Source: a bacterium (GTDB lineage: Bacteria; UBA10199; JAIBAG01). Taken from it: DNA of 64,000 nt. Below, one piece after another: positions 1 to 64,000 of this stretch (positions are counted from its first letter, which is position 1; each line of letters starts with the position of its first letter). The DNA lies in assembly GCA_019695305.1 (NCBI GenBank), contig JAIBAG010000016.1, positions 1,161-65,160 on the forward strand. Direction: 5' to 3'. The notes under the pieces were generated by a model, which had not been told where the DNA came from, searched no databases, and worked only from the letters and a program-made list of their open reading frames with translations. Both the position numbers and the translations under genes were made by a program.

Positions 1-8662: not shown

Positions 8663-9151
8663 ATGAGACAAACTTTATTGGGGTTGATTTTTTTAGTTGT
8701 CAGTAGTTCCGTTTGGGCAGAAGGCCCTGTTGAAAAAGTGGCATGTGATCCTGCTAAAGATGACTCAGGTTATCATCTCGAATTTAAACTCTCCAAAGAT
8801 TACGAATACGGTAGTCTCACTATTAAACGTACCGGTGATGGGAAAAAAGAGGCTAATTATATGAAAGATTTAAGCGCTTTTAAGGGCGGTATGTATGTAC
8901 TGGATGTTGCGGCTAAGGGAAATGTAAGCGGATATGCGCTGGAAAATAAAGAAAATGGTTCTAGTTTTTTAAAGCGTACCGAGGCTACAATTACTTGCGG
9001 CAAGTTACCGGTAGCAAAAACGCCGGCTTCGTCTAAACCCAACAGTAAAAGTAAAGCCGAAGTAACGCCACCGGCCAATGCCAAGCCAGCACCGACTCAA
9101 GCTAAAAATTCTCCCCCTCATGACGATAACTTTGAGATAAAAGATTTTTAG
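8663..9151 (+). CDS. Secreted hypothetical protein with Pro/Lys/Ala-rich tail
   Basis: 162 aa. N-terminal signal peptide (LLGLIFLVVSSSVWA/EG). No recognisable domain. Confidence 0.6.
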   Translation: MRQTLLGLIFLVVSSSVWAEGPVEKVACDPAKDDSGYHLEFKLSKDYEYGSLTIKRTGDGKKEANYMKDLSAFKGGMYVLDVAAKGNVSGYALENKENGSSFLKRTEATITCGKLPVAKTPASSKPNSKSKAEVTPPANAKPAPTQAKNSPPHDDNFEIKDF

Positions 9152-9226
9152 CGTTTTTTCCTGTTGGAATGTACACGCTTTATTTTTTAAATTGTTTTTT
9201 CCCTAATTCCTTGTTACCCACATCCC

Positions 9227-9889
9227 ATGCCTTTTAATGCCATCATATTCGATTTTAACGGCCTCATTGTGGACGACGAGGGCGTGCATTGCTCTTTGTT
9301 TATCAAAGTTTTGGCGGATGAAGAAATTACGCTTACTGAAGAACAATACTGGAATGATTATTTAGGCTTTGACGATAAAGGCCTCATTGAAGCTGTTTAT
9401 AAGAGGGATGGTAAAAAGATTACGCCTAAAAAAGAAAAAGATTTAATCGCTAAAAAGAACGATTTGTATTTTCCGGAATTAAAAAAGAGTCTTAAATTTT
9501 TTCCCGGTGTGTTGGATTTTATTAAAATCGTTCACCAAAAATATCCCATTGCCATTGTATCGGGCGCGCTTAAATCGGAAATTGAATTTGTATTAACGGA
9601 AGGCGGTGTACGCAATTTATTCGAGATTATCATCGCCGCCGATGACACCAAACACGGCAAGCCTGATCCTGAAGGTTTTGTGATGGGACTGGCCCAACTT
9701 AAAAAGAAACATCCGCAAATTCGCCCTGAAACTTGTCTTGTTTTAGAAGACTCCAAAGCTGGCATTGAAGCCGCTTTGCGCGCAGGCATGAAAGTGGTGG
9801 CATTGCCGCATACCTATCCCAAAGAAGAATTAACCGCCGCTAGCTATATAAAAGATACCTTTAAAGACGTGGAAGCGCTCCTTTTCTAA
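9227..9889 (+). CDS. HAD-superfamily hydrolase (beta-phosphoglucomutase/phosphatase-like)
   Basis: 220 aa. DxD motif IIFDFNGLIVDDE. Motif II IVSGA. K..PDPEGF. Motif IV LEDSKAGIEAA. Confidence 0.8.
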   Translation: MPFNAIIFDFNGLIVDDEGVHCSLFIKVLADEEITLTEEQYWNDYLGFDDKGLIEAVYKRDGKKITPKKEKDLIAKKNDLYFPELKKSLKFFPGVLDFIKIVHQKYPIAIVSGALKSEIEFVLTEGGVRNLFEIIIAADDTKHGKPDPEGFVMGLAQLKKKHPQIRPETCLVLEDSKAGIEAALRAGMKVVALPHTYPKEELTAASYIKDTFKDVEALLF

Positions 9890-9947
9890 TTGCAAGTTAC
9901 TTTCAATAAGCCTTGACATTATACGCCCTCACTTTTACAAGTGAGGC

Positions 9948-10394
9948 ATGAGTAAGAAGGATGAAGGATTTTTTGAAAAGCTCTATAGCCATTTAGCGAG
10001 CCACGGCTTAAAGCGTACACATCAGCGTGATGTGATTGCCCAACTTTTTTTTAGTGGTCCCCACAAGCATTACCGTATTGAAGAAATTTTGGAAGAAGCC
10101 CGTAAAAAAGATGCCACCATCAGCTATGCCACTGTGTATCGCACGCTGATGATGTTTGTAGAAGCGGGCTTGGCGCATCAACGTCATTTTGGCAAAGGGC
10201 AATCGCGCTTTGAAGCCGTTTCCTCCCACCATCACGATCATTTGATTTGCACCAAATGTAATAAAATTGTGGAATTTGAAAACGAAGAAATTGAAGCCAT
10301 GCAAGAAGCCATTGCCAAAAGCCACAACTTTACGCTCACCCATCATAAAATGGAACTCTACGGCCTGTGTAAGAAATGTGCCGGGAAATCATAA
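9948..10394 (+). CDS. Fur-family metalloregulator (Fur/Zur/PerR)
   Basis: 148 aa. Winged-helix N-terminus (ISYATVYRTL). HHHDHLICTKC..(CxxC) and C-terminal CKKC metal sites. Confidence 0.85.
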   Translation: MSKKDEGFFEKLYSHLASHGLKRTHQRDVIAQLFFSGPHKHYRIEEILEEARKKDATISYATVYRTLMMFVEAGLAHQRHFGKGQSRFEAVSSHHHDHLICTKCNKIVEFENEEIEAMQEAIAKSHNFTLTHHKMELYGLCKKCAGKS

Positions 10395-10406
10395 CCCCCC
10401 TGTTGG

Positions 10407-10427
10407 CCCCCCTTACCTTAAGGGGGG
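10407..10427 (+). terminator. Hairpin CCCCCCTTA-CCT-TAAGGGGGG after fur (single-hairpin relative of repeat family B)
   Basis: 9-bp GC-rich stem 13 nt after the fur stop. No clear U-tract, so terminator function is uncertain. Confidence 0.35.
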
Positions 10428-10442
10428 GAGGAAAATAAAATA

Positions 10443-10470
10443 TTGACACTGACTCTCTTTTTCTTATACG
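10443..10470 (+). promoter_or_regulatory. Sigma-70-like promoter upstream of the cys leader and operon
   Basis: TTGACA (10443-10448), 16-nt spacer, TATACG (10465-10470). Confidence 0.4.
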
Positions 10471-10480
10471 GTAGCAAAAT

Positions 10481-10588
10481 ATGTTTTTAACCGCAGAACA
10501 GCAAGTGCAAGTATCTCAAGGTCTCCAGGTCCTTTGCATGTGTTGTTGTACCCAGCCGATGCTGGGTTTGTGCGGTGCTTCTTTGTAA
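10481..10588 (+). promoter_or_regulatory. Candidate Cys-rich leader peptide (35 aa) upstream of the sulfate-transport operon
   Basis: ATG..TAA encodes MFLTAEQQVQVSQGLQVLCMCCCTQPMLGLCGASL, with 5 Cys of which 4 fall in 5 consecutive codons at 10535-10549. Hairpins lie within and after it (10550-10567; CATCAGA..TCTGATG ~10619-10650, then GACTTTTTG). No Shine-Dalgarno; the ATG is about 4-10 nt from the predicted TSS. Confidence 0.3.
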
Positions 10589-10702
10589 CTCCTCAGTTAC
10601 TTAACTCCCCAAAGCAAACATCAGACGATCGGCAGAGTCAACTTCTGATGGACTTTTTGTTAGTCCATTGTCATTCTCACTTTATTTAATTTTGGAGATT
10701 TT

Positions 10703-11698
10703 ATGTTTTATAAAAAAATTGTTGTTCTTATTTTGATTCTCATTTCTCAAGCCGCTTTAGCCGATACTGCTTTGCTTAATGCCTCATACGATCCAACACG
10801 TGAGTTGTATAAAGATATTAACCAAAAATTTTCTGCCGACTGGAAAGAAAAAAAGGGTGAAACTATTGCTATTAACCAGTCGCACGGTGGATCGGGCAAA
10901 CAGGCCCGCGCTGTTATTGATGGTTTAGAAGCCGATGTGGTGACATTAGCTTTGGCCTACGATATTGATGCTATTAGCCTGATGAGTAGTTTGTTGCCAT
11001 CTAACTGGCAAACATTGTTGCCCCATAATTCTACTCCCTATACCTCCACCATTGTATTTTTGGTGCGTAAGGGTAATCCCAAACAAATTAAAGATTGGGA
11101 CGATTTGGTAAACCCTGGCGTTGGTGTTATTACACCCAATCCCAAAACCTCCGGCGGGGCTCGCTGGAATTATTTGGCGGCGTGGGGTTATGCGCTTAAA
11201 AAATTGGGCGCCGACGATGCCAAAGCTAAAGAGTTTGTGGGAAAACTTTATAAAAATGTTCCTGTACTCGATTCGGGCGCACGCGGTTCTACTACCACTT
11301 TTGTGGAACGTGGCATTGGTGATGTTCTTATCACCTGGGAAAACGAAGCTCTGTTATCGGTAAAAGAATTGGGTGCCGATAAATTTGAAATTGTTTATCC
11401 GTCTATGAGCATTTTGGCCGAACCACCGGTAGCACTTGTAGAAAAAAATGCCGCCAAGCATAAAACAACCGAGCTCGCCAATGCATATCTTAATTTTTTG
11501 TACACACCCGAAGGTCAGGAGATTGGGGCAAAAAATTACTATAGGCCGCGCTTGGCGGCGGTGGCCCAAAAGTATGCAGCTCAGTTTAAAGCACTGTCTC
11601 TTTTTACAATCGACGAAGTTTTTGGCGGTTGGCAAAAAGCCCAAAAAATTCATTTTAACGATAGTGGTACTTTTGACCAAATCTATATGGCACAGTAA
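10703..11698 (+). CDS. cysP: Sulfate/thiosulfate ABC transporter substrate-binding protein
   Basis: 331 aa. Signal peptide. Sbp/CysP-like motifs ([50 protein letters not shown]). Confidence 0.9.
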
Positions 11699-11734
11699 CC
11701 CTCTATGACAGGAATTTTTTGATTCCAAAACAAA

Positions 11735-11767
11735 CCTTTCCCCTCTATAAAGAGGGGAGAGGTTTTT
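11735..11767 (+). terminator. Intra-operon intrinsic terminator/attenuator hairpin between cysP and cysT
   Basis: CCTTTCCCCTCT-ATAA-AGAGGGGAGAGG forms a 12-bp stem with one G-U, followed by TTTTT. It ends 8 nt before the cysT ATG, and its right arm contains the only SD-like GGAGAGG. Confidence 0.5.
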
Positions 11768-11774
11768 CTAGTTT

Positions 11775-12590
11775 ATGAATAATAAAAATGTTCTTCCCGG
11801 TTTTGGCCTTACCATGGGCGTTACCCTGTTTTTACTGGGTTTGGTGGTTATTTTGCCGCTATCGGCCCTTTTTTTAAAAACAGCGGGCATGGGATGGACA
11901 GCCTTTATAGAGGCCATCTCATCACCACGTGTTCTGTTTGCCTATCGTTTAAGTCTTTTCTGTTCCTTGGCTGCCGCTCTCATCAATTTATTTGTTGGAC
12001 TTTTGGTAGCCTGGGTGTTGGCGCGTTATCAATTTCCAGGTAAGCGTATTTTGAATATGCTTATTGATTTACCCTTTGCGCTGCCCACAGCCGTGGCTGG
12101 CATTACGCTTACAGCGTTGTATGCACCCGATGGTGCCATAGGAAAAATTTTTAACGCGGTTGGTATTCCCATTGTTTTTTCCCCTCTTGGAATCACGCTG
12201 GCTCTTGTATTTATTGGTTTTCCATTTGTGGTGCGTACAGTAGAACCGGTATTGGCCGATTTGGATACCGATATGGAAGAAGCCAGTGCTTGCTTGGGCG
12301 CCGGACGTTTAAAAACATTTTGGAGCATTATTTTACCACCTTTAAAACCGGCGCTATTAACCGGTTTTTCGCTCGCTTTTGCACGCGGGCTTGGCGAGTA
12401 CGGCTCGGTGGTTTTTATTTCGGGCAATTTACCTCTTAAAACCGAAATTGCGCCGCTGATGATTATTTCTAAACTGGAACAATACGATTATACAGGAGCC
12501 ACCGCCATTGCCTGTGTGATGCTGGTAGCCGCATTTTTAATTTTGCTCACAATCAATATTTTGCAATGGAAATACATTAAACAAAAGTAA
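11775..12590 (+). CDS. cysT: Sulfate ABC transporter permease CysT
   Basis: 271 aa polytopic membrane protein. ABC permease EAA-like loop ([21 protein letters not shown]). Confidence 0.9.
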
Positions 12591-12594
12591 GCAT

Positions 12595-13410
12595 ATGCAT
12601 TCTGCTGTTACCGAAAAACCTGTTGTGCGCCGTGTGCTCATTGGCCTTGCATTTGCCGTAGCCACTTTCTTTTTGTTGCTGCCGTTGGGAGCTGTGTTTA
12701 GTTACGCGCTTTCTAAAGGCTGGGCTGTGTATCGTGATTCTATTATTGATCCTACGGCACTTTCGGCCATTAAACTAACTCTTACGGTGGCGGCCATCAC
12801 AATTCCTGTCAACGTTGTGTTTGGTGTGATGGCGGCGTGGGCTATTGCCAAGTTTGAGTTTCGTGGTAAAAAAATTCTTACCACGCTTATTGATTTACCT
12901 TTTAGCGTATCTCCTGTGATAGCCGGACTTATTTTTGTGTTGTTGTTTGGTCGCATGGGCTGGTTTGGTCCGTTTTTACTTGATCACGATATTAAAATTA
13001 TTTTTGCCATTCCCGGGATTGTGCTTTCCACCATTTTTATCACCTTTCCGTTTGTGGCTCGTGAACTCATTCCGCTCATGCAATCGCAAGGTACCGATGA
13101 AGAAGAGGCCGCGTTAACCTTGGGGGCCAACGGATGGCAAACGTTTTGGCAAGTGACCTTTCCCAATATTAAGTGGGGGCTCTTGTACGGAGTTATTCTT
13201 TTAAATGCGCGTGCTATGGGAGAATTTGGAGCTGTGTCTGTAGTATCGGGTCATATTAGGGGATTAACCAACACCATCCCGCTGCATGTAGAAATTTTGT
13301 ATAACGAATATAATTTTACCGCGGCGTTTGCTGTGGCGTCTATTTTGGCGCTTTTAGCGATTGTAACATTGATTGCGCAAACTTTTTTGGAGCGGAAGAA
13401 GAGTGAGTGA
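12595..13410 (+). CDS. cysW: Sulfate ABC transporter permease CysW
   Basis: 271 aa, paralogous to CysT. EEAALTLGANGWQTFWQVTFP. Confidence 0.9.
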   Translation: MHSAVTEKPVVRRVLIGLAFAVATFFLLLPLGAVFSYALSKGWAVYRDSIIDPTALSAIKLTLTVAAITIPVNVVFGVMAAWAIAKFEFRGKKILTTLIDLPFSVSPVIAGLIFVLLFGRMGWFGPFLLDHDIKIIFAIPGIVLSTIFITFPFVARELIPLMQSQGTDEEEAALTLGANGWQTFWQVTFPNIKWGLLYGVILLNARAMGEFGAVSVVSGHIRGLTNTIPLHVEILYNEYNFTAAFAVASILALLAIVTLIAQTFLERKKSE

Positions 13411-13417
13411 GTGGGTG

Positions 13418-13582
13418 GTTCTTTTCAGGATCTTTAAAATTTTTTTCTAAAAAACCTGAAGGCCTCCATAAAATAACGGCCTCACCATTGCAGGTTGAAA
13501 GAGTCTTTTGGGTGGAAGGGTGAGGCCTTTAGAGTGGGCCACATGTTTTTTAGAAAAAAATTTTAAAGATCCTGAAAAGAAC
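13418..13582. repeat. Structured intergenic repeat family A, copy 1 (165 nt)
   Basis: Perfect 38-bp inverted arms, 13418-13455 and 13545-13582. Conserved core (..ACGGCCTCAC..GGGTGGAAGGGTGAGGCC..GTGGGCCACATG). Lies inside the cys operon between cysW and cysA. Confidence 0.85.
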
Positions 13583-13652
13583 ATCTGTTTTATGTGGGTG
13601 ATAAAGCGCTATTTTTTTGAGATATGTTGAAGAGTTTTATTGAGGAGTAATT

Positions 13653-14693
13653 ATGAGTATTGTTTTAAAAAAATTATCCAAATCCTTTGATGGTCATCAT
13701 GCGGTGGATGATGTGTCGTTTCAGGTTAATGATGGTGAGTTTGTAACATTGCTTGGGCCGTCGGGCTCTGGCAAATCTACCATTTTGCGTTGTATTGCAG
13801 GTCTTGAAGAAGCCGATACCGGAACCATTGAATTGGGCGGGCAGGATGTAACTCATTTATCGGTGCAAGAACGTAAAGTGGGTTTTGTGTTTCAGCATTA
13901 TGCTCTTTTTCGTCATATGCGCCTGTGGGAAAACGTGGCTTTTGGTTTAAAGGTGCGCGGCATGTCTAAGGCTAATCGTAAATTAAAAGCGTTTGAACTT
14001 TTAGAATTGGTTGGTCTTAAAGGGTACGAAAACCGCATGCCCAATCAGTTGTCTGGCGGGCAGCGTCAGCGTGTGGCTTTGGCACGTGCACTGGCGCCAG
14101 AACCTTCTCTTCTTTTACTTGATGAACCCTTTGGTGCGTTGGATACACGTTTGCGTAAAGAATTGCGCGCGTGGCTTAAACAATTGCACGATCGTATTGG
14201 TCTTACATCCGTTTTAGTTACCCACGATCAGGAAGAAGCTTTTGAATTATCCGATCGTATTCTTGTTGTTAATAAAGGACGTATTGAACAAGAAGCGCCA
14301 CCTCCTGCGGTATTTAATACGCCGGCTACCGAATTTGTGGCCAGCTTTGTGGGCGAAACCAACCGTATTGAAGGTGTTGTAGACGAGGGTACGGTGCGAT
14401 GGGGACCGTTTCATTTTAAAGCCATTCATTTGCCCGAAAAATCGAAAGCGGTTGTTTTGTTTAGGCCCAACGATGTGTATGTAACCACCAAACGTGAAGA
14501 CGGTGGTTGGCCTGGGATAATTCAATCGGTTCAATTTATGGGGATGTTTGAAGCGCTTACTATTGATATGGGCCAGGGGCAAATGCTAACGGCTACCATT
14601 CCTATGGGGGTGGCCAGTCTTTCCAAATTTGAAGCCGGAAAAACCGTGCATGTGATGGTGACCTCGGCACATGTTTATAAAAGTCCTAATTAA
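13653..14693 (+). CDS. cysA: Sulfate ABC transporter ATP-binding protein CysA
   Basis: 346 aa. Walker A GPSGSGKST, signature LSGGQRQR, Walker B LLLLDEP. C-terminal TOBE-like domain. Confidence 0.9.
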   Translation: MSIVLKKLSKSFDGHHAVDDVSFQVNDGEFVTLLGPSGSGKSTILRCIAGLEEADTGTIELGGQDVTHLSVQERKVGFVFQHYALFRHMRLWENVAFGLKVRGMSKANRKLKAFELLELVGLKGYENRMPNQLSGGQRQRVALARALAPEPSLLLLDEPFGALDTRLRKELRAWLKQLHDRIGLTSVLVTHDQEEAFELSDRILVVNKGRIEQEAPPPAVFNTPATEFVASFVGETNRIEGVVDEGTVRWGPFHFKAIHLPEKSKAVVLFRPNDVYVTTKREDGGWPGIIQSVQFMGMFEALTIDMGQGQMLTATIPMGVASLSKFEAGKTVHVMVTSAHVYKSPN

Positions 14694-14698
14694 ATAAT

Positions 14699-15778
14699 TT
14701 AAAAACAGGAACTCAACTCGCGAGCTTTGGCAAGAGCGTTGCCGTCGCCCACTTTAGATAAATTGTACCAGGCCATGGCATCTTCGGGTACTAGGGTGGC
14801 GGCTTTGGTAAACGAGGTTTTGGCTTCGGCAGGGGCGTTTGATTGCATCATGGTTAATCCCGATACATAGGCTTCACCCGATTCGGTCCAACGCTTGGGA
14901 GACAAATGATACGAGGCTTTTACATTTTTACCGGTATTGGGAATAAGCGTGACGCCTTCGCCATATAGTTGGGCAAAATTTTTGCCCGATACTTTGATGA
15001 TGAGGGCCTGCATTAACAGGGTACGGGCGCGTTCTTCAAAACCACGAGTAAATTGGTACGAGAGACTGGTTGCTTTTTCAAACCATACTTTGGCAATTTC
15101 TAAACTGGTGTCGTTATAGTGGCTGCTGGCTTCCATGCCCTTGGCAAAAAATCGGAAGGCTTCAAAGCTGACATGTTGTGTAAGGAAAAAATCAAAACCC
15201 TTGGGGCGTGTTTTTTCTTTAAATACCAAACGGGCAATGTCGCTTGCGGCATCGGCAATAATAGAAAAATAACGATCTCCTATATCGCCGGCATATTCTA
15301 ACGGAGGCGTTAAGCTTTGATTTTTTTCAACGTCTTTAATTTTAATAAAAAAGCGCATCGTGTTTTGAGGCTGTTTTTGAAACATCCCGTATACCACATG
15401 CGTGGCCCCCAGTTTTTTGGCGGCCTCCAGCATTTTATCATCGTCAAATAAATCGTTATTGGTAAGTGTTTTATCGCCTACGGTTAAAAAGGGATGATAT
15501 ACGCCCGTTTCCTTGTAATCGGTTAAAAATTCGTAGAGCGAGAGGGGAAACATGGAGGCCAGTGTAGGGTCATCTCCTATAAACCCCCCGTCCTGAAAGG
15601 GAAATACGGCAATTCTGATTTTTTCCGATTTGGTCCGATTGATCAAATTGTCGTAAAAAACCCTATCCATGGCCTGGGTATTGGGTGGCGTGGTACAGGG
15701 GGTTTGGGCTAAAACGGCCCTAATAGGCCCTAAAAGCAGTAAAAAAAAGACTATTTTAACAGGAAAAGCTTGATTCAT
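14699..15778 (-). CDS. Secreted hypothetical protein, C-terminal TPR-like region
   Basis: 359 aa. Signal peptide (VFFLLLLGPIRAVLA). No confident family. Divergent from the FHA/PEGA gene. Confidence 0.6.
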   Translation of the reverse strand: MNQAFPVKIVFFLLLLGPIRAVLAQTPCTTPPNTQAMDRVFYDNLINRTKSEKIRIAVFPFQDGGFIGDDPTLASMFPLSLYEFLTDYKETGVYHPFLTVGDKTLTNNDLFDDDKMLEAAKKLGATHVVYGMFQKQPQNTMRFFIKIKDVEKNQSLTPPLEYAGDIGDRYFSIIADAASDIARLVFKEKTRPKGFDFFLTQHVSFEAFRFFAKGMEASSHYNDTSLEIAKVWFEKATSLSYQFTRGFEERARTLLMQALIIKVSGKNFAQLYGEGVTLIPNTGKNVKASYHLSPKRWTESGEAYVSGLTMMQSNAPAEAKTSFTKAATLVPEDAMAWYNLSKVGDGNALAKARELSSCF

Positions 15779-15849
15779 AAGACTGTTCGGCTATCTTACC
15801 CCTTGGGTCGGTTTTCGTAAATGGAAAGTTACTTTTTTGTCGATTATCT

Positions 15850-18174
15850 ATGGATGCTACGGAAGCTATTAATAAGGGAGAAGAAGCCTATCCTTCCTTG
15901 ACCATTTTATCCGGCCCGGATGAGGGCTTGTTTATTGCCCTCACTGGAAAAGAACAAGTTATTGGCCGTTCACGCCGTTCGGCATCCATCCTTTTAGAAG
16001 ATACGTCTGTTTCCCGGGTTCATGCTCGCATTACCAGTAAAGACGGCAATTTTTTTGTGACCGATATGGAAAGTCGCAATGGAGTTGCGCTCAATGGTAA
16101 CCGCATTAAACCTAACAGCGAAACTCCTTTAAAACATCTCGATCAAATTAAAGTGGGCTTGTATATTTTGCGTTTTAATGAGCGCAAACCCACTAGCGAA
16201 GAAGCTGCCAAATCTACCGTTTATTCAGATATTCCATTGCCCAAAAAGAAAGAGAACCCAAGCGCTTTTGACGATATTACCATTTCCGATAAAGTGCCTG
16301 AAGAACCTAAACCTATTGCTCCCGTGCCAGAGGTGGCACCAGAAAGCGTAAAAAAAGAGGAAGAGGTTTTACCGCCCCAAACTGAGGCTGCTACCGAAGC
16401 TAAAGAAGCCGAAGAAATTTTAAATTCATTACCGATTGAAGAAGGCGTTGTAGCCAGTGAAGATGCCGTTAGTTTAGAAGAAGAAAGTTACGGCAAGGGC
16501 ATTCGCAATGTTTTTATTATTATCAGTGTTATTTGTGCGCTTACCGGGTTGGTTTATTTTTTATCACATGGATTTTCACAGAAAAAGAAAGAAAATGTAG
16601 AAGCGCTTGAGACTCCTCCAGAGGTGACTGCCATCAATACGGAGGATGTAGAAAAACATCTAGAAGTGCCGGAGGCTGTGAAACCCGAAGAGCTAAAGGC
16701 GCCTGAAGAAACACAGCCTGCTGCTCAAGAAGCTAATGCTCCTGCGCCCACTATCCAAACGCCACCCGATGTTGTAACGCCGCCAGCAAATACTATTGAA
16801 AACGTTCCTGTAGTTAATTCTCAGCCGCAAGTATTACCTCCCAGTAGCGCCGATGAGCGTACCATGAATTTTATTTTAGATTTACAAACGCAACCCATGC
16901 CTGCGCGCGTTTATTTTAACGATCAAGATTTAGGACAATCGCCCGTAAAGGCGCCGCTTCAATTAAAACCCGGTGTGTCTTACAGTGTGGTTGCTAATTT
17001 TGATTTGCCAGACTTAAACGATCAGTATCAATATCGTGCTTCTTTTACTCCCGATGCGTCAAAAGAAGTGATTACATTAAATGTATCGCCCGATATTGGT
17101 TTGATGAAAGTGATGCTCTTGCCGCGTGATGTAGATTTTTACATGGAAGGATATTACGCCTACGACAAAGAAAAAGCGCATCCGGTAAAACTCACCAACA
17201 TTATTTATGGTAAACCTGTTTATGTTCCGTTTGGACATTATGTGATTGAACTAAAAGAACGCGTTAAAGTAGGTGACACCGATACATATGTAAGTGAAGT
17301 GCGCTATCACAGAGAAATAGATATTAATGCCGATAACCGTACGGTGGAGTTATCGGTGAAGGAACGCGATATCCAGTTTTTTCCGGCACGTATTACATCA
17401 GAACCGAGTGGTGCTCAGGTATTTTTAGATGGGAAACAAGTTGGGAAAACGCCCTATGCAGGAGAATTGCCCTTAGGGCGCCACGATTTAAAATTAACGC
17501 TTGATGGCTATTTTGATAACGACAGCACGCTGGATATGCGTGTGAATAGTCCGTATGAAGCTAAAATTGTGATGAAGACTTCCAAGGTAGGCCAAATGAT
17601 TGCCAAGGCCAAGGAAGAAAAACAAAATGGACAATATCAGGATGCTATCAATAATTTAATTGAGGCTTTAAAAATTGGAGGCAGTGATAAAGAAAAAGCG
17701 GATATCCGCATTTTACTAGGCGACTCGTATTATTTAATGGGGGATTACGATAGGGCTTTTAGTTTTTATGAAGAAATGGCTGCCGAAACCCCTTACCGTT
17801 ACCGGGCTCTTTTGGGAAAAGCCCGTATTCTTAATATTAGAGGGGATAAACAAGGAAGTTTACGTTTACTTTCCGAAATATTTTTAAATTTAACGCCCCA
17901 AGATCCACTTTTAAATGAGGCAGCTAGCCTTTTTAAACAACTCTCTCCTCTTAAATCGGTGATGTATATCACTACCGAACCCAAAGGCGCTACTGTGATG
18001 GTAAACGGACGCGATATGGGTCAAAAAAGCCCTGTTCTCTTATTTGACCTGGGTTTTGGTAATTACCGTATTGAGCTCTCTAAACCCGGTTTTCAAAGTG
18101 CCCAGGTACAAAAAAACCTCAAGGTGAGTGAGTTTGTGCCGGTAGTGGTAAAACTTAAACCCGATAGTTTGTAA
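15850..18174 (+). CDS. FHA-domain membrane protein with periplasmic PEGA domains and TPR repeats
   Basis: 774 aa. N-terminal FHA (VIGRS...ILLEDTSVSRVHARI....FFVTDMESRNGVALNG). TM VFIIISVICALTGLVYFL. Pro/Glu-rich linker. PEGA-like ITSEPSGAQVFLDGKQVGKTPY and ITTEPKGATVMVNGRDMGQ. TPR between them. Confidence 0.8.
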   Translation: MDATEAINKGEEAYPSLTILSGPDEGLFIALTGKEQVIGRSRRSASILLEDTSVSRVHARITSKDGNFFVTDMESRNGVALNGNRIKPNSETPLKHLDQIKVGLYILRFNERKPTSEEAAKSTVYSDIPLPKKKENPSAFDDITISDKVPEEPKPIAPVPEVAPESVKKEEEVLPPQTEAATEAKEAEEILNSLPIEEGVVASEDAVSLEEESYGKGIRNVFIIISVICALTGLVYFLSHGFSQKKKENVEALETPPEVTAINTEDVEKHLEVPEAVKPEELKAPEETQPAAQEANAPAPTIQTPPDVVTPPANTIENVPVVNSQPQVLPPSSADERTMNFILDLQTQPMPARVYFNDQDLGQSPVKAPLQLKPGVSYSVVANFDLPDLNDQYQYRASFTPDASKEVITLNVSPDIGLMKVMLLPRDVDFYMEGYYAYDKEKAHPVKLTNIIYGKPVYVPFGHYVIELKERVKVGDTDTYVSEVRYHREIDINADNRTVELSVKERDIQFFPARITSEPSGAQVFLDGKQVGKTPYAGELPLGRHDLKLTLDGYFDNDSTLDMRVNSPYEAKIVMKTSKVGQMIAKAKEEKQNGQYQDAINNLIEALKIGGSDKEKADIRILLGDSYYLMGDYDRAFSFYEEMAAETPYRYRALLGKARILNIRGDKQGSLRLLSEIFLNLTPQDPLLNEAASLFKQLSPLKSVMYITTEPKGATVMVNGRDMGQKSPVLLFDLGFGNYRIELSKPGFQSAQVQKNLKVSEFVPVVVKLKPDSL

Positions 18175-18220
18175 GGGATTCTTCCTTTACGAAGTTTCAA
18201 AAAACCTTCATAATATTGCG

Positions 18221-19627
18221 ATGATTCGCACAAAAATTATTTGTACCTCTGGTCCTAGTGTTGACTCCCCTGATAAAATGCAGGCGCTGGTAGAGGCGGG
18301 CATGTCATTAATTCGCATTAACTGTTCACATGGTGCTATTGCCGACAGGCAAAAACAACTGGCTATTATTCGTGGCGTTGAAAAAAAAATGAACATCCCC
18401 ATTGGTATTATGGCCGATTTGCAAGGGCCTAAACTGCGTGTGGCTAAACTTGCGCAGCATCTCGATTTACACCGTGACGAAGTATGGAAATTATCACCAA
18501 GCGAAAAACAAGATCAGGTTAAAAAAGTAATTCCTGTAGATTACAAGCGCATTGCGCAGGCTGTAGTTCCGGGTGATATGCTGTATATGGATGATGGTCT
18601 TATTCAAACGGTTGTAGTTAAAAAAAATAAGGCCGATGTGTGGGTTAAAATTATTCACGGTGGAATTTTGGAAAGCCGCAAAGGCATTAATATCCCCAAC
18701 TTTAAAGCGCATAATCCTATTCTTAACAGTAAAGACAAAGAAGATTTGAAATGGGCCTTAGCGCAAAAACTCGATTTTATTGCTGTGTCGTTTGTGCGTA
18801 CGGTAAAAGATATAAAAGACGTGCGCAAATTTATAGCGCAACATTCAAGCGAACATGTACCTCTTGTAATTGCTAAAATTGAAAAGCCCGAAGCTGTAGA
18901 TAATTTGGACGGTATTATTAAAGAAAGCGATGGTATTTTGGTGGCCAGAGGAGATTTGGGAATTGAGTTGTCGCCCGAGCGTGTGCCGGTAGTGCAAAAG
19001 CAAATTATTGAACAGTGCCGTTTGCTGCAAAAGCCTGTTATTGTGGCAACACAAATGCTGGATAGCATGCGCTACAATCCACGTCCTACACGTGCCGAGG
19101 TGAGTGATGTAGCAAGTTCTATTTATGCCGGTGCCGATGCGGTGATGCTAACCGGCGAAACCTCCAGTGGTAAATATCCTATTAAAGCTACCCAAATGAT
19201 TTCTAAAATTGTTTCCGAGGTAGAAACACACATGGAGCTTAAGAGTTTTTTTAAACGCGCCAGTGATTTTGGTGTTTCTCAATATTGGGATGCCTTTGTA
19301 TTTAATGTGATGACCATGGCGTCGGATATTAAAGCCAAGGCTATAGTTGTGCTGGTAAAAAACGGGCATATCACCAAAATATTATCTAAAATGCATCCCA
19401 AGCAGCCCGTTTATTCTATTGCTCCCAATCCGGCCAGCCATCGCAAGCTTACTTTATTTTGGGGCGTGTATCCGTTAGAGGTATTTCATAGCCATCTTGA
19501 AAAACGTATTGATGGCGGGCTTGCCATTTTGCGTAAAAAGAAAGTGGTTAAAAAAGGCGAGAAACTTATTTTTGTGTACCGCGATTATAAAACCGATAAT
19601 CTTAATTTAAAAGTGATGGAGTGTTAA
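18221..19627 (+). CDS. pyk: Pyruvate kinase
   Basis: 468 aa. MIRTKIICTSGP, IRINCSHG, ADLQGPKLR, VARGDLGIE and MLTGETSSGKYP motifs. Confidence 0.92.
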   Translation: MIRTKIICTSGPSVDSPDKMQALVEAGMSLIRINCSHGAIADRQKQLAIIRGVEKKMNIPIGIMADLQGPKLRVAKLAQHLDLHRDEVWKLSPSEKQDQVKKVIPVDYKRIAQAVVPGDMLYMDDGLIQTVVVKKNKADVWVKIIHGGILESRKGINIPNFKAHNPILNSKDKEDLKWALAQKLDFIAVSFVRTVKDIKDVRKFIAQHSSEHVPLVIAKIEKPEAVDNLDGIIKESDGILVARGDLGIELSPERVPVVQKQIIEQCRLLQKPVIVATQMLDSMRYNPRPTRAEVSDVASSIYAGADAVMLTGETSSGKYPIKATQMISKIVSEVETHMELKSFFKRASDFGVSQYWDAFVFNVMTMASDIKAKAIVVLVKNGHITKILSKMHPKQPVYSIAPNPASHRKLTLFWGVYPLEVFHSHLEKRIDGGLAILRKKKVVKKGEKLIFVYRDYKTDNLNLKVMEC

Positions 19628-19634
19628 AAATATT

Positions 19635-19934
19635 ATGAAAAATCAAAATCAACAATCACCCCAAATTCCGGCCATGCGTTATCCTGCTATTGAAAAGCTT
19701 ATTGAAACCGAAGCCTTTGAGCCGGTTAACCGGTCGTTTACTACCACTTATGAAATGTTGGAGCGTTTTTTAAAGGATAAGTCGGGGGGGTTAAAAAAGC
19801 AGGGGCAAATCAGACAAGCCCTAAAAGCCTACGATTTAACCACCGATCTTATCAAAGAACTGCTGAAAGTTAAGCAAGAACTTCTTAAAAATCAAAAGGA
19901 TAGCCCTGATAAAAAAAGTCCTCAAAAAAAATGA
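19635..19934 (+). CDS. Small Lys-rich hypothetical protein
   Basis: 99-aa ORF 8 nt after pyk. No recognisable domain. Confidence 0.45.
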   Translation: MKNQNQQSPQIPAMRYPAIEKLIETEAFEPVNRSFTTTYEMLERFLKDKSGGLKKQGQIRQALKAYDLTTDLIKELLKVKQELLKNQKDSPDKKSPQKK

Positions 19935-19942
19935 GTAAAAAA

Positions 19943-19971
19943 ACAACTTAAGGGGGAGCTCTTTCCGATAA
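19943..19971 (+). promoter_or_regulatory. Candidate sigma-28 (FliA-family) promoter upstream of the SctF-like gene
   Basis: ACAACTT-N15-CCGATAA. The -10 matches the sigma-28 consensus GCCGATAA at 7 of 8 positions. The same bipartite motif with identical spacing occurs at 22130-22158. The -35 part deviates from TAAAGTTT. Confidence 0.35.
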
Positions 19972-20094
19972 TTATCCTGAGAGGAAACAGTTCCTCTGAA
20001 ATTAATCCCCTGCGCTAATGCTTCGGGGATAAGACCCTGATAAAGCCGCCCTGAACTTTGTTCAGGCCGACTAACAGGCTCTAAAGGAGTTATT

Positions 20095-20631
20095 ATGGCA
20101 AATACTCAACCGATTGAAACCAACTATGTAGATATGACGGGTGCTACAACTACGGCCCAGCAACGTGCGGTTTCGGGAACCAATTTTTACGATACCATGA
20201 ACCAGCTGATGTACTACGCCGGTCCTACAGCCGCTCAAACGGCTGCTTATACGGGTCATGATGTAGTGTCGGCTGCCATCACGGCTTCGGCCGGTGGCTA
20301 CGGCGGTGGTTATGCCGGTTACCCCGGGATGTCTACCGGCGGTATGGGTTATACGGGTTATCCTTCGGCTTCGGTAGGCTTTAACTCGGGCGGTGTGGGT
20401 GCCAGTGTTTCGTACGGTGGGTCATCTAGTGCTGTTTCACGCAGTACGGGCACTTCTGATACCATGAGCTTAGTGAGTGATCAATTATACCAAGGCCAAG
20501 TACAAAACATGGAGATGTTGGTACTTCAAAACCAGGTAGCCGATGTAAACCGTACCTGGCAAATTGCCTCTACCGTAAGCGCCAATAGCGAACAAACCAA
20601 AATGGCGATGGTAAGAAATATGAGAGGTTAA
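20095..20631 (+). CDS. Needle-filament (SctF)-like protein with long Gly/Tyr/Ser-rich N-terminal extension
   Basis: 178 aa. The C-terminal ~45 aa (LVLQNQVADVNRTWQIASTVSANSEQTKMAMVRNMRG) follows the SctF pattern (..LQ..(I/V)N+W..I.ST+....+..I+QNFR). AAGGAG RBS. Strong terminator after it. It sits at the fliE/sctF position before a TPR chaperone and sctJ. Confidence 0.5.
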   Translation: MANTQPIETNYVDMTGATTTAQQRAVSGTNFYDTMNQLMYYAGPTAAQTAAYTGHDVVSAAITASAGGYGGGYAGYPGMSTGGMGYTGYPSASVGFNSGGVGASVSYGGSSSAVSRSTGTSDTMSLVSDQLYQGQVQNMEMLVLQNQVADVNRTWQIASTVSANSEQTKMAMVRNMRG

Positions 20632-20660
20632 GATTAGCCTCTAAAAGCAGAAGTCACAAG

Positions 20661-20696
20661 ATCGCGGTCCCGCCCCAGGCGGGACCGCGATTTTTG
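20661..20696 (+). terminator. Rho-independent terminator
   Basis: ATCGCGGTCCCGCC-CCA-GGCGGGACCGCGAT forms a 14-bp stem, followed by TTTTTG. Confidence 0.85.
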
Positions 20697-20757
20697 CTTT
20701 GGGGCTTATTAAACTTGTGTCATACTCCTAAAAGTATCTGATTTAAGAGGGAGAATT

Positions 20758-21192
20758 ATGATTGATGTTCCGCGTGATGATTTGGTGTTGATGATGGAAG
20801 CCGGTTATATTTATCTGGCCATGGGCAAGCTTTCTGAAGCGCGCCAGGTATTTGAAGGCATTTCAGTATTAGCGCCTCAAAACGAAATTCCACTTGTGGC
20901 TATTTCCAACGTTTATTTTGCTCAAAAAAAATATTTGCAGGCTATCCGTACCTTAAAAGAAGCTGTGGAACTTAATCCCAAAAGTGCCTTTGCCAAATCG
21001 CATTTGGGTGAAGCCTATTTGTTTTACGGTAAAAAAGATGAAGCTATTGAAACATTAAATGAGGCTTCCAAGCTAGACCCCAGTGGCAAGCCGGGTGATT
21101 TTGCCCGCTCGCTTTTAGAACTGATCAAAACGGGTTATGACCCTGTGGCGCTTACCAAGCAAGCCAAAGAAATGAAAAAAGGTGCCAAATGA
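20758..21192 (+). CDS. TPR-type T3SS chaperone
   Basis: 144 aa, all TPR. Lies between the needle-like gene and sctJ, the position of yscG-type needle chaperones. Overlaps the sctJ start by 4 nt. Confidence 0.6.
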   Translation: MIDVPRDDLVLMMEAGYIYLAMGKLSEARQVFEGISVLAPQNEIPLVAISNVYFAQKKYLQAIRTLKEAVELNPKSAFAKSHLGEAYLFYGKKDEAIETLNEASKLDPSGKPGDFARSLLELIKTGYDPVALTKQAKEMKKGAK

Positions 21193-22079
21193 CAACACGT
21201 CTTCTCTCTTGCTTAGCTGTTCTTCTTTTTATAGCTGCTTGTAACGAGCAGGTTACCTTAGTGCAGGATCTCGATCAAAAAAATACCAATGCTATTTTGT
21301 TTGTGCTGGCTAAAAATGGCATTAGCGCCCAAAAACAAGTGGTAGAAAAACAGCAGGAAAAAAGTTGGGTGGTAACGGTTGCCTCTGGCGATGAAGTGCG
21401 TGCACGTGAAATTTTGATGATGAACCAGCTTCCCAAGGAGCGCCAGCTGGGGCTTTCCGGGGTTTGTAAGGATGCGGGTTTAATTCCTACTCCTAAAACC
21501 GAAAAGTGTCGCGAGTTGCTGGCATTAAAAGGTGAAATTATTAACTCACTTGAATCTATTCAGGGAGTGGTGAGTGCCGATGTAGTATTAAACGTTCCCG
21601 AAAAAGAAGATTTCCCTGACGAAAATGCGCCACCTAAAAGGCCTACAGCTTCAGTGGTGATAGAGGTATCGGCGGAGTTTGGCAAAAATATTACCGAATC
21701 GAAGGTGCAGCAATTTGTGGCCAATGCGGTAACTGGCATGGATGTAAGAGATGTGGCTGTTATCATCAGTATGCCCGGGCAAAAGAAAGATACACCCACT
21801 GACACAACGGCTCAAATTGAAACTGGTGATAAAGTATCTCCCGAAAATGAAGATGTAGTTCAAAGCGCCGATATGACTTCGGTGGGGGGCTTATCCATGG
21901 ATGAAGCTTCGGCCAAAAAATTTAAAATTATTGCTGTTTTCTTTTTGTTTGTGTTTGTCCTGCTTTCCGCAGGCCTCATTGCTGTTCTTTTCCAAATGGC
22001 TCGTTTAAGACAAAAAAATGAAAAGCCTATGAATACCTTGCCCGAGCCGGTGGCTAACAGGGATGTGGTAAATACATAA
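21189..22079 (+). CDS. sctJ: T3SS inner-membrane ring lipoprotein SctJ (YscJ/PrgK/HrcJ family)
   Basis: 296 aa. Lipobox LLFIAAC. YscJ/FliF-family N-terminal pattern (L..DLDQK.TNAILFVLAKNGISAQK, EVRAREILMMNQLPKE). C-terminal TM FFLFVFVLLSAGLIAVLF. Confidence 0.8.
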   Translation: MTTRLLSCLAVLLFIAACNEQVTLVQDLDQKNTNAILFVLAKNGISAQKQVVEKQQEKSWVVTVASGDEVRAREILMMNQLPKERQLGLSGVCKDAGLIPTPKTEKCRELLALKGEIINSLESIQGVVSADVVLNVPEKEDFPDENAPPKRPTASVVIEVSAEFGKNITESKVQQFVANAVTGMDVRDVAVIISMPGQKKDTPTDTTAQIETGDKVSPENEDVVQSADMTSVGGLSMDEASAKKFKIIAVFFLFVFVLLSAGLIAVLFQMARLRQKNEKPMNTLPEPVANRDVVNT

Positions 22080-22129
22080 GATATTGATTTTATTAATAAT
22101 TTTTTTATTAATAAAAAAAGAGTTTTTTC

Positions 22130-22158
22130 ACAACTTTGGCCTCTCATTTTGTCGATAA
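22130..22158 (+). promoter_or_regulatory. Candidate sigma-28 (FliA-family) promoter
   Basis: ACAACTT-N15-TCGATAA (-10 GTCGATAA), the same architecture as 19943-19971. About 20 nt upstream of the ATG at 22179. Confidence 0.35.
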
Positions 22159-22178
22159 TACTAGTGAGAGGTTTTTTT

Positions 22179-22631
22179 ATGAGTTCTTCACCACAAATTA
22201 CAGGCCCTTCGTACTTAAGAATGGATTATTCGCGTGCGGATAAATACGTTTATCCCGAACCGCCCAAACTTACTTTTTGGCAAAAATTGGGTCGTGGTGT
22301 GGGTAAGTTTATGTCGTGGGCTGGCCCTATTGGCGCTGCTGTTACTGCGGTAGCCTTGCCAGGTGTAGGTTTACCGTTAGCTGCTGGTATTTATGGTTTA
22401 TCGCGCTATTCGCAAGATAAAGTGGCCCAGTCTTATCAAAAAGATCAAATTGCCATGGCTAACCAGCCCATGCCTCAAAATATCACCATGCCCGGTTTAT
22501 TTGCGTCTACGCCTCCCAGTGCGGGAAGTATCACTACCGATTTTATTGCCCCCCGTTCATTTGATGCTAATATTTCGGATGTGATTATGAACCGTAACGA
22601 AACCGAAGTTCAAATGCGCTCTGGTTTTTAA
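22179..22631 (+). CDS. Hypothetical protein with central hairpin-like hydrophobic segment
   Basis: 150 aa from the ATG at 22179 (GAGAGG SD 8 nt upstream; the ORF track starts at a TTG at 22149). Hydrophobic FMSWAGPIGAAVTAVALPGVGLPLAAGIYGL. Confidence 0.55.
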   Translation: MSSSPQITGPSYLRMDYSRADKYVYPEPPKLTFWQKLGRGVGKFMSWAGPIGAAVTAVALPGVGLPLAAGIYGLSRYSQDKVAQSYQKDQIAMANQPMPQNITMPGLFASTPPSAGSITTDFIAPRSFDANISDVIMNRNETEVQMRSGF

Positions 22632-22785
22632 AATATGTTTTTTGACATAATGCGTCAAAAAAATTGATTTTATCCTGATTCTATCTTGGTTTTACCTTGC
22701 CATTCTGAAATAATCATTTTAAGGCCTAGTGTTTTAGATTAGCGCTTGGTTAAGTATTTATCCGTTCTTTTTAATGTTCTTAGAA

Positions 22786-22824
22786 GAGTCCGATACCAGT
22801 CTCAAAATCGGACTCCAGTCTCAC
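22786..22824. promoter_or_regulatory. Inverted repeat GAGTCCGAT-N12-ATCGGACTC with two direct CAGTCTCA copies; candidate UAS
   Basis: About 130-160 bp upstream of the sigma-54 promoter at 22950, with an AT-rich tract between. Shares AGTCTCA with the 7368 palindrome. Confidence 0.35.
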
Positions 22825-22949
22825 AAAGTGGGGGGTATAAACCCATTGATTGGGATACAAGATAGAAAAGGACTGAGCTTTTTTGTGGTAAGTTATTGAA
22901 ATAATTTAATTTTATTTTTTATTCAAAACTTTTAAAAGATACTCTTATT

Positions 22950-22965
22950 TGGCATGTGAAATGCT
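22950..22965 (+). promoter_or_regulatory. Sigma-54 (-24/-12) type promoter upstream of the fliA-like/sctKLNOP operon
   Basis: TGGCAT-GTGAA-ATGCT with correct GG/GC spacing. 35 nt upstream of the ATG at 23000. Confidence 0.55.
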
Positions 22966-22999
22966 CTAAGTAATAAAGTAACTTTTAAAAGGGGTTCAC

Positions 23000-23830
23000 A
23001 TGGTCATGCAAAAGCAAAAGAAGGTGGAAAAAGTGGCGAAAGAGGCAAAACAGCCTGTAGCACCAGCTCCTCAAAAAGCACCTGCTGTTAAAGGGCCGGC
23101 TGAGGACTTAATTGAAAAGTACATTCCTTTTGCGTCTTCTATTGCTAATAAAATTGCGCGCTCGCTTTCATCGGATGCTGATTACGATGATATTTTGTGT
23201 AATGCCCGTTTGGGCTTACTGGAAGCTGCCCGCCGTTTTGATGACCGTTTCAATGTAGATTTTAAAACATTTGCCTACTACCGTATTAAAGGCGCTATTT
23301 ATGACGGTTTGCGTAAAACGGGCTGGATTCCTCGTTCCATCTATACCAAATTTAAAATGGAACAAGCCGCCAATGAATATTTTAAAGGTGTTACCGAACG
23401 CATTATGGATTCGGCCGATTCCATTAAAAGTGATTTGGACATGTTAAGTGATAAAGTAAGCCAGATGGCTTCTGTGTATGTGATGTCGCTTGATAACATG
23501 GAAGAATATGAAGTGGAAGATAAGTCGGCTAAGCGCGATATTGAGCATAAGGCCGAGTTCCAGAAAATTAAGGAAAAAATGCGGGATGCTATTGAAGGCT
23601 TGCCCGAGAAAGAACGTAAGCTTGTAAAAATGTATTATTTCCAAAACAAGACTTTGCAGGAAATTGGAGAACGTTTAAACTTATCTAAGTCGTGGACCTC
23701 GCGTTTGCACGCCCGCTCGCTGGATTTGCTGATGAAAAAGCTGTCTGGCATTGGTGGCGATATGACGCTGGGTGAAGATTTTACGTTTGATGAAGCCGAT
23801 GTTTCGGCTGATTTAGGAGTAAGAGCGTAA
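23000..23830 (+). CDS. fliA: RNA polymerase sigma factor, FliA/WhiG (sigma-28) family
   Basis: 276 aa. Region 2 (DYDDILCNARLGLLEAARRFD...FKTFAYYRIKGAIYDGLRK). Region 4 (LPEKERKLVKMYYFQNKTLQEIGERLNLSKSWTSRLHARSL). Confidence 0.8.
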   Translation: MVMQKQKKVEKVAKEAKQPVAPAPQKAPAVKGPAEDLIEKYIPFASSIANKIARSLSSDADYDDILCNARLGLLEAARRFDDRFNVDFKTFAYYRIKGAIYDGLRKTGWIPRSIYTKFKMEQAANEYFKGVTERIMDSADSIKSDLDMLSDKVSQMASVYVMSLDNMEEYEVEDKSAKRDIEHKAEFQKIKEKMRDAIEGLPEKERKLVKMYYFQNKTLQEIGERLNLSKSWTSRLHARSLDLLMKKLSGIGGDMTLGEDFTFDEADVSADLGVRA

Positions 23831-23836
23831 AAAATT

Positions 23837-24307
23837 ATGGATCCTATTGTTGCCAAACTGAATGATGCCTTAAATAAAAAGGTTCAAGAGTCGATTAAGC
23901 CTCAGGGCGAAGGTGTATCGTTTCAAAACACCCTAGACGACAAAATCACCTCCCGTTTTATCGATCGTTTAAAAGACGATGCCAAAATTGATGTTGGTCA
24001 AAACATGTCTATTGTGTCGGCTGATGATATTAAAATTGAAACAACCAACCCAGAGCTGGATACCAATAAAATCTTTTCGGCATCCGATCAGATGGAAAAT
24101 ATGTTCAAAGAAATGAACAACGGCTTGTTGGGTATGGATTCGGCCCTTGAAACTATTGCTGCTCCCAATACTAAACTTTCTTATCAAGACTGCTTAAAGC
24201 TTCAAATGTTTACTGCCCATACGGGTTTAATGGCTGAAGCTTTTTCTAAATTTACAGACGGTTTAACTCGCGGTATAACAACCATTCTACAAACTCAGGC
24301 TGGTTAA
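23837..24307 (+). CDS. Hypothetical hydrophilic protein; possible inner-rod SctI-like, or alternatively an anti-sigma factor
   Basis: 156 aa, 6 nt after the sigma gene. The C-terminal helix LKLQMFTAHTGLMAEAFSKFTDGLTRGITTILQTQ loosely resembles SctI/PrgJ C-termini. No firm assignment. Confidence 0.3.
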   Translation: MDPIVAKLNDALNKKVQESIKPQGEGVSFQNTLDDKITSRFIDRLKDDAKIDVGQNMSIVSADDIKIETTNPELDTNKIFSASDQMENMFKEMNNGLLGMDSALETIAAPNTKLSYQDCLKLQMFTAHTGLMAEAFSKFTDGLTRGITTILQTQAG

Positions 24308-24366
24308 TCTCGTGATGCGCCTTTTGTAACAAGCCGCAAACGTTTCACGAGGGATACGCGACGCTT

Positions 24367-25299
24367 ATGGCTCTTAGTCTTCGAAAAAAATCATTCATCA
24401 TAATTTCAATGCTGCTTGACGCCGAGGGGACCGAAGCTCTTTTTACTTGTTTTCCTCCTGATCAACAAAATTCTCTTAAAGAAGGTTTATCGTTCTTAAA
24501 ACAAAGTACCAAAAATGGTGATCCCAAGGCTTTGGCTTTAGAGCTTAAAAAAGTACAGGCTTTAAGCCAAAAATCGGTACTGGGTGAAGTTCATCCCGAT
24601 TGGATTATGGAATTGCTCATGAAAGAACCGCCACGTTTGGTGGCGACAGTGCTAAGATATCTTTCCGGTGAGCAGGTTCGGTATATATTAGAGCATTTAC
24701 CCGAAAGTGTGATGGCCAGCCTTCCGCCGTTAGATCAAACCTTTTCTATTCGCACCGAGGTTATTGATATTTTAAAACGAAAATTTGAAAGCTATTTTGA
24801 TTCTTTTATAGAGCGCGAATTGCCAGCCGGTCTAGACCGTTTTGAAACCTTATGTGTGCATTCGTTTCACGACTTGGAGCTTCTTTTTAAAGATATTGGT
24901 TTTAAGGAAATGGCCATGGCCTTTGCTACTCTTAATGAAAAAGCTATCCAGGCCATATTGTCGCGCCTTCCCTTAGAAGATTCCGAAAATCTTAAAATTC
25001 ATATTGCCCAGCGTGGCGATGTAGTATTGGATCGCTTGAAACGGGCACAAAATAATTTGCTGGCCTCCGAAATGAAGCGCTCGGAGTACCTTATTTTAGA
25101 ACTGGGTTTATATGTGTACTCCAAGGCCGTTATGCCCCACCAGGCCGAATACGCAAAAAGGATTGTTTATAAATTTCCGCGTGAAGTGGGAAAGCAGCTT
25201 AAAAAGTATCTGGATCGTAACATGCCGCACAACCAAGATATGGGGGTAAAGCGCTATCAGGGTGAGATTGTTGATAGCTTAAAACGCCTCCAAAATTAG
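24367..25299 (+). CDS. FliG-like protein at the SctK position
   Basis: 310 aa. LMKEPPRLVATVLRYLSGEQVRYILEHLPESV resembles the FliG EHPQTIA..L..L....A..VL..LP segment. HSFHDLELLF..KEMAMAFATLNEKAIQAILSRL.......L......G.V.LDRLKRAQ resembles the FliG C-domain MFVFEDL..KDLALALKGA..ELREKFLSNM........L...G.VRL.DVEEAQ. Immediately upstream of sctL. Confidence 0.6.
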   Translation: MALSLRKKSFIIISMLLDAEGTEALFTCFPPDQQNSLKEGLSFLKQSTKNGDPKALALELKKVQALSQKSVLGEVHPDWIMELLMKEPPRLVATVLRYLSGEQVRYILEHLPESVMASLPPLDQTFSIRTEVIDILKRKFESYFDSFIERELPAGLDRFETLCVHSFHDLELLFKDIGFKEMAMAFATLNEKAIQAILSRLPLEDSENLKIHIAQRGDVVLDRLKRAQNNLLASEMKRSEYLILELGLYVYSKAVMPHQAEYAKRIVYKFPREVGKQLKKYLDRNMPHNQDMGVKRYQGEIVDSLKRLQN

Positions 25300-25336
25300 C
25301 ATGGTTTTGAGGCTTTAAAGAAGGTATCCTATAGGT

Positions 25337-26026
25337 ATGACCGGAAAAATAGTAAAACGCCAAGATGTGAACGAAAAACTCGATATTACCGATCAGGTGC
25401 ATATGGATACGGCCGCAGCTTCTGTATCGGCGGGGCGCAATGTAATTCGCAAGGATGATTTGGAGTCGGTAGGGAAAGCTAATGCTATTATTGATAAAGC
25501 CGTTGCAGAGGCCGCTATTATTAAAAGGCAAGCTAACGATTTATTGGCCAAAGTAGAAGAAGAAATAAAAATTAAAAAAGAACAAGGCTATGAAGAAGGT
25601 AAAAAGGCGGGAGCACGTGAAGTAAGTGAGTTTTTAATAAAAGCCAAACGACATAAAGAAAAAATGTTCCAAGATTTGGAGCCAGATCTCATTAAATTAG
25701 TTTATGACATTTCCGAAAAAATTATTGGTAAAGATTTAAGCGAACGTGAAGGTGCCATCGTCGATTTAATCCGCCAAGCGCTGTCAACTTCACTGGGCCA
25801 AAAAATTGTAGTGGTGGTGCATCCCGCCGATTTACAAGTTGTAAAAGCTAATCAACCGCAGTTGTTGCAGGCTCTTGATGCGACCTGTACCTTACAAATT
25901 CGTGCCGACGAACGCGTAAAACCAAAAGGTTGTTTTATTGAAACTGAAATTGGAACCATTGACGCCGAGCTTGAAACGCAACTCACCATTATTCGTCAAG
26001 CCTTAGGATTGGAACCCAATGCATGA
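25337..26026 (+). CDS. sctL: T3SS stator protein SctL (FliH/YscL family)
   Basis: 229 aa. Coiled-coil N-terminus (EEEIKIKKEQGYEEGKKAG) and a FliH-type C-domain. 4-nt overlap with sctN. Confidence 0.8.
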   Translation: MTGKIVKRQDVNEKLDITDQVHMDTAAASVSAGRNVIRKDDLESVGKANAIIDKAVAEAAIIKRQANDLLAKVEEEIKIKKEQGYEEGKKAGAREVSEFLIKAKRHKEKMFQDLEPDLIKLVYDISEKIIGKDLSEREGAIVDLIRQALSTSLGQKIVVVVHPADLQVVKANQPQLLQALDATCTLQIRADERVKPKGCFIETEIGTIDAELETQLTIIRQALGLEPNA

Positions 26027-27357
26027 CAAGCCCCGACGACATCATCATTGATCTTAAAAAATACCGTACCCGTATTGCCAATTTAAATCCGTATCGTGTG
26101 AAGGGTAAAGTGGTAGAGCTTACCGGACTTGTGGTCAAAGCCATTGTGCCCAATGTGCGCGTAGGAGAGTTATGTCTTATTGAATCACGTCACAAAAATA
26201 AACCTATTAAAGCCGAAGTGGTAGGATTTAAAGACAACACCGTGCTGCTGATGCCGCTGGGTGAGTTGGAAGGTATTGGCCCTGGCAACGATGTTATTCC
26301 TACCGGTAATTGTCTGATGGTACCTGTGGGTAACGAACTGTTAGGACGTATTTTAGACGGTTTGGGCGAACCCATCGATACGGCCCAAAAAGGACCTCTT
26401 AAATGCCGCGAGTATTATCCTGTACACAATAGCCCCCCTGATCCTCTCACACGTAAACGTGTGCTCAAGCCTATTTCGGTAGGAGTAAAAGCTATCGATT
26501 CTATGCTGACAGCTGGTGAAGGTCAGAGAATGGGTTTATTTGCGGCGGCCGGTGTGGGTAAATCAGTTCTAATGGGTATGATTGCGCGCAACACAGAAGC
26601 CGACATTAACGTGATTTGTTTGGTGGGGGAGCGGGGACGAGAATTGCGAGATTTTTTGGAACAAGATTTAGGTGAGGAAGGCTTAAAGCGCTCTATTGTG
26701 GTGTGCTCTACATCCGATCAGCCTTCCCTGGTGCGTTCTAAAGCGGCCTATGTGGCAACGGCTATTGCCGAGTATTATCGCGACCAAGGTAAAAAAGTTT
26801 TATTAATGATGGATTCTGTAACGCGCTTTGCCCGCGCGCTTCGTGAAATTGGTTTGGCTGTGGGGGAACCCCCTGCGCGTCAGGGTTTTACGCCTTCCGT
26901 TTTTTCCACTCTTCCAAAATTGCTCGAACGAGCCGGTAATTCCGATAAAGGATCTATCACCGCTTTTTATACTGTGCTGGTAGAAGGCGACGATATGAAC
27001 GAACCTGTAGCCGATGAAGTGCGTTCTATTTTGGATGGGCACATTATTCTCTCACGTGATTTAGCCAATCGCGGTCAATATCCCGCTATTAACGTTTCGG
27101 AATCCATCAGTCGTGTGATGAGTAATATTGTGGATCAAGAACATTTGGATGCGTCGCGGAAATTAAAAGAAGTGGTAGCGAATTACGAAAAAGAACGTGA
27201 TCTCATTTTAATTGGCGCGTACGAGGCGGGTTCTAACCCGCAGGTGGATTATGCGATTGAGAAGATTGATGAGGTTAATAATTTTTTGAAGCAGGGGATG
27301 TATGATGAGATTGGTTTAGTGGAGGCGGTTGATCTTTTGAAATCTATTTTTGTTTGA
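26023..27357 (+). CDS. sctN: T3SS ATPase SctN (FliI/YscN family)
   Basis: 444 aa. Walker A GLFAAAGVGKSVL. Walker B VLLMMDSVTRFA. Typical EGDDMNEPVADEVRSILDGHI.LSR.LA.RG.YPAI. Confidence 0.95.
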   Translation: MTSPDDIIIDLKKYRTRIANLNPYRVKGKVVELTGLVVKAIVPNVRVGELCLIESRHKNKPIKAEVVGFKDNTVLLMPLGELEGIGPGNDVIPTGNCLMVPVGNELLGRILDGLGEPIDTAQKGPLKCREYYPVHNSPPDPLTRKRVLKPISVGVKAIDSMLTAGEGQRMGLFAAAGVGKSVLMGMIARNTEADINVICLVGERGRELRDFLEQDLGEEGLKRSIVVCSTSDQPSLVRSKAAYVATAIAEYYRDQGKKVLLMMDSVTRFARALREIGLAVGEPPARQGFTPSVFSTLPKLLERAGNSDKGSITAFYTVLVEGDDMNEPVADEVRSILDGHIILSRDLANRGQYPAINVSESISRVMSNIVDQEHLDASRKLKEVVANYEKERDLILIGAYEAGSNPQVDYAIEKIDEVNNFLKQGMYDEIGLVEAVDLLKSIFV

Positions 27358-27361
27358 GGGG

Positions 27362-27456
27362 AAGAGTAACCCCCTCCCGCTCCCCCTTAGTTTAAGGGGG
27401 AGAGAAAAGAAAGCCCCCTCCCTTAGGCTAAGGGAGGGTTGGGGTGGGTTACTCTT
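27362..27456. repeat. Structured intergenic repeat family B, copy 1 (double CCCTTA-NNN-TAAGGG hairpin inside an outer stem)
   Basis: Outer stem AAGAGTAACCC (27362-27372) pairs with GGGTTACTCTT (27446-27456). Hairpins at 27380-27402 and 27416-27438. It fills the sctN-sctO junction. A near-identical architecture occurs at 59091-59196. Confidence 0.8.
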
Positions 27457-27458
27457 AA

Positions 27459-27983
27459 ATGTTTTTTACGATGCCGAAGAAAGAAAAATACAGATTAGAG
27501 CCTCTTTTGAAAGTGAAGGAGAGAGCCAGACGAACCGCAGAGATTGCCTTGGCTAAGGCTATTAAACTTTTAAAGCAAGAACAGGAAAAGCTGGAATTAC
27601 TTAAAGGAAAAAAGACAGAGATTGAAGAAAAGAAAGAGAATACAAAAAGGGACTTACGCTCTAAAGTTTCGGAAGGCGGTTTAAAAATTAGACAAAGTGA
27701 GTTTCATTTTAATTTTATCCGTAAATTAGATGAAGATATTGAAAGCGTGAGCAGAGAAATTAAAGATCAGGAAGATGTGGTGGCAGAGGCGGATAAAAAA
27801 TTAAAAAGAGCGAAACGTGATTACATTGATGCGGCTACAGAGCTAGATGTTATGAAGAAACACAAAGAGTTATGGACCAAGAAATTAACCAAGAAATTAT
27901 CGGATAAAGAAAATAAAGAAATGGGTGAGCTTGGCAATGTTTTGTTTCAAATAACCAAAGGTCGCGAGGGTGCGGCTGGTTAA
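27459..27983 (+). CDS. sctO: T3SS stalk protein SctO (YscO/FliJ-like coiled coil)
   Basis: 174 aa. Highly charged coiled coil (YRLEPLLKVKERARR.AE.AL). Position directly after sctN. Alternative ATG at 27471. Confidence 0.65.
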   Translation: MFFTMPKKEKYRLEPLLKVKERARRTAEIALAKAIKLLKQEQEKLELLKGKKTEIEEKKENTKRDLRSKVSEGGLKIRQSEFHFNFIRKLDEDIESVSREIKDQEDVVAEADKKLKRAKRDYIDAATELDVMKKHKELWTKKLTKKLSDKENKEMGELGNVLFQITKGREGAAG

Positions 27984-27999
27984 GTAAAAATTAAAACTT

Positions 28000-28878
28000 A
28001 TGTCAATTGATTCAATAGATAATAACTCCGGCGATGATGACCGCCGGGCCGACCGCAAAAAAAGTGAAAATAAGTCGGCCGAAGAACGAAAATCGCTGGA
28101 GCGGGCTGGTCGTGATTTTAAAACGCGTCTTGAAAGCCAGTCGAAATCCCGTGAGATTTTTGAAAAGCAGCAAACTGAAAAATTTGTACAAAAAAATCAG
28201 GAAAATCTTTTAAATAAAATTTTAGAAACCCAACGTAAAAAAGAAGAAAACGCCAAGCAAGACCAGCATGAGCTTGATAAAAAGGAAGATAATAGAAAAG
28301 ACGCTAAAAAAGATGCTCGCCAAGCCTCGCAAAAGAAAAATGCTGACGGTGAAACGCATAAAAGAGTGGAGTCACATACGTCACACCATGGCCAAAGCGA
28401 TGACCAGGAGAGCTCTTCTTTTTCACAGGGCTCTGGTAGTGGCGGTAGTGGTGGCGGAGGGCAGCAGAAAGAATTTTCGGGAGATAAAGATAATAACAAA
28501 GGTGGCCAAGAACAGTTGATGTCGAATGATGAAAAGGGAACCTGGATTGGTCAAAAACAAAAGGTTCAAAAGGCTGAATTTAAATTTGGGGCGGGAAAGA
28601 ATACACGTAATTTTTTAAAGGATGAGGAGATTAGTGAAATTGTACACCAAGTAGTAATTGCCACCTATAGTGATGGTAACAAGGAAGTGGAAATTGTTTT
28701 AAAGGATGATGTGTTTTATGGACTAAAAATGAAATTTGCTCAAGGCGATGACGGTGTAGATGTAACCTTTATTTGCCCTAATTTAACGGTAAAAGGACTT
28801 TTTATTTTAAATAAGGCCAAAATATTTTTTAAACTCCAAGAAAAGGGAATTAAGCTCGGTAAATTTGAAATCATGTAA
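28000..28878 (+). CDS. sctP: T3SS needle-length/substrate-switch protein SctP (FliK/YscP-like)
   Basis: 292 aa. Charged, low-complexity N-terminal two thirds (Gly/Ser tract GSGSGGSGGGGQQ). Globular C-terminal ~90 aa (EIVHQVVIATYSDGNKEVEIVLKDDVFYGLKMKF..DGVDVTF) resembling the FliK/T3S4 C-domain. Position after sctO. Confidence 0.5.
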   Translation: MSIDSIDNNSGDDDRRADRKKSENKSAEERKSLERAGRDFKTRLESQSKSREIFEKQQTEKFVQKNQENLLNKILETQRKKEENAKQDQHELDKKEDNRKDAKKDARQASQKKNADGETHKRVESHTSHHGQSDDQESSSFSQGSGSGGSGGGGQQKEFSGDKDNNKGGQEQLMSNDEKGTWIGQKQKVQKAEFKFGAGKNTRNFLKDEEISEIVHQVVIATYSDGNKEVEIVLKDDVFYGLKMKFAQGDDGVDVTFICPNLTVKGLFILNKAKIFFKLQEKGIKLGKFEIM

Positions 28879-28879
28879 C

Positions 28880-29548
28880 ATGCGTTTTCCTTTACTCTCA
28901 TCTTTTAAAAACTTCACCCCCGCTACCTTGCGTTTTTTTTCACTTTTATCTCTTGTTTTTTTAGCACTTGGTTTTTTTATTATTATTACCTGGCAACTTA
29001 AAAACGGTACCTGGCTTAGAGACTGGGACGAAGTGTTTATCAATTATTTGGTTTCATTAAGACGTGATTCATGGAATGGACCTATGGTTGATATCACGGC
29101 TTTGGGCTCTGTTACCATTGAAGTTGTACTTTGTACGGTTTCTTTTATTTTTTTGTGGCTTGTAAAACGTGAAACGGAAGCCCTGTTTTTGGTTGTCGCT
29201 GTGAGTGGAGCGGGTTTGTTATCACGTTTTTTAAAATTAATGGTAGGTCGAGAACGGCCCTCGGTGCCTCACTTGGTAGAAGTAGTTAATTTTTCTTATC
29301 CCAGCGGCCATGCGCTAACCACAACCGCTCTTTTTTTAGCGCTTGCGCTTCTTGCCTCTCGACATGTTCAAAATACAAGCTCGCGTGTTGTTTTATTTGT
29401 TATGGCTTTTATTTTAATGGGTTTAGTTTCTTTTTCGCGTCTTTATTTGGGAGTTCATTATTTAAGCGATGTATTAAGCGGGGTTTTTTTGGGAATTTCC
29501 TGGACTTTGTTTCTTACTCTTCTCTTTTTTAAAAAAAGAACACTATGA
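28880..29548 (+). CDS. PAP2-family lipid phosphatase
   Basis: About 222 aa from the ATG at 28880, 2 nt after the sctP stop. PAP2 motifs KLMVGRERP, PSGH and SRLYLGVHYLSD. Multiple TMs. Confidence 0.8.
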   Translation: MRFPLLSSFKNFTPATLRFFSLLSLVFLALGFFIIITWQLKNGTWLRDWDEVFINYLVSLRRDSWNGPMVDITALGSVTIEVVLCTVSFIFLWLVKRETEALFLVVAVSGAGLLSRFLKLMVGRERPSVPHLVEVVNFSYPSGHALTTTALFLALALLASRHVQNTSSRVVLFVMAFILMGLVSFSRLYLGVHYLSDVLSGVFLGISWTLFLTLLFFKKRTL

Positions 29549-30031
29549 ATGGGGAAGCCTTGATTCATCAATCATGGCGGGATAGCCTGTGATGCCATAG
29601 AGAGTGGTTTGATAGCCGCTTTTGTTTAATTTTTTGGTAAAGCGTTCTATATCTACAACAGCATTAAATTTTTTTTGTGCTGCTAAAAAAGCTAGTTTTA
29701 AAACCGCGTTTTGTTTGTCTTCGCAATTTTCAATAGTAATTTTACCGTTAGAGCGTTTGATGAGGGGTACTTGTTTATCACCTTTATCAAATAGAAAAAG
29801 ATTTTCTGCCTTTTTAAGAGTAATATTATAAGTTTCTTGAGCCGGTGCCACTGTGCTATCGTAACAAGATCCGCAATAAGTGCTGTGTTTTAAATTGTCG
29901 GGAATAATTTCTAAAAAGGAAAAAGAAGTATTGTCTAAAAACTGCGTGCAGTTTTTGCATAATATATGGTGGCACAAGCTACAGGTGTAGCTTTGTTTTA
30001 AATTAGATTTTAAACAGGAAGAACAAGTCAT
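29543..30031 (-). CDS. Cys-rich (zinc-ribbon-like) protein with YbjQ-like C-terminal region
   Basis: 162 aa. CxxC..CxxC..CxxC and CGSC motifs at the N-terminus. 4-nt overlap with the upstream MFS gene. Confidence 0.5.
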   Translation of the reverse strand: MTCSSCLKSNLKQSYTCSLCHHILCKNCTQFLDNTSFSFLEIIPDNLKHSTYCGSCYDSTVAPAQETYNITLKKAENLFLFDKGDKQVPLIKRSNGKITIENCEDKQNAVLKLAFLAAQKKFNAVVDIERFTKKLNKSGYQTTLYGITGYPAMIDESRLPHS

Positions 30032-31251
30032 TGTATTCTTTCGTAAGTTTTAAGTTCTGGGAAAAAACGAGACCAGGCCCAAACAATGCCCATGGTGGCA
30101 AATCCTCCCAGAACCACCGTAGGAACAGTACCTATAAGACTAGCAACGGCTCCCGATTCAAACTCACCCAATTCGTTAGAGGCACCAATAAACACCAAAT
30201 TAACAGCGCTCACGCGTCCGCGCATTTCTTCTGGAGTTTCCATTTGCACCATAATTCCGCGGATAACTACACTAATCATATCGGCTGCTCCTAAAATAAA
30301 AAGAGCTGAAAGCGACAGGAAGAAATTTTTGGATAAACCAAACACAACTGTAAAGACCCCAAAAATAAATACAGCCTTTAGCATGGTAAGGCCGGTTTTA
30401 TTTTTGATGGGATAATGAGCTAAATAGATAGCCATGAGAGCCGCGCCCACAGACGGAGAAGCGCGTAAAATTCCTAAGCCTTTGGCTCCGACATGTAAAA
30501 TATCGTTCGCATATACGGGTAATAACGCTACGGCTCCTCCAAAAAGAACGGCAAAAAGATCTAAAGAGATAGTCCCCAAGATAATTTTTTTATGAAATAC
30601 AAATCTCACGCCGGCAAGTAATTCATGCCAGCTATGCACTTCTTTGCGTAGCGGGGTTGGGCGTTTGGCAATAGGGTTTATGAGTAAATACGAGAGAAAG
30701 CGCATAGCAGTCACAATAATGAGAACTTCACGTGGACTGGAGGAAAAAGCGTAAATAAAGCCTGCTAAAGCAGGGCCTGCAATAAACGCAAGCTGCATGT
30801 TAGAAGAATTCCAGGCAACAGCATTTCCAAAATGATTTTTGGGAATCATATCGGGTAAAAATGAAAAACTAGCAGGCCCATCAAAAGCATATGCCGCTCC
30901 CAATATAAAGAGAAGAGGGTATACTAGCATGATGGGGAGTTTGCCGGTAAAATATAAAGCGGTCATCAACACCATCACAAAAAACTGAGCCAGGCGAGAG
31001 AGTAAAATGAGCAATCTACGGTCATAAATGTCGGCCAAGTGGCCTGCAGGAACCGTAAAAATAAATTTAGGTAAAAAGAGAGAAAGTCCAAGCCAACCTA
31101 AGTGGAGAGGGTTTTTGGTGACTTGGTAAAGATATTGCGCCATGGCAACAGCCAGCATTTGGTGTGAAGCTAAAGCCAAAAAACGTGCTGCCGAGTAATA
31201 GCGAAAATCGGGATGGCTAAAGGCTATAAAGGGGGATTCATTTCTTTCCAT
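30028..31251 (-). CDS. MFS transporter
   Basis: 407 aa, about 12 TMs. MFS loop motif GHLADIYDRR. Confidence 0.8.
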   Translation of the reverse strand: MERNESPFIAFSHPDFRYYSAARFLALASHQMLAVAMAQYLYQVTKNPLHLGWLGLSLFLPKFIFTVPAGHLADIYDRRLLILLSRLAQFFVMVLMTALYFTGKLPIMLVYPLLFILGAAYAFDGPASFSFLPDMIPKNHFGNAVAWNSSNMQLAFIAGPALAGFIYAFSSSPREVLIIVTAMRFLSYLLINPIAKRPTPLRKEVHSWHELLAGVRFVFHKKIILGTISLDLFAVLFGGAVALLPVYANDILHVGAKGLGILRASPSVGAALMAIYLAHYPIKNKTGLTMLKAVFIFGVFTVVFGLSKNFFLSLSALFILGAADMISVVIRGIMVQMETPEEMRGRVSAVNLVFIGASNELGEFESGAVASLIGTVPTVVLGGFATMGIVWAWSRFFPELKTYERIQ

Positions 31252-31339
31252 AAAGGCAGTTGTTGTAACAGGGGTAATAAGGGCCTTTTAAGCCTATTTT
31301 TCTTGAGAACTCACAGTTCCTGATATACACTCTCAACCC

Positions 31340-32278
31340 ATGGCGCTCAAGGCCCAAGTTGAAACATTTCCATTTGATAAATTACCCCGATTCACGCGTG
31401 CAGAATGCGAAGTGGTTTCGTTTATGGCCAAATATTTTCCAGTGTCGTTTGCCGATTCTGCCCTCCTAGATCAGCTGGGGCGTTCTCTTAAAAAATATTT
31501 TGGTGATGCATTTTCAATTAATTTTGAAAATATGGAAGAAATTGCACTCGATAATTTAAACGCAAAAATTGCTGGCAAGTGTGTTGTGGCTGCCGTTTCC
31601 TTGACTCCCTATACCAAAAAGCTTATCATCACCTCCGATTTAGACTTAACAACAGCTATTATCGACAAAGCACTGGGTGGTGGCGGTGAAGTTCCTGAGG
31701 TTCCGGGCGAGTTGACTGCATTAGAAGAGGGCGTTCTCGAATTTGTGGCAGCCAAGGTGTTAAAAGCGCTCAATGGTGTTACGGCTAGTCCTTCACATCG
31801 TTTTATTTTAGAATCGCTTGAAACGCGGCGTTTTAAGTCGGAAGTACTTTATGTGTCTACCGAACGTTTTTATGTTCTGCGATTTTTGGCTGCTGTAAAC
31901 AACGTGTCGGGAATTATTGCTGTTCATATTCCGTTGTCGCTTTTGTTTGAAATGAAAGGACGTAGCGATATTTTTGCAGCTAACGAAAATATGCGCTATC
32001 AAACGCAACGTCTAAAAGATTTTGATAATTTAAGAACGGTGTTGTGGGGTGAGTTGGGGCATGTTTTGTTACACCCTCAAGATTTAAACATTTTAGACCG
32101 TGGTGATGTTGTTTTATTTGATGAAACTGATGCAAGTTTGATGGATGGAAAAGTAAAAGGAACTATTAAACTGCGTTTTGGTGATGGACGTGGAGCCGGT
32201 TTTGAGGCTTTTGTTGAAGCAGATCATACGTCCGATTATCAGGTAAAATTGGGTTCGATGTTATCTAAAGAGGAGTGA
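31340..32278 (+). CDS. sctQ: T3SS sorting-platform protein, SctQ N-terminal-type (FliM/HrcQa-like)
   Basis: 312 aa. LPRFTRAE......., GELTALEEGVLEFVAAKVL pattern typical of SctQ/FliM. Followed by a separate SpoA-domain gene with a GTGA overlap. Confidence 0.6.
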   Translation: MALKAQVETFPFDKLPRFTRAECEVVSFMAKYFPVSFADSALLDQLGRSLKKYFGDAFSINFENMEEIALDNLNAKIAGKCVVAAVSLTPYTKKLIITSDLDLTTAIIDKALGGGGEVPEVPGELTALEEGVLEFVAAKVLKALNGVTASPSHRFILESLETRRFKSEVLYVSTERFYVLRFLAAVNNVSGIIAVHIPLSLLFEMKGRSDIFAANENMRYQTQRLKDFDNLRTVLWGELGHVLLHPQDLNILDRGDVVLFDETDASLMDGKVKGTIKLRFGDGRGAGFEAFVEADHTSDYQVKLGSMLSKEE

Positions 32279-32742
32279 GCGTGGCAAATAAAGATCCTTT
32301 TGATGAAGAATTAATGGCAGAGCTGGGTTTAGAGCCTGGGAAAGCGGCACCTGCTAAAGCTGCGGCTCCCAAGCCACCGGTTACACAACAACGTGCTCCC
32401 ATAACTCCTCCTGCCAGTCAGCCTAAAACAGCTGATCCGGTAACGGGTAAAACACAAATTGTAGAACGTCCCAAGCCAAGTGCGCCTCCTGCATCTCAAG
32501 TAAGCCCTGCCGATAACGAACAAGTGGCTTTGGATATGCCCGTACAGGTAGTGGCAGTATTGGGTAAAAAAACAATTACCTTAAAAGAAATTTTATCTCT
32601 TAAACAGGGCGAGCTTTTTGAACTAAAAAAATTACCTCAAGAACAAATTGATCTTGTTGCTAATGGTAAATTAGTAGCTCGCGGTGATTTGGTGTTAATA
32701 GACGGTAAAATGGGATTGCAGATTAAACAAATTATTAAATAA
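32275..32742 (+). CDS. T3SS SpoA-domain protein (SctQ-C / FliN / HrcQb-like)
   Basis: 155 aa. Pro/Ala-rich N-terminus. C-terminal SpoA domain (VQVVAVLGKKTITLKEILSLKQGELFELKK......DLVANGKLVARGDLVLIDGKMGLQI). Confidence 0.8.
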   Translation: MSVANKDPFDEELMAELGLEPGKAAPAKAAAPKPPVTQQRAPITPPASQPKTADPVTGKTQIVERPKPSAPPASQVSPADNEQVALDMPVQVVAVLGKKTITLKEILSLKQGELFELKKLPQEQIDLVANGKLVARGDLVLIDGKMGLQIKQIIK

Positions 32743-32765
32743 TTGTCGGTGATATTTTTTACTCC

Positions 32766-33083
32766 ATGATATATTTTTTAGCACAAATTGATTCTGCTGC
32801 CGCTACAACCGAAATGTCGTTTGGGTGGCTACTTGTTAAAACACTCTTGGCTTTGGCTTTTATTTTGGCATTGGCCTTTGTGTTTATTCGTTTTTTGCTT
32901 CCCAAACTTAACTTTGCCCAAAACATTAAGCAAAATGTGCCGGTTAAAATTTTATCGCGCACGGGTTTAGAAGCCCGCAAGGCTTTGTATGTGATTGAAG
33001 TAGGAAAAAAGAAAGCGCTTATTGCTGCTACCGATCACAATGTTACTAAAATTTTTGATTTAAACGACGACGACCTCAAGTAA
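32766..33083 (+). CDS. FliO-like single-pass membrane protein
   Basis: 105 aa. TM (LLVKTLLALAFILALAFVFIRFLL) followed by VKILSRTGLEARKALYVIEVGKKKALIAATDHNVTKI. This parallels E. coli FliO ..LKISASASLGARERVVVVDVEDARLVLGVTAGQINLL. Directly upstream of sctR. Confidence 0.6.
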   Translation: MIYFLAQIDSAAATTEMSFGWLLVKTLLALAFILALAFVFIRFLLPKLNFAQNIKQNVPVKILSRTGLEARKALYVIEVGKKKALIAATDHNVTKIFDLNDDDLK

Positions 33084-33088
33084 GGGGG

Positions 33089-33826
33089 ATGTTCATGATG
33101 AGTTTTGTTCCTTTTATGGCGCAGTTAGCACCGGCAGGTCAGCCCATTGCGCAGCCTGTAGTGATCCTCATCTTTTTAGTTATCTTGTCACTGGCACCTT
33201 TTTTGGTGATGATGATGACTTCCTTTGTTAAAATCACCGTTGTTTTTTCGCTCATCCGTACGGCTTTGGGTACGCAACAAATTCCTCCTAATCAAATTAT
33301 TACGGGACTAGCACTCATTCTTACTATTTATGTAATGATCCCGGTTGGTGCCGATATTTACGACAATGTAAAAAGTACCATTCATGATACGGGCAGTAAT
33401 CAACCCATTATGTCGATGGCTTCAATTGATGTTTTAAAGCAAGCATTTGATAAGGGTAAAGAACCCATGCGCGCTTTTTTAACCAAGCATGCTTCTACCA
33501 AAGACAGAAGCCTCTTTTTTAACATGGCTAAAAAATTGCGCGCTAACAGTACCAGCACATCCATTGCCGAAATTGGGGAAAACGATTTTATTGTACTGGT
33601 TCCGGCCTTTATGATTACTGAGCTTGCCGAGGCCTTTCAAATTGGTTTTATTTTGTTTTTACCCTTTTTAGTAATCGATATGGTGGTATCCAATATTCTC
33701 CTCGCTATGGGTATGTTCATGGTGTCGCCTGTGACCATTTCGCTTCCGTTTAAACTACTCTTGTTTGTACTGGTAGATGGATGGTATCTTATCACGCAGG
33801 GGCTTGTGATGGGGTATGTGAACTAA
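33089..33826 (+). CDS. sctR: T3SS export apparatus protein SctR (FliP family)
   Basis: 245 aa. MTSFVKITVVFSLIRTALGTQQIPPNQIITGLALILT. FLPFLVIDMVVSNILLAMGM. Confidence 0.93.
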   Translation: MFMMSFVPFMAQLAPAGQPIAQPVVILIFLVILSLAPFLVMMMTSFVKITVVFSLIRTALGTQQIPPNQIITGLALILTIYVMIPVGADIYDNVKSTIHDTGSNQPIMSMASIDVLKQAFDKGKEPMRAFLTKHASTKDRSLFFNMAKKLRANSTSTSIAEIGENDFIVLVPAFMITELAEAFQIGFILFLPFLVIDMVVSNILLAMGMFMVSPVTISLPFKLLLFVLVDGWYLITQGLVMGYVN

Positions 33827-33827
33827 T

Positions 33828-34094
33828 ATGGAATCGTATACAATTGCTATTAGTAAACAGTCGCTTTATTTGGTGCTCTTGCTTTCGGCGCCTCCTGTGT
33901 TGGCTGCCATGGTGGTGGGGCTACTTGTTAGTTTGGTGCAGGCTACTACGCAAATTCAGGAGCAAACTCTTACTTTTGTTCCTAAAATGGCAACAGTTAT
34001 TGTGGTATTGGCGCTTTTGGGGCCCTTGGGCATGGCCTACATGATTTCATTTACCAAAACTTTGCTAGAAACATTTCCAACGTATATTCATTAA
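33828..34094 (+). CDS. sctS: T3SS export apparatus protein SctS (FliQ family)
   Basis: 88 aa. Two TMs. LVSLVQATTQIQEQTLTFVPK motif. Confidence 0.9.
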   Translation: MESYTIAISKQSLYLVLLLSAPPVLAAMVVGLLVSLVQATTQIQEQTLTFVPKMATVIVVLALLGPLGMAYMISFTKTLLETFPTYIH

Positions 34095-34107
34095 CAAACT
34101 CTTTGCC

Positions 34108-34938
34108 TTGATCATGTCGGTACTAGAAAAAATTTTTGGAATTAATGTTGATTATTTTGCAGCCTTTATTACCTGGGCGTTGCTGCTTACCCGTATTTTG
34201 GTGGTATTGCTGCTTATTCCTTTTATGGGAGGAAAACTAGTGCCCGCCCGTTCGCGCCTGGCTACGGCTGCTTTAATGGCTACCTATTTATTTGTGGTTT
34301 TATACCCTTCACTAAAAACACAGTTCCCCGACGATAAAGCCATTTTATTTGCACTTTTTTTTAAAGAGATTTTTTTTGGGATGACTATTGGTTTTGTGAC
34401 CATGATGACTTTTTATGCCTTGGAAGGTGCAGGACGTATTGTGGATATGCAGCGTGGTACGGCCAATGCCATGCTTTTTATGCCGCAACTGGGCCAGGTA
34501 TCTATTTTTGGTTTGTTTAATTACTGGTTAGCGGTGGCTTTCTTTTTATCCATTGGTGGTCATCGGTATTTTTTTGAGGCATTTTTTTCGGCCTATAAAA
34601 TATTACCTCTTTTAACCTTGCCGCAAATAGCACCGGGATTTTCTCCATTTTTGGAATTTTTTATTAAACTTTCGGCCAACGTTTTGATTATTGCCATTCA
34701 ATTATCGGCACCCGTGCTTATTGCCATTTTACTGGTAGATGTGGTGTTGGGGATTGCCAATAAAATGGCCCCGCAAATTAACGTGTTTGAGTTAGGTTTT
34801 GCCGTAAAAGGATTTGTAGGGCCTCTTATGATATATGTATCACTTTTGGTTTTGGTATCTCAAATGGATGTGGTGATGAAAACCATGATCACCTCCATTG
34901 ATATGCTGGCCAAACTGTTAGCCCATAATAGCCCCTAA
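34108..34938 (+). CDS. sctT: T3SS export apparatus protein SctT (FliR family)
   Basis: 276 aa polytopic. GGRIVDMQRG and LGIANKMAPQINVF motifs. Start is TTG at 34108 or ATG at 34114. Confidence 0.9.
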   Translation: MIMSVLEKIFGINVDYFAAFITWALLLTRILVVLLLIPFMGGKLVPARSRLATAALMATYLFVVLYPSLKTQFPDDKAILFALFFKEIFFGMTIGFVTMMTFYALEGAGRIVDMQRGTANAMLFMPQLGQVSIFGLFNYWLAVAFFLSIGGHRYFFEAFFSAYKILPLLTLPQIAPGFSPFLEFFIKLSANVLIIAIQLSAPVLIAILLVDVVLGIANKMAPQINVFELGFAVKGFVGPLMIYVSLLVLVSQMDVVMKTMITSIDMLAKLLAHNSP

Positions 34939-35079
34939 GGGCTATAAGCCTGGGGTGCAGGCTCCTCTTTTTCAATGTTTTCGAGGGTTTTGGCCCTCCC
35001 TCGCTTTGACCTCCTTCCGGTTTCATGCTTATAAGTATTTGAAATTATTATATATTATTTATTGTCTTTGGGCGCAATT

Positions 35080-35095
35080 TGGCATGGAGGTTGCT
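35080..35095 (+). promoter_or_regulatory. Sigma-54 (-24/-12) type promoter upstream of the acidic-protein/chaperone genes
   Basis: TGGCAT-GGAGG-TTGCT, near-perfect consensus. AT-rich tract upstream. 52 nt upstream of the ATG at 35147. Confidence 0.6.
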
Positions 35096-35146
35096 TTATA
35101 CCCTGTAGAGACCTGTCTAACTTTAAACAGGCTTTAAGGAGATTAT

Positions 35147-35986
35147 ATGTCAGACGTCATTATTCCCGGTAACACCACAAACGAAGAACTCTACCAGATT
35201 TACAACGAAGTTTTTGGTGGCGATTTAAGTGCTATGGAAGCGGCTTTTACGGCCGGAGATGCTCCCGAAGGTTACGATTTAGTGGATTTGTTTAATGCCA
35301 TTGTTCACTTTAGCGGAAGTTTGCCTGATGCCGTGGTAGCCTACGATTCCACTTTTCCTGAAGATATTAGTGAGGAAGATGCCGAACAAATTGCGGTGGC
35401 TATGCAGTACTGGATGACACAAAACCCTAACATGGAAGCCATGGGCACAGAATTTTTAAACTGGTTGGGTACAGAGTTTAGTTTTGACCCTGCTAGTTTA
35501 GAATCTCAAGTTGAAGATTTTATTAATAGCTACAAAGATAGCGGTGGTACTTTAGGCCCTTATCCTTCTCCTGAAGAGGGAGAAACCGTATTTAGTTTGC
35601 TAGATGTAGATGACTTGACCGATCTCATTCATTACGCGTTAACCGCCTATTCGTCTCCCGCGGCCGTAATGAATCTTTTAATTTTAGGTTTTCAAACCCG
35701 CGTGCGTGACATGACCGATGCCGTGGTGGGTGCGTTTGATGATGTGTCCAGAGAATTGGAAGACATTACTGCAAATTTTCCTGATGATCCTCTTGCCGAT
35801 GGTTATCAATATGATGTGTTTCAAGCGCAAACCAAAGTGGAAAACTTGCGCAATGCCATGCAAACGCTTACCAACATTGTAAAAACCATTCAGGACATGA
35901 TGCAGAACATGATTCAAACCCAGGCCGCTACCAACGAAAGTTCGCAAAACACTTTGGAACGGCTCAATAGCTATATTGCGTCATAA
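35147..35986 (+). CDS. Acidic hypothetical protein, candidate T3SS substrate (tip, translocator or gatekeeper class unresolved)
   Basis: 279 aa, strongly acidic, no TM. C-terminal coiled coil (QTKVENLRNAMQTLTNIVKTIQDMMQNMIQTQ). AAGGAG RBS. Followed by a class II-like TPR chaperone. Confidence 0.6.
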   Translation: MSDVIIPGNTTNEELYQIYNEVFGGDLSAMEAAFTAGDAPEGYDLVDLFNAIVHFSGSLPDAVVAYDSTFPEDISEEDAEQIAVAMQYWMTQNPNMEAMGTEFLNWLGTEFSFDPASLESQVEDFINSYKDSGGTLGPYPSPEEGETVFSLLDVDDLTDLIHYALTAYSSPAAVMNLLILGFQTRVRDMTDAVVGAFDDVSRELEDITANFPDDPLADGYQYDVFQAQTKVENLRNAMQTLTNIVKTIQDMMQNMIQTQAATNESSQNTLERLNSYIAS

Positions 35987-36008
35987 GGGTAGTTTTTGAA
36001 ATTATTAC

Positions 36009-36038
36009 AAAAGGGCGGCGGGTTAGCCGCCCTTTTTT
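36009..36038 (+). terminator. Rho-independent terminator
   Basis: AAAAGGGCGGC-GGGTTA-GCCGCCCTTTTTT. Confidence 0.8.
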
Positions 36039-36095
36039 GTTTATTGGCTGAGGTAACGATAAATGATATCCTTAAGTACTAATAATGAGGGAATC

Positions 36096-36641
36096 ATGCA
36101 GAAGCGTGTAGGGGTTAAATTACCGTCTTTTTTAGATAAAAAGCCCGATCTTAAAAAGAAGATTGCCGAAGTGGTTGGTCAAACTCCACTCGCCAAGCGT
36201 AAACAAGATATTGAAAAGCTTAAACAGTTTTTTACAGGCGAGTTAAGCTGGGTAGAGGTAAAGCAACTGCCCCGCCGTTATATTAATGAAATGGCTAAAA
36301 TTGCCACCATGGAATTTAAACTGGGTCATTTAAAGAGAGCCGAAGCTATTTTTAAGGGTTTGTGTGTGATTGATCATAAAACAGCCTATCATCACCGTGC
36401 GTTAGGTGCTGTTTATCAAAAACAGAAAAATTTTGAGAGTGCAGTAGAGAAATACAATATGGCGTTAGTAGCTAAAGAAAACGACATTTCCACACTGGTA
36501 AACCGTGGCGAATGTTATTTGCACTTAAACAATAAAGTACAAGCTTTGGCCGATTTAAATGCAGCCATCAATTTAGATAAAAATGGGAAAAATCCATGGG
36601 CTAACCGAGCCCGTGTTTTGGTGAAGGGTTTAAAACAATAA
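36096..36641 (+). CDS. Class II T3SS chaperone (LcrH/SycD/IpgC-like TPR)
   Basis: About 181 aa from the ATG at 36096 (GAGGGA SD). FKGLCVIDHKTAYHHRALGAVYQ parallels SycD FQALCVLDHYDSRFFLGLGACRQ. Three TPRs. Confidence 0.75.
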   Translation: MQKRVGVKLPSFLDKKPDLKKKIAEVVGQTPLAKRKQDIEKLKQFFTGELSWVEVKQLPRRYINEMAKIATMEFKLGHLKRAEAIFKGLCVIDHKTAYHHRALGAVYQKQKNFESAVEKYNMALVAKENDISTLVNRGECYLHLNNKVQALADLNAAINLDKNGKNPWANRARVLVKGLKQ

Positions 36642-36653
36642 AACAGGAATTTT

Positions 36654-37478
36654 ATGTCATCACCTATTACTTACAGCACATCCGATCTTGAGACAATCCA
36701 CCAGCTAGAAACTTATTTGGCGCAAAGCGGGGTAAGCGAAGCCGATATTGACGTTATTATGGCGGGTATCGACAATAATAGCGATGTTGATATCCCCGAT
36801 GAGTTGAAAAATGCCTACCTCAATTTGACCATGCTTAAATTGTGGCAGCTTATTTCGCCCGATACTTATCAGTCGGCTTATGGGCAAATTGGCCCTGATG
36901 TAAATCGTGGCGATGCCGATGATTTATTTGCCGCCATGGACGATTATATGAGTCCAGAGTTGGCCCAGCTTTTAGAAAAACTTATTAACGATTCTCCCGA
37001 ACTAATGGCTTTGGCAGCCGATACCGATGGTGATCCCGAGACTACAGCTCAATCTGTTTTTGATGCTATTGCCAAAGCGCGCGAGACTACTGAAGAAGGG
37101 GAAGATTTGGAAAATGTGTGGAGCGATCATGCAGGTCACGATGTTGTAGAAGATTTGGGGCTGCAGGGTACTTTTTATGAATCGGTGTTAGATCAAGCCG
37201 ATACCTTTCAAAATATTCAGGGCATTGCCATGCAAGAAATTGCCAAGTACCAAGATTTTTTAACCAACCTTTTTAGCGAAGGTGTTAAAAGTGGTGATGT
37301 GACGGTTGAAGAAGCCCAGGCCCAGGCCGGGCAGGTAAGTGCCATGATGGAAATGTGGACGGGTATTTACAACCAGGCTCAAGATCAGGTAAATAATTTG
37401 TATCAGTTTGTGGGAGCTGTTACCAAAGAACATGCCGACTTGTTAGATAATTTGGCTCGTAACTTGGCTATGCGTTAG
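36654..37478 (+). CDS. Acidic hypothetical protein, second candidate T3SS substrate
   Basis: 274 aa, strongly acidic, no TM. Same size and organisation as 35147-35986. The C-terminus ..LLDNLARNLAMR is reminiscent of needle-family ends. Confidence 0.6.
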   Translation: MSSPITYSTSDLETIHQLETYLAQSGVSEADIDVIMAGIDNNSDVDIPDELKNAYLNLTMLKLWQLISPDTYQSAYGQIGPDVNRGDADDLFAAMDDYMSPELAQLLEKLINDSPELMALAADTDGDPETTAQSVFDAIAKARETTEEGEDLENVWSDHAGHDVVEDLGLQGTFYESVLDQADTFQNIQGIAMQEIAKYQDFLTNLFSEGVKSGDVTVEEAQAQAGQVSAMMEMWTGIYNQAQDQVNNLYQFVGAVTKEHADLLDNLARNLAMR

Positions 37479-37480
37479 TA

Positions 37481-38137
37481 GTGTGGGGTAATTTGGGTAT
37501 GGAAAAGGAATTGGAAAATATTGCGTCCACCAAAAAGAAGGACAATAAAAAAGGCGAAAATCGTCTTATTTCGCCCGATCCCGTTCGTAAAAAGTTTATT
37601 ACCGAATTACTGCACGCTTTTGCTGCCCGTAAAATTAGTTTTGCCGAATTAACAAGGTTGCATCCCAAAAAAATAAAACAGATTGCCGAAATTGGTTTTG
37701 TTAAACTGCGCCATGGCCGTTACAAAGACGCCCGCCGAATTTTTGAAGCTCTAACTTTTTTAGACCACAAAAATTCGTTTCACCATTTGGCTTTGGCCGG
37801 TGCATATCAAAAACTGGAATTGTTTGTGGATGCCATTTATCAATACACCGAAGCGTTGCGGATAGAGCCCGATAATATCAACGCTATGGTTAATCGTGGT
37901 GAATTGTATTTGCGCCGCAAAAGTTATCGCAAGGCTGCCGAAGATTTTAGAAACGCTATTTTAAAAGATGAAACCGGCAAAGACCGTTTTGCCAACCGCG
38001 CTAGGTCGCTGGTGATTGCTATAAAACGTTCGCTTGCTCAAGATAAAGAAGAAGCGTTAAAACCCAAGAAAATCCCTACCTCACCGGCTAACAAAGCCAC
38101 TCTCTCGCCTTTTAAGTTTAATATGAAGAAGAAGTGA
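37481..38137 (+). CDS. Class II T3SS chaperone (LcrH/SycD-like TPR), second copy
   Basis: 218 aa from GTG at 37481, or 212 aa from ATG at 37499. IFEALTFLDHKNSFHHLALAGAYQ. TPRs. Basic C-terminal tail. Confidence 0.75.
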   Translation: MWGNLGMEKELENIASTKKKDNKKGENRLISPDPVRKKFITELLHAFAARKISFAELTRLHPKKIKQIAEIGFVKLRHGRYKDARRIFEALTFLDHKNSFHHLALAGAYQKLELFVDAIYQYTEALRIEPDNINAMVNRGELYLRRKSYRKAAEDFRNAILKDETGKDRFANRARSLVIAIKRSLAQDKEEALKPKKIPTSPANKATLSPFKFNMKKK

Positions 38138-38217
38138 ATGGTGGATAGTGGATAGTTAATAGTAAAGAGGGAAATACTATTTCCATCCACCATAAACCAT
38201 CCACTATCCACTTCTTC
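38127..38217. terminator. Long imperfect palindrome between convergent genes (bidirectional terminator candidate)
   Basis: GTGGATAGTGGAT (38141-38153) pairs with ATCCACTATCCAC (38199-38211), plus ATGGTGGA/TCCACCAT and GAAGAAG/CTTCTTC. Confidence 0.5.
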
Positions 38218-39639
38218 TTACTCATCATCATCTTCTCCCACCGACGAATCGATAATTCCGTATTTAATGAGAAGATTACGCAGATGCTTGCGGTCAATCT
38301 GGGCTTCGCGGCTGGCTTTAGAAACATTGTTTTTATTGCGTTTCAAAAGATCTTCTAAATAATCTTTTTCAAACACTTCTACAATCTTTTGTTTGGCTTC
38401 TTTAAACGGCAGTGAGTTATCAACCAAGTCTTTTGCGGATGATTTTACCTCACCAGCACCTTGAATTTCGCTAAAAATAAACTGCAGGGTGTTGCCATCA
38501 ATAACACCGTTATTAGCAAACGATACAGCACGTTCCAAAATATTGTTCAGTTCGCGCACGTTGCCGGGCCAAGGATAGCGTTGTAAAATTTTAAGCGCAT
38601 CATCTTCTACTTTGCTGGCATAAAATGACCCATCCGGCTTTTTGTTGTAGCGCGCATTAGAGAGTACACGTTCTACAATAAGTGGAATATCATCAGTGCG
38701 TTCACGTAATGGAGGGAGTTGGATCTTAACCACCGAAAAGCGGTAGTACAGATCTTCACGAAAAGTTCCTTTTTTTACTTCTTCTTTTAAATCACGATTG
38801 GTTGCGCACAACACACGGACATCCAGTTGGATGGACTGTGTAGAGCCTACGCGTTTAATTTCGCGTTGTTCTAGCGCCCGTAAAAGTTTGGGTTGTAAAT
38901 CGAGCGTTAACTCGCCAATTTCGTCCAAAAATATGGTGCCGCCATTAGCCGATTCAAAAGCACCTTTTCTATCTTTTAAAGCACCAGTGAACGATCCTTT
39001 CATGTGTCCAAAGAGTTCCGATTCAATTAAATTGGGAGCTACGGCCGAGCAATCAAACACAATAAAAGGTTTGTCTTTTCTTACGGAGTTTTCATGAATG
39101 GCACGAGCTACCAGTTCTTTTCCGGTACCAGTTTCACCCTGAATGATGACGGTAGCCATGGTGGGCGAGATACGTTCTAAAATACCAAAAATCTGGCGCA
39201 TTTTTAAACTTTTACCCACCATAGAGCCAAACTCATTATTTTTGGACGGCTCCATTTGTACTTTTTCGTTAAATGCCTGGTATTCAATTTTAGTGCCGCC
39301 AATAGTAATCACATCGCCCGGCGACAAAAAGGCTTCTTTTACCTTCATGCCATTAATAAAAGTACCGTTGGTGGATCCTAAATCGCGCAACAGATACGAA
39401 TCGGATGTGGCCTCAATTTTCATGTGGTTGCGCGACACGGTTTTATCGTTAATCACAATATCGTTATCGCTTTTTTTACCGATGGTGAGTTCTTTCTTTT
39501 TACCTAGTTCGTGTTTTACTTTGGGACTTGGGCCATCAATAACAACCAACATGCATTTACGTAAAGAAACAACATCTTTAAAATCTTCTGCCGATAAAAT
39601 TTCGGTTTTATTGCCAATTTCGTTTTCTGTATCCGACAT
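38218..39639 (-). CDS. Sigma-54-dependent transcriptional activator (bEBP) with N-terminal FHA domain
   Basis: About 473 aa from the ATG at 39639. FHA (LTIGKKSDNDIVINDKTVSRNHMKIE....YLLRDLGSTNGTFING). AAA+ Walker A GETGTGKE. Sigma-54 contact loop ESELFGHMKGSFTGA. GGTIFLDEIGEL. C-terminal Fis-type HTH. Confidence 0.9.
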   Translation of the reverse strand: MSDTENEIGNKTEILSAEDFKDVVSLRKCMLVVIDGPSPKVKHELGKKKELTIGKKSDNDIVINDKTVSRNHMKIEATSDSYLLRDLGSTNGTFINGMKVKEAFLSPGDVITIGGTKIEYQAFNEKVQMEPSKNNEFGSMVGKSLKMRQIFGILERISPTMATVIIQGETGTGKELVARAIHENSVRKDKPFIVFDCSAVAPNLIESELFGHMKGSFTGALKDRKGAFESANGGTIFLDEIGELTLDLQPKLLRALEQREIKRVGSTQSIQLDVRVLCATNRDLKEEVKKGTFREDLYYRFSVVKIQLPPLRERTDDIPLIVERVLSNARYNKKPDGSFYASKVEDDALKILQRYPWPGNVRELNNILERAVSFANNGVIDGNTLQFIFSEIQGAGEVKSSAKDLVDNSLPFKEAKQKIVEVFEKDYLEDLLKRNKNNVSKASREAQIDRKHLRNLLIKYGIIDSSVGEDDDE

Positions 39640-39640
39640 A

Positions 39641-41746
39641 TTATTCCCTTTGTAACGGAGCTGTAATTTCAAGTCCTTTAGCTCCCATGGTAATGGTTTT
39701 TGTCCAGGTTCTATAGCCAGGCATGGTAATAACAATAGTATGGCTTGTGCCGGCTGCCAAATTGGTGGTGATAACAGGTGTCACACCAGCTTTGCGCCCA
39801 TCAATTGTGACAGCACCTCCGCGTGGGTTGGAATCCACACGCAATTTGCCGCTACCACTTTTTTCCACAACGGTATCGGGAGAGGGAGTGACAGGGGGTT
39901 TATTGGGTGTGGGCTTAGGTGTTGGAGGCGGAGTCACAGGTTCTGGCTTTTTGTCCAAAGTAAAACTGAGTGTTTTTACTTCTCCTCCAGCAATGGTGAG
40001 TGTGTTTGATTGTGGCAAATAGCCATTTTTTGAAACCTGAATAATATAGGTGCCCGGTTTTAATGTAATACCACTAAGATTTTCCTGTTTTTTATCGTTA
40101 ATGGTAACACTTGCTCCATCAACATTGGTACTGATTGTGAGCGTTGCCTCTACAAACTGTGGGTCGGGAATAAAAATAAAAGTATAGGGTTTTAAACTGC
40201 TGGCTGCTGTGATGGCCTGTTCAATGGGTAGGTATTGGGGTAACACTAGTTTTAGCGTAAAAGTTTTTCCTTCAGGAATATCGTTGAGCTGTGCCGGTGT
40301 TTTAAGCCCGGTATCGGCATTATCTACCATAATCATGGCCCCTGGTGGGGTAGAGGCTATTTTAATATCCACTAAAACAGGAGCAGGGGGTGTTTCATCA
40401 ACAGGTGGAGGAGTGACTGGAGGTAGTGGAGGTTCTTCTACAACAAGAGGTGGCTCTTCTACAACAGGAGGCTTTTCTACAACCGGGGTTTTGTTTCTTA
40501 GATAGAAAAAATATGAAAGTAGCCCGCCTAAAACAATAAAGACCACCATCCACAATACTAAACGAATGGCAGAAGAAGACGAGTTTTGAATGTGGGCATC
40601 GGTGGAGGTGTTTTCTTTAATGGGCATGATCCCGTCGCCATGATCTAAATCTTCGGGCTTAATATCGCTTTCGGGTTTGGTGGTATCTTGTAAAATAGGC
40701 AATTCCACGCTTTCGTTATGAGCCAAAATTTCTTCCTGGCTTTTCATTTTATTTATCAGCATGGAGCGTGTTTGATTTTCAGTTTCACGATCTATTTTGG
40801 TTTGCTGCTTGCGAATTTTAAGTTCGGTTTGAAATGTTTTTTGAATAAAGCTACCCAACTGCTTGGGAGAAAAATCGTCGTATTTAGAATAAAGTAATTT
40901 GGTTAAAGCAATTTGCAAATCACCAGCGCTCTCAAAACGGTTTTCGGGGTTTTTGGCCAAAGCTTTAATAAGCAACGGGCGCACTTCCTTGGGGATTTTA
41001 GAATTTAAATTTTCATCGGAAAAAACAGAGTCTCTAATTTTGGCCAAAATATCAAACTGACTTTCTCCAGTAAAAAGGCGCTCGCCTGTAATCATTTCGT
41101 ACAACAAGATGCCGGTGGAATAAATATCGGTTCTGCCGTCAATAGAATTACCCGAAGCCTGCTCAGGAGACATATAGGTAACCTTGCCTTTTAATATACC
41201 GGCTGTGGTGTGAGATACATTCATGGCCGCTTTGGCAATACCAAAGTCCACAATTTTGGTTTCACCTTCAAAAGAAATTAAAATATTTTGAGGTGAAATA
41301 TCCCGGTGTACAATTTCAAGAGGCTGACCATGGTCGTCACGTTTGCTGTGGGCGTAATCAAGCCCGCTGGCTATTTCGGAAGCCATAAACAAAGCGAGAG
41401 GTAGAGGGATTGATTGGTTAAGTTCTTTAGAACGATTAATAACTTCGCGTAAATTCACACCATCAATATATTCCATGGAAATGTAATAATCGTCACCCAC
41501 CTTGCCCAAATCGTAAATTTGCACGATGTTGGTATGCGAAAGCTTAACAACAAGCTTGGCTTCGTCGGTGAGCATGGCAATAAATTCTTTATCGGCGGAA
41601 TAATTGGGGAGAATTTTTTTGATAGCGAGCAGCTTTTCAAAACCGTCTACGCCAAAGGTTTTGGCCTTGTAAATTTCGGCCATGCCGCCAACGGCGATGC
41701 GCTCCATCAAGAAATATTTGCCAAATGGTTTAGGTTCAAAAGCCAT
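39641..41746 (-). CDS. Ser/Thr protein kinase with TM and periplasmic PEGA domains
   Basis: 701 aa. Hanks motifs GGMAEIYKA, AIKK, HRDISPQN, DFGIAK and YMSPEQ. TM LVLWMVVFIVLGGLLSYFFYL. Pro-rich linker. PEGA-like IASTPPGAMIMVDN and VDSNPRGGAVTIDGRKAGVTP. Its stop is 1 nt from the bEBP start. Confidence 0.9.
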   Translation of the reverse strand: MAFEPKPFGKYFLMERIAVGGMAEIYKAKTFGVDGFEKLLAIKKILPNYSADKEFIAMLTDEAKLVVKLSHTNIVQIYDLGKVGDDYYISMEYIDGVNLREVINRSKELNQSIPLPLALFMASEIASGLDYAHSKRDDHGQPLEIVHRDISPQNILISFEGETKIVDFGIAKAAMNVSHTTAGILKGKVTYMSPEQASGNSIDGRTDIYSTGILLYEMITGERLFTGESQFDILAKIRDSVFSDENLNSKIPKEVRPLLIKALAKNPENRFESAGDLQIALTKLLYSKYDDFSPKQLGSFIQKTFQTELKIRKQQTKIDRETENQTRSMLINKMKSQEEILAHNESVELPILQDTTKPESDIKPEDLDHGDGIMPIKENTSTDAHIQNSSSSAIRLVLWMVVFIVLGGLLSYFFYLRNKTPVVEKPPVVEEPPLVVEEPPLPPVTPPPVDETPPAPVLVDIKIASTPPGAMIMVDNADTGLKTPAQLNDIPEGKTFTLKLVLPQYLPIEQAITAASSLKPYTFIFIPDPQFVEATLTISTNVDGASVTINDKKQENLSGITLKPGTYIIQVSKNGYLPQSNTLTIAGGEVKTLSFTLDKKPEPVTPPPTPKPTPNKPPVTPSPDTVVEKSGSGKLRVDSNPRGGAVTIDGRKAGVTPVITTNLAAGTSHTIVITMPGYRTWTKTITMGAKGLEITAPLQRE

Positions 41747-41851
41747 ATCTATTGTAGGGGCTTACGTAGCCCCCTCCATCGGCAATCCCACAGAGACAAA
41801 TTTGTGAGCCGGATGGAGTCTCCCCGTCAACGCCCCGTTGGGGCTGGTTAT

Positions 41852-42508
41852 CTAAAAGAAAAATAAAATCACACCAATAACAAGCACCACCACCAAGGCA
41901 ATAAGACCATAAATGATGAGCATTTCAGGGCTTTTGTTAGGCCCTTTATTTCCAACAATTTTATTTACGTTTACCACATGCTGGGTAACGGTTATCTCGC
42001 CATCGGTAGTTTCTTTTTTATCGTCAACAGGTTTAGCCTCGTCTTTAAACAGAGCTGGGTTTAAAGGGATGGTAACCTGTAAAATGTTGTCTCGCGTTAA
42101 ATTGGCCACCTTTAAGGGGTCGCCACTTTTTAAATCTTTTATTTGTAGTGCGGCCATTCGCGAAATAGCCAAAAACGCCGGAGCAATTTTTTCTCCATTT
42201 TTAAGCGTTAAATCAATTCTTAAGAGGGAAGGATCGGTTTTTAAATTGACCTTCCGGTAATAAATGACCTCAATATCATCCACCGGGATTTGGATATTTT
42301 TTTTCCATAGTTTGCTTTTATCAAGCAAGAGCTTCCAGTCGGTTTTATCGCTTAAACCCTGAAAATTATCCTGTTGGCCACCATCTTCCTGTTCCCGGTC
42401 TTTTTGAGACTCGGCAGAGGCGTCCACACGCAGATAATCGGTTTCCCTTAATTTATCGATACGCTCAACCACAAGCCTCCCAACAGAAATAATCCCGCTA
42501 AATGGCAC
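41852..42508 (-). CDS. Hypothetical C-terminally anchored membrane protein
   Basis: 218 aa. C-terminal TM MLIIYGLIALVVVLVIGVILFFF. Upstream of, and on the same strand as, the kinase gene. Confidence 0.55.
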   Translation of the reverse strand: MPFSGIISVGRLVVERIDKLRETDYLRVDASAESQKDREQEDGGQQDNFQGLSDKTDWKLLLDKSKLWKKNIQIPVDDIEVIYYRKVNLKTDPSLLRIDLTLKNGEKIAPAFLAISRMAALQIKDLKSGDPLKVANLTRDNILQVTIPLNPALFKDEAKPVDDKKETTDGEITVTQHVVNVNKIVGNKGPNKSPEMLIIYGLIALVVVLVIGVILFFF

Positions 42509-42636
42509 AAGTTTCTTATCGAAAAATGGTTATATTCTAACGGAAAATTTTTCGTAAGAGATTAAAATTGTACGGTTAGTTTGGTAAAACCGCAAGGAAA
42601 AACATTGGGTTGTAAATCTGTGGGGAGTCGATTCCC

Positions 42637-42957
42637 CTAAGGCTGGTTACCATATTTAAGTTTGATGCCAATATCCATCAAACTACCGGAAATGAAGGTA
42701 TCGATGAAAACCAGTGTTATGACAACAAGCATAGGGGTAAAATCGATGCCGCTACTGTAGAAAAAGCGGGGTAAAACGCGGCGGAGTTTGGAAAATACGG
42801 GCTGGGTAGCACCATATAAAAAGCGCACAATAGGGTTATAGGGATCGGGGCGCACCCAGCTGATGATAATGGCACCCACAATAACAAAGGTGTACATGTT
42901 GATGAGCATGCTTAAGACTTTGGCTAGAGCGATGAGTAGATTTCCTAAAATGGGCAT
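42637..42957 (-). CDS. yggT: YggT-family membrane protein
   Basis: 106 aa. YggT pattern (IISWV.PDPYNPIV.FL...T.P....R..LP...GIDF.P). Linked to proC and yggS. Confidence 0.8.
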   Translation of the reverse strand: MPILGNLLIALAKVLSMLINMYTFVIVGAIIISWVRPDPYNPIVRFLYGATQPVFSKLRRVLPRFFYSSGIDFTPMLVVITLVFIDTFISGSLMDIGIKLKYGNQP

Positions 42958-43772
42958 TAGCGTAACTCCTTGGCGCGTTGGGTAGCCCGTTTAACGCAGG
43001 CCACAACTGTTTCTTTAAACCCTTTTTCGGCCAGTTTTGCCAGGCCGGCTTCGGTGGTGCCCCCTTTGGAGGCTACTTTGGCAATGAGGTTTTCGGCCGT
43101 GTCTTTAGAACGAATAAAAAGTTCGGTAGCTCCTTGTATTGTTTTTATGGCCAAATTCTTTGCTGTATCAGGACTAAGCCCGGCTTCGATACCTCCGCTA
43201 ATCAGCGCATCGATAAAACTATAAACATAAGCAGGGCCACTGCCCGAAAGGCCGGTGACGGCATCGAGCAAATTCTCGTCTTTTACTTCCAGCACATCGC
43301 CTACCGATGCAAAAATCTTTTTCGTTATTTGTTTGTCGGCGGGCTTGCAGTTGTGGTTGGCATAAAAGGCTGTGGCACCCAAGCCAATTAAAGCCGGGGT
43401 ATTGGGCATGAGGCGCACCACGCGGCAATGGCCGCCAAAATGAGTCTCAAAAGCGCCAGTCGTTTTACCCGCTAAAATAGAGAGGATAAGGTGTTTGGGA
43501 GTTACAGAGGAACGTACTGCTGCAGACAATTCATCCAAATTCTGTGGTTTTACAGCAATAAGAACAGCAGCAGTTCCTTTAAAAACATCGGTTATCTGAG
43601 AAGCGAGTGTAATCTTATATTTTTTCTTTAATTTTTTAGCTTTGGTTTGGTCTACATCAAAACCAATAATATCACTCCCTTTAAAAAGAGCTTTTTTCGA
43701 TTTTGTTTTGGTGGTGATGCCCGAAAGAATGGCCTCGGCCATGTTTCCTAATCCAATGATGCCTAATTTCAT
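42957..43772 (-). CDS. proC: Pyrroline-5-carboxylate reductase
   Basis: Start at MKLGIIGLGNMAEAI (43772; the ORF track's longer N-terminus is unlikely). MPNTPALIG and GSGPAY motifs. Confidence 0.88.
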   Translation of the reverse strand: MKLGIIGLGNMAEAILSGITTKTKSKKALFKGSDIIGFDVDQTKAKKLKKKYKITLASQITDVFKGTAAVLIAVKPQNLDELSAAVRSSVTPKHLILSILAGKTTGAFETHFGGHCRVVRLMPNTPALIGLGATAFYANHNCKPADKQITKKIFASVGDVLEVKDENLLDAVTGLSGSGPAYVYSFIDALISGGIEAGLSPDTAKNLAIKTIQGATELFIRSKDTAENLIAKVASKGGTTEAGLAKLAEKGFKETVVACVKRATQRAKELR

Positions 43773-43851
43773 GGCTCGTAATATAGTCGGCTTCTTAAAG
43801 AAAACAATTGTTATTTCCCGCCATAACCAATAAACCGGCGCTGGATATTTT

Positions 43852-44409
43852 ATGAACAAAACAATTTATACCACACCCATTATTCGCCATTGTTTATATG
43901 CAATCGGTTGGCTTTTTTTAAAAATTGCCGGTTGGAAAACTGAGGGGAAACCTCCAATTCTTGATCAATACGTTTTGATAGCCGCGCCTCACAAATCAAA
44001 TTGGGATTTCCCTTTTGCATTGGCCATCGCCTTTGTATCGGGCATTGAAGTGAAATGGATGGGCAAGATAGAAATGTTCCGCTGGCCTTTTGGTGGTTTT
44101 TTTAAATGGCTGGGTGGTATTCCTGTTGATCGCAGCAAAAAATTAAATTTGGTTGAGCAAACCGTAGCCTCGTTCAAAAAATATAGTAAATTAATTGTAA
44201 TGATTCCTCCCGAGGGTACTCGCCAAGCCGTAGAAAAATGGAAAACGGGTTTTTATTATATTGCGCATGGTGCCGGCGTTCCTATTTGCGCAGCCTTTGT
44301 AAACTATAAGCAAAAAGTGGGTGGCTTTGGCCCGCTGTTTTATACATCAGGCAATATTGAAGCTGATATGAAAGAGATGCAGGGTTTTTATGGTCGGTTT
44401 ATTTCTTAA
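43852..44409 (+). CDS. PlsC-family acyltransferase
   Basis: 185 aa. HX4D motif APHKSNWDFP. PEGTR motif. Confidence 0.75.
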   Translation: MNKTIYTTPIIRHCLYAIGWLFLKIAGWKTEGKPPILDQYVLIAAPHKSNWDFPFALAIAFVSGIEVKWMGKIEMFRWPFGGFFKWLGGIPVDRSKKLNLVEQTVASFKKYSKLIVMIPPEGTRQAVEKWKTGFYYIAHGAGVPICAAFVNYKQKVGGFGPLFYTSGNIEADMKEMQGFYGRFIS

Positions 44410-45056
44410 TTACGCTTCCCAAAAATAGCCGTACCTACACGAATCATTGTAGCTCCTTCTTCTATCGCTACTTTAAAATCGTGGCTCATGCCCATGGATA
44501 GCTCGCTTATCTGGTTTTTATCCGCCAGTTGTTTCATTGTTTTAAAATACGGTCGTGATTTTTCGGGATCTTGTTCTGGCGGCGGGATACACATGAGACC
44601 CGTAATTTTAATGTGGGAGAGAGCCGAGCATTCTTTTAAAAGAATGGGAAGATCATCTGGATTTATGCCCGATTTTGTTTTTTCTTCTTCTACCATCACC
44701 TGAATCAAACATTCCTGAACAATATTCAGTTTAGCAGCCTGCTTGTTAATTTCTTTTGCCAGCTTTAAAGAATCAAGCGTGTGGATTAAAACAGTTTTGC
44801 CTATAACGTCTTTTACTTTGCGACTTTGCAGATGGCCTATAAAGTGAAAGCGAATATCGGGTTGGTATTTTTCTATCAATTCGTGTGTGTAATTCTCTCC
44901 AAAATCGTTTTGACCGGCTTGTTTTGCTTCTAAAATAGCAGTGATGGGTTTTGTTTTGGATACGGCAATGAGTGTAATGCTTTCCGGGTTGCGGCTGCAC
45001 GCGGCACAAGCTTCTTTTATTTCTTTTTTAATTTTTTCTAGATTCTGGGCAATCAT
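44406..45056 (-). CDS. yggS: YggS-family PLP-binding protein
   Basis: 216 aa. LIAVSKTKP, FGENY, HFIGHLQSRK and LSMGMS.DF..AI motifs. Confidence 0.88.
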   Translation of the reverse strand: MIAQNLEKIKKEIKEACAACSRNPESITLIAVSKTKPITAILEAKQAGQNDFGENYTHELIEKYQPDIRFHFIGHLQSRKVKDVIGKTVLIHTLDSLKLAKEINKQAAKLNIVQECLIQVMVEEEKTKSGINPDDLPILLKECSALSHIKITGLMCIPPPEQDPEKSRPYFKTMKQLADKNQISELSMGMSHDFKVAIEEGATMIRVGTAIFGKRN

Positions 45057-45463
45057 TACCGCGGCATTTGCTTAAGCGTTCTAAACATGAGTGTTTTTTC
45101 GGCGTTGTATAAAATGAGATTATGGTTTTTGCGGGTTACATTATAGGTTCCCAAAAAAAACTCGCACGGGTCGGCATCTTTTTTAATGCGGATAGTTTGC
45201 TTTTTCTTGTCAAATTTGTAGCTTGCCGTGCAGGTGCGGGCGTAGTCGCGGTTGGTAGAATCGGGAAAATAAATAAATGCGCCATCGGGCTGAAAATCGG
45301 CCGTGCCATGGTCGCCGCCTTCAAAAAATATCTGGTAATGATTGGTGATGGTTTCAAGCATTAAGGGTTCGGCTTTAGCGCTTAACGATAAAAAGATTAA
45401 AATGAGAAAAAAGGATATTTTGTGAATATTCATAGGGGTTGATTTTAGAAAATCAAAAGTCAA
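45056..45463 (-). CDS. Small secreted hypothetical protein
   Basis: 135 aa. Signal peptide (ISFFLILIFLSLSAKA). The start could be the internal M at 45433. Confidence 0.5.
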   Translation of the reverse strand: MTFDFLKSTPMNIHKISFFLILIFLSLSAKAEPLMLETITNHYQIFFEGGDHGTADFQPDGAFIYFPDSTNRDYARTCTASYKFDKKKQTIRIKKDADPCEFFLGTYNVTRKNHNLILYNAEKTLMFRTLKQMPR

Positions 45464-45545
45464 AAAGCCAGCTAAAGTTTTTTGTATATTATTGCAATGA
45501 CATCAAAATTACGTTTGATCTTTTATGCAGTCCTCCTGGCTTATT

Positions 45546-47657
45546 TTACAGGTCCTTGGATACGGTAACCAGAAAATCGGATATCTCAACAACTCCCGGA
45601 GCCTCTGCCAGTAAATGAAAAGAAAAAGAACTGCGTGCTTCCCTGCTGGTTATTTCAAATGTAACATCCCCCGATTCTCCTTCGTGCAGGGTTTCAAGCT
45701 TTGGAATTTTTTCATTAATTTCCTGCTCGGCCTGTTTAAGAAACAGGCTCAGGCCCAGCCCCTCGGGAGGCGCTTTGTGAACGGTCCATTTAATGTGTAC
45801 TTTCGTTTTCGATTTTTCCGGAAAATCAAGATAAAGGGCTCCTGTTAAATTGTCGGCCCATTGGTCTTTCCAGGCTCTTTTGATGATTTGTTTTTTGCCG
45901 GTTGAAAACTGGTACGATACTTCGTTTGTAAGTCGTGAAAGATTGTTATCCAGCCACTGGGCCTGTTCAATCCATATTTTTGAATTTACAAATTCCTGAC
46001 CGCTACAATAGGAAGGGCCAATAATTGAATGGCTATCACATTTCTGGCATTTCCCCATATAGGTGCATTCAATACGTTGGCCATTTTCATCCAGCCAGCG
46101 CAGACGATCGGCTGTAAAAGATACCAGAATTCTGGGCTTGGTATAATTTCTAAAAATGCTTCTGCCCTTAAGCGATGGTAAAATTTCCAATTTCAGATAA
46201 TCGAGCACCGATAAAGTAATATCTAACAAACCGTAATTGCCACTTTTAAGCTTGGGCAGTTTTGTATTCTCTGGTGCAAACACAATTAAAGGAACCCAGC
46301 TGCTCGACCAATCGCCAAGCTCTGTTCCATGCGATTCGTCTGCGGTAAGAATAACCAGAGTATTTTCTAAAAATCCCTTCTTTTTTAGATTATCCATAAA
46401 ATGGCTGATAGCCATGTCGAGAAAAGCGATAGAAGCCTGTTTTCTATCCCAGTAGTTTTTGGCAAACTCATCACTTACTTCGTAGGGATGATGGGTTCCC
46501 ACGGTTAATAATGTCAGTAACCACGGTTTTCTGGAGTTTTTTATGGTGTCCAGATAGGTGAGGGCCCCGTCAAAAAAAGTTTGATCATCAACTCCCCATT
46601 GGCGATTTTCGGATTTGTTACTGTCAAACCATTCCAGTCCATGTACTTCGTCAAAGCCAATGAGCGGCATGAACTTATCCTTACCCATAAACGATAATCC
46701 GGATGCTTGCAGATAGTGCGTAGTATAGCTATTTTTTTTAAGTTGGTTAGGTAGGCATAACGATGCCTGTTGCGGGACATTTTGTAACTGGGTAGCTTTA
46801 GGTGTGCTCCACGAGAGCTTGCTTACATCCGAGCACAGCATGGCATATAATCCACGGATAGTTTGATGGCTGTGTGCTACAAAATCGGGAACCACCATGG
46901 CTTGTTTTGACAAATTACTTAACAAGGGCATTTCATTTTGAGGTTGAGGCAGGTTAAAAAAATGTCGGGATTGTGTAATATAGCTTCCCGGAATACCCTC
47001 CATGGCGATGATAAGTACATTTTTTGCCTTACCTTTTTTAAAGTAGCGTGTTCCATTTAAATCACGATGCAGAATATCTTCGCTAATTGTGGCCGGACTG
47101 TTTTGTTTGCTGGCCAGAGGATGAATAAACAGCCAGTGCAAAGGATTGTATTGGGCATAAATATTAGAATTGAAGTTTTTTGAAAAAAGATAGGTATGGC
47201 ATGCAAGAAGTACAAAAATAGAGGCGCAAACTATCATTAAATGATGTTTGATTTTTCGGACGGTATTCAGTTGTGGCATGAGGATTAGCGCAAAAAAACC
47301 GAGTCCAAAGAGCAAAAGATGATTTTCTGTAACAAGCCTTAGCGTAAAAAGACTGTTGTTAATAAAAACAGCGTCATCCAAATACAGCAGGTCGGGCCAT
47401 GATGGTAGCCGTAGCATGGCTTTAAATAATTCAAACCCCGCTGCATTTGCACAAAACCATAACAGTAAAATAGGCCACTTAAACCGACGTTTTAAAGATA
47501 TAAGCGGATAAAAGAAAATAAATGCAATGAGTGCATCCGAAAAAAAGCCGGCCAGGTTACCATACCCCAATTGATACCGTATATAGGCGGGTAAGCCCGC
47601 CAGAATTAAAAGCGTGGCAAGGGCAATTCCAAAATAAAAGATGCTTTTTTTATGCAC
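45546..47657 (-). CDS. LTA-synthase/sulfatase-family membrane protein (phosphoglycerol- or phosphoethanolamine-transferase-like)
   Basis: 703 aa. About 5 N-terminal TMs. Alkaline-phosphatase-superfamily core (NVLIIAMEGIPG, LTVGTHHPY, VILTADES). Confidence 0.7.
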   Translation of the reverse strand: MHKKSIFYFGIALATLLILAGLPAYIRYQLGYGNLAGFFSDALIAFIFFYPLISLKRRFKWPILLLWFCANAAGFELFKAMLRLPSWPDLLYLDDAVFINNSLFTLRLVTENHLLLFGLGFFALILMPQLNTVRKIKHHLMIVCASIFVLLACHTYLFSKNFNSNIYAQYNPLHWLFIHPLASKQNSPATISEDILHRDLNGTRYFKKGKAKNVLIIAMEGIPGSYITQSRHFFNLPQPQNEMPLLSNLSKQAMVVPDFVAHSHQTIRGLYAMLCSDVSKLSWSTPKATQLQNVPQQASLCLPNQLKKNSYTTHYLQASGLSFMGKDKFMPLIGFDEVHGLEWFDSNKSENRQWGVDDQTFFDGALTYLDTIKNSRKPWLLTLLTVGTHHPYEVSDEFAKNYWDRKQASIAFLDMAISHFMDNLKKKGFLENTLVILTADESHGTELGDWSSSWVPLIVFAPENTKLPKLKSGNYGLLDITLSVLDYLKLEILPSLKGRSIFRNYTKPRILVSFTADRLRWLDENGQRIECTYMGKCQKCDSHSIIGPSYCSGQEFVNSKIWIEQAQWLDNNLSRLTNEVSYQFSTGKKQIIKRAWKDQWADNLTGALYLDFPEKSKTKVHIKWTVHKAPPEGLGLSLFLKQAEQEINEKIPKLETLHEGESGDVTFEITSREARSSFSFHLLAEAPGVVEISDFLVTVSKDL

Positions 47658-47848
47658 AGAAGGGGACTACATTTTTTTAAACAGGACATCAATGAAAGGA
47701 TTTGGAAAAGCGGCGGTTTAGAAGCGGTAATTGTGACTAAAAAAACCCCTTTTCAACTAAAAAAAAGCATGTTAGCGCACTAGGCTTTCTTGCTAGGGCT
47801 GTGTGTTTACAGTCTTATGGCTATAAAAATTTTAAGGAGAATAAAGCA

Positions 47849-49447
47849 ATGGGTACGGCAAACAAGCGTTTTAAACTGGAAGATCAAGGTATTACAGGTG
47901 TTAAAAAGGTATATTGGGATTTAAATGCAGCAGAATTATATGAAGAATCCCTCAAAAGAGGCGAAGCTTGGGTAACCGAAGATGGTGCCTTACTGGCCGA
48001 AACCGGCAAATACACTGGCCGTTCCCCTAACGATAAATTTACCGTAAAAGAACCCAGCTCCGAAGCCAATGTATGGTGGGGTAAAGTAAACAAGCCCTTT
48101 GATGCCGCTAAATTTGATGCCTTGGAAGCCCGCGTTTTAGAGCACCTCAAGGGAAAAGAAGTTTTTGTACAAGATTGTTATGGTGGTTGCGATAAAACGC
48201 ACCGTTTGCCCATTCGTATTATTAACGAATTTGCCTGGCACAATCTTTTTGCTCGCAACATGTTTGTGCGTATCGACGACAAAGCCGAACTTGAAAATCA
48301 TAAACCTGAATATACCGTGATTTACGCTCCGACTTTTAAAGCCGACCCTGCCCGTGACGGTACCAATTCGGAAGCTTTCATTATTCCTCACTTTGGCAAA
48401 AAGCGTATTATCATCGGCGGTACCAGCTATGCCGGTGAATGTAAAAAATCAGTTTTTGCTCTTCTCAACTACATCTTGCCTCTTAAAGGTGTGTTGTCCA
48501 TGCACTGCTCGGCCAATATTGGTCGCGATGGTGATACAGCCGTTTTCTTTGGTTTATCGGGTACCGGTAAAACCACTCTCTCGGCCGATCCTGATCGTGC
48601 TTTAATTGGTGATGATGAACACGGCTGGAGCGATGAAGGTGTGTTTAACTTTGAAGGCGGTTGTTATGCAAAAGCCATCAAGCTTAACAGAGAAGCTGAA
48701 CCCGAAATTTATGATTGCGTAGAACGCTTTGGAACTATTTTGGAAAACGTGGTGATGGATAAAAACACCCGTAAAATTGATTTAGATGATGCGACCTTGG
48801 CTGAAAACACCCGCGCTTCGTATCCTATTAATTTTATTCCTAACGCCGTTCCTAGTGGCCGTGGTGGAATTCCCAAAACCATCATCATGCTTACTGCCGA
48901 TGCTTTTGGTGTTTTACCTCCTGTAGCTAAACTTACTTCGGCTCAGGCTATGTACCACTTCCTTTCTGGCTATACCGCAAAAGTAGCTGGTACTGAACGT
49001 GGTGTAAAAGAACCTCAAGCTACTTTTAGCCCCTGTTTTGGTGGACCGTTCATGACTTTGCACCCTGGTGTTTATGCCAAATTGTTGGGCGAAAAAATTG
49101 CTCAAAATAAAGTGGAATGTTATTTGGTGAACACCGGCTGGAGTGGTGGACCTTATGGTGTTGGTAATCGCGTTCCTATTAAAGTATCGCGCGCTATCGT
49201 TAAGGCTGCTCTCTCGGGCGCTCTTAAAAATGTTAAAACTGTAAAAGATCCTGTGATGGGGCTCGAAGTTCCCACCGAATGTCCTGGTGTAGCTGATACT
49301 TCTATTTTAAATCCTCGTAACACATGGGCTGATAAAGCTGCTTACGACGATAAAGCCAAGCACTTGGCTGGATTATTCAGAGAAAACTTTAAGCAGTATG
49401 CTGAAGGGGTATCTGAAGAAATCCGTAACGCCGGTCCTATTGGATAA
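47849..49447 (+). CDS. pckA: Phosphoenolpyruvate carboxykinase (ATP)
   Basis: Start at MGTANKRF with an AAGGAGA RBS at 47834. GKYTGRSPNDKF, FFGLSGTGKTTLS, IGDDEHGW and NTGWSGG motifs. Confidence 0.93.
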   Translation: MGTANKRFKLEDQGITGVKKVYWDLNAAELYEESLKRGEAWVTEDGALLAETGKYTGRSPNDKFTVKEPSSEANVWWGKVNKPFDAAKFDALEARVLEHLKGKEVFVQDCYGGCDKTHRLPIRIINEFAWHNLFARNMFVRIDDKAELENHKPEYTVIYAPTFKADPARDGTNSEAFIIPHFGKKRIIIGGTSYAGECKKSVFALLNYILPLKGVLSMHCSANIGRDGDTAVFFGLSGTGKTTLSADPDRALIGDDEHGWSDEGVFNFEGGCYAKAIKLNREAEPEIYDCVERFGTILENVVMDKNTRKIDLDDATLAENTRASYPINFIPNAVPSGRGGIPKTIIMLTADAFGVLPPVAKLTSAQAMYHFLSGYTAKVAGTERGVKEPQATFSPCFGGPFMTLHPGVYAKLLGEKIAQNKVECYLVNTGWSGGPYGVGNRVPIKVSRAIVKAALSGALKNVKTVKDPVMGLEVPTECPGVADTSILNPRNTWADKAAYDDKAKHLAGLFRENFKQYAEGVSEEIRNAGPIG

Positions 49448-49457
49448 GCGGCGGTGA

Positions 49458-49621
49458 TAAACAAACCAGTTTGCCTTTTTATTTTTTTCTAAAACATGGA
49501 GTCCATCTATAAGATGACGCCCTCACAGTTCATATAAAAATTGTACTGGGTGGAAGGGTGAGGGCTTTTAGGGTTGGCCGCACGTTTTAGAAAAAAATAA
49601 AAAGGCAAACTGGTTTGTTTA
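49458..49621. repeat. Structured intergenic repeat family A, copy 2 (164 nt)
   Basis: Perfect 38-bp inverted arms, 49458-49495 and 49584-49621. Conserved core ATAAGATGACGCCCTCAC...GGGTGGAAGGGTGAGGGC..GGCCGCACG. Lies between the convergent pckA and aminotransferase genes. Confidence 0.85.
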
Positions 49622-49676
49622 AAGAAAAAAAGAGAAAAAAACGAGAGTACGAACGTACGAAGTCACGAACGCACGA

Positions 49677-50795
49677 TCAATTATAATTGATATTAGCCGG
49701 TTTCTGTTCAAACAGATAATGAGCCGGAACTTTTTCGAATACCTTCCAAAAGCGTTCCATAATGAACATGTGGCCAATTGTGATGCGCAGGAAACCGTTT
49801 AATTGCGGGATCATGCTGCGGTCGCGGACGAAGACGTTGTTTTTTGCTAAAAAGTCTACAACACCTTGAGGGTTGGCTACTTTAAGTAAGATAAAGTTAG
49901 CGGGGGTTTCGTGAACAAATAATCCCATGTTCCGCATTTTGCCAGAGAGCCACGAGCGGGCGCTATTTACTTCGGATACGTAGCGTTCCATATGTTCAAC
50001 GTCATCTAAAGCTGCACTAGCAGCAACTTGAGCCAGCGAGTTGATATTTTTACCCACGCGAATTTTGTTGATGGCTTCCAAGTTATTAGCCTGAGTTAAT
50101 ACATAGCCGCAACGAAGACCGGCCAAGCCAAATGCTTTGGAAAAAGAACGGGTAACAATAAGATTGGAATAAAACGGTACTAAATGAGCCATGCTATGGT
50201 TACAAAATTCGAAATATGCTTCGTCTACAATAACAAGTGCCTGACCTTTAGCTTTATCTAAAATATTTTTGATTTCACGTTCATTATACAAGAGGCCTGT
50301 GGGGTTATTGGGGTTAACAATATAAACAATTTTTGTTTTATCGGTAATGGCATTTAAGAGGGCATCTACTTTGGTTACAAAAGGAGATGGCCCAAAAACA
50401 GGAACAAGCGTGGCATCACACGATTCGGCATACAAACGGAAATGATCGTAAGCGGGCATGCACAGGGCAACTTCATCGCCATGAGTTAAATAAGTTTTAC
50501 AGATGGTTTCTAAAGCATTGTCCGATCCATTAAAAGTTTGGATCATTTCAGTAGGAAGACCGGTGTATTTGGATAATTTTTCAATCAGCGTGGTAGAGTT
50601 GATATCTGGGTACCAGTTAAGCTGAGATTTTTGAACGAATTCGATGAGACTACCGGTTACATGAGGAGACGGGGTAGAGGTGGATTCGTTAGAATCCAGC
50701 TTCATAATACGAGCGCCTTTTTCAAAAAGTTCGCCTGTATGCCGGCCGTTGATATAGGGTTTTAACCTGCCAATAGATTCTTTTGATGAAATCAT
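49677..50795 (-). CDS. hisC: Class I/II aminotransferase, histidinol-phosphate aminotransferase-like
   Basis: 372 aa. NPNNPTG. PLP-Lys motif RSFSKAFGLAGLRCGY. Confidence 0.65.
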   Translation of the reverse strand: MISSKESIGRLKPYINGRHTGELFEKGARIMKLDSNESTSTPSPHVTGSLIEFVQKSQLNWYPDINSTTLIEKLSKYTGLPTEMIQTFNGSDNALETICKTYLTHGDEVALCMPAYDHFRLYAESCDATLVPVFGPSPFVTKVDALLNAITDKTKIVYIVNPNNPTGLLYNEREIKNILDKAKGQALVIVDEAYFEFCNHSMAHLVPFYSNLIVTRSFSKAFGLAGLRCGYVLTQANNLEAINKIRVGKNINSLAQVAASAALDDVEHMERYVSEVNSARSWLSGKMRNMGLFVHETPANFILLKVANPQGVVDFLAKNNVFVRDRSMIPQLNGFLRITIGHMFIMERFWKVFEKVPAHYLFEQKPANINYN

Positions 50796-51088
50796 AAATT
50801 GAATTTCTGCCCCTTACGTACCGCTTAGACCGACCCCTTGTTTTCGGCTCATCTTTAAAAATGTTGCTAAGGTTTTTCCCTGTTTTTTTAAGTGAACAAC
50901 AAGGAAGTTATTTGTACAAATAAGTGCGCCGAGTGTACTTATCCGCAAAATATTTTCAAGGCCAAAAAGTGGCATTTTTGTGAAAAATAAAGCATTTATA
51001 AGTAATATCAATAGTTTATTTAGCCTATTTTTTATGCGACGTATAAAAAAGGGCAGGGATTTTATGACGGAATGCGTCAAAATAGCTT

Positions 51089-52498
51089 TTAAAGATAAGG
51101 AGTGATACGTTTTAAGCTTTCGTCACGTCCTAAAATGCGCAGCATATCGTAAATACCGGGGCTAATTTTTTTACCGCTTAAAGCCACACGGACAGGAGAG
51201 GCTAGTTTACCAAGGCCTAGCCCGGTATCGGCCACGAGCTTCTCAAAAAGGGCATGGATACCGTTACTCGTCCAATCCGTTAACCCTTGCAGGGCTTGTG
51301 AGACAAGGCCAAGTGCCTTTTTAGCATCCGGGCTAAAGGTTTTATCCAATAACGCCTGGTCCGGTGTAATTTTAATAAAGAAGAAATCGATCAATTCGGC
51401 CATTTCGGTGAGTGTTTTTACTTTTTCCTGAGAGGCTTTAATCGTTTGAAGGAGCAAATTTTTGTCTACACTCGTAATGCCTTTAAGCGAGAGTTGGTAT
51501 TCTACTTCTGATAAAAGATCTTCAGCTTTAGCTTCACGGATATAGAGCCCATTAAGCCACAACAATTTTTCGGGGTTAAATACACCTGCCGAACCGGATA
51601 CCGATTCGAGCGAAAATTTTTCAATCAGTTCTTCGCGTGTGAAGACTTCCTGATCTTTGTACGACCAACCGAGCCGCACTAAATAATTGAGAAGTGCATG
51701 CGGCAAATATCCCATTTCACGATAAGCCATCACGGAGGTAGCCCCGTGACGTTTGCTTAAACGCTTTTTATCAGCACCCAAAATCATGGGTACGTGCGCA
51801 AAGAGAGGAACAGGAAAACCAAGAGCCTCATACATTTGCAGCTGACGGGGTGTGTTGTTTAAATGATCATCGCCTCTTATAACATGCGTAATGCCCATGG
51901 TTACGTCATCCACTACCACGGTAAAATTATAGGTGGGGCTGCCATCGGTGCGCGCGATTACTAAATCATCCAATTCTTTATTAGCTACAACCACGCGTCC
52001 TTTAATTACGTCGTTAATCACGGTTTCGCCATCATCGGGCGATTTAAAACGGATGCAGTATTTAAGGCCCGCGTCTTTTTTAGCTGCTACTTCAGCATCG
52101 GAAAGTTTTAAACACGTACGGTCGTACATGGGCTTTTGCTTATTATCCTGAGCAATTTTTCTTTTGGCATCCAATTCTTCTGGGGTGCAAAAGCAGGGGT
52201 AAGCTTTTTTAGCATCCACTAATTTTTGAATGTATTCCTTATACAGGTCGAAGCGCTTGGTTTGATAAAACGGGCCTTCATCCCATTTGAGATCGAGCCA
52301 GTTCATGCCGTCCATAATGGCCTGGATGGATTCGGGGGTACTTCTCTCCAAATCGGTATCCTCAATACGCAAAATAAAAACACCGCCGTGTTTTTTAGCT
52401 AACAAGTAATTATAGAGAGCTGTACGCGCACCACCTACGTGCAAATAACCGGTAGGGCTGGGAGCGAAGCGGACGCGGAGTTTTTGGGAGTTTTCCAT
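51089..52498 (-). CDS. gltX: Glutamate--tRNA ligase
   Basis: 469 aa. RFAPSPTGYLHVGGARTALYN (HIGH) and RLSKRHG (KMSKS) motifs. Confidence 0.93.
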   Translation of the reverse strand: MENSQKLRVRFAPSPTGYLHVGGARTALYNYLLAKKHGGVFILRIEDTDLERSTPESIQAIMDGMNWLDLKWDEGPFYQTKRFDLYKEYIQKLVDAKKAYPCFCTPEELDAKRKIAQDNKQKPMYDRTCLKLSDAEVAAKKDAGLKYCIRFKSPDDGETVINDVIKGRVVVANKELDDLVIARTDGSPTYNFTVVVDDVTMGITHVIRGDDHLNNTPRQLQMYEALGFPVPLFAHVPMILGADKKRLSKRHGATSVMAYREMGYLPHALLNYLVRLGWSYKDQEVFTREELIEKFSLESVSGSAGVFNPEKLLWLNGLYIREAKAEDLLSEVEYQLSLKGITSVDKNLLLQTIKASQEKVKTLTEMAELIDFFFIKITPDQALLDKTFSPDAKKALGLVSQALQGLTDWTSNGIHALFEKLVADTGLGLGKLASPVRVALSGKKISPGIYDMLRILGRDESLKRITPYL

Positions 52499-52500
52499 GA

Positions 52501-52665
52501 TTATGGATTATTATCTTTTTTCTTTCTCTTAAACAAGAGCCAGTACATGCCAAGGCCAACTAAAATCATGGTGGCAATCTTAAAGAAATCCACCCAACCG
52601 CCCTCCGGTAAAGGAGGTAATCCTGTTGGAGACGGAACTTTTGGTTCAAACGGCAGCCAGCTCAT
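52501..52665 (-). CDS. Possible small membrane protein (54 aa)
   Basis: ATG..TAA ORF not in the track because it is under 60 aa: MSWLPFEPKVPSPTGLPPLPEGGWVDFFKIATMILVGLGMYWLLFKRKKKDNNP. One TM plus a basic tail. It fills the ilvC-gltX gap. Weak RBS. Confidence 0.35.
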   Translation of the reverse strand: MSWLPFEPKVPSPTGLPPLPEGGWVDFFKIATMILVGLGMYWLLFKRKKKDNNP

Positions 52666-52670
52666 GCGAA

Positions 52671-53726
52671 CTATTTCTTCTTAAAAGCACGTTCGGGGCG
52701 GAATTCGCGGAGCACGCGGCCAGCTTGCCACATTTCTTGATTGGCAATGGCTTCGAGCTCTTTGTTTAAACCAGCACGATAGTTAGGATCGGAATTGGCT
52801 TTAATAGAAATGCGGGCTTCGTTGCCGGTTTCTACGCTGTTGTAACAAGCTTCAATAACCGGTTTGATGGCCGCTTCGTATTTAGGAGCCCAATCCAGAG
52901 CACCGCGTTGAGCGGTGGTGGAACAGTTCGCATACATCCAGTCCATGCCGTTTTCGGCAATTAAGGGATACAAGCTTTGAAAAGCTTCTTCGATGGATTC
53001 GTTATACGCTTCAGAGGGCGAATGACCATGAGCACGGAGTACATCGTACTGTGCTTTAATAGCACCCTGGATTAAACCCATGAGCACCGAGCGTTCGCCG
53101 GTAAGATCGCTGCGTACTTCTTTTTCAAAAGTGGTTTCAAACAAGTGGCCACTGCCAATAGCAATACCTACAGCCTGAACACGTTCTTTAGCGCGGCCGG
53201 TTGCATCTTGGAATACAGCGTAGGATGAATTGATACCACGGCCATCTAAGTAATGAGTACGTACGGTTAAACCGCTGCCTTTGGGAGCACATAAAACTAC
53301 GTCTACATTTTTGGGAGGAACAATTTTGGTGTCTTCTTTAAACACGATACCAAAGCCGTGCGAGAAATAGAGACAATCGCCGTCTTTTAAGTTTTCGCGA
53401 ACCATGGGCCATGCGGTAATTTGAGCAGCATCGGATAAGAGATATTGGATGATAGTGCCGCGCTTGGTGGCTTCTTCCATGGAGAACAAGTTTTTGCCTT
53501 CTACCCATCCTTCGGAAACCGCTTTATCCCAGCTGGCGCCTTTGCGGAGGCCCACAATAACGTTAAATCCCTGGTCGCGCAGGTTTAAGCTTTGGCCACG
53601 ACCTTGGGGGCCATAACCTAAAATGGTGATCACTTCTTTACCCAGAATTTCCTTTAATTTGGCTTCAGGGTAATCGGTGCGTTCGATGATGGTTTCTTCA
53701 AAACCGGCAATATTAATTTTCTTCAT
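52671..53726 (-). CDS. ilvC: Ketol-acid reductoisomerase
   Basis: 351 aa. ILGYGPQGRGQSLNLRDQG NADP-binding motif and FSHGF motif. Confidence 0.92.
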   Translation of the reverse strand: MKKINIAGFEETIIERTDYPEAKLKEILGKEVITILGYGPQGRGQSLNLRDQGFNVIVGLRKGASWDKAVSEGWVEGKNLFSMEEATKRGTIIQYLLSDAAQITAWPMVRENLKDGDCLYFSHGFGIVFKEDTKIVPPKNVDVVLCAPKGSGLTVRTHYLDGRGINSSYAVFQDATGRAKERVQAVGIAIGSGHLFETTFEKEVRSDLTGERSVLMGLIQGAIKAQYDVLRAHGHSPSEAYNESIEEAFQSLYPLIAENGMDWMYANCSTTAQRGALDWAPKYEAAIKPVIEACYNSVETGNEARISIKANSDPNYRAGLNKELEAIANQEMWQAGRVLREFRPERAFKKK

Positions 53727-53799
53727 AAGTCCTCCAAAAATTGAACTAAGCCCCCTAACATGGTCACTTTGATTAGGTCAATACTTGGTTTAGGTTTTT

Positions 53800-54465
53800 T
53801 TAGGCGACCAAAACAGAATAAATCGAAGCAAAATGACAGGCCGATCCGGCCAGCACAAACACGTGAAAAATACCGTGATTAAAAGGGATTTTTTTAAGCC
53901 CGTAAAAAAGAGCGCCCACCGTGTAAGCTGCGCCCCCCAACCATAAGAGGGTGAAAGCATGAGGCGAAAGGGCATAATAGAGAGGTTTTATGGCAAAAAG
54001 AGCAATCCAGCCCATTCCCACATAGCTTAAGGTGGAGATAATTTTAAAACGGCCGGTATAAAAAATTTTAAAAATAACGCCCAAAAAGGCAATGCCCCAC
54101 ATGATGCCAAACATGGTCCAACCCAGATTTCCTTTTAAGCCAATTAAGGTAAAGGGTGTGTACGAGCCGGCAATGAGCACATAAATAAAGGCATGATCCA
54201 CAATTTTAAGAATGCGTTTCACCCGGATATTTTTAGCTTGGTGATAAAAAGTGGAAGAAGCATAGAGCGCTACCAGTGAAATGCCATAAAACAAGCTACT
54301 CATCAGGATAAGACCTTGGTTGGATAATACACCAATGATGGTGAGCGCGATCAAGCCGATAATAGCCAAAATAAAACCCGTTCCATGCGTGATGGTGTTG
54401 ATGAGTTCCTCGGTTGGGGTTTCGCCCGAAACCGGACAGTATGTTTGCTGAGTTTTCATGCCCAT
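53800..54465 (-). CDS. Hemolysin III / PAQR-family membrane protein
   Basis: 221 aa, 7 TMs. DHAFIYVLIAGSYTP and HVFVLAGSACHF motifs. Confidence 0.85.
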   Translation of the reverse strand: MGMKTQQTYCPVSGETPTEELINTITHGTGFILAIIGLIALTIIGVLSNQGLILMSSLFYGISLVALYASSTFYHQAKNIRVKRILKIVDHAFIYVLIAGSYTPFTLIGLKGNLGWTMFGIMWGIAFLGVIFKIFYTGRFKIISTLSYVGMGWIALFAIKPLYYALSPHAFTLLWLGGAAYTVGALFYGLKKIPFNHGIFHVFVLAGSACHFASIYSVLVA

Positions 54466-54534
54466 AGCGTCTTTAGTGGATTTGTTTATAAATAGCGAGA
54501 GGTATTATCTTTACATATGCATGTAACGTGCTAA

Positions 54535-55377
54535 ATGCTCCACATTTTTATGGGCCGATTACTTATAATTGTTATTTGTTTTGCATTTTTCCCCACATTA
54601 ACATGGGCGCATCATCCGGGGCATGGCTCGAGTGGCGCGCGTCTTACGCAATATCAGGGGTTAAAAACAAAACCGGCATCGCGTGCGTTTTTTTCGTACG
54701 ATTTGGCCGTGCTCGATGCCTCTATTGGTGAAGTGCATTCTTTTACCGTGGGCGGGGAATGGGCTTTTCATAAACGTTTCAGCGCTCTTATCGGTATCCC
54801 TATTACTACTATCCGCCACGATTTTGCAGCGAACCAAACGGGTTTAGGTGATATTGCCGTGGGGGGGCGTTTTCTTATTCATGATAACGAAAAAACTTTC
54901 TCATTTGCCTCCCTTGCTTTCGAAATCCCCACAGGCGATGAAAACGATGGGTTAGGACGTGGTTCTCTCGGTACCCGTATCGATTTATTGGGTGGTCTTA
55001 ATTTAGGAGAGTGGTCGATCTTTGTGTCTCCTGGTATTAATTTTGGCTGGGATAGCCCGCACGAACCAGTAATCAACGTAACAGGGGGCACTTCGACGCC
55101 TCGTTTCTTAGAAAAAATTTATTTTTCTTTAGCGTTCTCCAATCAAATTTTTGCAGCGTCTGATGTGTTTAAAAACGGTTCGTTTAAAACGTATTTGGAA
55201 CCGCAAATCAATTGGGTGGTGGATAAAAATGAAAAGTTAACCCTAAGCGTGCTCACGCGGGTATCTATCATGGACGAATTAGAACGTAAGAGTACCGTGA
55301 CGCTGACGAGTACCAGCAATAGTCTACTGAATGACATTAAATGGAGTGTGGGCCTTGGAGCCTCATACCAGTTTTAG
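54535..55377 (+). CDS. Outer-membrane beta-barrel protein with His-rich mature N-terminus
   Basis: 280 aa. Signal peptide ending TLTWA/HHPGHGSSG. Alternating beta pattern. C-terminal YQF. Confidence 0.6.
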   Translation: MLHIFMGRLLIIVICFAFFPTLTWAHHPGHGSSGARLTQYQGLKTKPASRAFFSYDLAVLDASIGEVHSFTVGGEWAFHKRFSALIGIPITTIRHDFAANQTGLGDIAVGGRFLIHDNEKTFSFASLAFEIPTGDENDGLGRGSLGTRIDLLGGLNLGEWSIFVSPGINFGWDSPHEPVINVTGGTSTPRFLEKIYFSLAFSNQIFAASDVFKNGSFKTYLEPQINWVVDKNEKLTLSVLTRVSIMDELERKSTVTLTSTSNSLLNDIKWSVGLGASYQF

Positions 55378-55389
55378 ATAGGACATCTT

Positions 55390-56049
55390 ATGAAATATGT
55401 TTTTGTTATTCTCATTTTGTTTAACGTAGCTTGTAGTGGTTCTTCGCTTACCGGTGTGGCGGATACAAATTTAACTGCGGATCAAAAAACAGTGATTGTG
55501 AATGTGCTTCACGAAGGCTCATCTACTTTTGATAATGATTTGGGTCTTACCGTAACACTCTCCGAAGCGTCTTTAGACTGGGGACATGTGATTCTTATCT
55601 CCGGTGGCGATGATGAAGAATGTGAAGAGGGACACGATGTGACCCTCCATGTGGAAACAGAAGAAGATTTGCTAACGCCTGAGCTTACGATGCTGAATTT
55701 AGGAACCGAAACAATTAATGATTATGCCTATTGCGGTTACCGTATTGAACTGGAGGGGTTTCATCTTGCCGGTTCCGTTTTTGACGGCGTGACCACCACT
55801 CCCTTTGATATTACCGTTGAAGATGAAATTGCCAAAGAAGCGGATTTTATGGCTAGCCATGAGGGTGTGACTATCCCACATCCTCTGCATTATCACGAAG
55901 GCCAAGTAGAGAAAGAAATTGCCTTTGTGAATGAGTATAGTCATTGGTTTGATGGTATCGATTTTTCGGAATCTGCTGATGAATTACAGGTCGAAATTAT
56001 CGCTAATCTTAAATCTCATCTTGGCCAGTATTTTAGCGATGCGCACTGA
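55390..56049 (+). CDS. Acidic lipoprotein with His/Cys-containing motifs
   Basis: 219 aa. Lipobox LFNVAC. CEEGHDVTLH and PHPLHYHEG motifs. Confidence 0.6.
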   Translation: MKYVFVILILFNVACSGSSLTGVADTNLTADQKTVIVNVLHEGSSTFDNDLGLTVTLSEASLDWGHVILISGGDDEECEEGHDVTLHVETEEDLLTPELTMLNLGTETINDYAYCGYRIELEGFHLAGSVFDGVTTTPFDITVEDEIAKEADFMASHEGVTIPHPLHYHEGQVEKEIAFVNEYSHWFDGIDFSESADELQVEIIANLKSHLGQYFSDAH

Positions 56050-56115
56050 CGTCATCGCGGCCGAAGAGCCGCGATCGAATCTGAATCGAGATCGCGGGTC
56101 AAGCCCGCGATGACG
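56050..56115. terminator. GC-rich tandem hairpins between convergent genes (bidirectional terminator candidate)
   Basis: ATCGCGG-N8-CCGCGAT (56054-56075) and ATCGCGGG-N5-CCCGCGAT (56091-56111). An alternative outer stem pairs CGTCATCGCGG with CCGCGATGACG. Confidence 0.55.
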
Positions 56116-56117
56116 GA

Positions 56118-58091
56118 CTAACGAGCACGCGCCTTCACCAGATCATCTACAACTCCCGGATCGGCCAGTGTTGACGTATCGCCTAAATTATCCAAATCGT
56201 TTTCTGCAATTTTACGCAAAATGCGCCGCATGATTTTGCCGCTGCGTGTTTTAGGGAGTGCGTCTGCAAATTGCAAAATTTCGGGTTTGGCAATCGCTCC
56301 AATTTCTTTAGAAACATGACCCATTAATTCTTTTTTAAGGGTGTCGGTGGCTTCATTTCCTTTTTCTAAAGTAACAAAGGCATATAAAGCCTGTCCTTTT
56401 ACCTCGTGCGGCATGGCCACTACGGCCGCTTCGGCCACGGTTTTGTGTGAGACAAGCGCACTTTCTACTTCGGCCGTGCCAATGCGATGGCCTGATACAT
56501 TAACCACATCATCAATACGGCCGAGTAGCCAATAATCGCCGTCGTCATCCATACGGCAACCGTCGCCTGTAAAATATAAATTGTTATAGGTGCTAAAATA
56601 AGTATCGATAAAACGATCATGATCCCCCCAGGTGGTGCGCATGATGCCGGGCCATGGCTTTTTAATGCATAATTTGCCACCTTCGTTTTTGTTACATTCC
56701 GAAGCGTCATCGCGCAATATCACTGGTTCTACGCCAAAGAACGGACGATTAGCCGAGCCCGGTTTAAGGGTGATGGCGCCAGGGAAAGGAGCGATGAGAA
56801 TTCCGCCTGTTTCTGTTTGCCACCAGGTATCCACCACAGGGCAATGTTCGTTTCCTACATTTTTGTAATACCACAGCCATGCCTCGGGATTAATGGGTTC
56901 GCCAACACTTCCAAGCAGTCGAAGACTGTTGAGCTTATATTTTTTAGGAATGCTTTCCCCAAAACGCATGAGTGTGCGGATGGCAGTGGGAGCGGTGTAG
57001 AGTATGGTCACCTTGTGTTTTTCAATCACCTGCCAAAAGCGCCCTTCATCGGGAAAGGTGGGGACGCCTTCAAACATCACGCTCGTGGCACCATTCGCAA
57101 GAGGTCCATACACAATATAACTGTGGCCTGTCACCCAGCCTACATCGGCTGTGCACCAGTAAACGTCGTTCTCTTGTAAATCAAAACAATATTTATGCGA
57201 AAGGCTGGCATGCAGCAAATAGCCTGCGGTGGTGTGGAGGACGCCTTTGGGTTTTCCGGTGGAGCCGGAGGTGTAGAGAATAAAAAGCGTATCTTCTGCT
57301 TTCATTTGTTCGGCTTGATGCTCGTTTGATTCTGTTTCTACCGCATCATGCCACCATATATCGCGTCCGCTTTGCATGGCCACCGTTCCAGGCCCGCGTT
57401 TTAAAACGAGAGCTTTAGTGACAGAAGGGGATTTAGCTAAAGCTTCATTGGCAATTTTTTTAAGAGGGATTTCTTTTCCGGCGCGATAGCCTACATCGGC
57501 CGTAATCAGCAACTTACATTCACTGTCATTCATGCGTGAGGCCAAGGCATCGGCACTAAAACCCCCAAACACAATAGAATGGATGGCGCCCACGCGGGTA
57601 CAAGCCAGCATGGCAATAGCGGCTTCGGGTACCATGGGCATGTAAAGGCAAACACGATCGCCTTTTTTAATTCCCATCTTAATGAATGCATTGGCTAGTT
57701 TACAGGTGAGGGTATGGAGTTCTTTGTAAGAAATTTTTCGTACCTCTTCATCTTTTTCGCCTTGCCACAAAATGGCAATTTTATCTGGTTGTGTTGTTAA
57801 ATGACGATCGAGGCAATTCACACTCACATTGAGGGACCCATCTTTAAACCAGGTGTGTTCAATTTTTCTTTTTTTGGTGTCCCAGGTGTAATTTAAACTT
57901 TGAGTGGGTTCTTTAAACCAGGTAAGCGTTTTGGCTTGTTCTATCCAAAAATTGTGGGAGTCTTTTATCGAGCGTTCGTAAAGCTTTTGATACTCCGCTT
58001 CACTTTTAACATGGGCTGCTTTTTGAAATGTTGGGGTTGGTTTTATCTTTTGCCCTTCTTGTTGCAACGATTGGATGGACTGTGTTGTCAT
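56118..58091 (-). CDS. acs: Acetyl-CoA synthetase
   Basis: Start at MTTQSIQ (58091). YTSGSTGKPKG, WWQTETGG, YFTGDG and SGKIMRR motifs. Confidence 0.93.
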   Translation of the reverse strand: MTTQSIQSLQQEGQKIKPTPTFQKAAHVKSEAEYQKLYERSIKDSHNFWIEQAKTLTWFKEPTQSLNYTWDTKKRKIEHTWFKDGSLNVSVNCLDRHLTTQPDKIAILWQGEKDEEVRKISYKELHTLTCKLANAFIKMGIKKGDRVCLYMPMVPEAAIAMLACTRVGAIHSIVFGGFSADALASRMNDSECKLLITADVGYRAGKEIPLKKIANEALAKSPSVTKALVLKRGPGTVAMQSGRDIWWHDAVETESNEHQAEQMKAEDTLFILYTSGSTGKPKGVLHTTAGYLLHASLSHKYCFDLQENDVYWCTADVGWVTGHSYIVYGPLANGATSVMFEGVPTFPDEGRFWQVIEKHKVTILYTAPTAIRTLMRFGESIPKKYKLNSLRLLGSVGEPINPEAWLWYYKNVGNEHCPVVDTWWQTETGGILIAPFPGAITLKPGSANRPFFGVEPVILRDDASECNKNEGGKLCIKKPWPGIMRTTWGDHDRFIDTYFSTYNNLYFTGDGCRMDDDGDYWLLGRIDDVVNVSGHRIGTAEVESALVSHKTVAEAAVVAMPHEVKGQALYAFVTLEKGNEATDTLKKELMGHVSKEIGAIAKPEILQFADALPKTRSGKIMRRILRKIAENDLDNLGDTSTLADPGVVDDLVKARAR

Positions 58092-58170
58092 ATGAGCCTC
58101 CGGTACAGAGTAAATAACAACCAAAAGCATTTGTCATCTGATATCAAAGCCATTATGATGGCCTTTCTTC

Positions 58171-59091
58171 ATGGCTTCTTATTTTGTTAAACGCCTCACT
58201 CTTCTTGTTCCCGTTCTTTTAACGGTAGCCACACTCGTCTTTTTTTTAATGCGTCTTATCCCCGGTGACCCTGTGGATTTTATTTTGGGTGAAAATGCTT
58301 TGCCGACGGATCGTGCCAAGCTTGTCGAAGCCCAGCATTTTGATAAACCGGTTTTTGAACAATACACACTTTATCTTAAAGATTTAATCAAAGGTGATTT
58401 GGGAGTATCTTTTTTTGGCCAAAAGAAAGTAACTACTCTTATTGCCGAGCGCTATCCTGCGACATTACAACTGGCCATCATGGCGATGTGTTGGGGGATG
58501 ATGATTGCGTTTCCGTTAGGGCTTTTAAGTGCGCTTAAAAAAGGACAAATATCAGATAAACTTGGTTTGTTTTTTTCACTCTTGGGTATTTCTCTTCCGG
58601 GTTTTTATTTGGGGCCACTTCTTGTTTTAGCTTTTTCAATCCGTCTCGATCTCTTGCCAGTTTCCGGACGTGAATTGCCCGGTTCGGTGATTCTCCCTAG
58701 TTTAACAATGGGTCTGGGTCTAGCAGCTTTCCTCACACGCATGATTAGGTCTTCTGTGCTCGATGTGATGAAGCTTGACTACGTGCGTACCGCCCGCGCT
58801 AAGGGCTTATCCTTTTACAAAATTTTATTAAAACATATCGTCCGTACAGCTTTAGTGCCGGTGGTGGCCGTGATGGGGCTGCAGTTTGGTACGCTTTTGG
58901 CGGGAGCGATTATTACCGAAAAGATTTTTTCGTGGCCGGGATTGGGCAGTCTTTTAATCGAAAACATCTCGCGGCGTGATTATTCGGTGGTGGAAGGTTG
59001 CGTGATGGTGATTGCGGTGTCGTATGTGTTGGTGAATCTTATCACCGATATTATTTACACAAAATTGGACCCTAGGATTGAATTAAAATGA
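58171..59091 (+). CDS. Peptide/nickel ABC transporter permease (DppB/OppB family)
   Basis: 306 aa. N-terminal YF.KRL. EAA loop YVRTARAKGL. Confidence 0.85.
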   Translation: MASYFVKRLTLLVPVLLTVATLVFFLMRLIPGDPVDFILGENALPTDRAKLVEAQHFDKPVFEQYTLYLKDLIKGDLGVSFFGQKKVTTLIAERYPATLQLAIMAMCWGMMIAFPLGLLSALKKGQISDKLGLFFSLLGISLPGFYLGPLLVLAFSIRLDLLPVSGRELPGSVILPSLTMGLGLAAFLTRMIRSSVLDVMKLDYVRTARAKGLSFYKILLKHIVRTALVPVVAVMGLQFGTLLAGAIITEKIFSWPGLGSLLIENISRRDYSVVEGCVMVIAVSYVLVNLITDIIYTKLDPRIELK

Positions 59092-59196
59092 AGAGTAACC
59101 CCCTCCCGTCCTCCCCCTTACTCTAAGGGGGAGGGGTGTGTGTTAGCAAGTCCTCCTCCCTTAAGGTAAGGGAGGAGACAGAGGTGGGTTATTCTT
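59091..59196. repeat. Structured intergenic repeat family B, copy 2
   Basis: Outer stem AAGAGTAACCC (59091-59101) pairs with GGGTTATTCTT (59186-59196, one G-T). Hairpins at 59110-59134 and 59153-59177. It fills the junction between the two permease genes. Confidence 0.8.
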
Positions 59197-59210
59197 TGCT
59201 TGAACTAAGA

Positions 59211-59993
59211 ATGAAATTTTTTGCTTACACTCTTGCTCTACTCTTAGTAGCGGCCTTCATCGCTGGCCCCTTTGTGGCTCCCTATGCGCCTCAATCCTTC
59301 GAGCTCAAAAGTCAGATGCAGACGCCAACGCACGACCATGTGTTGGGCACCGATGAATTGGGGCGGGATATTTTGAGCCGTTTGCTCTACGGTGCGCGGG
59401 TTTCCCTGGGGATTGCTTTTGTTGTTGTTAGTATCAGCCTCAGTGTTGGTTTGTTGATGGGTTTTATTTCAGGATATTTTGGGGGATTGTGCGATAAAAT
59501 TTTTATTGCTATCTCCGACGTATTTCAGGCTTTTCCTGGATTTTTGTTGGCCATTGCGTTGGCGGCTTTTTTACCTCCCAGTATTCTTAATGTAATTTTT
59601 CTCTTAAGTTTTGTGGGTTGGGTGGGTTACGCGCGTTTGGCGCGGGCGCAGGTGATGGGTTTAAAAGAGCGGGAGTTTTTACAGGCAACAAAGGCGTTAG
59701 GCGTGCCGTTACCCCGTGTTTTTTTTCTGCATGTGCTGCCCAATATTGCGGGCCCCATTTTGGTTCAGGCGGCTTTTGGAATGGCGGGAGTAATTTTGGT
59801 GGAATCGAGCCTTAGCTTTTTGGGGCTGGGGCTTCCGGTAACGGTGCCCAGTTGGGGAAAAATGCTGGATAGTGGCACGGGTTTGTTACTCGCAGCCCCT
59901 CATATTTCTATTTTCCCGGGTTTGGCTATTATGGTATCGGTTTTAACCTTTAATTTATTAGGGGACACCTTGCGTGATCGGTATCAGCGCTAG
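59211..59993 (+). CDS. Peptide/nickel ABC transporter permease (DppC/OppC family)
   Basis: Start at MKFFAYTL (59211). The track's upstream extension translates repeat B. GTDELGRDILSR, and EAA loop FLQATKALGVP. Confidence 0.85.
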   Translation: MKFFAYTLALLLVAAFIAGPFVAPYAPQSFELKSQMQTPTHDHVLGTDELGRDILSRLLYGARVSLGIAFVVVSISLSVGLLMGFISGYFGGLCDKIFIAISDVFQAFPGFLLAIALAAFLPPSILNVIFLLSFVGWVGYARLARAQVMGLKEREFLQATKALGVPLPRVFFLHVLPNIAGPILVQAAFGMAGVILVESSLSFLGLGLPVTVPSWGKMLDSGTGLLLAAPHISIFPGLAIMVSVLTFNLLGDTLRDRYQR

Positions 59994-60001
59994 CAGCCTC
60001 T

Positions 60002-60028
60002 CGTCATCCCGGACTTGATCCGGGATCC
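60002..60028 (+). terminator. Hairpin CGTCATCCCGG-ACTTGAT-CCGGGAT after the permease operon
   Basis: 7-bp GC-rich stem. Shares the GTCATCSCGG arm with the hairpins at 56050. No clear U-tract. Confidence 0.35.
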
Positions 60029-60047
60029 AGGTTGTAGTTTGTGGCCC

Positions 60048-60205
60048 GGCTCCGGTGTTAAAATTTTATTTTATTCTAAAACAAAATGTCCTCTATAAGA
60101 TGACGTCCTCACAATTTCTGGGAAGATAAGCTTATGGGTGATAGGGTGAGGACTTAAAAGTGGGCCGCATGTTTTAGAATAAAATAAAATTTTAACACCG
60201 GAGCC
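60048..60205. repeat. Structured intergenic repeat family A, copy 3 (158 nt)
   Basis: Perfect 35-bp inverted arms, 60048-60082 and 60171-60205. Conserved core ATAAGATGACGTCCTCAC...GGGTGATAGGGTGAGGAC..GTGGGCCGCATG. Confidence 0.85.
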
Positions 60206-60246
60206 TCAGAGGCTTAGCGGTAATTTTTTGGTGAGCGAGAAGAAGA

Positions 60247-61317
60247 ATGAAAAAACAAATTAACATAGGATCCAACATCATCACCGGTTTTGGCGGTTTA
60301 GAAATTAACGATACCGTTAAAACCCTTATTAAAAAATATCGCGTAGCCGGATTTATTTTGTTTAAGCGCAATATTCAAAGCCCCAAACAAGTTAAAAAAT
60401 TAATTGCCGATTTACAAAAGCTGGCCGACTACCCGCTCTTTTTTGGTGTGGATCAAGAAGGTGGCAATGTGTTTCGTTTGGGAGCGCCCTTTACGCAGTT
60501 TCCGGCCATGGTGGAAGTGGGCAATTATTATAACCGCACCAAAGATTTAAAAACGATTAAAGCCATAGCGCAAGTGATGGCTAGAGAATTAAAAGCCGTA
60601 GGCTTTAACTGGGATTATGCACCTGTGGTGGATGTTCATTCTAACCCGCTTAATCCTATCATCGGACGCCGCGCCTTTTCGCCCGATCCGGTTGTGGTGA
60701 CAAAATGCGCCGAAGCCATGATTAAAGGTTTTCATGAAGAAGGTGTGCTTTCATGTATTAAACATTTTCCAGGGCATGGTGGTACCTCCGTCGACTCGCA
60801 TTTGGATTTGCCCACCATCGATTCGGCAGGCCGCTTGTTGTGGAAACGGGATATTTTTCCTTATCGCAAGCTCATCAAAGCACGTTTAGCGCCAACCCTC
60901 ATGACAGCCCACGTGCTTTATAAAGATTTAGACCGTAAACATCCGGCTACTTTGTCCAAACGCATTTTGCATCACCTTTTGCGCAGGCGTATGGGATACA
61001 AAGGTGTGATTGTATCGGATGATTTTTATATGAAGGCTATTGCCGATAGATACGGATTTGTAGATGCGTTAACGCGCTTTTTTATGGCGGGGGGCGACAT
61101 CGCCCTTTTATGCCATCAAGAAGATAAAAATGTGGTTATTTTAGACGAGCTGAATGCGGCGCTGAACAATAATGCTGATTTTGGGAAAAAGATAAAGCAG
61201 GCGCAAAAGCGTATCAGTTTACTAGCCAAAAAATTCCTAAAACCCGTTAAAAAACCTTCTCTCACGGTCTTGGGCAGTAAAGCTCATCTTAAAATTGTAG
61301 AAAAAATTTCACTGTAA
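60247..61317 (+). CDS. nagZ: Beta-N-acetylhexosaminidase (GH3, NagZ-like)
   Basis: 356 aa. GF.LF.RN, VDQEGG.V.R, KHFPGHG and VSDD motifs. Confidence 0.85.
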   Translation: MKKQINIGSNIITGFGGLEINDTVKTLIKKYRVAGFILFKRNIQSPKQVKKLIADLQKLADYPLFFGVDQEGGNVFRLGAPFTQFPAMVEVGNYYNRTKDLKTIKAIAQVMARELKAVGFNWDYAPVVDVHSNPLNPIIGRRAFSPDPVVVTKCAEAMIKGFHEEGVLSCIKHFPGHGGTSVDSHLDLPTIDSAGRLLWKRDIFPYRKLIKARLAPTLMTAHVLYKDLDRKHPATLSKRILHHLLRRRMGYKGVIVSDDFYMKAIADRYGFVDALTRFFMAGGDIALLCHQEDKNVVILDELNAALNNNADFGKKIKQAQKRISLLAKKFLKPVKKPSLTVLGSKAHLKIVEKISL

Positions 61318-61359
61318 TTTCACTTTTTGCTCACAAAGAATGAGTAGGGCATAAATTTT

Positions 61360-62031
61360 ATGAGTGTTGCTAAAAAAATTATTGCTGAATTTTTGGGGAC
61401 TTCCTTTTTGCTTTGCACCGTTGTGGGTTCGGGCATTATGGGCGAAGAGTTAGCTGGTGGTAATACGGCCATCGCTCTTTTAGCCAACAGTTTGGCTACG
61501 GGTTGTTCGCTGGTGGCTCTCATTTTAATTTTTGCTCCATTATCAGGAGCACATTTTAATCCAGTGGTGACACTAGCATCTGTTATCCATAAAGAATTAT
61601 CAGCATTACGGGCCCTTAGTTATATTGTGGCGCAAGTAACGGGAGCTTTTGTAGGCGTGTGGGCGGCCCACTTTATGTTTTTAAAACCCATCATCATGGC
61701 GTCGCAGCACATTCGTACGGGTAGTGCTCAATGGTTAAGCGAGGGAATTGCCACCTTTGGCTTATTAGCAGTGATTCACGGATGTAAACGCTACAGTGTT
61801 CCGGTTATTGCCTCTACTGTCGGAGCTTATATTACGGCCGCTTATTGGTTTACATCCTCCACCTCATTTGCAAATCCTGCCGTTACGTTAGCGCGCTCCT
61901 GTACCGATACTTTTTCGGGAATACGTCCGGTGGATGTTCCTCAATTTATTATTGCTCAAGTGGTAGCCGCTATCTTAGCAACACTTTTATTTAGATGGTT
62001 GGGAAAGGAGGACACATGTCCTCAAAAATAA
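61360..62031 (+). CDS. MIP-family channel (aquaglyceroporin, AqpS-like arsenite channel candidate)
   Basis: 223 aa. First loop SGAHFNPVVTLA (NPV), second FANPAVTLAR (NPA). Overlaps the downstream arsC. Confidence 0.8.
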   Translation: MSVAKKIIAEFLGTSFLLCTVVGSGIMGEELAGGNTAIALLANSLATGCSLVALILIFAPLSGAHFNPVVTLASVIHKELSALRALSYIVAQVTGAFVGVWAAHFMFLKPIIMASQHIRTGSAQWLSEGIATFGLLAVIHGCKRYSVPVIASTVGAYITAAYWFTSSTSFANPAVTLARSCTDTFSGIRPVDVPQFIIAQVVAAILATLLFRWLGKEDTCPQK

Positions 62032-62420
62032 TACTCTTTGCCTGTGTGCATAATGCCGGACGTTCACAAATGGCCGCGGCATTTTTTAATTTTTTTGCTG
62101 ATCCCCATAAAGCGATTGGTATTTCGGCTGGGACTCAGCCGGGTAGTGCTGTTCATCCGATGGTGATGGAAGTGATGAAAGAAGCGGGTATTGATCTCTC
62201 GCAAGCCAAACCCCAATTACTCACCGATGAATTGGCGCGTTCGGCTTCTTTACTCATTACCATGGGTTGCGGAGAAGCGTGTCCGGTGGTGCCAGGGCTA
62301 AAGCGTGATGACTGGCCGCTTACCGATCCTAAAAATTTGCCGATTGAGGACGTGCGCAAGATTCGTGATGAGATCCGAACGCATGTACAAAAGTTAATCG
62401 AAAAAGAAAAACTAACTTAA
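62016..62420 (+). CDS. arsC: Arsenate reductase, low-molecular-weight phosphatase family
   Basis: Start at MSSKIILFAC with an AGGAGG RBS. CX5R(S) motif CVHNAGRS. Downstream Cys pair (MGCGEAC). Confidence 0.8.
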   Translation: MSSKIILFACVHNAGRSQMAAAFFNFFADPHKAIGISAGTQPGSAVHPMVMEVMKEAGIDLSQAKPQLLTDELARSASLLITMGCGEACPVVPGLKRDDWPLTDPKNLPIEDVRKIRDEIRTHVQKLIEKEKLT

Positions 62421-62424
62421 CAGA

Positions 62425-63225
62425 TTATTGTTTTCCTAAATCCAAAAACGGCAAAGTTCCACCACTGAGCATATAATTGGGCAATTCCCCGTTCCATTTT
62501 TTTACTGCTTCTAATTTAATGAGATCCTGGTTTTCTTTTAAGGCCGCCGATTGAATACGAATGGCTTCGGCTTCACCTTTAGCTTGGGCTACACGTTGGT
62601 CGGCTTCAATCGTAATACGACGTAAATCGTTCTCGGCTTTTAAGGCATTTTGCTGGGCTACTTGTTTTTCTTCCACGGCATGTTCATATGCATCCGAAAA
62701 ATCAAAATTCACAATGGAAAAATCATCCACCAAAATATGGCGGGGGTGGAGGCGTTCGGTAAGTGCTTTGGTAATGGCATCTTTTACTTTGGGGCGTTCA
62801 GACACAAGTTCGGCTGCGGTAAACTGCGCGGTAGCCGATTTTACCGATTCTTGAATGGCCGGTGCAATTACTCTAAATTCGTAGTCCGATCCAATTTCTT
62901 GTAAGAGGCGTTGTACAGTTGCAGGGTCTAAATGATAGTTAAGTGCAATGCGTGTATCTACGTTTTGTAAATCTTTAGAGAAGGATGGTGCATCTACTTC
63001 TACTTTCTGGGTTTTCACGTCAATAATTTCAATTTTTTCCATCATGGGGACTTTAAAATGGAGCCCTTCGCCCAATACTTTATCTTGCACGGCGCCTAAG
63101 CGAACAACCACGCCGCGTTCACCAGGGCCCACTAATGAAAAGGGGCTAAAAGAAAAAATAGCGATAAGAATAATAATGGCAAAAATAATAGTTGTGACGG
63201 TTTTTTTTGCTCCTTCGGGATTCAT
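62425..63225 (-). CDS. SPFH/band-7 (prohibitin/HflC-like) protein
   Basis: 266 aa. N-terminal TM. SPFH core (GERGVVVRLGAV.......GLHFK.P). Ala/Glu-rich coiled coil. Confidence 0.85.
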   Translation of the reverse strand: MNPEGAKKTVTTIIFAIIILIAIFSFSPFSLVGPGERGVVVRLGAVQDKVLGEGLHFKVPMMEKIEIIDVKTQKVEVDAPSFSKDLQNVDTRIALNYHLDPATVQRLLQEIGSDYEFRVIAPAIQESVKSATAQFTAAELVSERPKVKDAITKALTERLHPRHILVDDFSIVNFDFSDAYEHAVEEKQVAQQNALKAENDLRRITIEADQRVAQAKGEAEAIRIQSAALKENQDLIKLEAVKKWNGELPNYMLSGGTLPFLDLGKQ

Positions 63226-63758
63226 AGAGTCTCCTTATGTTGAGGTGTAGAGGATTTAGATAAAAGTTTTAGTTTAGATTGTCTGCTTTTAGAAGTAGTG
63301 GTTTTGGGTGAAAACGACTCTCTAAAAGCCGGGGGCGTAGTTTGTTCTGTGAGTTTTTCTATAAGTTTGCCCATAACCTGGCCTGTTTTTGTTAAAATTT
63401 GAGATTTATACAGTTTGGCAATTGTTTTTTTTCGTTTTTCAGTCAATTTTTGAATTTTATCCTTAAAATCTGTAAGTTTTTGGCTTTTTTCATCTATTTT
63501 ATGAATTTTTGATAGGAATTTTTTAATTTTTTTTAGGTTTTTGCGTGCTTTTTTAAGGGTTTTAGAGCTTTCAATGCTAGAGGCTTCTTTAAGCATGGTT
63601 CTGGCTTGAGAGATAAGTTGTTTTAATTGGTTAAGGGAGTCACTCGATTTTTTGGAAAAATCTTTGGGGAGAAACTCGTTAATTTTTTGGAGTACAGCTA
63701 AAAGAGAAAGGCTGGGTTGGGTTAGGCTTGTAGTAGACTGTTGAGTTGGTTCAAGCAT
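63222..63758 (-). CDS. Lys-rich coiled-coil hypothetical protein
   Basis: 178 aa, low complexity (KK..KK..KL..). 4-nt overlap with the SPFH gene. Confidence 0.45.
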   Translation of the reverse strand: MLEPTQQSTTSLTQPSLSLLAVLQKINEFLPKDFSKKSSDSLNQLKQLISQARTMLKEASSIESSKTLKKARKNLKKIKKFLSKIHKIDEKSQKLTDFKDKIQKLTEKRKKTIAKLYKSQILTKTGQVMGKLIEKLTEQTTPPAFRESFSPKTTTSKSRQSKLKLLSKSSTPQHKETL

Positions 63759-63771
63759 GGTTTTTCTGCGC

Positions 63772-64000: not shown

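Follow-up and report, generated by a model that had tools for sequence, protein, structure and literature searches.

The stretch of DNA analysed here, a window of 64 kb, carries three copies of a non-coding repeat that we designate family A, all of them on the + strand. Copy 1 separates cysW (TIGR02140, 405 bits) from the sulfate ABC ATPase gene cysA, beginning 7 nt past the cysW stop codon and ending 70 nt short of the cysA ATG. Copy 2, flanked by the convergent genes pckA and hisC, begins 10 nt past the stop codon of the former. Copy 3 follows an Opp/Nik-type ABC permease gene, starting 54 nt beyond its stop codon, and stops 41 nt short of the nagZ ATG. All three copies are oriented like the gene upstream of them and follow its stop codon at a distance of 7-54 nt. 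A preliminary description made from the letters alone had placed the copies at 13418-13582, 49458-49621 and 60048-60205 and one of them in the cysW-cysA junction; the positions, the sequences and this placement of copy 1 between cysW (TIGR02140) and cysA were all confirmed. The window also holds a Y1/RAYT-like gene at 7567-8541, which matches Pfam PF01797 at 40.5 bits, above the cut-off, and NCBIfam NF047646 (REP-associated tyrosine transposase) at 67 bits against a cut-off of 80 (E = 1.6e-18). This gene is bracketed by 22-nt inverted repeats of its own, GGGACGTTCTTGACTAACCGGA, which are unrelated to family A. An assembly artefact was considered as the source of the repeats and rejected. The three units are contig-internal and flanked by intact conserved genes, and an element bounded by the same arms occupies the pckA site in both L022 and L028, which are independent assemblies. 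Each unit consists of a core enclosed by two inverted arms, as follows.

13418..13582, + strand, 165 nt: copy 1, whole palindromic unit (covariance model, 125.1 bits)
13418..13455, 38 nt: copy 1, left arm, composed of the outer locus-specific part GTTCTTTTCAGGATC, a T-rich tract and the variant terminus CTAAAAAAC
13456..13544, + strand, 89 nt: copy 1, core, with inner helix 13478-13486/13519-13527 (GGCCTCACC/GGTGAGGCC)
13545..13582: copy 1, right arm, reverse-complementary to the left arm throughout, its run being 2 nt longer as well (GTTTTTTAG)
49458..49621, + strand, 164 nt: copy 2, whole unit (covariance model, 117.5 bits)
49458..49495, 38 nt: copy 2, left arm, composed of TAAACAAACCAGTTTGCC, TTTTTATTTTTTT and CTAAAAC
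49496..49583, + strand, 88 nt: copy 2, core, with inner helix 49519-49526/49558-49565 (GCCCTCAC/GTGAGGGC)
49584..49621: copy 2, right arm, exact reverse complement of the left arm
60048..60205, + strand, 158 nt: copy 3, whole unit (covariance model, 125.0 bits)
60048..60083, 36 nt: copy 3, left arm, composed of GGCTCCGGTG, TTAAAATTTTATTTTATT and CTAAAACA
60084..60169, + strand, 86 nt: copy 3, core, with inner helix 60105-60112/60146-60153 (GTCCTCAC/GTGAGGAC)
60170..60205: copy 3, right arm, exact reverse complement of the left arm

An exact inverted-repeat search returned perfect arms of 38, 38 and 36 bp around spacers of 89, 88 and 86 nt in copies 1, 2 and 3, respectively. The earlier claim that the arms are perfectly self-complementary within each copy was borne out, with 112 of 112 arm pairs being Watson-Crick and neither a G:T pair nor a mismatch among them. 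The G+C content of the arms is 21-28%. When the window was scanned for perfect arms of at least 14 bp with a spacer of up to 250 nt, the only other inverted repeat was a 14-bp G+C-rich, terminator-like hairpin at 20661-20691. Chance can therefore be excluded as the origin of the arms, since arms longer than 14 bp occur in none of the other perfect inverted repeats of the window. All long perfect palindromes of the window are occupied by a family A core, with no empty one among them. In each arm, the outermost 10-18 nt are unrelated to those of the other copies, and the following 13-18 nt are T-rich in the left arm and A-rich in the right. These tracts are partly alike (copies 1 and 3 share TTAAAATTTT; copies 2 and 3 share TTTTATTTT), so that the preliminary description, which had the outer 22-25 nt unrelated between copies, holds for the outermost 10-18 nt and fails for the next 13-18 nt. 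The arms end inwardly in the termini CTAAAAC/GTTTTAG, which are common to the copies; in copy 1 the terminus carries a 2-nt indel in its A run that is mirrored in both arms (CTAAAAAAC/GTTTTTTAG). The likeness of GTTTTAG...CTAAAAC to the ends of CRISPR repeats was judged a coincidence, as no repeat array is present. At the outer boundaries, copies 2 and 3 have no direct repeat in their flanks. Copy 1 has the 7-nt direct repeat GTGGGTG, which abuts the left end and stands 11 nt off the right end.

The cores share conserved blocks that occur nowhere else in the window, in agreement with what had been described. Block ATAARATRACGNCCTCAC has three matches against 0.06 expected in the window, block GGGTGRWAGGGTGAGG is exact in all three copies, and these two, like the block at the right end of the core, are confined to family A. 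Pairwise identity of the cores is approximately 70%; variation falls mostly in the apical loop and the core blocks are far more conserved. The core is itself an imperfect palindrome, with an inner helix that reads GGCCTCAC/GTGAGGCC, GCCCTCAC/GTGAGGGC and GTCCTCAC/GTGAGGAC in copies 1, 2 and 3. All pairs of this helix are strictly Watson-Crick, and the compensatory change reported at one position is real, the pair being G-C, C-G and T-A in the three copies. A short open reading frame in the core (MTPSQFI/MTSSQFLGR in copies 2 and 3) was rejected as a coding sequence because copy 1 lacks a start codon there; it is also disfavoured in that the variable helix position would be a first codon base.

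Folding of the whole copy 1 unit as RNA gave -82.2 kcal/mol (z = -11.5). The + strand folds of copies 1-3 reach -32.3, -24.7 and -21.5 kcal/mol, against -25.1, -22.2 and -15.2 kcal/mol for the - strand, and the + strand has mid-stem G:U pairs that would be A:C on the - strand. The + strand is thus the better folder in all three copies. In the folding check suggested in the preliminary description, the cores by themselves showed no clear advantage over shuffled sequence (z = -0.7 to -2.1). Scans of the copies for promoters and intrinsic terminators found nothing consistent or shared.

Family A is new, in that it matches none of the Rfam, IS or MITE families searched, and on this point the preliminary description is supported. 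A search of the whole window against Rfam at the gathering threshold returned no match. In E-value mode, copy 2 drew only sub-threshold generic plant miRNA hairpins (MIR9563, 62 bits against a gathering cut-off of 90). A covariance-model search had been suggested at the outset; a model built on the three copies (R1) recovered only these three in the window at 117-125 bits, the next best score being 17 bits. In approximately 119 kb of sequence from relatives the same model found no copy, and its best score there, 25.7 bits, fell on an empty hairpin in contig L030. The exact pattern CCTCAC N15-40 GGGTGRWAGGGTGAGG had 11 matches in GTDB species genomes, all of them unrelated G+C-rich palindromes in other phyla, and 10 in JGI metagenomes, all of them chance or coding sequence; every match was inspected by eye. 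A pattern scan of IMG/VR gave 0 matches, and blastn against plasmid and phage collections gave none. The proteins of the window are closest to those of 'Deltaproteobacteria bacterium' MAGs, and 9 of the 10 that were looked up are the sole members of their 90%-identity clusters. No relative of CysW exceeds 77% identity and no relative of NagZ exceeds 58%. Because CysW and NagZ have no close relatives and nine of ten proteins stand alone in their clusters, only the pckA locus can be compared with related genomes.

Two contigs allow that comparison, L022 (a Logan contig of 4.6 kb) and L028 (an ENA contig of 1.1 kb), both of which encode a PckA in the same 90%-identity cluster as the PckA of the window. 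The L022 and window proteins share 94% amino acid identity, the genes 85% nucleotide identity, and the fourfold-degenerate sites 61% identity. Downstream of pckA, L022 has a canonical terminator followed by an inverted-repeat element with arms TAAACATTCGGGTTCTGGTTTTTATTTT/AAAATAAAAGCAAAGCCCCGAATGTTTA. This element and copy 2 have the same outer boundaries (GA|TAAACA ... TGTTTA|AAGA), their flanks can be aligned on both sides, and the block TTTTTATTTTT is common to the arms of both. The outer and T-rich arm parts of copy 2 are orthologous to the arms of L022 and L028; L028 has the same left arm with 2 substitutions and ends inside the element. The L022 arms are 82% complementary, compared with 100% in the window, and enclose a spacer of 91 nt. 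Homology of this spacer to the family A core was rejected. Global alignment was no better than with shuffled sequence (z < 0.6), nhmmer with its filters off reported nothing at E <= 100, and the R1 covariance model found no match. Rfam in E-value mode gave only sub-threshold generic hairpin models for the L022 element. The L022 core can instead be read as a pair of inverted, G+C-rich hairpins that bear GTAG tags, one being GTAG-GGGCAGGGC-TT-GCCCTGCCC and the other GTAG-GGGTGCTGC-TT-GCTGCACCC in inverse orientation, and it folds into one hairpin. In its inverted GTAG-tagged hairpins it resembles a REP doublet (REPIN) as far as the cited accounts describe one (PMC3733652, PMC3337134). The same arms with the same boundaries therefore surround unrelated cores, which indicates that copy-specific arms stay with the pckA locus. 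By this comparison the outer arms at pckA evidently belong to the locus and pre-date both the species split and the family A core, and it is the core that differs. The possibility that the outer arms are pre-existing host palindromes, raised in the preliminary description as a challenge to its own reading, is thus upheld in part: the arms are present at pckA in L022 and L028, but they enclose a different core there rather than an empty site, and the evidence concerns one locus of the three. Long, perfect, locus-specific hairpins that lack a core do occur in this clade: at positions 5533-5587 of L030, from a more distant relative, perfect 24-bp arms close a loop of 7 nt, and a stop codon precedes the hairpin by 1 nt.

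The arms also differ between the two species in an orderly manner. Four pair changes separate the window arms from the L022 arms, all mirrored (AACCAG/CTGGTT versus TTCGGG/CCCGAA), and three of the four are swaps that have no wobble route (A-T to T-A twice, and C-G to G-C). The change in the inner helix (G-C, C-G and T-A) belongs to the same class. Divergence among the cores, at approximately 30%, is not far from the 39% by which the two species differ at fourfold sites, taken as neutral. Core identity of approximately 70% beside a neutral identity of 61% implies that the copies are not all very young, and with arms free of mismatches something must keep the arms matched. Template switching is known to homogenise and extend the arms of inverted repeats and to create multi-base changes that look compensatory (PMC8794818, PMC13100816, PMC5941160, PMC7202029). 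The strict Watson-Crick symmetry, the mirrored indel and the wobble-free swaps favour such templating at the DNA level, and the perfect arms are most likely kept by arm-to-arm copying of DNA and not by selection on RNA. We infer the action of this templating in family A from the pattern of changes. The preliminary description had taken the paired changes as a sign of selection for RNA or single-stranded DNA structure rather than of copying. Its observation that differences between copies preserve pairing is correct, as they are always mirrored. Its conclusion does not follow from the data, given the absence of G:T among 112 pairs, the mirrored 2-nt indel and the swaps without a wobble route. 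Template-switch (quasipalindrome) mutation accounts for the Watson-Crick arms and for the mirrored changes and indels without wobble. It is a mutational process and not an element family, and most documented cases involve short stems and short spacers, whereas in family A it would presumably act across a spacer of approximately 88 nt at three dispersed copies.

The interpretation that we prefer, at a confidence just short of even, is that family A consists of MITE/REPIN-like hairpin repeats that sit at the tips of locus-resident palindromes located after stop codons and whose arms are re-copied at the DNA level. The element proper would be the core of some 86-89 nt, bounded by CTAAAAC...GTTTTAG. 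The copy-specific outer arms would not be carried by it; they would stay at the site while the occupant of the tip differs by lineage. The core may have arrived at the hairpin tips as single-stranded DNA, and insertions at the tip would survive in that they leave the basal stem intact. Once in place, one arm would be repeatedly rewritten from the other, through template switching during replication or through gene conversion within the palindrome, and a strongly folding core could hold the arms in register and so aid the re-copying. On this mechanism, stepwise compensatory selection on RNA would be unnecessary for perfect arms.

The strongest competitor holds that the element makes its own arms. 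A hairpin with T-rich terminal inverted repeats of approximately 20 bp would insert, and its stem would then extend into the unique flanks as flanking sequence is copied in inverted form, either by fold-back (snap-back) synthesis at insertion or by later template-switch expansion, giving an 'inverted target duplication'. Several observations suit this model. Each long perfect palindrome in the window has a family A core with none left empty, the inner tracts are partly alike across copies in the manner of terminal inverted repeats, the perfection of the arms tracks the family A core (100%, against 82% in L022), and template switching is documented to expand the arms of inverted repeats (PMC13100816). 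At pckA, however, the arms of L022 and L028 keep the same boundaries around a core without detectable similarity to family A, the boundary of the palindrome has not moved since the species split, and an empty long perfect hairpin exists in a relative (L030). We rank locus-resident palindromes above element-made arms on the strength of this direct orthologous comparison, which covers one locus only, and regard the latter as unlikely.

Another explanation would make the whole units of 158-165 bp mobile, arms included, the three copies being samples of subfamilies with different long terminal inverted repeats. The GTGGGTG repeat that brackets copy 1 could be the target duplication of a unit with its arms, cores that are some 30% diverged would fit old subfamilies, and the L028 contig ends in the element, as assemblies do at repeats. 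Against mobile whole units stand the lack of any flanking direct repeat at copies 2 and 3, the synteny of the copy 2 arms in two genomes while the core differs, and the mutual dissimilarity of the outer arm parts. The exact-pattern scans of GTDB genomes and JGI metagenomes also revealed no other copy, and we consider this explanation improbable.

A similarly low probability is assigned to family A being a structured RNA, either a small RNA gene or a cis-acting element of 3'-untranslated or intercistronic regions, in which selection on the RNA fold has driven true compensatory evolution. Such a role agrees with the better folding of the + strand in three of three copies, the mid-stem G:U pairs that exist on this strand only, the orientation of every copy with its upstream gene 7-54 nt after the stop codon, and core blocks that are far more conserved than the apical loop. 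The arms count against it, with stems of 36-38 bp that are perfect and have 0 G:U in 112 pairs, which selection on RNA would not require, an indel mirrored in both arms, and pair swaps without a wobble route. Core-only folds at z = -0.7 to -2.1, the absence of an Rfam match and of any consistent promoter or terminator, and the lack of statistical power for covariation in three sequences likewise weigh against a structured RNA. Taken together, the + strand fold bias, the + strand G:U pairs and the shared orientation give a weak indication that the unit matters in the upstream transcript. It would then be co-transcribed with the upstream gene, and any activity would be that of a hairpin at the 3' end or between cistrons. 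Double-strand-specific RNases typically attack long perfect duplexes. A duplex of 36-38 bp in an mRNA would either block exonucleases or be cut by such an RNase, and in copy 1 it may uncouple cysA from cysW.

The least credible alternative, which we think very improbable, is that the units are invertons in which a recombinase flips the core at a site formed by the inner motif TTCTAAAAC/GTTTTAGAA, inversion keeping the arms identical; perfect inverted repeats that are locus-specific and have an inner motif and a core in common do resemble families of invertible promoters, and a gene starts 41-70 nt downstream of copies 1 and 3, but the three cores all point the same way, each being an imperfect palindrome of only 86-89 bp, the copies have no sigma-70-like promoter in common, copy 2, placed between convergent genes, has nothing to drive, and no recombinase gene is adjacent.

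If locus-resident palindromes receive the element at their tips, the question of what mobilises it follows. HUH/Y1 transposases of the IS200/RAYT type need a single-stranded DNA substrate, which the tip of a hairpin offers. Y1-type transposition into single-stranded hairpin tips is accordingly the route that we would propose, and the want of a direct target duplication shared by the copies is compatible with HUH/Y1 or with other routes that do not use a DDE enzyme. Beside the family A copies, no DDE transposase was seen. The repeats of the RAYT-like gene in the window are unrelated to family A, and thus no transposase can be tied to the family.

REP and REPIN repeats, which are mobilised by RAYTs, are among the closest known systems; they include the 'TIR' repeats associated with RAYT-like genes (Di Nocera et al. 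2013, PMC3733652). As described in the cited accounts (PMC3733652; Bertels & Rainey, PMC3337134), they share with family A the character of short, non-coding, intergenic repeats that form long imperfect hairpins. REP-type repeats are mostly found downstream of coding regions (PMC3733652), and, so far as that description extends, both groups lie mostly just downstream of coding regions and neither has a target-site duplication. The presence of a RAYT-like gene in the window and of a GTAG-tagged, REP-doublet-like element at the orthologous site in L022 adds to the likeness. The differences are nonetheless considerable. The GTAG/CTAC signature of GTAG-tagged REP/REPIN repeats is present in none of the three family A copies, while the L022 core has this form. 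In family A, a G+C-rich helix of 8-9 bp closes a loop of approximately 30 nt and not one of 4-5 nt. REPINs have conserved ends and a variable middle, whereas the middle is conserved in family A and the outermost stem is locus-specific and perfect. A REPtron consists of a RAYT gene flanked by repeats of the same family, and the RAYT-like gene of the window is flanked by the unrelated GGGACGTTCTTGACTAACCGGA. CGTC-tagged REPs are described as having a CGTC tag, a stem of 8-9 bp, a loop of 4-5 nt and a short CCA-like tail (PMC3733652). Set against that description, family A has GACG ahead of its 8-bp helix in only two of the copies (2 and 3), copy 1 having AACG there, and its loop measures approximately 30 nt.

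Other families of small repeats match family A in some respects only. Correia elements (NEMIS) of Neisseria and enterobacterial ERIC sequences, which are MITEs co-transcribed in the form of long hairpins, have terminal inverted repeats that are conserved between copies and a short direct target duplication, which is TA for Correia. They resemble family A in being elements of approximately 100-170 bp with terminal inverted repeats, in their intergenic or intercistronic position and in forming one hairpin in mRNAs, but differ in that the outer arms of family A are copy-specific and no consistent direct repeat accompanies them. Insertion into palindromes is known for complete insertion sequences, IS1397 and ISKpn1 entering enterobacterial palindromic units and IS110-family elements entering REPs. 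Such insertions also leave a mobile element centred in a palindrome with mutually inverted flanks. Their target is a conserved repeat, however, and the insert is a full IS with its transposase gene, whereas family A joins locus-unique palindromes to a non-coding core of approximately 90 nt. In integron attC sites, outer R''/R' boxes (RYYYAAC ... GTTRRRY) enclose an imperfect palindrome that varies. Identity with attC was rejected, as TTCTAAAAC/GTTTTAGAA misfit the box consensus and family A is conserved inside and variable outside, the reverse of attC. Compared with a classical MITE, the derivative of an IS with a DDE transposase (bacterial MITEs are reviewed in PMC10969869, PMC2229807 and PMC3184786), family A shares its inner termini and T-rich tracts between copies but not the outer 10-18 bp. 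The target-site duplication of a classical MITE is also absent, copies 2 and 3 having none and the repeat at copy 1 not abutting the right end. The earlier contention that standard models of terminal inverted repeats with direct target-site duplications fail to explain the arms is sustained. The distinctive features of family A are its position at the tip of a locus-specific palindrome, its perfect arms, and the occupation of the orthologous palindrome in a sister species by an unrelated repeat.

Family A is a new repeat family from a poorly sampled, 'Deltaproteobacteria'-like lineage and is recognised by no public model. If the preferred reading is true, what looks like textbook covariation would arise from templating at the DNA level, which would call for caution in covariation-based discovery of RNAs. 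The tips of hairpins that follow stop codons would then be shared landing sites for unrelated hairpin repeats, and such sites may be favoured as being both single-stranded and harmless, which would help to explain the accumulation of REP-like and MITE-like repeats. A broader and more speculative proposal, which we consider unlikely as matters stand, is that small hairpin cassettes (family A in the window, a REP doublet in the sister species) specifically colonise the single-stranded tips of long resident palindromes, where they can replace one another, and drive a continual re-copying that keeps the 36-38-bp stems perfect, or else that the cassette produces an inverted duplication of its target by fold-back synthesis. 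Either the colonisation of tips by cassettes or the fold-back inverted duplication, if true, would constitute a mode of insertion or maintenance undescribed for bacterial mobile DNA.

The site downstream of pckA that carries copy 2 of family A (49458-49621) has an orthologous counterpart in two related genomes, L022 (4403-4549) and L028 (1037-1079). At both of these sites the arms are the same as those of copy 2 and the core is different; in the relatives it resembles two GTAG-tagged REP hairpins in inverted orientation. In L028 the element is cut off by the end of the contig. A single GTAG-tagged REP-like hairpin (GTAGGGGCTTACGTAGCCCC) was also detected in the window at 41754-41777, within the intergenic region 41747-41851. 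Therefore, GTAG-type repeats are present in the source genome too.

Other composite intergenic palindromes were found in the window, several of which sit between convergent genes.

Other composite intergenic palindromes in the window
27362-27456, outer stem (about 11 bp) enclosing a pair of inner hairpins
38126-38219, composite palindrome
56050-56117, outer stem (about 11 bp) enclosing a pair of inner hairpins
63797-63850, imperfect palindrome with 26-bp arms and a 2-nt spacer, without an inserted core

A unique perfect hairpin without an inserted repeat (24-bp arms, 7-nt loop) occurs at 5533-5587 of L030, from a more distant relative whose PckA is about 71% identical, and follows a PIN-domain gene, 1 nt past its stop codon. 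Downstream of a HAD-hydrolase gene in the window, the small hairpin ACGCCCTCAC-TTTTACAA-GTGAGGC (9925-9947) shares its stem sequence with the inner helix of copy 2 of family A. The covariance model built on the three family A copies gave no hit to this hairpin, which may be either a relic or coincidental. At copy 1, the 7-nt direct repeat GTGGGTG adjoins the left arm (13411-13417) and recurs 11 nt past the right arm (13594-13600). Nothing comparable flanks copies 2 and 3, and the repeat may represent a target duplication or chance.

The window also encodes a RAYT-like transposase and, beside it, a candidate toxin-antitoxin pair.

RAYT-like gene and neighboring pair
6721-7207, minus strand, ParE-family toxin (PF05016) and antitoxin candidate (RHH_5)
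7516-8563, RAYT-like Y1 (IS200-type) transposase gene including its repeats (ORF 7567-8541, plus strand)

The RAYT-like protein (324 aa) has an HTH-like C-terminal tail, and its gene lies between inverted repeats of 22 nt, GGGACGTT[C/T]TTGACTAACCGGA, at 7516-7537 (plus) and 8542-8563 (minus), a layout resembling a 'REPtron/TIRtron'. A third copy of the repeat lies at 7272-7293 and a degenerate copy near 6684; two copies flank the toxin-antitoxin candidates. The 87-aa toxin matches PF05016 at 48 bits, while the overlapping gene encodes a 78-aa ribbon-helix-helix antitoxin candidate whose RHH_5 score (23 bits) is below the cut-off. The 2183-aa ORF at 128-6679 matched no Pfam domain at E <= 0.001.

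The longest pckA ORF in the window starts at GTG 47801. The start conserved with the relatives is ATG 47849, which gives the 532-aa form found in the protein collection. A structured leader precedes pckA in L022 and another gene in the window.

Structured leader of about 97 nt
window, about 20001-20098, immediately 5' of ORF 20095-20631
L022, 2643-2739, immediately 5' of pckA

The two copies are 83% identical and follow the pattern ATCCCCTGCGCTAATGCTTCGGGGATAAGA...CCGCCCTGAAC.TTGTTC.GG...GCTCTAA.GGAG, the 3' end being the ribosome-binding site; the pckA of the window has no such leader. The leader has no Rfam match at gathering level. It may represent a 5'-UTR module that is recurrent or mobile.

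Follow-up and report, generated by a model that had tools for sequence, protein, structure and literature searches.

A type III secretion gene cluster combining injectisome-type and flagellum-type components in a UBA10199-group bacterium

Gene content of the cluster

The window analysed, a 64-kb stretch of DNA from a UBA10199-group bacterium, contains a coherent type III secretion system (T3SS) cluster at 15.8-41.7 kb. The flagellar-style parts of the cluster are FliG, a FliM-like protein, FliN, FliO and a FliA-type sigma factor; the injectisome-style parts are an SctJ ring, needle-like and rod-like proteins and LcrH-type chaperones, the TPR chaperones numbering three in all. SctL, SctN, SctO, a FliK/SctP-like protein, SctR/S/T and a pair of acidic putative cargo proteins complete the set.

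15850-18174, +, FHA - TM helix - PEGA (x2-3) - TPR protein, 774 aa (Pfam FHA, Yop-YscD_cpl, PEGA, TPR)
19635-19934, +, small helical protein, 99 aa (just upstream of the needle-like gene; conserved position)
20095-20631, +, needle-family (SctF-like) protein, 178 aa (alignment, profile against PDB, conservation)
20758-21192, +, TPR protein, 144 aa, in the YscG/CdsG (needle chaperone) position (Pfam TPR; synteny)
21189-22079, +, SctJ inner-membrane ring lipoprotein, 296 aa (Pfam, NCBIfam, PDB hits, lipobox Cys18, C-terminal TM helix)
22149-22631, +, membrane protein, 160 aa, of UBA10199-type loci only (10 of 10 matches UBA10199-type)
23000-23830, +, sigma factor, FliA/WhiG (sigma-28) type (Pfam Sigma70_r2, r4; NCBIfam)
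23837-24307, +, SctI-like inner-rod protein, 156 aa (family profile; position)
24367-25299, +, FliG homologue, 310 aa (Pfam FliG_M and FliG_C, iterated profile, AlphaFold/Foldseek)
25337-26026, +, SctL/FliH stator (Pfam FliH, T3SS_SCTL; NCBIfam)
26023-27357, +, SctN/FliI export ATPase (NCBIfam; trees)
27459-27983, +, SctO/FliJ stalk (Pfam YscO-like 2e-22 and FliJ; NCBIfam FliJ)
28000-28878, +, FliK/SctP-like protein of the length-control/substrate-switch family (position after SctO; family profile)
31340-32278, +, FliM-like protein, N-terminal part of the SctQ equivalent (Pfam, family profile)
32275-32742, +, FliN / SctQ C-terminal (SpoA) domain protein (Pfam FliMN_C; NCBIfam)
32766-33083, +, FliO (Pfam, NCBIfam FliO, family profile)
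33089-34938, +, export gate: SctR/FliP 33089-33826, SctS/FliQ 33828-34094, SctT/FliR 34108-34938 (NCBIfam)
35147-35986, +, acidic putative secreted substrate 1, 279 aa (composition; LcrH-like chaperone gene next)
36063-36641, +, LcrH/SycD-class TPR chaperone 1 (NCBIfam LcrH_SycD, SicA)
36654-37478, +, acidic putative secreted substrate 2, 274 aa (composition)
37481-38137, +, LcrH/SycD-class TPR chaperone 2, paralogue of 36063 (identity to 36063 and to Yersinia LcrH)
38218-39735, -, FHA-domain sigma-54 enhancer-binding protein, likely regulator (Pfam; conserved divergent neighbour)
39641-41746, -, Ser/Thr protein kinase with PEGA domains (Pfam Pkinase, PEGA)

Pfam, NCBIfam, profile and structure searches confirm the mixture of injectisome and flagellum-type components reported in the initial annotation, with Pfam and NCBIfam assigning core T3SS components across the cluster. 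The limits given there, 20095-38137, enclose T3SS genes but are too narrow: the conserved unit reaches upstream to the FHA-PEGA gene at 15850 and downstream to the FHA-sigma54 activator at 38218-39735. The gene order of flagellar operons is likewise present, but it is equally the injectisome order sctF-G-I-J-K-L / N-O-P-Q-R-S-T and therefore does not discriminate between the two. The 60 larger ORFs of the 64 kb were scanned, and none carries a FHIPEP, FlhB, secretin, rod, hook, flagellin or Mot domain. The absence of secretin, SctU, SctV, hook, flagellin and Mot from the window thus stands, while the claimed lack of a rod gene is contradicted by the SctI-like gene.

The 21189 product is of the SctJ type and not a FliF, as first proposed: it scores 75.6 bits with Pfam YscJ_FliF and 133.7 bits with NCBIfam SctJ against 25.5 with FliF, matches only MxiJ, PrgK and EscJ in the PDB, and carries an IAAC lipobox. 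The lipoprotein signature, the two NCBIfam scores and the PDB matches speak against its reading as a truncated FliF. Where classical injectisomes have SctK, the cluster encodes at 24367 a protein that is, by sequence and predicted structure, a homologue of FliG, in agreement with the initial annotation. Both Pfam FliG_M and FliG_C exceed their gathering scores, and the iterated profile of the family extends to Myxococcota proteins and to true FliG (E=3e-42 for E. coli FliG). All 13 best Foldseek PDB matches of the AlphaFold model (pLDDT 84.7) are FliG, the N, M and C domains taken singly likewise match FliG, and sequence and structure comparison revealed no similarity to SctK. As an adaptor, the protein presumably links the membrane ring to the FliM/FliN ring. 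The FliM-like protein scores 26.5 bits with Pfam FliM (gathering score 27), its family profile matches E. coli FliM (E=5e-49) and YscQ (E=6e-6), and its N-terminus is devoid of the CheY-binding LSQxEIDALL motif. The following product scores 73.8 bits with NCBIfam SctQ and 67.7 with FliN; this split of FliM and FliN is typical of UBA10199-type loci, whereas in Myxococcus the FliM-like and FliN parts are joined in a fusion.

The NCBIfam scores of the cluster are intermediate between flagellar and injectisome models. The ATPase exceeds both cut-offs (FliI_clade2 639.3 against 629.8; SctN 620.1 against 604.75), and the stator scores 99.8 bits with HrpE/YscL versus 77.6 with FliH. Of the gate proteins, SctR/FliP exceeds the SctR cut-off but not that of FliP, SctS/FliQ exceeds the SctS cut-off and narrowly misses that of FliQ, and the FliQ, FliR and FliJ models slightly outscore SctS, SctT and SctO. 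The 28000 gene lies behind SctO, as fliK and sctP lie behind FliJ/SctO in their own systems; its single sequence has no Pfam match, while the family profile matches E. coli FliK at 2e-16. The FliO-like protein noted at 32766 proves to be FliO (Pfam 32.6 bits, gathering score 22; E. coli FliO at 3e-10), a component also reported in Myxococcota T3SS operons (PMC12248157). In many UBA10199-type genomes SctV immediately precedes the cluster, and some relatives encode it at a locus of its own. SctU/FlhB was found neither in the window nor in about 30 UBA10199-type loci, each covering about 20 kb, in which sctT is not followed by sctU as it is in Myxococcota and Acidobacteriota; a complete export gate in the host genome is thus hypothetical.

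Candidate substrates and their chaperones

The 20095 product has a Gly/Ser/Ala-rich middle and a conserved C-terminal helix, SNxxKxxxDxxxxxIRNxR. The eight best PDB matches of its family profile are all needle proteins, aligned at their extreme C-termini (SsaG fragment 7y6c_F 0.002, PrgI 0.07, MxiH 0.45), which supports the needle-family C-terminus seen initially. Homologues are encoded by UBA10199-type genomes, by Myxococcaceae (cultured strains among them) and by a single Acidobacteriota locus. The best match of the 23837 family profile is MxiI (E=0.006, over the C-terminal 53 residues), and the profile also matches a Syntrophobacterales T3SS ORF at 9e-21 and YscI at 0.045; Myxococcota and Acidobacteriota loci have an SctI-like gene directly upstream of sctJ. 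The needle-family and SctI assignments combine weak E-values (0.002-0.09) with gene position.

Position also suggests roles for the two neighbours of the needle-like gene. The 19635 product, with homologues at the same place in 10 UBA10199-type and 10 Myxococcota loci, might correspond to the needle co-chaperone SctE/YscE; it matched nothing in Pfam or NCBIfam, and no YscE in the PDB. The 20758 gene, syntenic in Myxococcota and UBA10199-type loci, may have a YscG-like role by its position, its product showing no significant match to YscG in direct BLASTP. Of the three LcrH/SycD-class chaperones initially listed, the 36063 and 37481 products clearly belong to the class, and the 20758 product has weak, sub-threshold NCBIfam matches (LcrH_SycD 38.7 bits, CdsG 36.3, SctY 28). 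The 36063 product scores best with LcrH_SycD (75.7 bits, below cut-off); the 37481 product is 36% identical to it (E=5e-31) and shares 30% identity with Yersinia LcrH across 71 aa (E=4e-11). The composition of the two putative secreted proteins confirms their earlier description as acidic. The 35147 product (17% acidic, 3% basic residues, no TM segment) is fast-evolving, with a sole weak match in an Acidobacteriota locus (L064); homology search found no homologues of the 36654 product (19% acidic, 4% basic).

A classical injectisome that delivers effectors into eukaryotic host cells, with secretin, SctD, SctU, SctV and translocators at other loci as in Chlamydiae, would account for SctJ, the needle-like and SctI-like proteins and the LcrH-class chaperones beside acidic proteins, and SctR does outscore FliP. 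Chlamydiales T3SS loci are known to be scattered (PMC3459982), and the separate SctV locus of some relatives fits the same picture. We nevertheless consider it quite unlikely. The core proteins fall outside the clade that holds Ysc, Mxi-Spa, Hrc and Rhc; SctK gives way to a FliG homologue, and the cluster also encodes FliO and a FliA-type sigma factor. The proteins paired with chaperones lack transmembrane segments, unlike SctB/SctE translocators, and YscC and MxiD probes detect no secretin within 10 kb of any of the probed UBA10199-type loci. Published work on the closest characterised relatives, those of Myxococcus, describes systems that have no secretin and act on bacterial prey (PMC10433427).

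Relatives and phylogenetic placement

Matching genes in nearly unchanged order are found in about 30 metagenome-assembled genomes (MAGs) that bear the label UBA10199 or Deltaproteobacteria, and also in Myxococcota; the order is near-identical in UBA10199-type MAG loci including L082, L001/L087, L088 and L089. Cultured carriers include Myxococcus eversor, M. dinghuensis, M. qinghaiensis, Corallococcus terminator, Pyxidicoccus and Citreicoccus, and the loci of cultured Myxococcus, Corallococcus and Pyxidicoccus share the FliG-like, FliO, sigma, needle-like and SctI-like genes. In Acidobacteriota there is a related form that lacks FliG. The SctJ relatives recovered by an SctJ-specific pattern scan are UBA10199-type MAGs, with 41-56% identity, followed by Myxococcota and Acidobacteriota with 25-37%.

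The SctN ATPase tree unites Myxococcota, UBA10199-type and Acidobacteriota sequences (79% bootstrap). In the concatenated SctN+R+S+T tree this clade receives 93%, and the injectisome and flagellar clades 100% each. These are neighbour-joining trees with simple distance correction, built without Chlamydiales, Esc/Ssa references or an outgroup, and they display three clades and not the root. The third clade, outside both flagella and classical injectisomes, supports the initial suggestion that this is a non-flagellar T3SS of intermediate or early-branching position, or else a flagellar export core repurposed for secretion.

A reduced or decaying flagellar export apparatus, consisting of fli operons whose motility was lost or whose other flagellar genes lie elsewhere, with 21189 as a truncated FliF, might be argued from the joint presence of FliG, FliM-like, FliN, FliO and FliA-type proteins, from an ATPase 56-60% identical to Firmicute FliI and above the FliI_clade2 cut-off, and from the slight lead of FliQ, FliR and FliJ. 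The separate clade makes this highly improbable, together with the SctJ-type ring protein, the needle-family, SctI-like and LcrH-class genes, which are injectisome features, and 64 kb free of rod, hook, flagellin and Mot genes. Moreover, the cluster is intact and syntenic in at least two phyla, and SctV is 76-93% identical among UBA10199-type genomes, which argues for selection and against decay.

The UBA10199-type loci form their own subclade in the SctN tree, possess the lineage-specific gene 22149 (no Pfam or NCBIfam match), have a conserved FHA-PEGA first gene and the FliM/FliN split, and have sctT without sctU behind it. Such features might define a separate, hitherto unrecognised third T3SS type, specific to the UBA10199 group and outside the Myxo lineage. 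This appears very unlikely, given that all other components (among them FliG-like, needle-like, SctI-like, sigma, FliO and FliK-like) have Myxococcota orthologues in the same order, and that the clade with Myxococcota and Acidobacteriota is a joint one (79-93% bootstrap).

The cluster is real and intact. We conclude, with a probability of roughly 80%, that it equips its UBA10199-group host with a type III export machine that is non-flagellar and belongs to the early-branching 'Myxo'/T3SS* lineage. It belongs to the 'Myxo' lineage placed by Abby and Rocha (2012) at the base of non-flagellar T3SSs (PMC3459982), that is, to the "needleless" T3SS* of M. xanthus, previously proposed as a flagellum-to-injectisome intermediate and described in composition and role in prey lysis (PMC10433427, PMC12075869). 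The link to M. xanthus mxan_2434-2464 is indirect, the loci compared being those of other Myxococcota, which may correspond to either of the two described Myxo loci. Since cultured Myxococcota carry the gene set and SctN/R/S/T fall within this described family, the novelty initially ascribed to the locus does not hold; it is of an already known kind and not a unique hybrid. Contrary to the published accounts of the Myxo lineage that were consulted, which present it without FliG and without a needle, FliG-fold and SctF-like proteins are conserved across it, a point that seems under-described.

Proposed working and regulation

Gene content, homologies, synteny and clade membership suggest how such a machine might be assembled, supplied and regulated, and what it might do. 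SctR/S/T would form the inner-membrane gate within the SctJ lipoprotein ring, to be completed by SctU and by an SctV encoded elsewhere in the host genome. The FliG-fold protein would couple the ring to the FliM-like/FliN assembly, the SctQ equivalent, which in turn would hold the SctL-SctN-SctO ATPase complex. The SctI-like rod protein and the needle-family protein, the latter kept soluble by the flanking small helical and TPR proteins, would be early substrates; the two acidic proteins, fast-evolving, about 275 aa long and each paired with an LcrH-class chaperone, would follow after a switch governed by the FliK/SctP-like protein. As the cluster has no secretin or membrane-inserting translocon, the cargo is probably delivered to the periplasm or another envelope conduit; such a route has been proposed for the M. 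xanthus T3SS*, in concert with the Kil Tad apparatus.

Expression would be driven by the cluster-encoded sigma factor, and the FHA proteins, the Ser/Thr kinase and the sigma-54 activator probably tune it. The FliA-type assignment of the 23000 product made initially is upheld by FliA/WhiG models being the best-scoring, though below their cut-offs (FliA_WhiG 139.8 bits); homologues occupy the equivalent place in Myxococcota and Acidobacteriota loci, and a search of the cluster found no sigma-28 consensus promoter. In UBA10199-type genomes the cluster has a conserved beginning, the 15850 gene, with syntenic homologues (31-43% identity) heading the clusters of loci L082, L087-L091 and L151-L160. 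Its FHA domain is generic and GarA-like in PDB search; the protein may be a regulatory or ring-associated component and is not assigned to SctD. A homologue of the 38218 product, 68% identical, occupies the equivalent place in locus L001. The 39641 kinase may signal to the FHA proteins, and kinase genes also lie near many Myxococcota and Acidobacteriota loci.

Gene content of the secretion cluster

A single co-directional cluster of type III secretion system (T3SS) genes occupies positions 15850-38137 on the + strand; beyond its end lie the genes of two divergent regulators. The ORF listing, the Pfam and NCBIfam scans and tblastn agree with the initial annotation in this respect: the T3SS cluster is real, and the coordinates assigned to it are essentially right. 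Genes and their products are named below by their start coordinates.

Genes of the T3SS cluster and adjoining regulators (start or range, strand, product)
15850, +, FHA-TM-PEGA-TPR protein (Pfam/NCBIfam scans)
18221, +, pyruvate kinase, not at this position in relatives
19635, +, 99-aa helical protein
20095, +, 178-aa protein without domain match
20758, +, 144-aa TPR protein
21189, +, 296-aa YscJ_FliF-domain lipoprotein
22149, +, 160-aa membrane protein
23000, +, sigma-70-family factor, FliA/WhiG as best NCBIfam match
23837, +, 156-aa protein, SctI-like
24367, +, 310-aa protein passing Pfam FliG_M and FliG_C
25337, +, FliH/SctL
26023, +, ATPase
27459, +, YscO/FliJ
28000, +, 292-aa charged protein, FliK/SctP-like
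28865-31251, insertion with a PAP2 gene plus RING-like and MFS genes on the reverse strand
31340, +, FliM-like protein
32275, +, FliN
32766, +, FliO
33089-34938, +, FliP/SctR, FliQ/SctS and FliR/SctT
35147-38137, +, two pairs of acidic protein and TPR chaperone
38218-39735, reverse, FHA-sigma54 activator
39641-41746, reverse, Ser/Thr kinase with PEGA domains

Two insertions break the cluster, and both are absent from the corresponding places in L082 and L001, comparison loci from other genomes. The insertion at 18221-19627 consists of the pyruvate kinase gene between the FHA-PEGA gene and 19635. The insertion at 28865-31251 carries a PAP2 phosphatase gene overlapping the end of 28000, together with reverse-strand genes for a RING-like zinc-finger protein and an MFS transporter. 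Housekeeping genes flank the T3SS cluster. Pfam and NCBIfam scans of the 64 kb return no FHIPEP, FlhB, secretin, rod, hook, flagellin or Mot domains, and the window contains no Tad genes, Rfam families or tRNAs. Near its start, a 2183-aa ORF on the + strand (128-6679) has no Pfam match at E<=0.01 and is located in a region of strong G-over-C skew on that strand, from +0.07 to +0.20. The + strand gene at 7567-8541, in a dip to ~39% G+C, encodes a fusion protein in which an IS200-like Y1 transposase domain precedes a helix-turn-helix resembling sigma-70 region 4 at the C terminus.

Relatives and phylogenetic position

The nearest matches of the ATPase and of the SctJ-type lipoprotein 21189 come from metagenome-assembled genomes (MAGs) labelled 'bacterium' or 'Deltaproteobacteria', several of them named UBA10199 (examples are RIFCSPHIGHO2_02_FULL_40_28, STL-UBA1, STL-UBA2, UBA10199-1 and HKST-UBA10199); their phylum is inferred from these names. 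The UBA10199-type loci share the gene order of the window, with ATPases 76-82% and SctJ proteins 41-56% identical to its own. The next SctJ relatives, and the closest ones outside the UBA10199 group, are 25-37% identical and belong to Myxococcota and Acidobacteriota. These relatives of SctJ and the ATPase speak against a Chlamydia-like or flagellar-relic origin of the locus, at which its 42% G+C might hint.

Iterated family profiles assign a same-place orthologue in Myxococcota to nearly every otherwise unassigned gene. Seven loci retrieved from cultured Myxococcaceae (Myxococcus eversor, M. dinghuensis, M. qinghaiensis, Corallococcus terminator, Pyxidicoccus caerfyrddinensis, Citreicoccus inhibens and a Myxococcaceae strain; M. 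xanthus DK1622 is not in this set) contain the components in nearly the same order as the window. Their genes run 19635-like, 20095-like (needle-like), TPR, sigma factor, 23837-like, SctJ, FliG-like, SctL and SctN, followed by 28000-like (FliK-like), fused FliM-FliN, FliO, SctR/S/T and SctU, and the common set also includes SctO and LcrH-like chaperones. The window differs in its host, which represents another phylum-level lineage, and in its composition, with ~42% G+C where the loci of Myxococcaceae have 66-73%. Its FliM-like and FliN proteins are encoded by separate genes, whereas they are fused in Myxococcus; sctT is not followed by sctU, and the window contains no sctV. The membrane protein 22149, which is lineage-specific, and the FHA-PEGA gene at the head of the cluster are additional, and the order of the sigma factor, SctI and SctJ genes is slightly different.

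A neighbour-joining tree of 63 ATPases resolves three groups: flagellar FliI, classical SctN (Ysc, Mxi-Spa, Hrc and Rhc with sequences from Syntrophobacterales, Kiritimatiellia and Puniceicoccales), and a clade of Myxococcota, UBA10199 and Acidobacteriota with a bootstrap value of 79%, in which the window stands beside L082, a UBA10199-type locus, at 99%. The injectisome references in this ATPase tree, Rhc among them, lie apart from the clade of the window. In the tree of concatenated SctN, SctR, SctS and SctT (1034 columns, 200 replicates) the window joins Myxococcota and Acidobacteriota at 93%, and the flagellar clade and the Ysc/Mxi-Spa/Hrc injectisome clade, each at 100%, both exclude it. 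These trees are unrooted, have no outgroup and are based on simple distances, and therefore show clade membership, not the position of the root. The core proteins thus group with those of Myxococcota and Acidobacteriota, outside both flagella and injectisomes.

Such clade membership supports the initial annotation in viewing the locus as an intermediate or early-branching non-flagellar T3SS, or as a repurposed export core. It does not make the locus a new kind of system. The clade is the 'Myxo' group of Abby and Rocha, a family already described, in which the 'flagellar' extras occur as well, and the window taken alone is an ordinary, intact member of this Myxo-type family. The Myxo group has been placed basal to all non-flagellar T3SSs and interpreted as an intermediate (PMC3459982). 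Its representative in M. xanthus, the 'needleless' T3SS* (mxan_2434-2464), is needed for prey lysis and acts with the Tad/Kil apparatus in contact-dependent killing of prey (PMC10433427, PMC12075869), a role known only for this species. A paper of 2025 reports that T3SS operons of Myxococcota include FliO (PMC12248157).

The Acidobacteriota loci (L003, L004, L064 and L095-L145, all from MAGs and uncharacterised) fall in the same clade, and in the ATPase tree they form the sister group of the UBA10199-type loci at 85%. They have in common with the window the sigma factor, the SctI-like protein, SctJ, SctL, SctN, the FliK-like protein, FliO, SctR/S/T and LcrH-like chaperones. They differ from it in that no FliG-like gene was detected in ~36 loci, that SctQ is a single fused protein of ~514 aa, and that sctU follows sctT. 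More than 30 species of Acidobacteriota possess a T3SS of this clade; in a survey of 2012, Acidobacteria appeared only in the list of flagellated taxa and were missing from the phyla credited with non-flagellar T3SSs (PMC3459982).

Components of the machine

Single proteins provide mixed evidence on the flagellar or injectisome character of the system. The ring protein 21189 scores 133.7 bits against the NCBIfam SctJ model and 25.5 bits against FliF (cut-off 129.75), and among solved structures it matches MxiJ, PrgK and EscJ only. The MS-ring protein FliF measures ~550 aa and ends in a C-terminal FliG-binding tail; no FliF was found, the 296-aa lipoprotein being the sole YscJ_FliF-domain protein in the window. 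SctR exceeds its NCBIfam cut-off and FliP does not, and SctL outscores FliH. The ATPase 26023 clears the equivalog cut-offs of both FliI_clade2 and SctN; it is 56-60% identical to Firmicute FliI, 53-54% to YscN, HrcN and RhcN, and 44-45% to enterobacterial FliI, and its identity to the Ysc, Hrc, Rhc and Spa ATPases covers the range of ~42-54%. The FliQ, FliR and FliJ models score marginally above SctS, SctT and SctO. A C-ring set of FliG, FliM-like protein and FliN is present along with FliO, and the FliM-like protein 31340 is missing the CheY-binding N-terminal motif.

The gene order had been taken in the initial annotation as a flagellar trait. Comparison with the annotated Yersinia and Shigella plasmids reveals that it is equally collinear with yscF-G-(H)-I-J-K-L and yscN-O-P-Q-R-S-T; since the order of the cluster matches both the flagellum and the injectisome, it does not discriminate between them. 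With the flagellum the locus shares collinear homologues of FliG, FliM, FliN, FliO, FliH, FliI, FliJ, FliK and FliP/Q/R and a FliA-type sigma factor. It departs from the flagellum in having SctJ in place of FliF, in the absence of FlgB/C/E/K/L, FliC/D/E and MotA/B from the window, in its needle-family, SctI-like and LcrH-class genes, and in the position of its core proteins outside the flagellar clade. With classical injectisomes it shares SctJ, SctL, SctN, SctO, SctQ-type SpoA domains, SctR/S/T, a C-terminal helix resembling that of the needle family, an SctI-like rod protein, and candidate substrates whose genes adjoin those of class II TPR chaperones. Unlike them, it contains no secretin, recognisable SctD, SctK, SctW or hydrophobic translocators within the window, carries FliO and a FliA-type sigma factor, and lies outside the injectisome clade.

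The position of SctK in the cluster is occupied by the FliG homologue 24367. An iterated profile of this protein joins Myxococcota proteins of 339-658 aa and true FliG (E. coli FliG, 3e-42); as a lone query, it retrieves only three relatives among 5.8 billion proteins, none of them identical to it. Its AlphaFold model has a pLDDT of 84.7 and was built on 13 sequences. FliG accounts for all of the best 13 Foldseek matches of the model in the PDB, and each of the N, M and C domains matches it separately too. The global TM-scores of ~0.2-0.3 are expected of a flexible three-domain protein, and the middle domain superposes on that of FliG with a TM-score of 0.72 at 2.6 Å. Relative to FliG, the segment joining the middle domain to the C-terminal one carries a deletion of ~40 residues, and the C-terminal extension is a different one. 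An identity of 24367 with SctK was rejected: hhalign against an SctK alignment gave a probability of 0.2%, no SctK appeared among the Foldseek matches, and there is no evidence for homology of SctK and FliG. In the cultured Myxococcaceae (L246-L271), the FliG-like ORFs at ~10001-12300 are much longer than that of the window, 430-770 aa, with a Pro/Arg-rich C-terminal extension of low complexity.

The family of 20095 has a common C-terminal helix, SNxxKxxxDxxxxxIRNxR. The best eight PDB matches of its profile are all needle proteins aligned at their last residues, with weak E-values (0.002 for an SsaG fragment, ~0.07-0.09 for PrgI and 0.45 for MxiH), and the profile also matches a 94-aa ORF of a Syntrophobacterales T3SS locus at 1e-5. 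At 178 aa, the window's product compares with ~80 aa for the SctF needle subunit. The profile of 23837 finds MxiI as its best match (E=0.006) and YscI weakly; its counterparts in Myxococcota and Acidobacteriota immediately precede sctJ, which is the place of sctI in classical injectisomes. The family profile of 28000 matches E. coli FliK at 2e-16.

The products of 19635 and 20758 might be chaperones, judging by position, as their genes flank the needle-like gene in the way YscE and YscG flank YscF. A PDB profile search comparing 19635 with YscE gave only a designed helical hairpin, and BLASTP of 20758 against YscG was not significant. The TPR proteins 36063 and 37481 are paralogous and LcrH/SycD-like. 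Their acidic neighbours 35147 and 36654 contain no transmembrane segment (hydropathy over 19 residues peaks at 1.41 and 0.81, respectively) and have no detectable homologues even in the closest loci that cover this region. This pattern is as expected of fast-evolving secreted proteins and marks the two as putative substrates. Hydrophobic translocators of the SctB/SctE type were not found beside the class II chaperones or elsewhere in the window, and the cluster contains no SctW gatekeeper. With respect to the role of SctD, the FHA domain of 15850 is generic and its periplasmic part consists of PEGA and TPR; the window holds neither a recognisable SctD nor an outer-membrane secretin SctC, and similarity to YscC or MxiD is absent from the UBA10199-type loci. 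The lack of a secretin in the locus, along with the presence of SctJ and an SctI-like protein, is common to the window and the Myxo-type systems.

The export gate is represented in the window by SctR, SctS and SctT; SctU and SctV give no tblastn match in it. In many UBA10199-type genomes sctV is situated just upstream of the cluster, in a layout of sctV, a reverse double-FHA gene and TPR gene, the FHA-PEGA gene and the rest; in others, and presumably in the genome of the window, it is elsewhere. SctV is 76-93% identical among ~30 UBA10199-type MAGs. The gene for SctU directly follows sctT in Myxococcota and Acidobacteriota, whereas in ~30 UBA10199-type genomes no sctU/flhB homologue was found within ~10 kb of sctV or the main cluster. 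In L087, the locus of MAG STL-UBA2, sctV is split into overlapping ORFs at 757-1128 and 962-2878, owing to either a frameshift or an assembly error; consistent with this, other UBA10199-type sctV sequences match the query only from residue 74. The Acidobacteriota locus L004 has sctV with an FHA protein adjoining.

A search for the sigma-28 promoter consensus TAAA-N13-17-CCGATA gave a single match in the 64 kb, located outside the cluster and at chance level. The UBA10199-type clusters conserve a double-FHA protein and a ~420-aa TPR protein between sctV and the FHA-PEGA gene, on the reverse strand (2704-4985 in L082 and 3565-5925 in L087). Taken together, these two proteins, the kinase and the FHA-sigma54 activator suggest phosphothreonine signalling around the T3SS.

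A proposed model of the machine and a possible evolutionary reading

Gene content, homology, synteny and clade membership of the locus are established directly by the analysis; beyond these, analogy with flagella, injectisomes and the T3SS* of M. xanthus offers a best-supported picture of how the machine might be assembled, what it might export, how it might be regulated and which ecological role it could have. A ring of SctJ would surround the inner-membrane export gate, and a flagellar-style cytoplasmic assembly of FliG, FliM-like protein and FliN would dock SctL, SctN and SctO. The exported proteins would comprise the rod-like and needle-like proteins and the chaperoned acidic substrates, and control would be exerted by the system's own sigma-28-type factor with inputs from FHA proteins, the kinase and sigma-54. 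The machine would operate with no dedicated outer-membrane channel.

The transition from flagellum to injectisome is a textbook case of exaptation, and the Myxococcales system is, to our knowledge, its only described intermediate. The lineage to which the window belongs is much wider than described, with ~30 UBA10199-type MAGs and many Acidobacteriota. SctF-like and FliG-fold proteins are conserved, and detectable, in both the window and cultured Myxococcus, whereas the accessible literature presents the family as having neither. We assign a probability of roughly one in three to the reading that the lineage of UBA10199-type bacteria, Myxococcota and Acidobacteriota keeps the ancestral state of injectisomes more fully than described. 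That state may have been a secretin-less machine with SctJ, an SctI-like rod, an SctF-like filament protein and dedicated chaperones, and may still have included a FliG-fold adaptor, FliM and FliN, separate or fused, FliO and a sigma-28-type regulator.

If this ancestral-state reading is true, SctK only later replaced FliG, or diverged from it beyond recognition. The exchange of FliF for SctJ and the acquisition of a needle and a rod protein would then come first, and the exchange of FliG for SctK, the loss of FliO and the gain of a secretin would follow. Under the same reading, the 'needleless' T3SS* would polymerise a short rod or needle-like structure, and a conventional SctU may be dispensable for the UBA10199-type variant. 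In M. xanthus, which is genetically tractable, the needle-like, SctI-like and FliG-fold proteins are concrete candidates for testing what T3SS* exports and how its sorting platform docks.

Three further loci, L074 from Syntrophobacterales, L030 from Kiritimatiellia and L013 from Puniceicoccales, carry ATPases that at first appeared to be relatives of FliI but cluster with the SctN of classical injectisomes (Ysc, Rhc). A needle-like ORF of 94 aa and an SctI-like ORF are present in L074, which points to all three as non-flagellar T3SS loci in little-studied lineages.

Follow-up and report, generated by a model that had tools for sequence, protein, structure and literature searches.

Whether a type III secretion (T3SS) cluster in uncultured bacteria is switched on stepwise, by a sigma-54 to FliA-like cascade of the kind known from polar flagella, and what kind of machine such a cascade would serve, are the questions that this locus raises. 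The window analysed here is a stretch of 64,000 nt of contig JAIBAG010000016.1 (GCA_019695305.1, positions 1,161 to 65,160 of the forward strand), and the relatives with which it was compared are loci from uncultured 'UBA10199'-type MAGs. In the related loci compared, the sigma gene keeps a fixed, syntenic place in a conserved T3SS cluster, whose order is sctD-E-F-G-J like, sigma, sctI-like, fliG-like, sctL-N-O-P-like, fliM/N/O-like and sctRST. Since the sigma gene lies behind a putative sigma-54 promoter and sigma-28-type promoters are found at the needle-like genes, a flagellum-style stepwise switch-on is apparent, and we consider that the locus most likely harbors a two-step hierarchy dedicated to a non-flagellar, flagellum-like T3SS; the comparative evidence is strong, with no experimental proof or transcription data. 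Rfam and tRNA scans of the 64-kb window gave no matches. The features on which the first step rests are the following.

22789 to 22847, strand not assigned: candidate enhancer (UAS) region, inferred, about 105-160 nt upstream of the -24 element
22950 to 22965, + strand: putative sigma-54 (-24/-12) promoter of the sigma-factor operon, TGGCATGTGAAATGCT
23000 to 23830, + strand: FliA/WhiG-like group-3 sigma factor of 276 aa, with sigma-70 regions 2 and 4 (Pfam)
35080 to 35095, + strand: second putative sigma-54 promoter, TGGCATGGAGGTTGCT, preceded by a terminator-like hairpin (34947-34963, after sctT)

In the element at 22950, TGGCATGTGAAATGCT, the GG and GC are 10 nt apart, as in TGGCAC-N5-TTGCW, and the element is located within a 368-nt intergenic gap, 35 nt upstream of the ATG at 23000, with an AAGGGG ribosome-binding site in between. 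The motif TGGCAY-N5-WTGCW occurs three times in the 64-kb window (7468, 22950 and 35080), against 0.34 expected from shuffles, and all three matches are intergenic, on the + strand and followed by a start codon 50-100 nt downstream. When the DNA upstream of the sigma gene was compared in 41 sequences (the window and 40 related loci), TGGC-N7-NTGCW was present in 40, where the surrounding intergenic DNA is otherwise unalignable and the element is the only conserved upstream feature. A strict tally covering 46 related loci returned 47 matches, 32 of which precede the sigma gene and four the genes of sigma-54 enhancer-binding proteins (bEBPs), while six are unassigned matches on the + strand, mostly after sctT; a sigma-54 motif at the position equivalent to 35080 is found in six relatives (L035, L036, L039, L041, L042 and L044). 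The element at 22950 and its conservation are real and far beyond chance, and its actual use by sigma-54 is inferred. Neither the 64-kb window nor 0.73 Mb of sequence from related loci yielded an rpoN gene or an RpoN box, as expected for T3SS neighbourhoods, and the genome-wide presence of rpoN is not established.

Within the candidate enhancer region, a 19-nt sequence is repeated in tandem (TCCGATACCAGTCTCAAAA / TCGGACTCCAGTCTCACAA), and an imperfect palindrome of the form GGGG-N-CCC (GTGGGGGGTATAAACCCAT) is also present. In the relatives, 22 of the 68 GGGG-N5-9-CCCC palindromes fall in the 260 nt preceding sigma-54 motifs, a zone that makes up 2.1% of the sequence, which corresponds to an approximately 15-fold enrichment; in the window they are degenerate or weak, and it remains conceivable that some of them are terminators of the upstream gene rather than enhancers. 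AGTCTCA repeats, considered as a shared enhancer, were rejected, as they are found upstream of 7468 and 22950 but are absent at 35080 and unconserved in relatives.

The best family of the sigma factor is FliA_WhiG (TIGR02479), with 139.8 bits, and because this score falls under the cut-off of 189.6 bits the protein is filed as FliA/WhiG-like and not as a certified member; the SigBFG and RpoH models reached 85 and 47.5 bits, respectively. A PDB search returned WhiG and FliA as its best relatives (E 3e-24, 89 bits, versus 6e-11 and 46 bits for SigF), with an alignment spanning residues 31-252, and its conserved region, F-T-A..RI.GA..D.LR..W.PRS, includes the W.PRS of the FliA/WhiG-type region 2-3 sequence. 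Over regions 2-4 the protein is nearest to FliA/WhiG, well ahead of SigF, SigB and RpoH. No FlgM/RsiG anti-sigma factor was found among the small ORFs of the cluster with Pfam and NCBIfam, a search restricted to the neighbourhood, and none emerged from profile-to-PDB searches of the 19635, 20095 and 23837 families, the first of which had no meaningful match; in the absence of a FlgM-like checkpoint, a coupling of the sigma factor to secretion is unsupported. The genes that follow the sigma gene, and the block that in relatives continues the run, are listed below.

23837 to 24307, + strand: sctI-like (inner-rod-like) gene, directly 3' of the sigma gene in 39 related loci
24367 to 25299, + strand: FliG homologue (Pfam FliG_M 29.3 and FliG_C 31.6 bits, both above cut-off)
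25337 to 26026, + strand: sctL/fliH (Pfam, NCBIfam)
26023 to 27357, + strand: sctN/fliI ATPase (Pfam, NCBIfam)
27459 to 27983, + strand: sctO, YscO-like (Pfam, NCBIfam)
28000 to 28878, + strand: sctP/fliK-like gene, with a SctP/FliK-type C-terminus only, by eye
28865 to 29548, + strand: PAP2 phosphatase (Pfam, NCBIfam)
31340 to 34938, + strand: fliM-like, fliN/sctQ-C, fliO, sctR, sctS and sctT

An earlier note, made without database searches, had claimed a sigma-54 promoter ahead of a FliA-family sigma gene that heads a T3SS run, had assigned SctI-like, FliG-like, sctL, sctN, sctO and sctP genes to the operon, and had proposed a second sigma-54 promoter at 35080 before acidic-protein/chaperone genes. 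All three claims held, with the reservations that the sigma factor is FliA-family-like, below the curated cut-off, that the sctI assignment is weak (family profile against the MxiI C-terminus, E 0.069), and that sctP was recognized by eye only. The FliG homologue occupies the place of sctK in Ysc-type clusters, and its matches to FliG in the PDB are weak. A terminator-like hairpin (29600-29623) is found downstream of the PAP2 gene, and in the window the 22950 operon probably ends there, at about 29.6 kb, and not at sctT. In relatives the fliM-to-sctT block is contiguous with the sigma operon, whereas in the window the two are kept apart by a PAP2/orf/MFS insertion, and upstream of 31340 only a weak sigma-70-like match was found as a promoter candidate. 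A scan for sigma-70 promoters and terminators between 15.5 and 35.4 kb was rejected for defining operons because its counts were no different from shuffles, the hairpins after sctT and PAP2 excepted.

Upstream of the sigma gene lies a structural module (15850 to 22079) and, within and behind it, the features attributed to the second step.

15850 to 18174, + strand: sctD-like gene (FHA, PEGA and TPR)
18221 to 19627, + strand: inserted pyruvate kinase
19635 to 19934, + strand: small helical protein in the sctE position
19944 to 19971, + strand: putative sigma-28-type promoter A, exact CAACTT-N16-CGATAA, before the needle-like gene; syntenic sites in 26 loci
20095 to 20631, + strand: needle/filament-like subunit of 178 aa, with a Gly-rich middle and a SctF-like C-terminus (...SN..K....IRN.R) by family alignment
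20660 to 20700, + strand: strong intrinsic terminator, a 15-bp GC stem followed by UUUUUGCUUU (dG -46.8 kcal/mol, z -9.0)
20758 to 21192, + strand: TPR protein in the sctG position
21189 to 22079, + strand: sctJ, a short SctJ-type lipoprotein
22131 to 22158, + strand: putative sigma-28-type promoter B, exact CAACTT-N16-CGATAA, before gene 22179; syntenic sites in 23 loci, and 8 more by PWM
22179 to 22631, + strand: conserved small protein of 150 aa with a central hydrophobic hairpin and no Pfam or NCBIfam match

The needle-like gene is bracketed by promoter A and the strong terminator, in the fashion of a flagellin gene, and this terminator makes it a monocistronic unit. Its family profile matched a fragment of 7y6c_F (E 0.0037) and, with C-terminal similarity only, the C-termini of PrgI and MxiH (E 0.3-1.6). 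The product of gene 22179 might be a late substrate, although this is a tentative assignment, and the proteins in the sctE and sctG positions were assigned by position only, profile searches having given no match. Neither a sigma-54 nor a sigma-28-type promoter was found before sctD, the gene in the sctE position, the TPR-sctJ pair or, in the window, the fliM-like gene, and the hierarchy therefore does not span the whole machine.

The two exact CAACTT-N16-CGATAA sites of the window compare with approximately 0.008 expected (12 fixed bases, 128 kb of two strands), and the full motif is a strict bipartite G[C/A]AACTT-N16-CGATAA. When 664 kb were scanned with at most one mismatch, spacers of 12-20 and either strand, 70 matches were found at spacer 16 on the coding strand, and 0-8 for any other spacer or strand. 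Likewise, [C/A]AAC lies at offset -22 in 75 of 440 CGATAA sites, versus 1-10 for other offsets, and a G at -36 is kept in 60 of 73 sites though absent from the search pattern; CGATAA is invariant among the sites found, and the preceding base is mostly C (36/73). The sites fall into few syntenic classes, 20-100 nt upstream of start codons and always oriented with the gene, and behind them lie the needle-like gene, the gene of the small hairpin-membrane protein and, in some lineages, the sctI-like gene and genes after sctT. The sigma proteins of the compared genomes are only 47-67% identical; nonetheless both promoter types hold the same syntenic positions. The CGATAA element belongs to the sigma-28 consensus GCCGATAA, of which it is the defining -10 (PMC12784957), and the -35 half, G[C/A]AACTTt, differs from TAAAGTTT yet shares AA..TTT; recognition by the sigma factor of the cluster is inferred. 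A TAAA peak at this -22 offset is also seen in the ordinary flagellar loci that the data set contains. The sigma gene has no sigma-28-type site nearer than 300 nt, and the class A and B genes are not preceded by a sigma-54 motif. TCGATAA before the 41852 gene was discarded as a site, as it has no matching -35 half.

A putative activator and its input, together with the genes behind the 35080 element, are found near the end of the cluster.

35147 to 35986 and 36063 to 36641, + strand: acidic protein and TPR protein, pair 1
36654 to 37478 and 37481 to 38137, + strand: acidic protein and TPR protein, pair 2
38218 to 39639, - strand: sigma-54 enhancer-binding protein with FHA, AAA+ and Fis-type HTH domains
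39641 to 41746, - strand: Ser/Thr protein kinase with PEGA domains (Pkinase 4.1e-41, PEGA 1.6e-32, Pfam)

The bEBP was matched in Pfam by Sigma54_activat (2.6e-69), FHA (2.7e-20) and HTH_8, and it contains the Walker A sequence GETGTGKE and the GSFTGA loop. The cluster encodes a true sigma-54 activator with all required domains, and its action on the 22950 promoter is inferred. An orthologue with 68% identity is found about 5 kb after sctT in one relative (L047), and divergent bEBP genes with a sigma-54 motif of their own in four others (L038, L039, L041 and L044); the short flanks retrieved explain why only a minority of related loci show a bEBP close to the cluster. The tblastn matches upstream of sctD in many relatives, at one point taken as bEBPs, belong to a double-FHA protein that is no activator. 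The kinase gene, on the same strand and immediately upstream, probably encodes the source of the signal that the bEBP receives through its FHA domain, the functional link being inferred. The TPR proteins were matched by Pfam and the acidic proteins have no family match; these pairs are likely to be secreted substrates with class-II-type chaperones, again a function that is inferred.

In the cascade that we propose, whose order of events is inferred, a signal would pass from the PEGA-domain Ser/Thr kinase to its neighbour, the enhancer-binding protein, by way of the FHA domain of the latter, and this activator would remodel sigma-54 RNA polymerase at 22950. The resulting transcript would carry the FliA-like sigma, sctI-like, fliG-like, sctL, sctN, sctO and sctP-like genes, and in relatives it would extend through the fliM/N/O-like genes and sctRST; in the genome of the window the same activator and sigma-54 may also drive the 35080 promoter and its acidic-protein/TPR-chaperone genes. 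In the second step the new sigma factor would guide RNA polymerase to the G[C/A]AACTT-N16-CGATAA promoters, and the predicted products are exported late components, namely the monocistronic needle/filament-like subunit (20095) and the hairpin-membrane protein (22179), to which other lineages would add the sctI-like gene and variable genes after sctT. The earlier note had likewise drawn a hierarchy like that of polar flagella, with sigma-28-like -10 boxes at the needle-like and 22179 genes. The boxes held, as half of a bipartite motif, and the hierarchy is supported and strengthened by the comparative data, without experimental evidence.

Its term 'injectisome-like', however, needs qualifying. 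The T3SS core in the window comprises sctJ, sctL, sctN, sctR, sctS and sctT, with the role of sctQ taken by fliM-like and fliN-like genes, and homologues of FliG, FliM, FliN and FliO are kept in the cluster. Neither sctU nor sctV is present among the ORFs of the 64-kb window, and they may lie elsewhere in the genome; a tblastn search of 48 UBA10199-type loci with the SctU of an Acidobacteriota locus (L049) found none, and no secretin (sctC) domain was detected in any window ORF scanned.

That Acidobacteriota locus also contains, inside a related T3SS cluster, a 33%-identical sigma factor with best matches to WhiG and FliA. In it and in a further locus (L110), [C/A]AAC occurs at one fixed offset in 6 of 11 CGATAA sites, and these sites precede sctI-like and Gly-rich filament-like genes. 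We infer from sequence that this cluster is an independent replication of the pairing of this sigma type with the same promoter half-sites. No sigma-54 motif was found before the Acidobacteriota sigma gene, and the first step is therefore lineage-specific.

It could be argued that the cluster represents a flagellar gene set that was reduced or remodelled, that its sigma factor is an ordinary flagellar FliA and that the label 'secretion system' is wrong. The FliG-, FliM-, FliN- and FliO-like genes speak for this reading, as do the ATPase, which clears the FliI_clade2 cut-off (639 vs 630 bits) and whose nearest recovered relatives after Acidobacteriota are Firmicutes flagellar FliI proteins with 56-60% identity, the FliQ and FliR models, which score as well as SctS and SctT, and the IMG label of sigma relatives as 'sigma factor for flagellar operon FliA'. 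Nevertheless, the ring protein is of the SctJ type (TIGR02544, 133.7 bits, versus 25.5 bits for FliF), the ATPase also clears the SctN cut-off (620 vs 605 bits), FHA-type SctD-like, YscO-like and TPR chaperone-like genes are present in a yscD-E-F-G-J order together with small needle-like and rod-like subunits with SctF/SctI-type C-termini, and no rod, hook, flagellin/filament, FliD, FliE or stator (MotAB) genes were found in the 64-kb window or in the Pfam-scanned ORFs of related loci. We regard this alternative as unlikely.

Equally doubtful is the possibility that the bipartite motif is real but read by another sigma factor or by a DNA-binding regulator with bipartite sites. It gains some support from the -35 half, which is not the canonical TAAAGTTT, from the score of the sigma factor below the FliA/WhiG cut-off, and from the fact that the assignment of motif to sigma rests only on co-location and on the resemblance of the -10 half. 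Against it stand the nature of CGATAA as the defining sigma-28 -10 element (PMC12784957), the strict spacing, constant gene-wise orientation and promoter-like distance to start codons, the FliA/WhiG-type region 2-3 sequence (...W.PRS...) kept by the sigma factor, and the co-occurrence of sigma type and half-sites in a different phylum, with 66% G+C, in which CGATAA is rare. Less credible still is that both promoter types are used without a cascade, for instance with the sigma factor kept inactive, or produced constitutively under a different promoter, and the sigma-54 promoter only boosting the apparatus genes, in which case the timing would not be hierarchical. Transcription from the class B promoter (22131) could continue into the sigma gene, since the hairpin that follows 22631 is weak and rich in A/T, and the Acidobacteriota sigma gene does without a sigma-54 motif; on the other hand, the sigma-54 element is all that is conserved upstream of the sigma gene (40/41), and each promoter type is missing where the other is found, at the sigma gene (to a distance of 300 nt) as well as before the class A and B genes. 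The two-step hierarchy thus remains our preferred reading.

Cascades from sigma-54 to an alternative sigma factor are known in flagella (FliA) and in Hrp injectisomes (ECF HrpL). In the polar flagella of Vibrio, Pseudomonas, Campylobacter and Helicobacter, sigma-54 and bEBPs, namely FlrA/FleQ and FlrC/FleR/FlgR, lead to FliA and from there to flagellin and late genes; the sigma-28 promoter and the FliA-FlgM structure have been described (PMC12784957). Common to these systems and the present cluster are the basal-body/export genes, here putatively sigma-54-dependent, a FliA-type sigma, CGATAA promoters, and a monocistronic exported distal subunit, its export here being predicted, with its own terminator. 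Unlike in polar flagella, the sigma-54 operon here opens with the sigma gene itself, embedded in a non-flagellar T3SS cluster, the activator, encoded beside a Ser/Thr kinase, carries an FHA domain rather than a receiver domain for input, no FlgM was found in the cluster, and the -35 half is CAACTT rather than TAAAG. In the Hrp group I systems of Pseudomonas syringae and Erwinia, the bEBPs HrpR/HrpS and sigma-54 activate hrpL, whose product acts on hrp-box T3SS promoters; sigma-54 in plant pathogens has been reviewed (PMC8657755). The succession of a sigma-54 promoter with a dedicated bEBP, a T3SS-encoded alternative sigma and T3SS genes is thereby shared, as far as it can be inferred for our cluster. 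HrpL is an ECF (group 4) sigma factor that drives essentially all hrp/hrc and effector operons, whereas the sigma factor of the cluster is a group-3 FliA/WhiG relative having regions 2 to 4 with a long linker, its sigma-28-type promoters are limited to needle-like, rod-like and a few substrate genes, and the core apparatus sits in the sigma-54 operon itself.

Chlamydia also combines a non-flagellar T3SS with sigma-54 and a FliA-type sigma-28, both of which have been studied in late-gene control (PMC7482065, PMC10597470, PMC12282069), and a model has been proposed in which sigma-54 leads to the T3SS and this to sigma-28 release (PMC10597470). ChIP-seq found only hctB and tsp as sigma-28 targets (PMC12282069), neither of which is therefore a T3SS structural gene, and the chlamydial sigma genes, in contrast to that of the cluster, lie outside any T3SS operon with conserved promoters. 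The 'Myxo' non-flagellar T3SS (NF-T3SS) of Myxococcales, a needle-less T3SS* (PMC3459982, PMC10849154), is likewise deep-branching and found in a deltaproteobacteria-like lineage, with no secretin in the locus, dispersed genes, and regulatory surroundings rich in FHA, Ser/Thr-kinase and sigma-54 activator proteins. Myxo systems are reported without FliG and SctF (PMC3459982), whereas in the cluster a FliG homologue accompanies FliM/FliO-like genes and a needle-like subunit; these likenesses do not imply that the machines are related. A cluster-encoded FliA-like sigma factor is not described for Myxo systems in PMC3459982 and PMC10849154 as far as examined, and the literature searched held nothing relevant on a UBA10199 T3SS or on an NF-T3SS with FliA and sigma-54. 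What appears to be new is a FliA-type sigma factor fixed in a non-flagellar T3SS cluster and sigma-28-type promoters at needle-like and rod-like genes.

A bolder reading, which we put forward only as a possibility, is that of an undescribed T3SS family of UBA10199-type bacteria and Acidobacteriota, standing between flagellum and injectisome. Its traits on the injectisome side might be the SctJ/SctD-type rings and the small needle-like and rod-like subunits, and those on the flagellar side FliG in the sctK position, the FliM/FliO-like proteins, FliA, and class-3-type promoters on the filament subunit. If this were true, placing the distal subunit under FliA would be a trait inherited from the flagellar ancestor and kept in a non-flagellar system, a living snapshot of the exaptation reportedly proposed by Abby and Rocha. 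The sigma factor and the retained FliG/FliM/FliO-like genes bear on flagellum-to-injectisome evolution, for the machine and its regulation alike. For an uncultured phylum, the two promoter types, one sigma factor and one bEBP constitute a clean, testable regulon. FliA-like genes in such genomes are by themselves no evidence of flagella, and caution in annotation is warranted. Public pipelines label the relatives of the sigma factor FliA or 'sigma-70 family'.

The sigma gene lies within a type III secretion (T3SS) cluster that reads, in the window:

15850-18174, sctD-like gene (FHA, PEGA, TPR)
18221-19627, pyruvate kinase gene, inserted
19635-19934, 99-aa helical protein at the sctE position
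20095-20631, Gly-rich needle-like protein, 178 aa
20758-21192, TPR protein
21189-22079, sctJ
22179-22631, hairpin-membrane protein, 150 aa
23000-23830, sigma gene
23837-24307, sctI-like gene, 156-aa protein
24367-25299, FliG homologue
25337-27983, sctL, sctN and sctO
28000-28878, protein with SctP/FliK-like C-terminus
28865-31251, PAP2, unknown ORF (minus strand) and MFS transporter (minus strand)
31340-34938, fliM-like, fliN-like, fliO, sctR, sctS and sctT
35147-38137, two acidic proteins, each followed by a TPR protein
38218-39639, minus strand, FHA-domain sigma-54 activator (bEBP)
39641-41746, minus strand, Ser/Thr kinase with PEGA domains

A search with the sigma protein, taking one genome per species, recovered 44 loci (47-68% identity). 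They belong to MAGs of uncultured bacteria, and several carry the name UBA10199. The order common to these relatives is sctD, E-position gene, needle-like gene, TPR gene, sctJ, hairpin-protein gene, sigma, sctI-like, fliG-like, sctL-N-O-P-like, fliM/N/O-like and sctRST; since it is kept throughout, the sigma gene is a fixed component of the cluster. Two insertions are specific to the window, namely the pyruvate kinase gene, between the sctD-like and sctE-position genes, and the PAP2/unknown ORF/MFS block, which separates the sctP-like from the fliM-like gene and splits a single operon of the relatives.

The sigma protein contains sigma-70 regions 2 and 4, and its best family is FliA_WhiG (TIGR02479; 139.8 bits, versus 85 for SigB/F/G and 47.5 for RpoH). 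The closest solved structures are WhiG and FliA (E ~3e-24; next SigF, 6e-11), with an alignment spanning residues 31-252 and including a ...W.PRS... segment. Because this best family match is nevertheless below the curated cut-off of 189.6 bits, and WhiG and FliA are the nearest structures, the protein is termed FliA/WhiG-like here, and not a certified FliA.

The 368-nt intergenic gap 22632-22999 holds the element TGGCATGTGAAATGCT at 22950-22965, with GG and GC doublets spaced 10 nt, comparable to the sigma-54 consensus TGGCAC-N5-TTGCW. The ATG of the sigma gene, which is served by the RBS AAGGGG, follows 35 nt downstream. TGGCAY-N5-WTGCW is matched at three window positions (7468, 22950 and 35080), versus 0.34 matches expected from shuffles, always on the plus strand, intergenic and close 5' of a gene. 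Upstream DNA is long enough for a comparison in 41 sequences (the window and 40 related loci); 40 of them carry TGGC-N7-NTGC[A/T] 5' of the sigma gene, and outside this element the upstream intergenic regions cannot be aligned. In 46 related loci, 44 of UBA10199 type, 32 of the 47 strict sigma-54 matches precede the sigma gene and 4 precede divergently transcribed bEBP genes; another 6 are unassigned plus-strand matches, five of them after sctT, like the window site at 35080, and a relaxed pattern adds the related locus L044 to the loci with such a site. The earlier note had proposed sigma-54 promoters before a FliA-family gene and at 35080; both held at the level of sequence, the second with counterparts in several relatives, and the family assignment has to be weakened.

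In the relatives, GGGG-N5-9-CCCC palindromes are enriched about 15-fold in the 260 nt upstream of sigma-54 promoters (22 of 68 within 2.1% of the sequence), frequently lying at -107 to -180 and in some cases tandemly arranged. They are candidate enhancers, some of which may instead be terminators of the preceding gene. The window counterpart (22829-22847) is degenerate and adjoins a tandem 19-nt repeat (22789-22826). The third near-consensus element (7468-7483) lies before an ORF (7567-8541) for a Y1 transposase, IS200-like and with a C-terminal HTH; a perfect palindrome, ATGAGTCTCA-N2-TGAGACTCAT (7368-7389), is found ~80-100 nt upstream of it, and the region is bracketed by 42-nt direct repeats (7272-7313 and 7516-7557).

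The second promoter type is defined by CAACTT-N16-CGATAA, present in the window as two exact copies, at 19944 and 22131. The sigma-28-like boxes that the earlier note placed before the needle-like and 22179 genes therefore held, as part of a bipartite motif. In the related loci, allowing at most one mismatch, the coding strand has 70 copies with spacer 16; the other spacers in the range 12-20 give 0-8 each, whichever the strand. [C/A]AAC is found at offset -22 from 75 of 440 CGATAA sites, versus 1-10 at other offsets. Since G occupies -36 in 60 of 73 sites, though absent from the search pattern, the consensus becomes a[A/C]G[C/A]AACTTt-N15-(c)CGATAAt. Its -10 half is the sigma-28 consensus GCCGATAA (PMC12784957) and its -35 half has AA..TTT in common with TAAAGTTT; a TAAA peak at the -22 offset is also seen in ordinary flagellar loci of the same data set.

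Location of the sigma-28-type sites in the related loci
Class A, 5' of the needle-like gene: 26 loci
Class B, 5' of the hairpin-protein gene: 23 loci, plus 8 by PWM
Class C, 5' of the sctI-like gene: 7 loci, plus 1 by PWM
Class D, after sctT: 11 loci

After sctT, a sigma-54 promoter is found in the window (35080) and in the related loci L035, L036, L039, L041, L042 and L044, and a sigma-28-type promoter in L007, L009, L012, L014-L017, L021, L024 and L029. As promoter type varies by lineage and the genes behind cannot be aligned between lineages, the wiring of substrate genes is evolutionarily labile; the pattern suggests that these genes encode fast-evolving substrates and that their promoter class is interchangeable.

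The needle-like family shares a conserved C-terminus (...SN..K....IRN.R), and its profile matches the needle-protein fragment 7y6c_F (E 0.0037) and the PrgI and MxiH C-termini (E 0.3-1.6). In the window its gene ends at a very strong terminator (dG -46.8 kcal/mol, z -9), and is thus a monocistronic unit, as a flagellin gene is. Its predicted 5' leader (19972-20094) is ~117 nt long, versus 20-100 nt in relatives, contains hairpins and matches no Rfam family. The 22179 family is a conserved protein that contains a hydrophobic hairpin and is without known relatives, the 23837 family weakly matches the MxiI/SctI C-terminus (E 0.069), and no matches were found for the 19635 family, so that its sctE-like label rests on position only.

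An ATPase search revealed related clusters in Acidobacteriota (64-67% identity), among them the MAG loci L049 (2633-20972; 66% G+C) and L110 (8525-19269). L049 encodes, in order, a Ser/Thr kinase, sigma, sctI-like, sctJ, sctL, sctN, sctO, sctP/FliK-like, an FHA::FliN fusion, fliO, sctRST and sctU. Its sigma is 33% identical to that of the window, with WhiG and FliA again the closest solved structures. In these two loci, 6 of 11 CGATAA sites have [C/A]AAC at a single fixed offset (-20), as [C/A]AAC-N16-CGATAA, and those six lie 5' of sctI-like and Gly-rich filament-like genes. The pairing of sigma type and half-site therefore recurs in a second phylum. Of the evidence at hand, this argues best that the sigma probably reads the motif, an inference from sequence alone. 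No sigma-54 motif was found at the L049 sigma gene, which confines the first step of the cascade to the UBA10199-type lineage.

The sequences establish that the elements exist, where they lie and that they are conserved. On this basis we hypothesize that sigma-54 holoenzyme and the FHA-domain activator (Walker A GETGTGKE, GSFTGA loop, Fis-type HTH) would transcribe the sigma gene along with the genes for cytoplasmic and export components. The sigma, once made, would transcribe the gene of the needle-like subunit, which is exported, and that of the hairpin protein, and the adjacent Ser/Thr kinase probably controls the activator. That these factors use the elements, that they act in this temporal order and that the kinase provides the input is inferred. 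The flagellar-style hierarchy suggested by the earlier note is likely, on strong comparative evidence and without experimental proof. Neither promoter type was found for sctD, the E-position gene or the TPR-sctJ pair, nor before the fliM-like to sctT block of the window. No anti-sigma factor was found among the cluster ORFs, so a FlgM-like secretion checkpoint is not supported. As for rpoN, whose presence in the genome the earlier note wanted confirmed, the 64-kb window contains none, nor were sctU, sctV or secretin genes found there.

Polar flagella use sigma-54 and a bEBP, then FliA, then flagellin, and Hrp systems use HrpR/S and sigma-54, then HrpL. The logic of the cluster matches both; what sets it apart from either is that a FliA-like sigma of group 3 accompanies a non-flagellar T3SS. 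Chlamydia possesses both sigma factors and a T3SS, but there the housekeeping polymerase reads the sigma-28 gene, and the sigma-28 targets are hctB and tsp (PMC12282069). The T3SS of Myxococcales is reported without FliG and SctF (PMC3459982, PMC10849154), whereas the window cluster has a FliG homologue, at the sctK position of Ysc-type clusters, and a needle-like subunit. The machine is thus unusual in its own right: FliM-like, FliN-like and FliO genes (31340-33083) are retained, and the ATPase (26023-27357) clears both the FliI_clade2 and SctN curated cut-offs; the machine may be intermediate between flagellum and injectisome. No description of a T3SS in UBA10199 was found in the literature searched. 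The cascade would represent a new variety of a known regulatory type, on a poorly known, possibly intermediate T3SS.

FHA and PEGA domains come up repeatedly: both in the sctD-like protein, PEGA in the kinase and FHA in the bEBP. In relatives (L001 1102-2130; L034 1161-2216) genes for a double-FHA protein and for large TPR proteins lie divergently upstream of sctD. This hints at phospho-threonine signalling linking assembly with transcription. Weaker minus-strand variants of the sigma-28-type motif, GC[G/A]CAACTCTTGAATCC...TCGAAAAT, precede this divergent operon in some relatives (L030 3610, L031 3518, L034 3621). Elsewhere in the window, a 2183-aa ORF (128-6679) without Pfam match and with G+C above its surroundings possibly encodes a giant secreted or surface protein.

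Follow-up and report, generated by a model that had tools for sequence, protein, structure and literature searches.

A remodeled FliG homolog in the SctK slot of a probable non-flagellar type III secretion gene cluster

In flagella, the full FliG_N domain binds the C-terminal helices of FliF, the EHPQ motif on ARM_M forms the FliM-binding surface, ARM_C stacks on the ARM_M of the adjacent subunit so that the FliG ring polymerizes, and five charged residues of the torque helix contact MotA. In injectisomes, SctK binds the FHA domain of SctD as well as SctQ's N-terminal domain, and among the components of the sorting platform it alone appears in textbooks with no clear counterpart in flagella. 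Clear flagellar homologs have been counted only for SctJLNQRSTUV (PMC13436205). The basal Myxococcales type III secretion systems (T3SSs) of the Myxo group lack FliG according to Abby and Rocha 2012 (PMC3459982), and the published descriptions of Myxo systems report FliG as absent and list no SctK (PMC3459982, PMC10433427). A FliF-FliG_M fusion has been described in Chlamydia (Bergeron 2016, PMC4768692), and a chlamydial protein encoded between SctJ and SctL has been proposed as SctK and structurally resembles both the FliG and SctK families (preprint 10.1101/2025.03.14.643159).

The window (the whole 64-kb stretch of DNA that was analyzed) contains a T3SS gene cluster in which the predicted open reading frame at 24367-25299 was present on the forward strand, with an ATG start, a 310-aa product, and a TAA-type stop. 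The components of the cluster are the following:
15850..18174, + strand: FHA-single TM-PEGA/TPR protein, 774 aa, candidate SctD-like outer inner-membrane-ring or anchor protein (Pfam)
20758..21192, + strand: TPR chaperone, LcrH/SycD-like below cut-off (Pfam TPR, NCBIfam)
21189..22079, + strand: SctJ-type inner-membrane ring lipoprotein, 296 aa (Pfam YscJ_FliF, NCBIfam)
23000..23830, + strand: FliA/WhiG-family sigma factor within the cluster (Pfam Sigma70_r2 and r4)
23837..24307, + strand: SctI/SctF-like small rod or needle-family protein, 156 aa (likeness to a protein of locus L005)
24367..25299, + strand: FliG-like protein, 310 aa (Pfam FliG_M and FliG_C, profile match, AF2/Foldseek)
25337..26026, + strand: SctL/FliH stator-like protein (Pfam FliH 77 bits, T3SS_SCTL 39.6 bits)
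26023..27357, + strand: SctN/FliI ATPase (NCBIfam)
27459..27983, + strand: SctO/FliJ stalk protein (Pfam YscO-like 80.3 bits, NCBIfam FliJ 42.9 bits)
28000..28878, + strand: 292-aa protein in the FliK/SctP slot, putative function from position only
31340..32278, + strand: FliM-like protein, 312 aa (Pfam FliM, NCBIfam fliM)
32275..32742, + strand: FliN/SctQ-C (SPOA) protein (Pfam FliMN_C 71.5 bits)
32766..33083, + strand: FliO (Pfam FliO 32.6 bits versus a cut-off of 22; NCBIfam FliO E = 4e-10)
33089..34938, + strand: export gate (Pfam FliP, Bac_export_3, Bac_export_1), comprising SctR/FliP (33089-33826), SctS/FliQ (33828-34094), and SctT/FliR (34108-34938)

The FliG-like gene was located directly upstream of the SctL/FliH, SctN, and SctO genes, and the same placement directly 5' of SctL was seen in the related loci L001, L003, L005, and L015. 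Three genes separate it from sctJ in the window; in L004 and L013 it is the next gene after sctJ, as yscK is in the order yscJ-yscK-yscL. Thus, the SctK slot proposed in the original prediction was borne out. The cluster as a whole follows the gene order of flagella, fliG-H-I-J-(K)-M-N-O-P-Q-R, in which FliM-like, FliN, and FliO are encoded separately. Since this order is kept, the SctK slot is also the ancestral FliG slot. Unrelated genes interrupt the cluster at 18221-19627 (pyruvate kinase) and at 28865-31251 (PAP2, a small ORF, and MFS).

The ring lipoprotein is of the non-flagellar type. With NCBIfam models, it scored 133.7 bits as SctJ versus 25.5 bits as FliF. It has a lipobox and a C-terminal TM segment followed by a 25-aa tail; a FliF-type FliG-binding motif sought in this tail was absent, and the tail is unconserved relative to L001. 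The 774-aa protein carries Pfam FHA and Yop-YscD_cpl domains in its N-terminal part, a TM segment at approximately 216-240, and PEGA and TPR domains in its C-terminal part, and its syntenic ortholog in L001 is 43% identical; the SctD label is tentative because PEGA/TPR stand in place of SctD-type periplasmic domains. The chaperone candidate matched Pfam TPR families and, weakly, HrpB1_HrpK, and it stayed under the cut-offs of the NCBIfam models LcrH_SycD, CdsG, and SctY. The sigma factor reached 139.8 bits with NCBIfam FliA_WhiG, under the cut-off, and is found at the corresponding place in L001, L005, and L015. The 156-aa protein was 33% identical (E = 1e-16) to a 166-aa protein of L005, which has a T3SS_basalb_I score of 27.3 bits (cut-off 32.4) and a precomputed T3SS_needle_F match. 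The top NCBIfam match of the SctL/FliH protein was HrpE/YscL, while the ATPase exceeded the cut-offs of both FliI_clade2 (639.3 versus 629.8) and SctN (620.1 versus 604.75). For the export gate, the yscR and SctS cut-offs were reached, with fliP and fliQ slightly under theirs. The 292-aa protein matched no Pfam or NCBIfam family and has a syntenic homolog in L001 and L005.

The FliM-like protein scored 26.5 bits with Pfam FliM (cut-off 27) and E = 2.4e-7 with NCBIfam fliM; BLASTP against E. coli FliM returned nothing, and the assignment comes from profile matches only. The FliN/SctQ-C protein was under the cut-offs of both NCBIfam SpaO_YscQ and fliN. The CheY-binding N terminus (the LSQAEIDALL segment) is absent from the FliM-like protein. 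A GGGG segment aligns at the FliM GGXG site. Of the orthologs, that of L001 has the motif in part and those of L005 and L015 have lost it, and the classical contact between EHPQ and GGXG may therefore not hold throughout. The 64-kb window contained no SctU, SctV, secretin, translocon, or needle-tip genes and was also devoid of genes for stator, rod, hook, or filament, and no fliF, motAB, or axial flagellar genes were found in the window or in L001, L004, L005, L013, and L015. The host system differs from the injectisome of the textbooks; it keeps the flagellar gene order and a FliA-type sigma factor.

The likeness of the 310-aa product to FliG was much too strong to be due to chance. Pfam FliG_C (E = 2.1e-7; 31.6 bits versus a cut-off of 23.3; aa 159-233) and FliG_M (E = 1.1e-6; 29.3 bits versus a cut-off of 25; aa 77-117) both matched above their curated cut-offs, and MgtE_N fell slightly short of its own. 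A 76-sequence family profile searched against the PDB found T. maritima FliG with E = 6.2e-16, and hhalign of the family against four canonical FliGs gave a probability of 98.7% (E = 3e-16), colinear across aa 1-248. The AF2 model (pLDDT 93.8, pTM 0.87) had FliG structures as its best 13 Foldseek matches in the PDB, every one with a probability of 1.0. Sequence, profile, and predicted fold thus concur, and on these grounds the product is confirmed as a true FliG homolog, as had been claimed. The homology is apparent only at the level of profile and fold. With the single sequence, phmmer against the PDB gave a marginal FliG match (E of approximately 0.03), and tblastn found nothing in 72,556 plasmid records. 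The cut-off of the NCBIfam FliG equivalog TIGR00207 was not reached (25.8 bits; cut-off 226.7).

Both peptides quoted in the original prediction were found in the product, KEPPRLVATVLRYLSGEQVRYILEHLPESV at aa 86-115 and HSFHDLELLF...MAMAFATLNEKAIQAILSRL...GDVVLDRLKRAQ at aa 165-228. The motif pairings proposed from them held for EHPQ with EPPR, for ALALKG with AMAFAT, and for G.V.L...AQ with GDVVLDRLKRAQ, but not for the placement of MFxF at HSFHD. In the profile alignments, the MFxF hinge aligns with D157-R-F159-E160, and HSFHD (aa 165-169) corresponds to LDDRS of FliG.

The protein is a remodeled, unorthodox FliG that consists of the first half of FliG_N, FliG_M, FliG_C, and a duplicated C domain:
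24367..24570, + strand: N' domain, first half of FliG_N, three helices, aa 1-68 (hhalign)
24577..24807, + strand: ARM_M/FliG middle domain, aa 71-147 (hhalign, Foldseek)
24841..25071, + strand: C1 domain, the FliG C-terminal (torque-helix) domain, aa 159-235 (hhalign)
25081..25296, + strand: C2 domain, tandem duplicate of the FliG_C-like domain, four helices, aa 239-310 (hhalign)

The N' domain matched FliG_N with a probability of 93.7% (E = 1.9e-7), aa 2-57 corresponding to E. coli FliG 3-57, and in the full-length hhalign alignment the counterpart of E. coli FliG residues 58-102 (approximately) is deleted. ARM_M matched FliG_M both by hhalign (97.2%, E = 4.5e-11) and by Foldseek (4fq0_C, TM 0.78, rmsd 1.8). 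Its EHPQ-type motif is E87-P88-P89-R90; among the 76 aligned family members, E87 is kept in 97% and P89 in 92%, while the H, Q, and R positions of the EHPQR motif are not conserved. Between ARM_M and C1, a deletion of approximately 40 residues corresponds to E. coli FliG residues 189-228 (approximately), and no segment of the family matched ARM_C (hhalign probability <5%). The torque-helix domain C1 was found (FliG_C, 96.8%, E = 2.6e-10), but the charged residues that contact the stator were not: relative to E. coli FliG, K264 is replaced by A187, R281 by E204, D288 by I211, D289 by H212, and R297 by V220, and all five positions vary among the 76 members. The loss of these charges, together with the 64 kb free of stator, rod, hook, and filament genes, agrees with the earlier claim of a motor-less system. 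C2 resembled C1 (97.0%, E = 8e-11) and, at 57%, FliG_C; nearly all family matches span the profile to positions 305-313 (approximately), and canonical FliG is without any second C domain of this kind.

A word-indexed protein search recovered just 3 relatives from the single sequence and 5 when the profile was used, and it was an exhaustive search of representatives that made the family visible. It comprises approximately 500 clusters at 50% identity with E ≤ 1e-3, of which 193 have E ≤ 1e-10, and the best 150 family matches listed were mostly full-length. Pfam FliG_M, FliG_C, and MgtE_N matched 70, 68, and 65 of 76 members, respectively, and W79, E87, P89, G178, A227, and G247 were near-invariant in the 76 aligned sequences. 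The members that were looked up came from metagenomes or metagenome-assembled genomes (MAGs), including Myxococcales MAGs, and most were named "hypothetical protein"; among them, all loci with sufficient flank were T3SS loci. The nearest relatives of the window were MAGs labeled 'Deltaproteobacteria bacterium'. In related MAGs, a synteny of roughly 20 genes was retained although the FliG-like proteins were only 23-36% identical, and in the same MAGs SctN was 79-82% identical. Judged by these identities, the FliG-like protein evolves very fast relative to the core genes. Taken together, the searches identify a widespread, unannotated FliG-derived family that is built into non-flagellar T3SS loci.

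We consider it probable that, judged on the genes in the window, the FliG-like gene encodes a FliG-derived adaptor of a non-flagellar T3SS of the Myxococcota type, needle-less or secretin-less in style. The conserved E87 and P89 and the GGGG segment of the FliM-like protein encoded in the window suggest that the FliM interface is retained, and ARM_M would dock onto the middle domain of that adjacent protein. The FliM-like protein and FliN would in turn hold SctL and the SctN ATPase, and the other end of the FliG-like protein would anchor this platform to the membrane ring. Attachment to the ring would probably be made, as with SctK, to the FHA domain on the cytoplasmic side of the SctD-like protein; this route is favored over the SctJ tail, a short and poorly conserved segment without the FliF motif. 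Both binding partners are putative. With ARM_M docked on the FliM-like protein and the other end attached to the ring, the protein would take the part played by SctK in injectisomes, an SctK-like function that position and logic suggest. It would act as a static ring-to-sorting-platform adaptor, providing neither torque nor switching. A non-rotary character is indicated by the replaced torque residues, by the FliM-like protein without a CheY-binding N terminus, and by the absence of stator and axial genes from the surveyed loci.

Homology to FliG across N, M, and C, the flagellar gene order, the presence of FliM, FliN, FliO, and a FliA-type sigma factor, and an ATPase above the FliI_clade2 cut-off would also be expected of a rotor/switch protein from a genuine divergent flagellum that still generates torque. 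We regard this as highly improbable, since the equivalog model gives 25.8 bits where 226.7 would be required, ARM_C is missing, and the five torque charges are gone from positions that are not conserved. Moreover, the ring is represented by an SctJ-type lipoprotein rather than by FliF, the FliM-like protein has no CheY-binding peptide, the cluster includes SctI-like and YscO-like proteins, LcrH-like TPR chaperones, and an FHA protein, and Mot, Flg, and flagellin genes are absent from the window and six related loci. There is very little likelihood, too, that the cluster is a decaying flagellar or T3SS relic with a functionless FliG-like ORF. The absence of SctU, SctV, and the secretin from the window and the insertion of the unrelated genes would fit such decay, and Myxococcus T3SS loci were formerly interpreted as relics (PMC3459982). 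However, every ORF is intact, the synteny of roughly 20 genes has been held despite the low identity of the FliG-like proteins, the family has hundreds of clusters with mostly full-length members among the best 150 listed, near-invariant residues persist in the 76 aligned sequences, and the AF2 model has very high confidence; in M. xanthus, the related T3SS* functions in predation (PMC10433427).

It appears unlikely that the protein is a soluble regulator or chaperone built on the FliG/MgtE_N helical repeat fold and controlling, for example, the FliA-type sigma factor or the ATPase. The MgtE_N fold serves sensing elsewhere and matches 65 of the 76 members, the FliG-like gene comes after that for the sigma factor, the predicted structure is compact (pTM 0.87) where FliG is extended, and ARM_C, the polymerization element, is missing. 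Nevertheless, the E..P kept in the FliM-binding motif, the constant pairing with SctL/SctN or SctJ, and the co-occurrence of the FliM-like protein and FliN are more in keeping with a component of the platform, and L004 and L013 have no adjoining sigma factor. A static adaptor between ring and platform thus remains our preferred reading.

No link between the FliG-like family and SctK (YscK/PscK) was detectable by sequence or predicted fold. The hhalign probability was 0.4% for the family profile against YscK alone and 2% (E = 0.022) against an 11-sequence YscK profile, a weak negative result because that alignment is shallow (Neff 1.9). Pfam SctK families gave no match at E ≤ 1 in the 76 members, and PscK (6UIE), although present in the Foldseek library, was not among the top 50 matches of the AF2 model of the FliG-like protein. 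Canonical SctK likewise showed no FliG similarity, as originally stated: the YscK profile matched FliG with a probability of 0.2%, and the YscK model found only PscK and no FliG by Foldseek. The 307-aa SctK-slot protein of the D. vulgaris plasmid injectisome was considered as a family member on account of its similar length and rejected (probability 0.2%); it has a weak YscK match.

It is conceivable, and we put it forward as a tentative idea that is rather less than even in likelihood, that the family is a surviving FliG-SctK intermediate and that SctK is a FliG minus ARM_C and the torque charges that has diverged beyond recognition. The gene slot is identical in flagella, in the system of the window, and in injectisomes. 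By hhalign, YscK 7-204 is colinear with aa 92-305 of the family in a non-significant alignment that pairs three near-invariant residues (P100, G178, and G247), and the single-comparison E-value of YscK was 0.022 against the FliG-like family, better than the 0.38 against canonical FliG. The very fast evolution of the FliG-like protein and the chlamydial SctK-slot protein, reported in the preprint to resemble both the FliG and SctK families, are further leads, and none of these leads is significant by itself. If the idea is true, the earliest non-flagellar T3SSs retained a FliG-FliM-FliN cytoplasmic assembly, and the loss of ARM_C was the molecular step from a continuous C-ring to discrete pods. 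Even if the family is unrelated to SctK, it remains a FliG variant of new architecture (N-half, M, C, C') whose role is not that of a motor part. With the FliM-binding motif kept and ARM_C and the stator-contact charges lost, the protein is a concrete candidate for the conversion of a C-ring into a non-rotating platform, and because the parts for rotation are lost while the adaptor slot is occupied, the gene bears on how needle machines evolved from flagella.

Compared with flagellar FliG (T. maritima 1LKV, Salmonella C-ring 8UMD/9N49), the N, M, and C domains of the FliG-like protein are homologous, colinear, and of the same fold, the E..P of EHPQ is common to both, and the flagellar gene likewise lies upstream of fliH-fliI-fliJ. 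In contrast to flagellar FliG, the FliG-like protein lacks ARM_C, the second half of FliG_N, and the torque charges, has an extra C domain, shows no BLAST-level similarity, and has SctJ instead of FliF as its ring partner. With SctK (YscK/PscK PF06578, PDB 6UIE; OrgA/MxiK; EscK; HrpB4) it shares the slot between sctJ and sctL, an all-helical, cytoplasmic character, fast evolution relative to core genes, and a presumed role in linking the ring to SctQ/FliM-N; at 310 aa it is larger than SctK (approximately 210 aa). The Myxococcota non-flagellar T3SSs (the Myxo group, M. xanthus T3SS*) are, like the cluster within the window, without secretin, needle tip, and translocon, and by their reported gene content (PMC3459982, PMC10433427, PMC12403147) they have SctJ, an SctI-like protein, an FHA ring-type protein, LcrH-like chaperones, and FliO in common with it, whereas SctU and SctV belong to the M. 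xanthus cluster and are absent from that of the window. The chlamydial fusion contains FliG_M only and differs from the FliG-like protein in lineage and architecture, and the chlamydial cases provide earlier examples of FliG-type domains in bacteria that have a T3SS and no flagella.

The ORF at 24367-25299 (+) is intact, encodes 310 amino acids that include both peptides cited in the original prediction, and is a FliG homologue, as had been claimed from motifs aligned by eye and as Pfam, the A2 profile (76 aligned members of the FliG-like family), hhalign, and AlphaFold2/Foldseek all bear out. FliG_C (E=2.1e-7, 31.6 bits versus a curated cutoff of 23.3) and FliG_M (E=1.1e-6, 29.3 bits versus 25) passed their Pfam cutoffs, while MgtE_N, also among the profiles suggested for searching, stayed slightly below threshold. 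A single-sequence phmmer comparison with PDB FliG was marginal (E~0.03), and tblastn against all PLSDB plasmids gave no match. The A2 profile matched Thermotoga maritima FliG (1LKV) in the PDB at E=6.2e-16, as well as full-length FliG chains from A. aeolicus and Salmonella. An hhalign comparison of A2 with the canonical FliGs of E. coli, Acetoanaerobium, and Listeria and a fourth from IMG gave a probability of 98.7% (E=3e-16), with residues 1-248 colinear with E. coli FliG 2-327. The AlphaFold2 model built with A2 was very confident (pLDDT 93.8, pTM 0.87, 19 helices); all 13 of its best PDB Foldseek matches were FliG, and it fitted FliG_M alone (4FQ0_C) with a TM of 0.78 and an rmsd of 1.8 Å. 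Judged by sequence, the kinship with FliG is a distant one, visible at the profile level.

Domain-by-domain assignment with hhalign showed that the protein is a remodeled FliG:

aa 1-70: N', the N-terminal domain, first ~57 residues of FliG_N (93.7%, E=1.9e-7)
aa 71-150: M, FliG_M (97.2%, E=4.5e-11)
aa 151-237: C1, first C domain, FliG_C (96.8%, E=2.6e-10)
aa 238-310: C2, second FliG_C-like domain, matching C1 of the same protein (97.0%, E=8e-11)

From its match to C1, C2 arose by tandem duplication of the C domain. Compared with E. coli FliG, the protein has lost approximately residues 58-102 (distal FliG_N/helix NM) and 189-228 (ARM_C), and the hhalign probability of ARM_C was below 5% in every segment. 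This N-half, M, C, C' layout is a new FliG architecture, in a type of system that was already known.

The yscK gene lies between yscJ and yscL, and the statement that SctK lacks sequence-level likeness to FliG held in our comparisons. The family gave an hhalign probability of 0.4% with YscK alone and 2% with an 11-sequence YscK profile (pairwise E of 0.022, not significant). The latter alignment is colinear (YscK 7-204 with residues 92-305) and places P100, G178, and G247 of the family opposite conserved positions in YscK; it is a lead only. PscK (6UIE), present in the PDB library searched, was outside the top 50 Foldseek matches of our model, and an AlphaFold2 model of YscK (pLDDT 75) found PscK at a TM of ~0.8 and, at E≤10, no FliG. 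Sequence and fold thus both class the window protein as FliG-type and not SctK-type. Descent of SctK from a FliG of this type is conceivable but somewhat doubtful. In the Desulfovibrio vulgaris plasmid injectisome, the SctK slot is occupied by a 307-aa protein that was rejected as a family member and matches YscK weakly.

The gene lies in the following cluster:

15850-18174 (+): FHA-TM-PEGA/TPR protein, 774 aa, first in the cluster
18221-19627: inserted pyruvate kinase, between the FHA protein and two small ORFs
20095-20631 (+): Gly/Ser/Thr-rich 178-aa protein without a family match
after the two small ORFs and before SctJ: LcrH-like TPR chaperone
21189-22079: SctJ lipoprotein, then a 160-aa membrane protein
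23000-23830 (+): FliA/WhiG-family (sigma-28-like) sigma factor, after the 160-aa protein
between the sigma factor and the FliG-like gene: SctI/F-like protein, 156 aa
downstream of the FliG-like gene: SctL/FliH, SctN/FliI, and SctO/FliJ, in that order
28000-28878 (+): 292-aa low-complexity protein in the FliK/SctP slot, without a family match
28865-31251: insert of PAP2 phosphatase (+), 162-aa ORF (-), and MFS transporter (-), separating the FliK/SctP-slot gene from the FliM-like gene
after this insert: FliM-like, FliN, FliO, then SctR/S/T
after SctT: TPR-rich genes, followed by a divergent FHA-sigma54 activator plus a PEGA-domain Ser/Thr kinase

MotAB, rod, hook, flagellin, FlhA/SctV, FlhB/SctU, and secretin genes are absent from the 64 kb, consistent with the motor-less system originally proposed, in that neither stator nor axial genes were found there. 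Downstream of SctT, SctU/FlhB and SctV/FlhA are missing both from the window (34938-38137) and from related metagenomic loci that extend past this gene (L005 and L015); the 3' end of the operon holds TPR proteins and proteins without assignment, or housekeeping genes. SctU and SctV, both essential gate components, would have to be encoded elsewhere. The 178-aa protein is conserved in the clusters, has a helical, heptad-like C terminus, and may be exported, as an axial component or as a substrate. The 292-aa protein is also conserved, and its C-terminal ~90 residues resemble, by eye, a putative FliK/SctP switch domain. The sigma factor gene lies within the operon, immediately before those for the SctI-like and FliG-like proteins; its product shares 56 to 66% identity with its counterparts in L001, L002, L005, and L015 and is another flagellar regulatory trait that has been retained. 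The FHA-domain sigma54 activator (38218-39735, -) and the kinase with three PEGA domains (39641-41746, -) flank the cluster, kinase-PEGA genes also adjoin the clusters in L005 and L013, and the SctD-like protein at 15850-18174 (+) likewise joins FHA with PEGA, which suggests that phosphothreonine/FHA signaling controls the secretion system. About 9 kb upstream of the cluster, a giant 2183-aa ORF (128-6679, +) without a Pfam match at E≤0.001 could conceivably encode a large secreted or surface protein. A 324-aa ORF (7567-8541, +) carries an IS200-like Y1 transposase domain and, C-terminally, a subthreshold match to a sigma70 region-4-type HTH.

By profile scores, the components fall between flagellar and nonflagellar types. 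The ATPase (26023-27357, +) exceeded both NCBIfam equivalog cutoffs (FliI_clade2, 639 versus 630; SctN, 620 versus 605), with about equal similarity to clostridial FliI (60%) and Desulfovibrio SctN (58%), and SctR and SctS passed the nonflagellar cutoffs while narrowly missing those of FliP and FliQ. The ring protein scores clearly as SctJ (133.7 bits versus 25.5 for FliF). Besides a lipobox and a C-terminal TM segment, it carries a 25-aa tail in which the FliF-type FliG-binding motif is absent. The FliM-like protein lacks the CheY-binding N-terminal peptide and has GGGG at the GGXG site, a motif that is degenerate or lost in three orthologues.

When the profile was searched exhaustively against 1.84 billion representatives, 503 proteins matched at E≤1e-3, 193 of them at E≤1e-10; the best 150 of the 503 were mostly 300 to 360 aa long, with the profile covered over most of its length. 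Among the A2 members, 70/76 matched FliG_M, 68/76 FliG_C, and 65/76 MgtE_N, and none matched any SctK family. Named members are MAG proteins labeled "hypothetical protein" from Deltaproteobacteria, Myxococcales, and "Ca. Schekmanbacteria," and one IMG entry carries the name FliG. A groundwater "Deltaproteobacteria bacterium" MAG (L001) is syntenic with the entire cluster, which the inserts at 18221-19627 and 28865-31251 break relative to it. L005 and L015 have the operon sigma-SctI-like-FliG-like-SctL-SctN-SctO-x-FliM-like-FliN-FliO-P-Q-R, and in two other loci, one a Myxococcales MAG, sctJ is directly 5' of the FliG-like gene. Identity to the related loci was 79 to 82% for SctN and 62 to 65% for SctR but only 23 to 36% for the FliG-like and 23 to 31% for the FliM-like protein, a pattern indicating rapid evolution of the adaptor layer.

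In the hhalign alignment with canonical FliG, all five stator-contacting torque-helix charges are replaced (K264 by A187, R281 by E204, D288 by I211, D289 by H212, and R297 by V220), and a conservation check, as had been advised, found these columns to vary across the 76 members. The loss of these charges, together with the lack of stator genes in 64 kb, would have removed rotation, and a real motor FliG is highly improbable. In the EHPQ FliM-binding motif, E87 (97%) and P89 (92%) are conserved across the 76 members; W79, P100, G178, A227, and G247 are also near invariant, and we give hardly any credence to a decaying relic. The earlier pairing of MFxF with HSFHD was off by ~8 residues, the hinge being D157-R-F159-E160. 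The FliG-like protein is probably a static adaptor, in which ARM_M, through its conserved E..P surface, would bind the middle domain of the FliM-like protein, which with FliN would carry SctL and SctN. N' and/or C2 would anchor the platform to the membrane ring; we infer that the anchor is probably the 774-aa protein, by its FHA domain, and not the short SctJ tail. A soluble regulator is unlikely. For the static adaptor, loss of ARM_C would abolish the intersubunit stacking between ARM_M and ARM_C by which the FliG ring of flagella is built.

We found no description of this family in the full-text collection searched, which covers a minority of subscription-journal papers. Abby and Rocha (2012) placed Myxococcales systems without a secretin basally among nonflagellar T3SSs and described them as lacking FliG (PMC3459982), and the inventory of the Myxococcus xanthus T3SS* in a 2023 review comprises SctD, J, I, Q, RSTUV, N, L, and LcrH-like chaperones, with neither SctK nor FliG (PMC10433427). 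Our finding contradicts the claim of FliG-less basal systems, at least for this lineage. FliO was reported in Myxococcota nonflagellar T3SSs in 2025 (PMC12403147), so that part of the picture was already known. In chlamydiae, a FliF-FliG_M fusion has been described (Bergeron 2016, PMC4768692), and a 2025 preprint proposes a protein encoded between SctJ and SctL as SctK, structurally similar to the FliG and SctK families (10.1101/2025.03.14.643159). From the FliG-like gene onward, the window cluster has the E. coli flagellar order, fliG-H-I-J-K ... fliM-N-O-P-Q-R.
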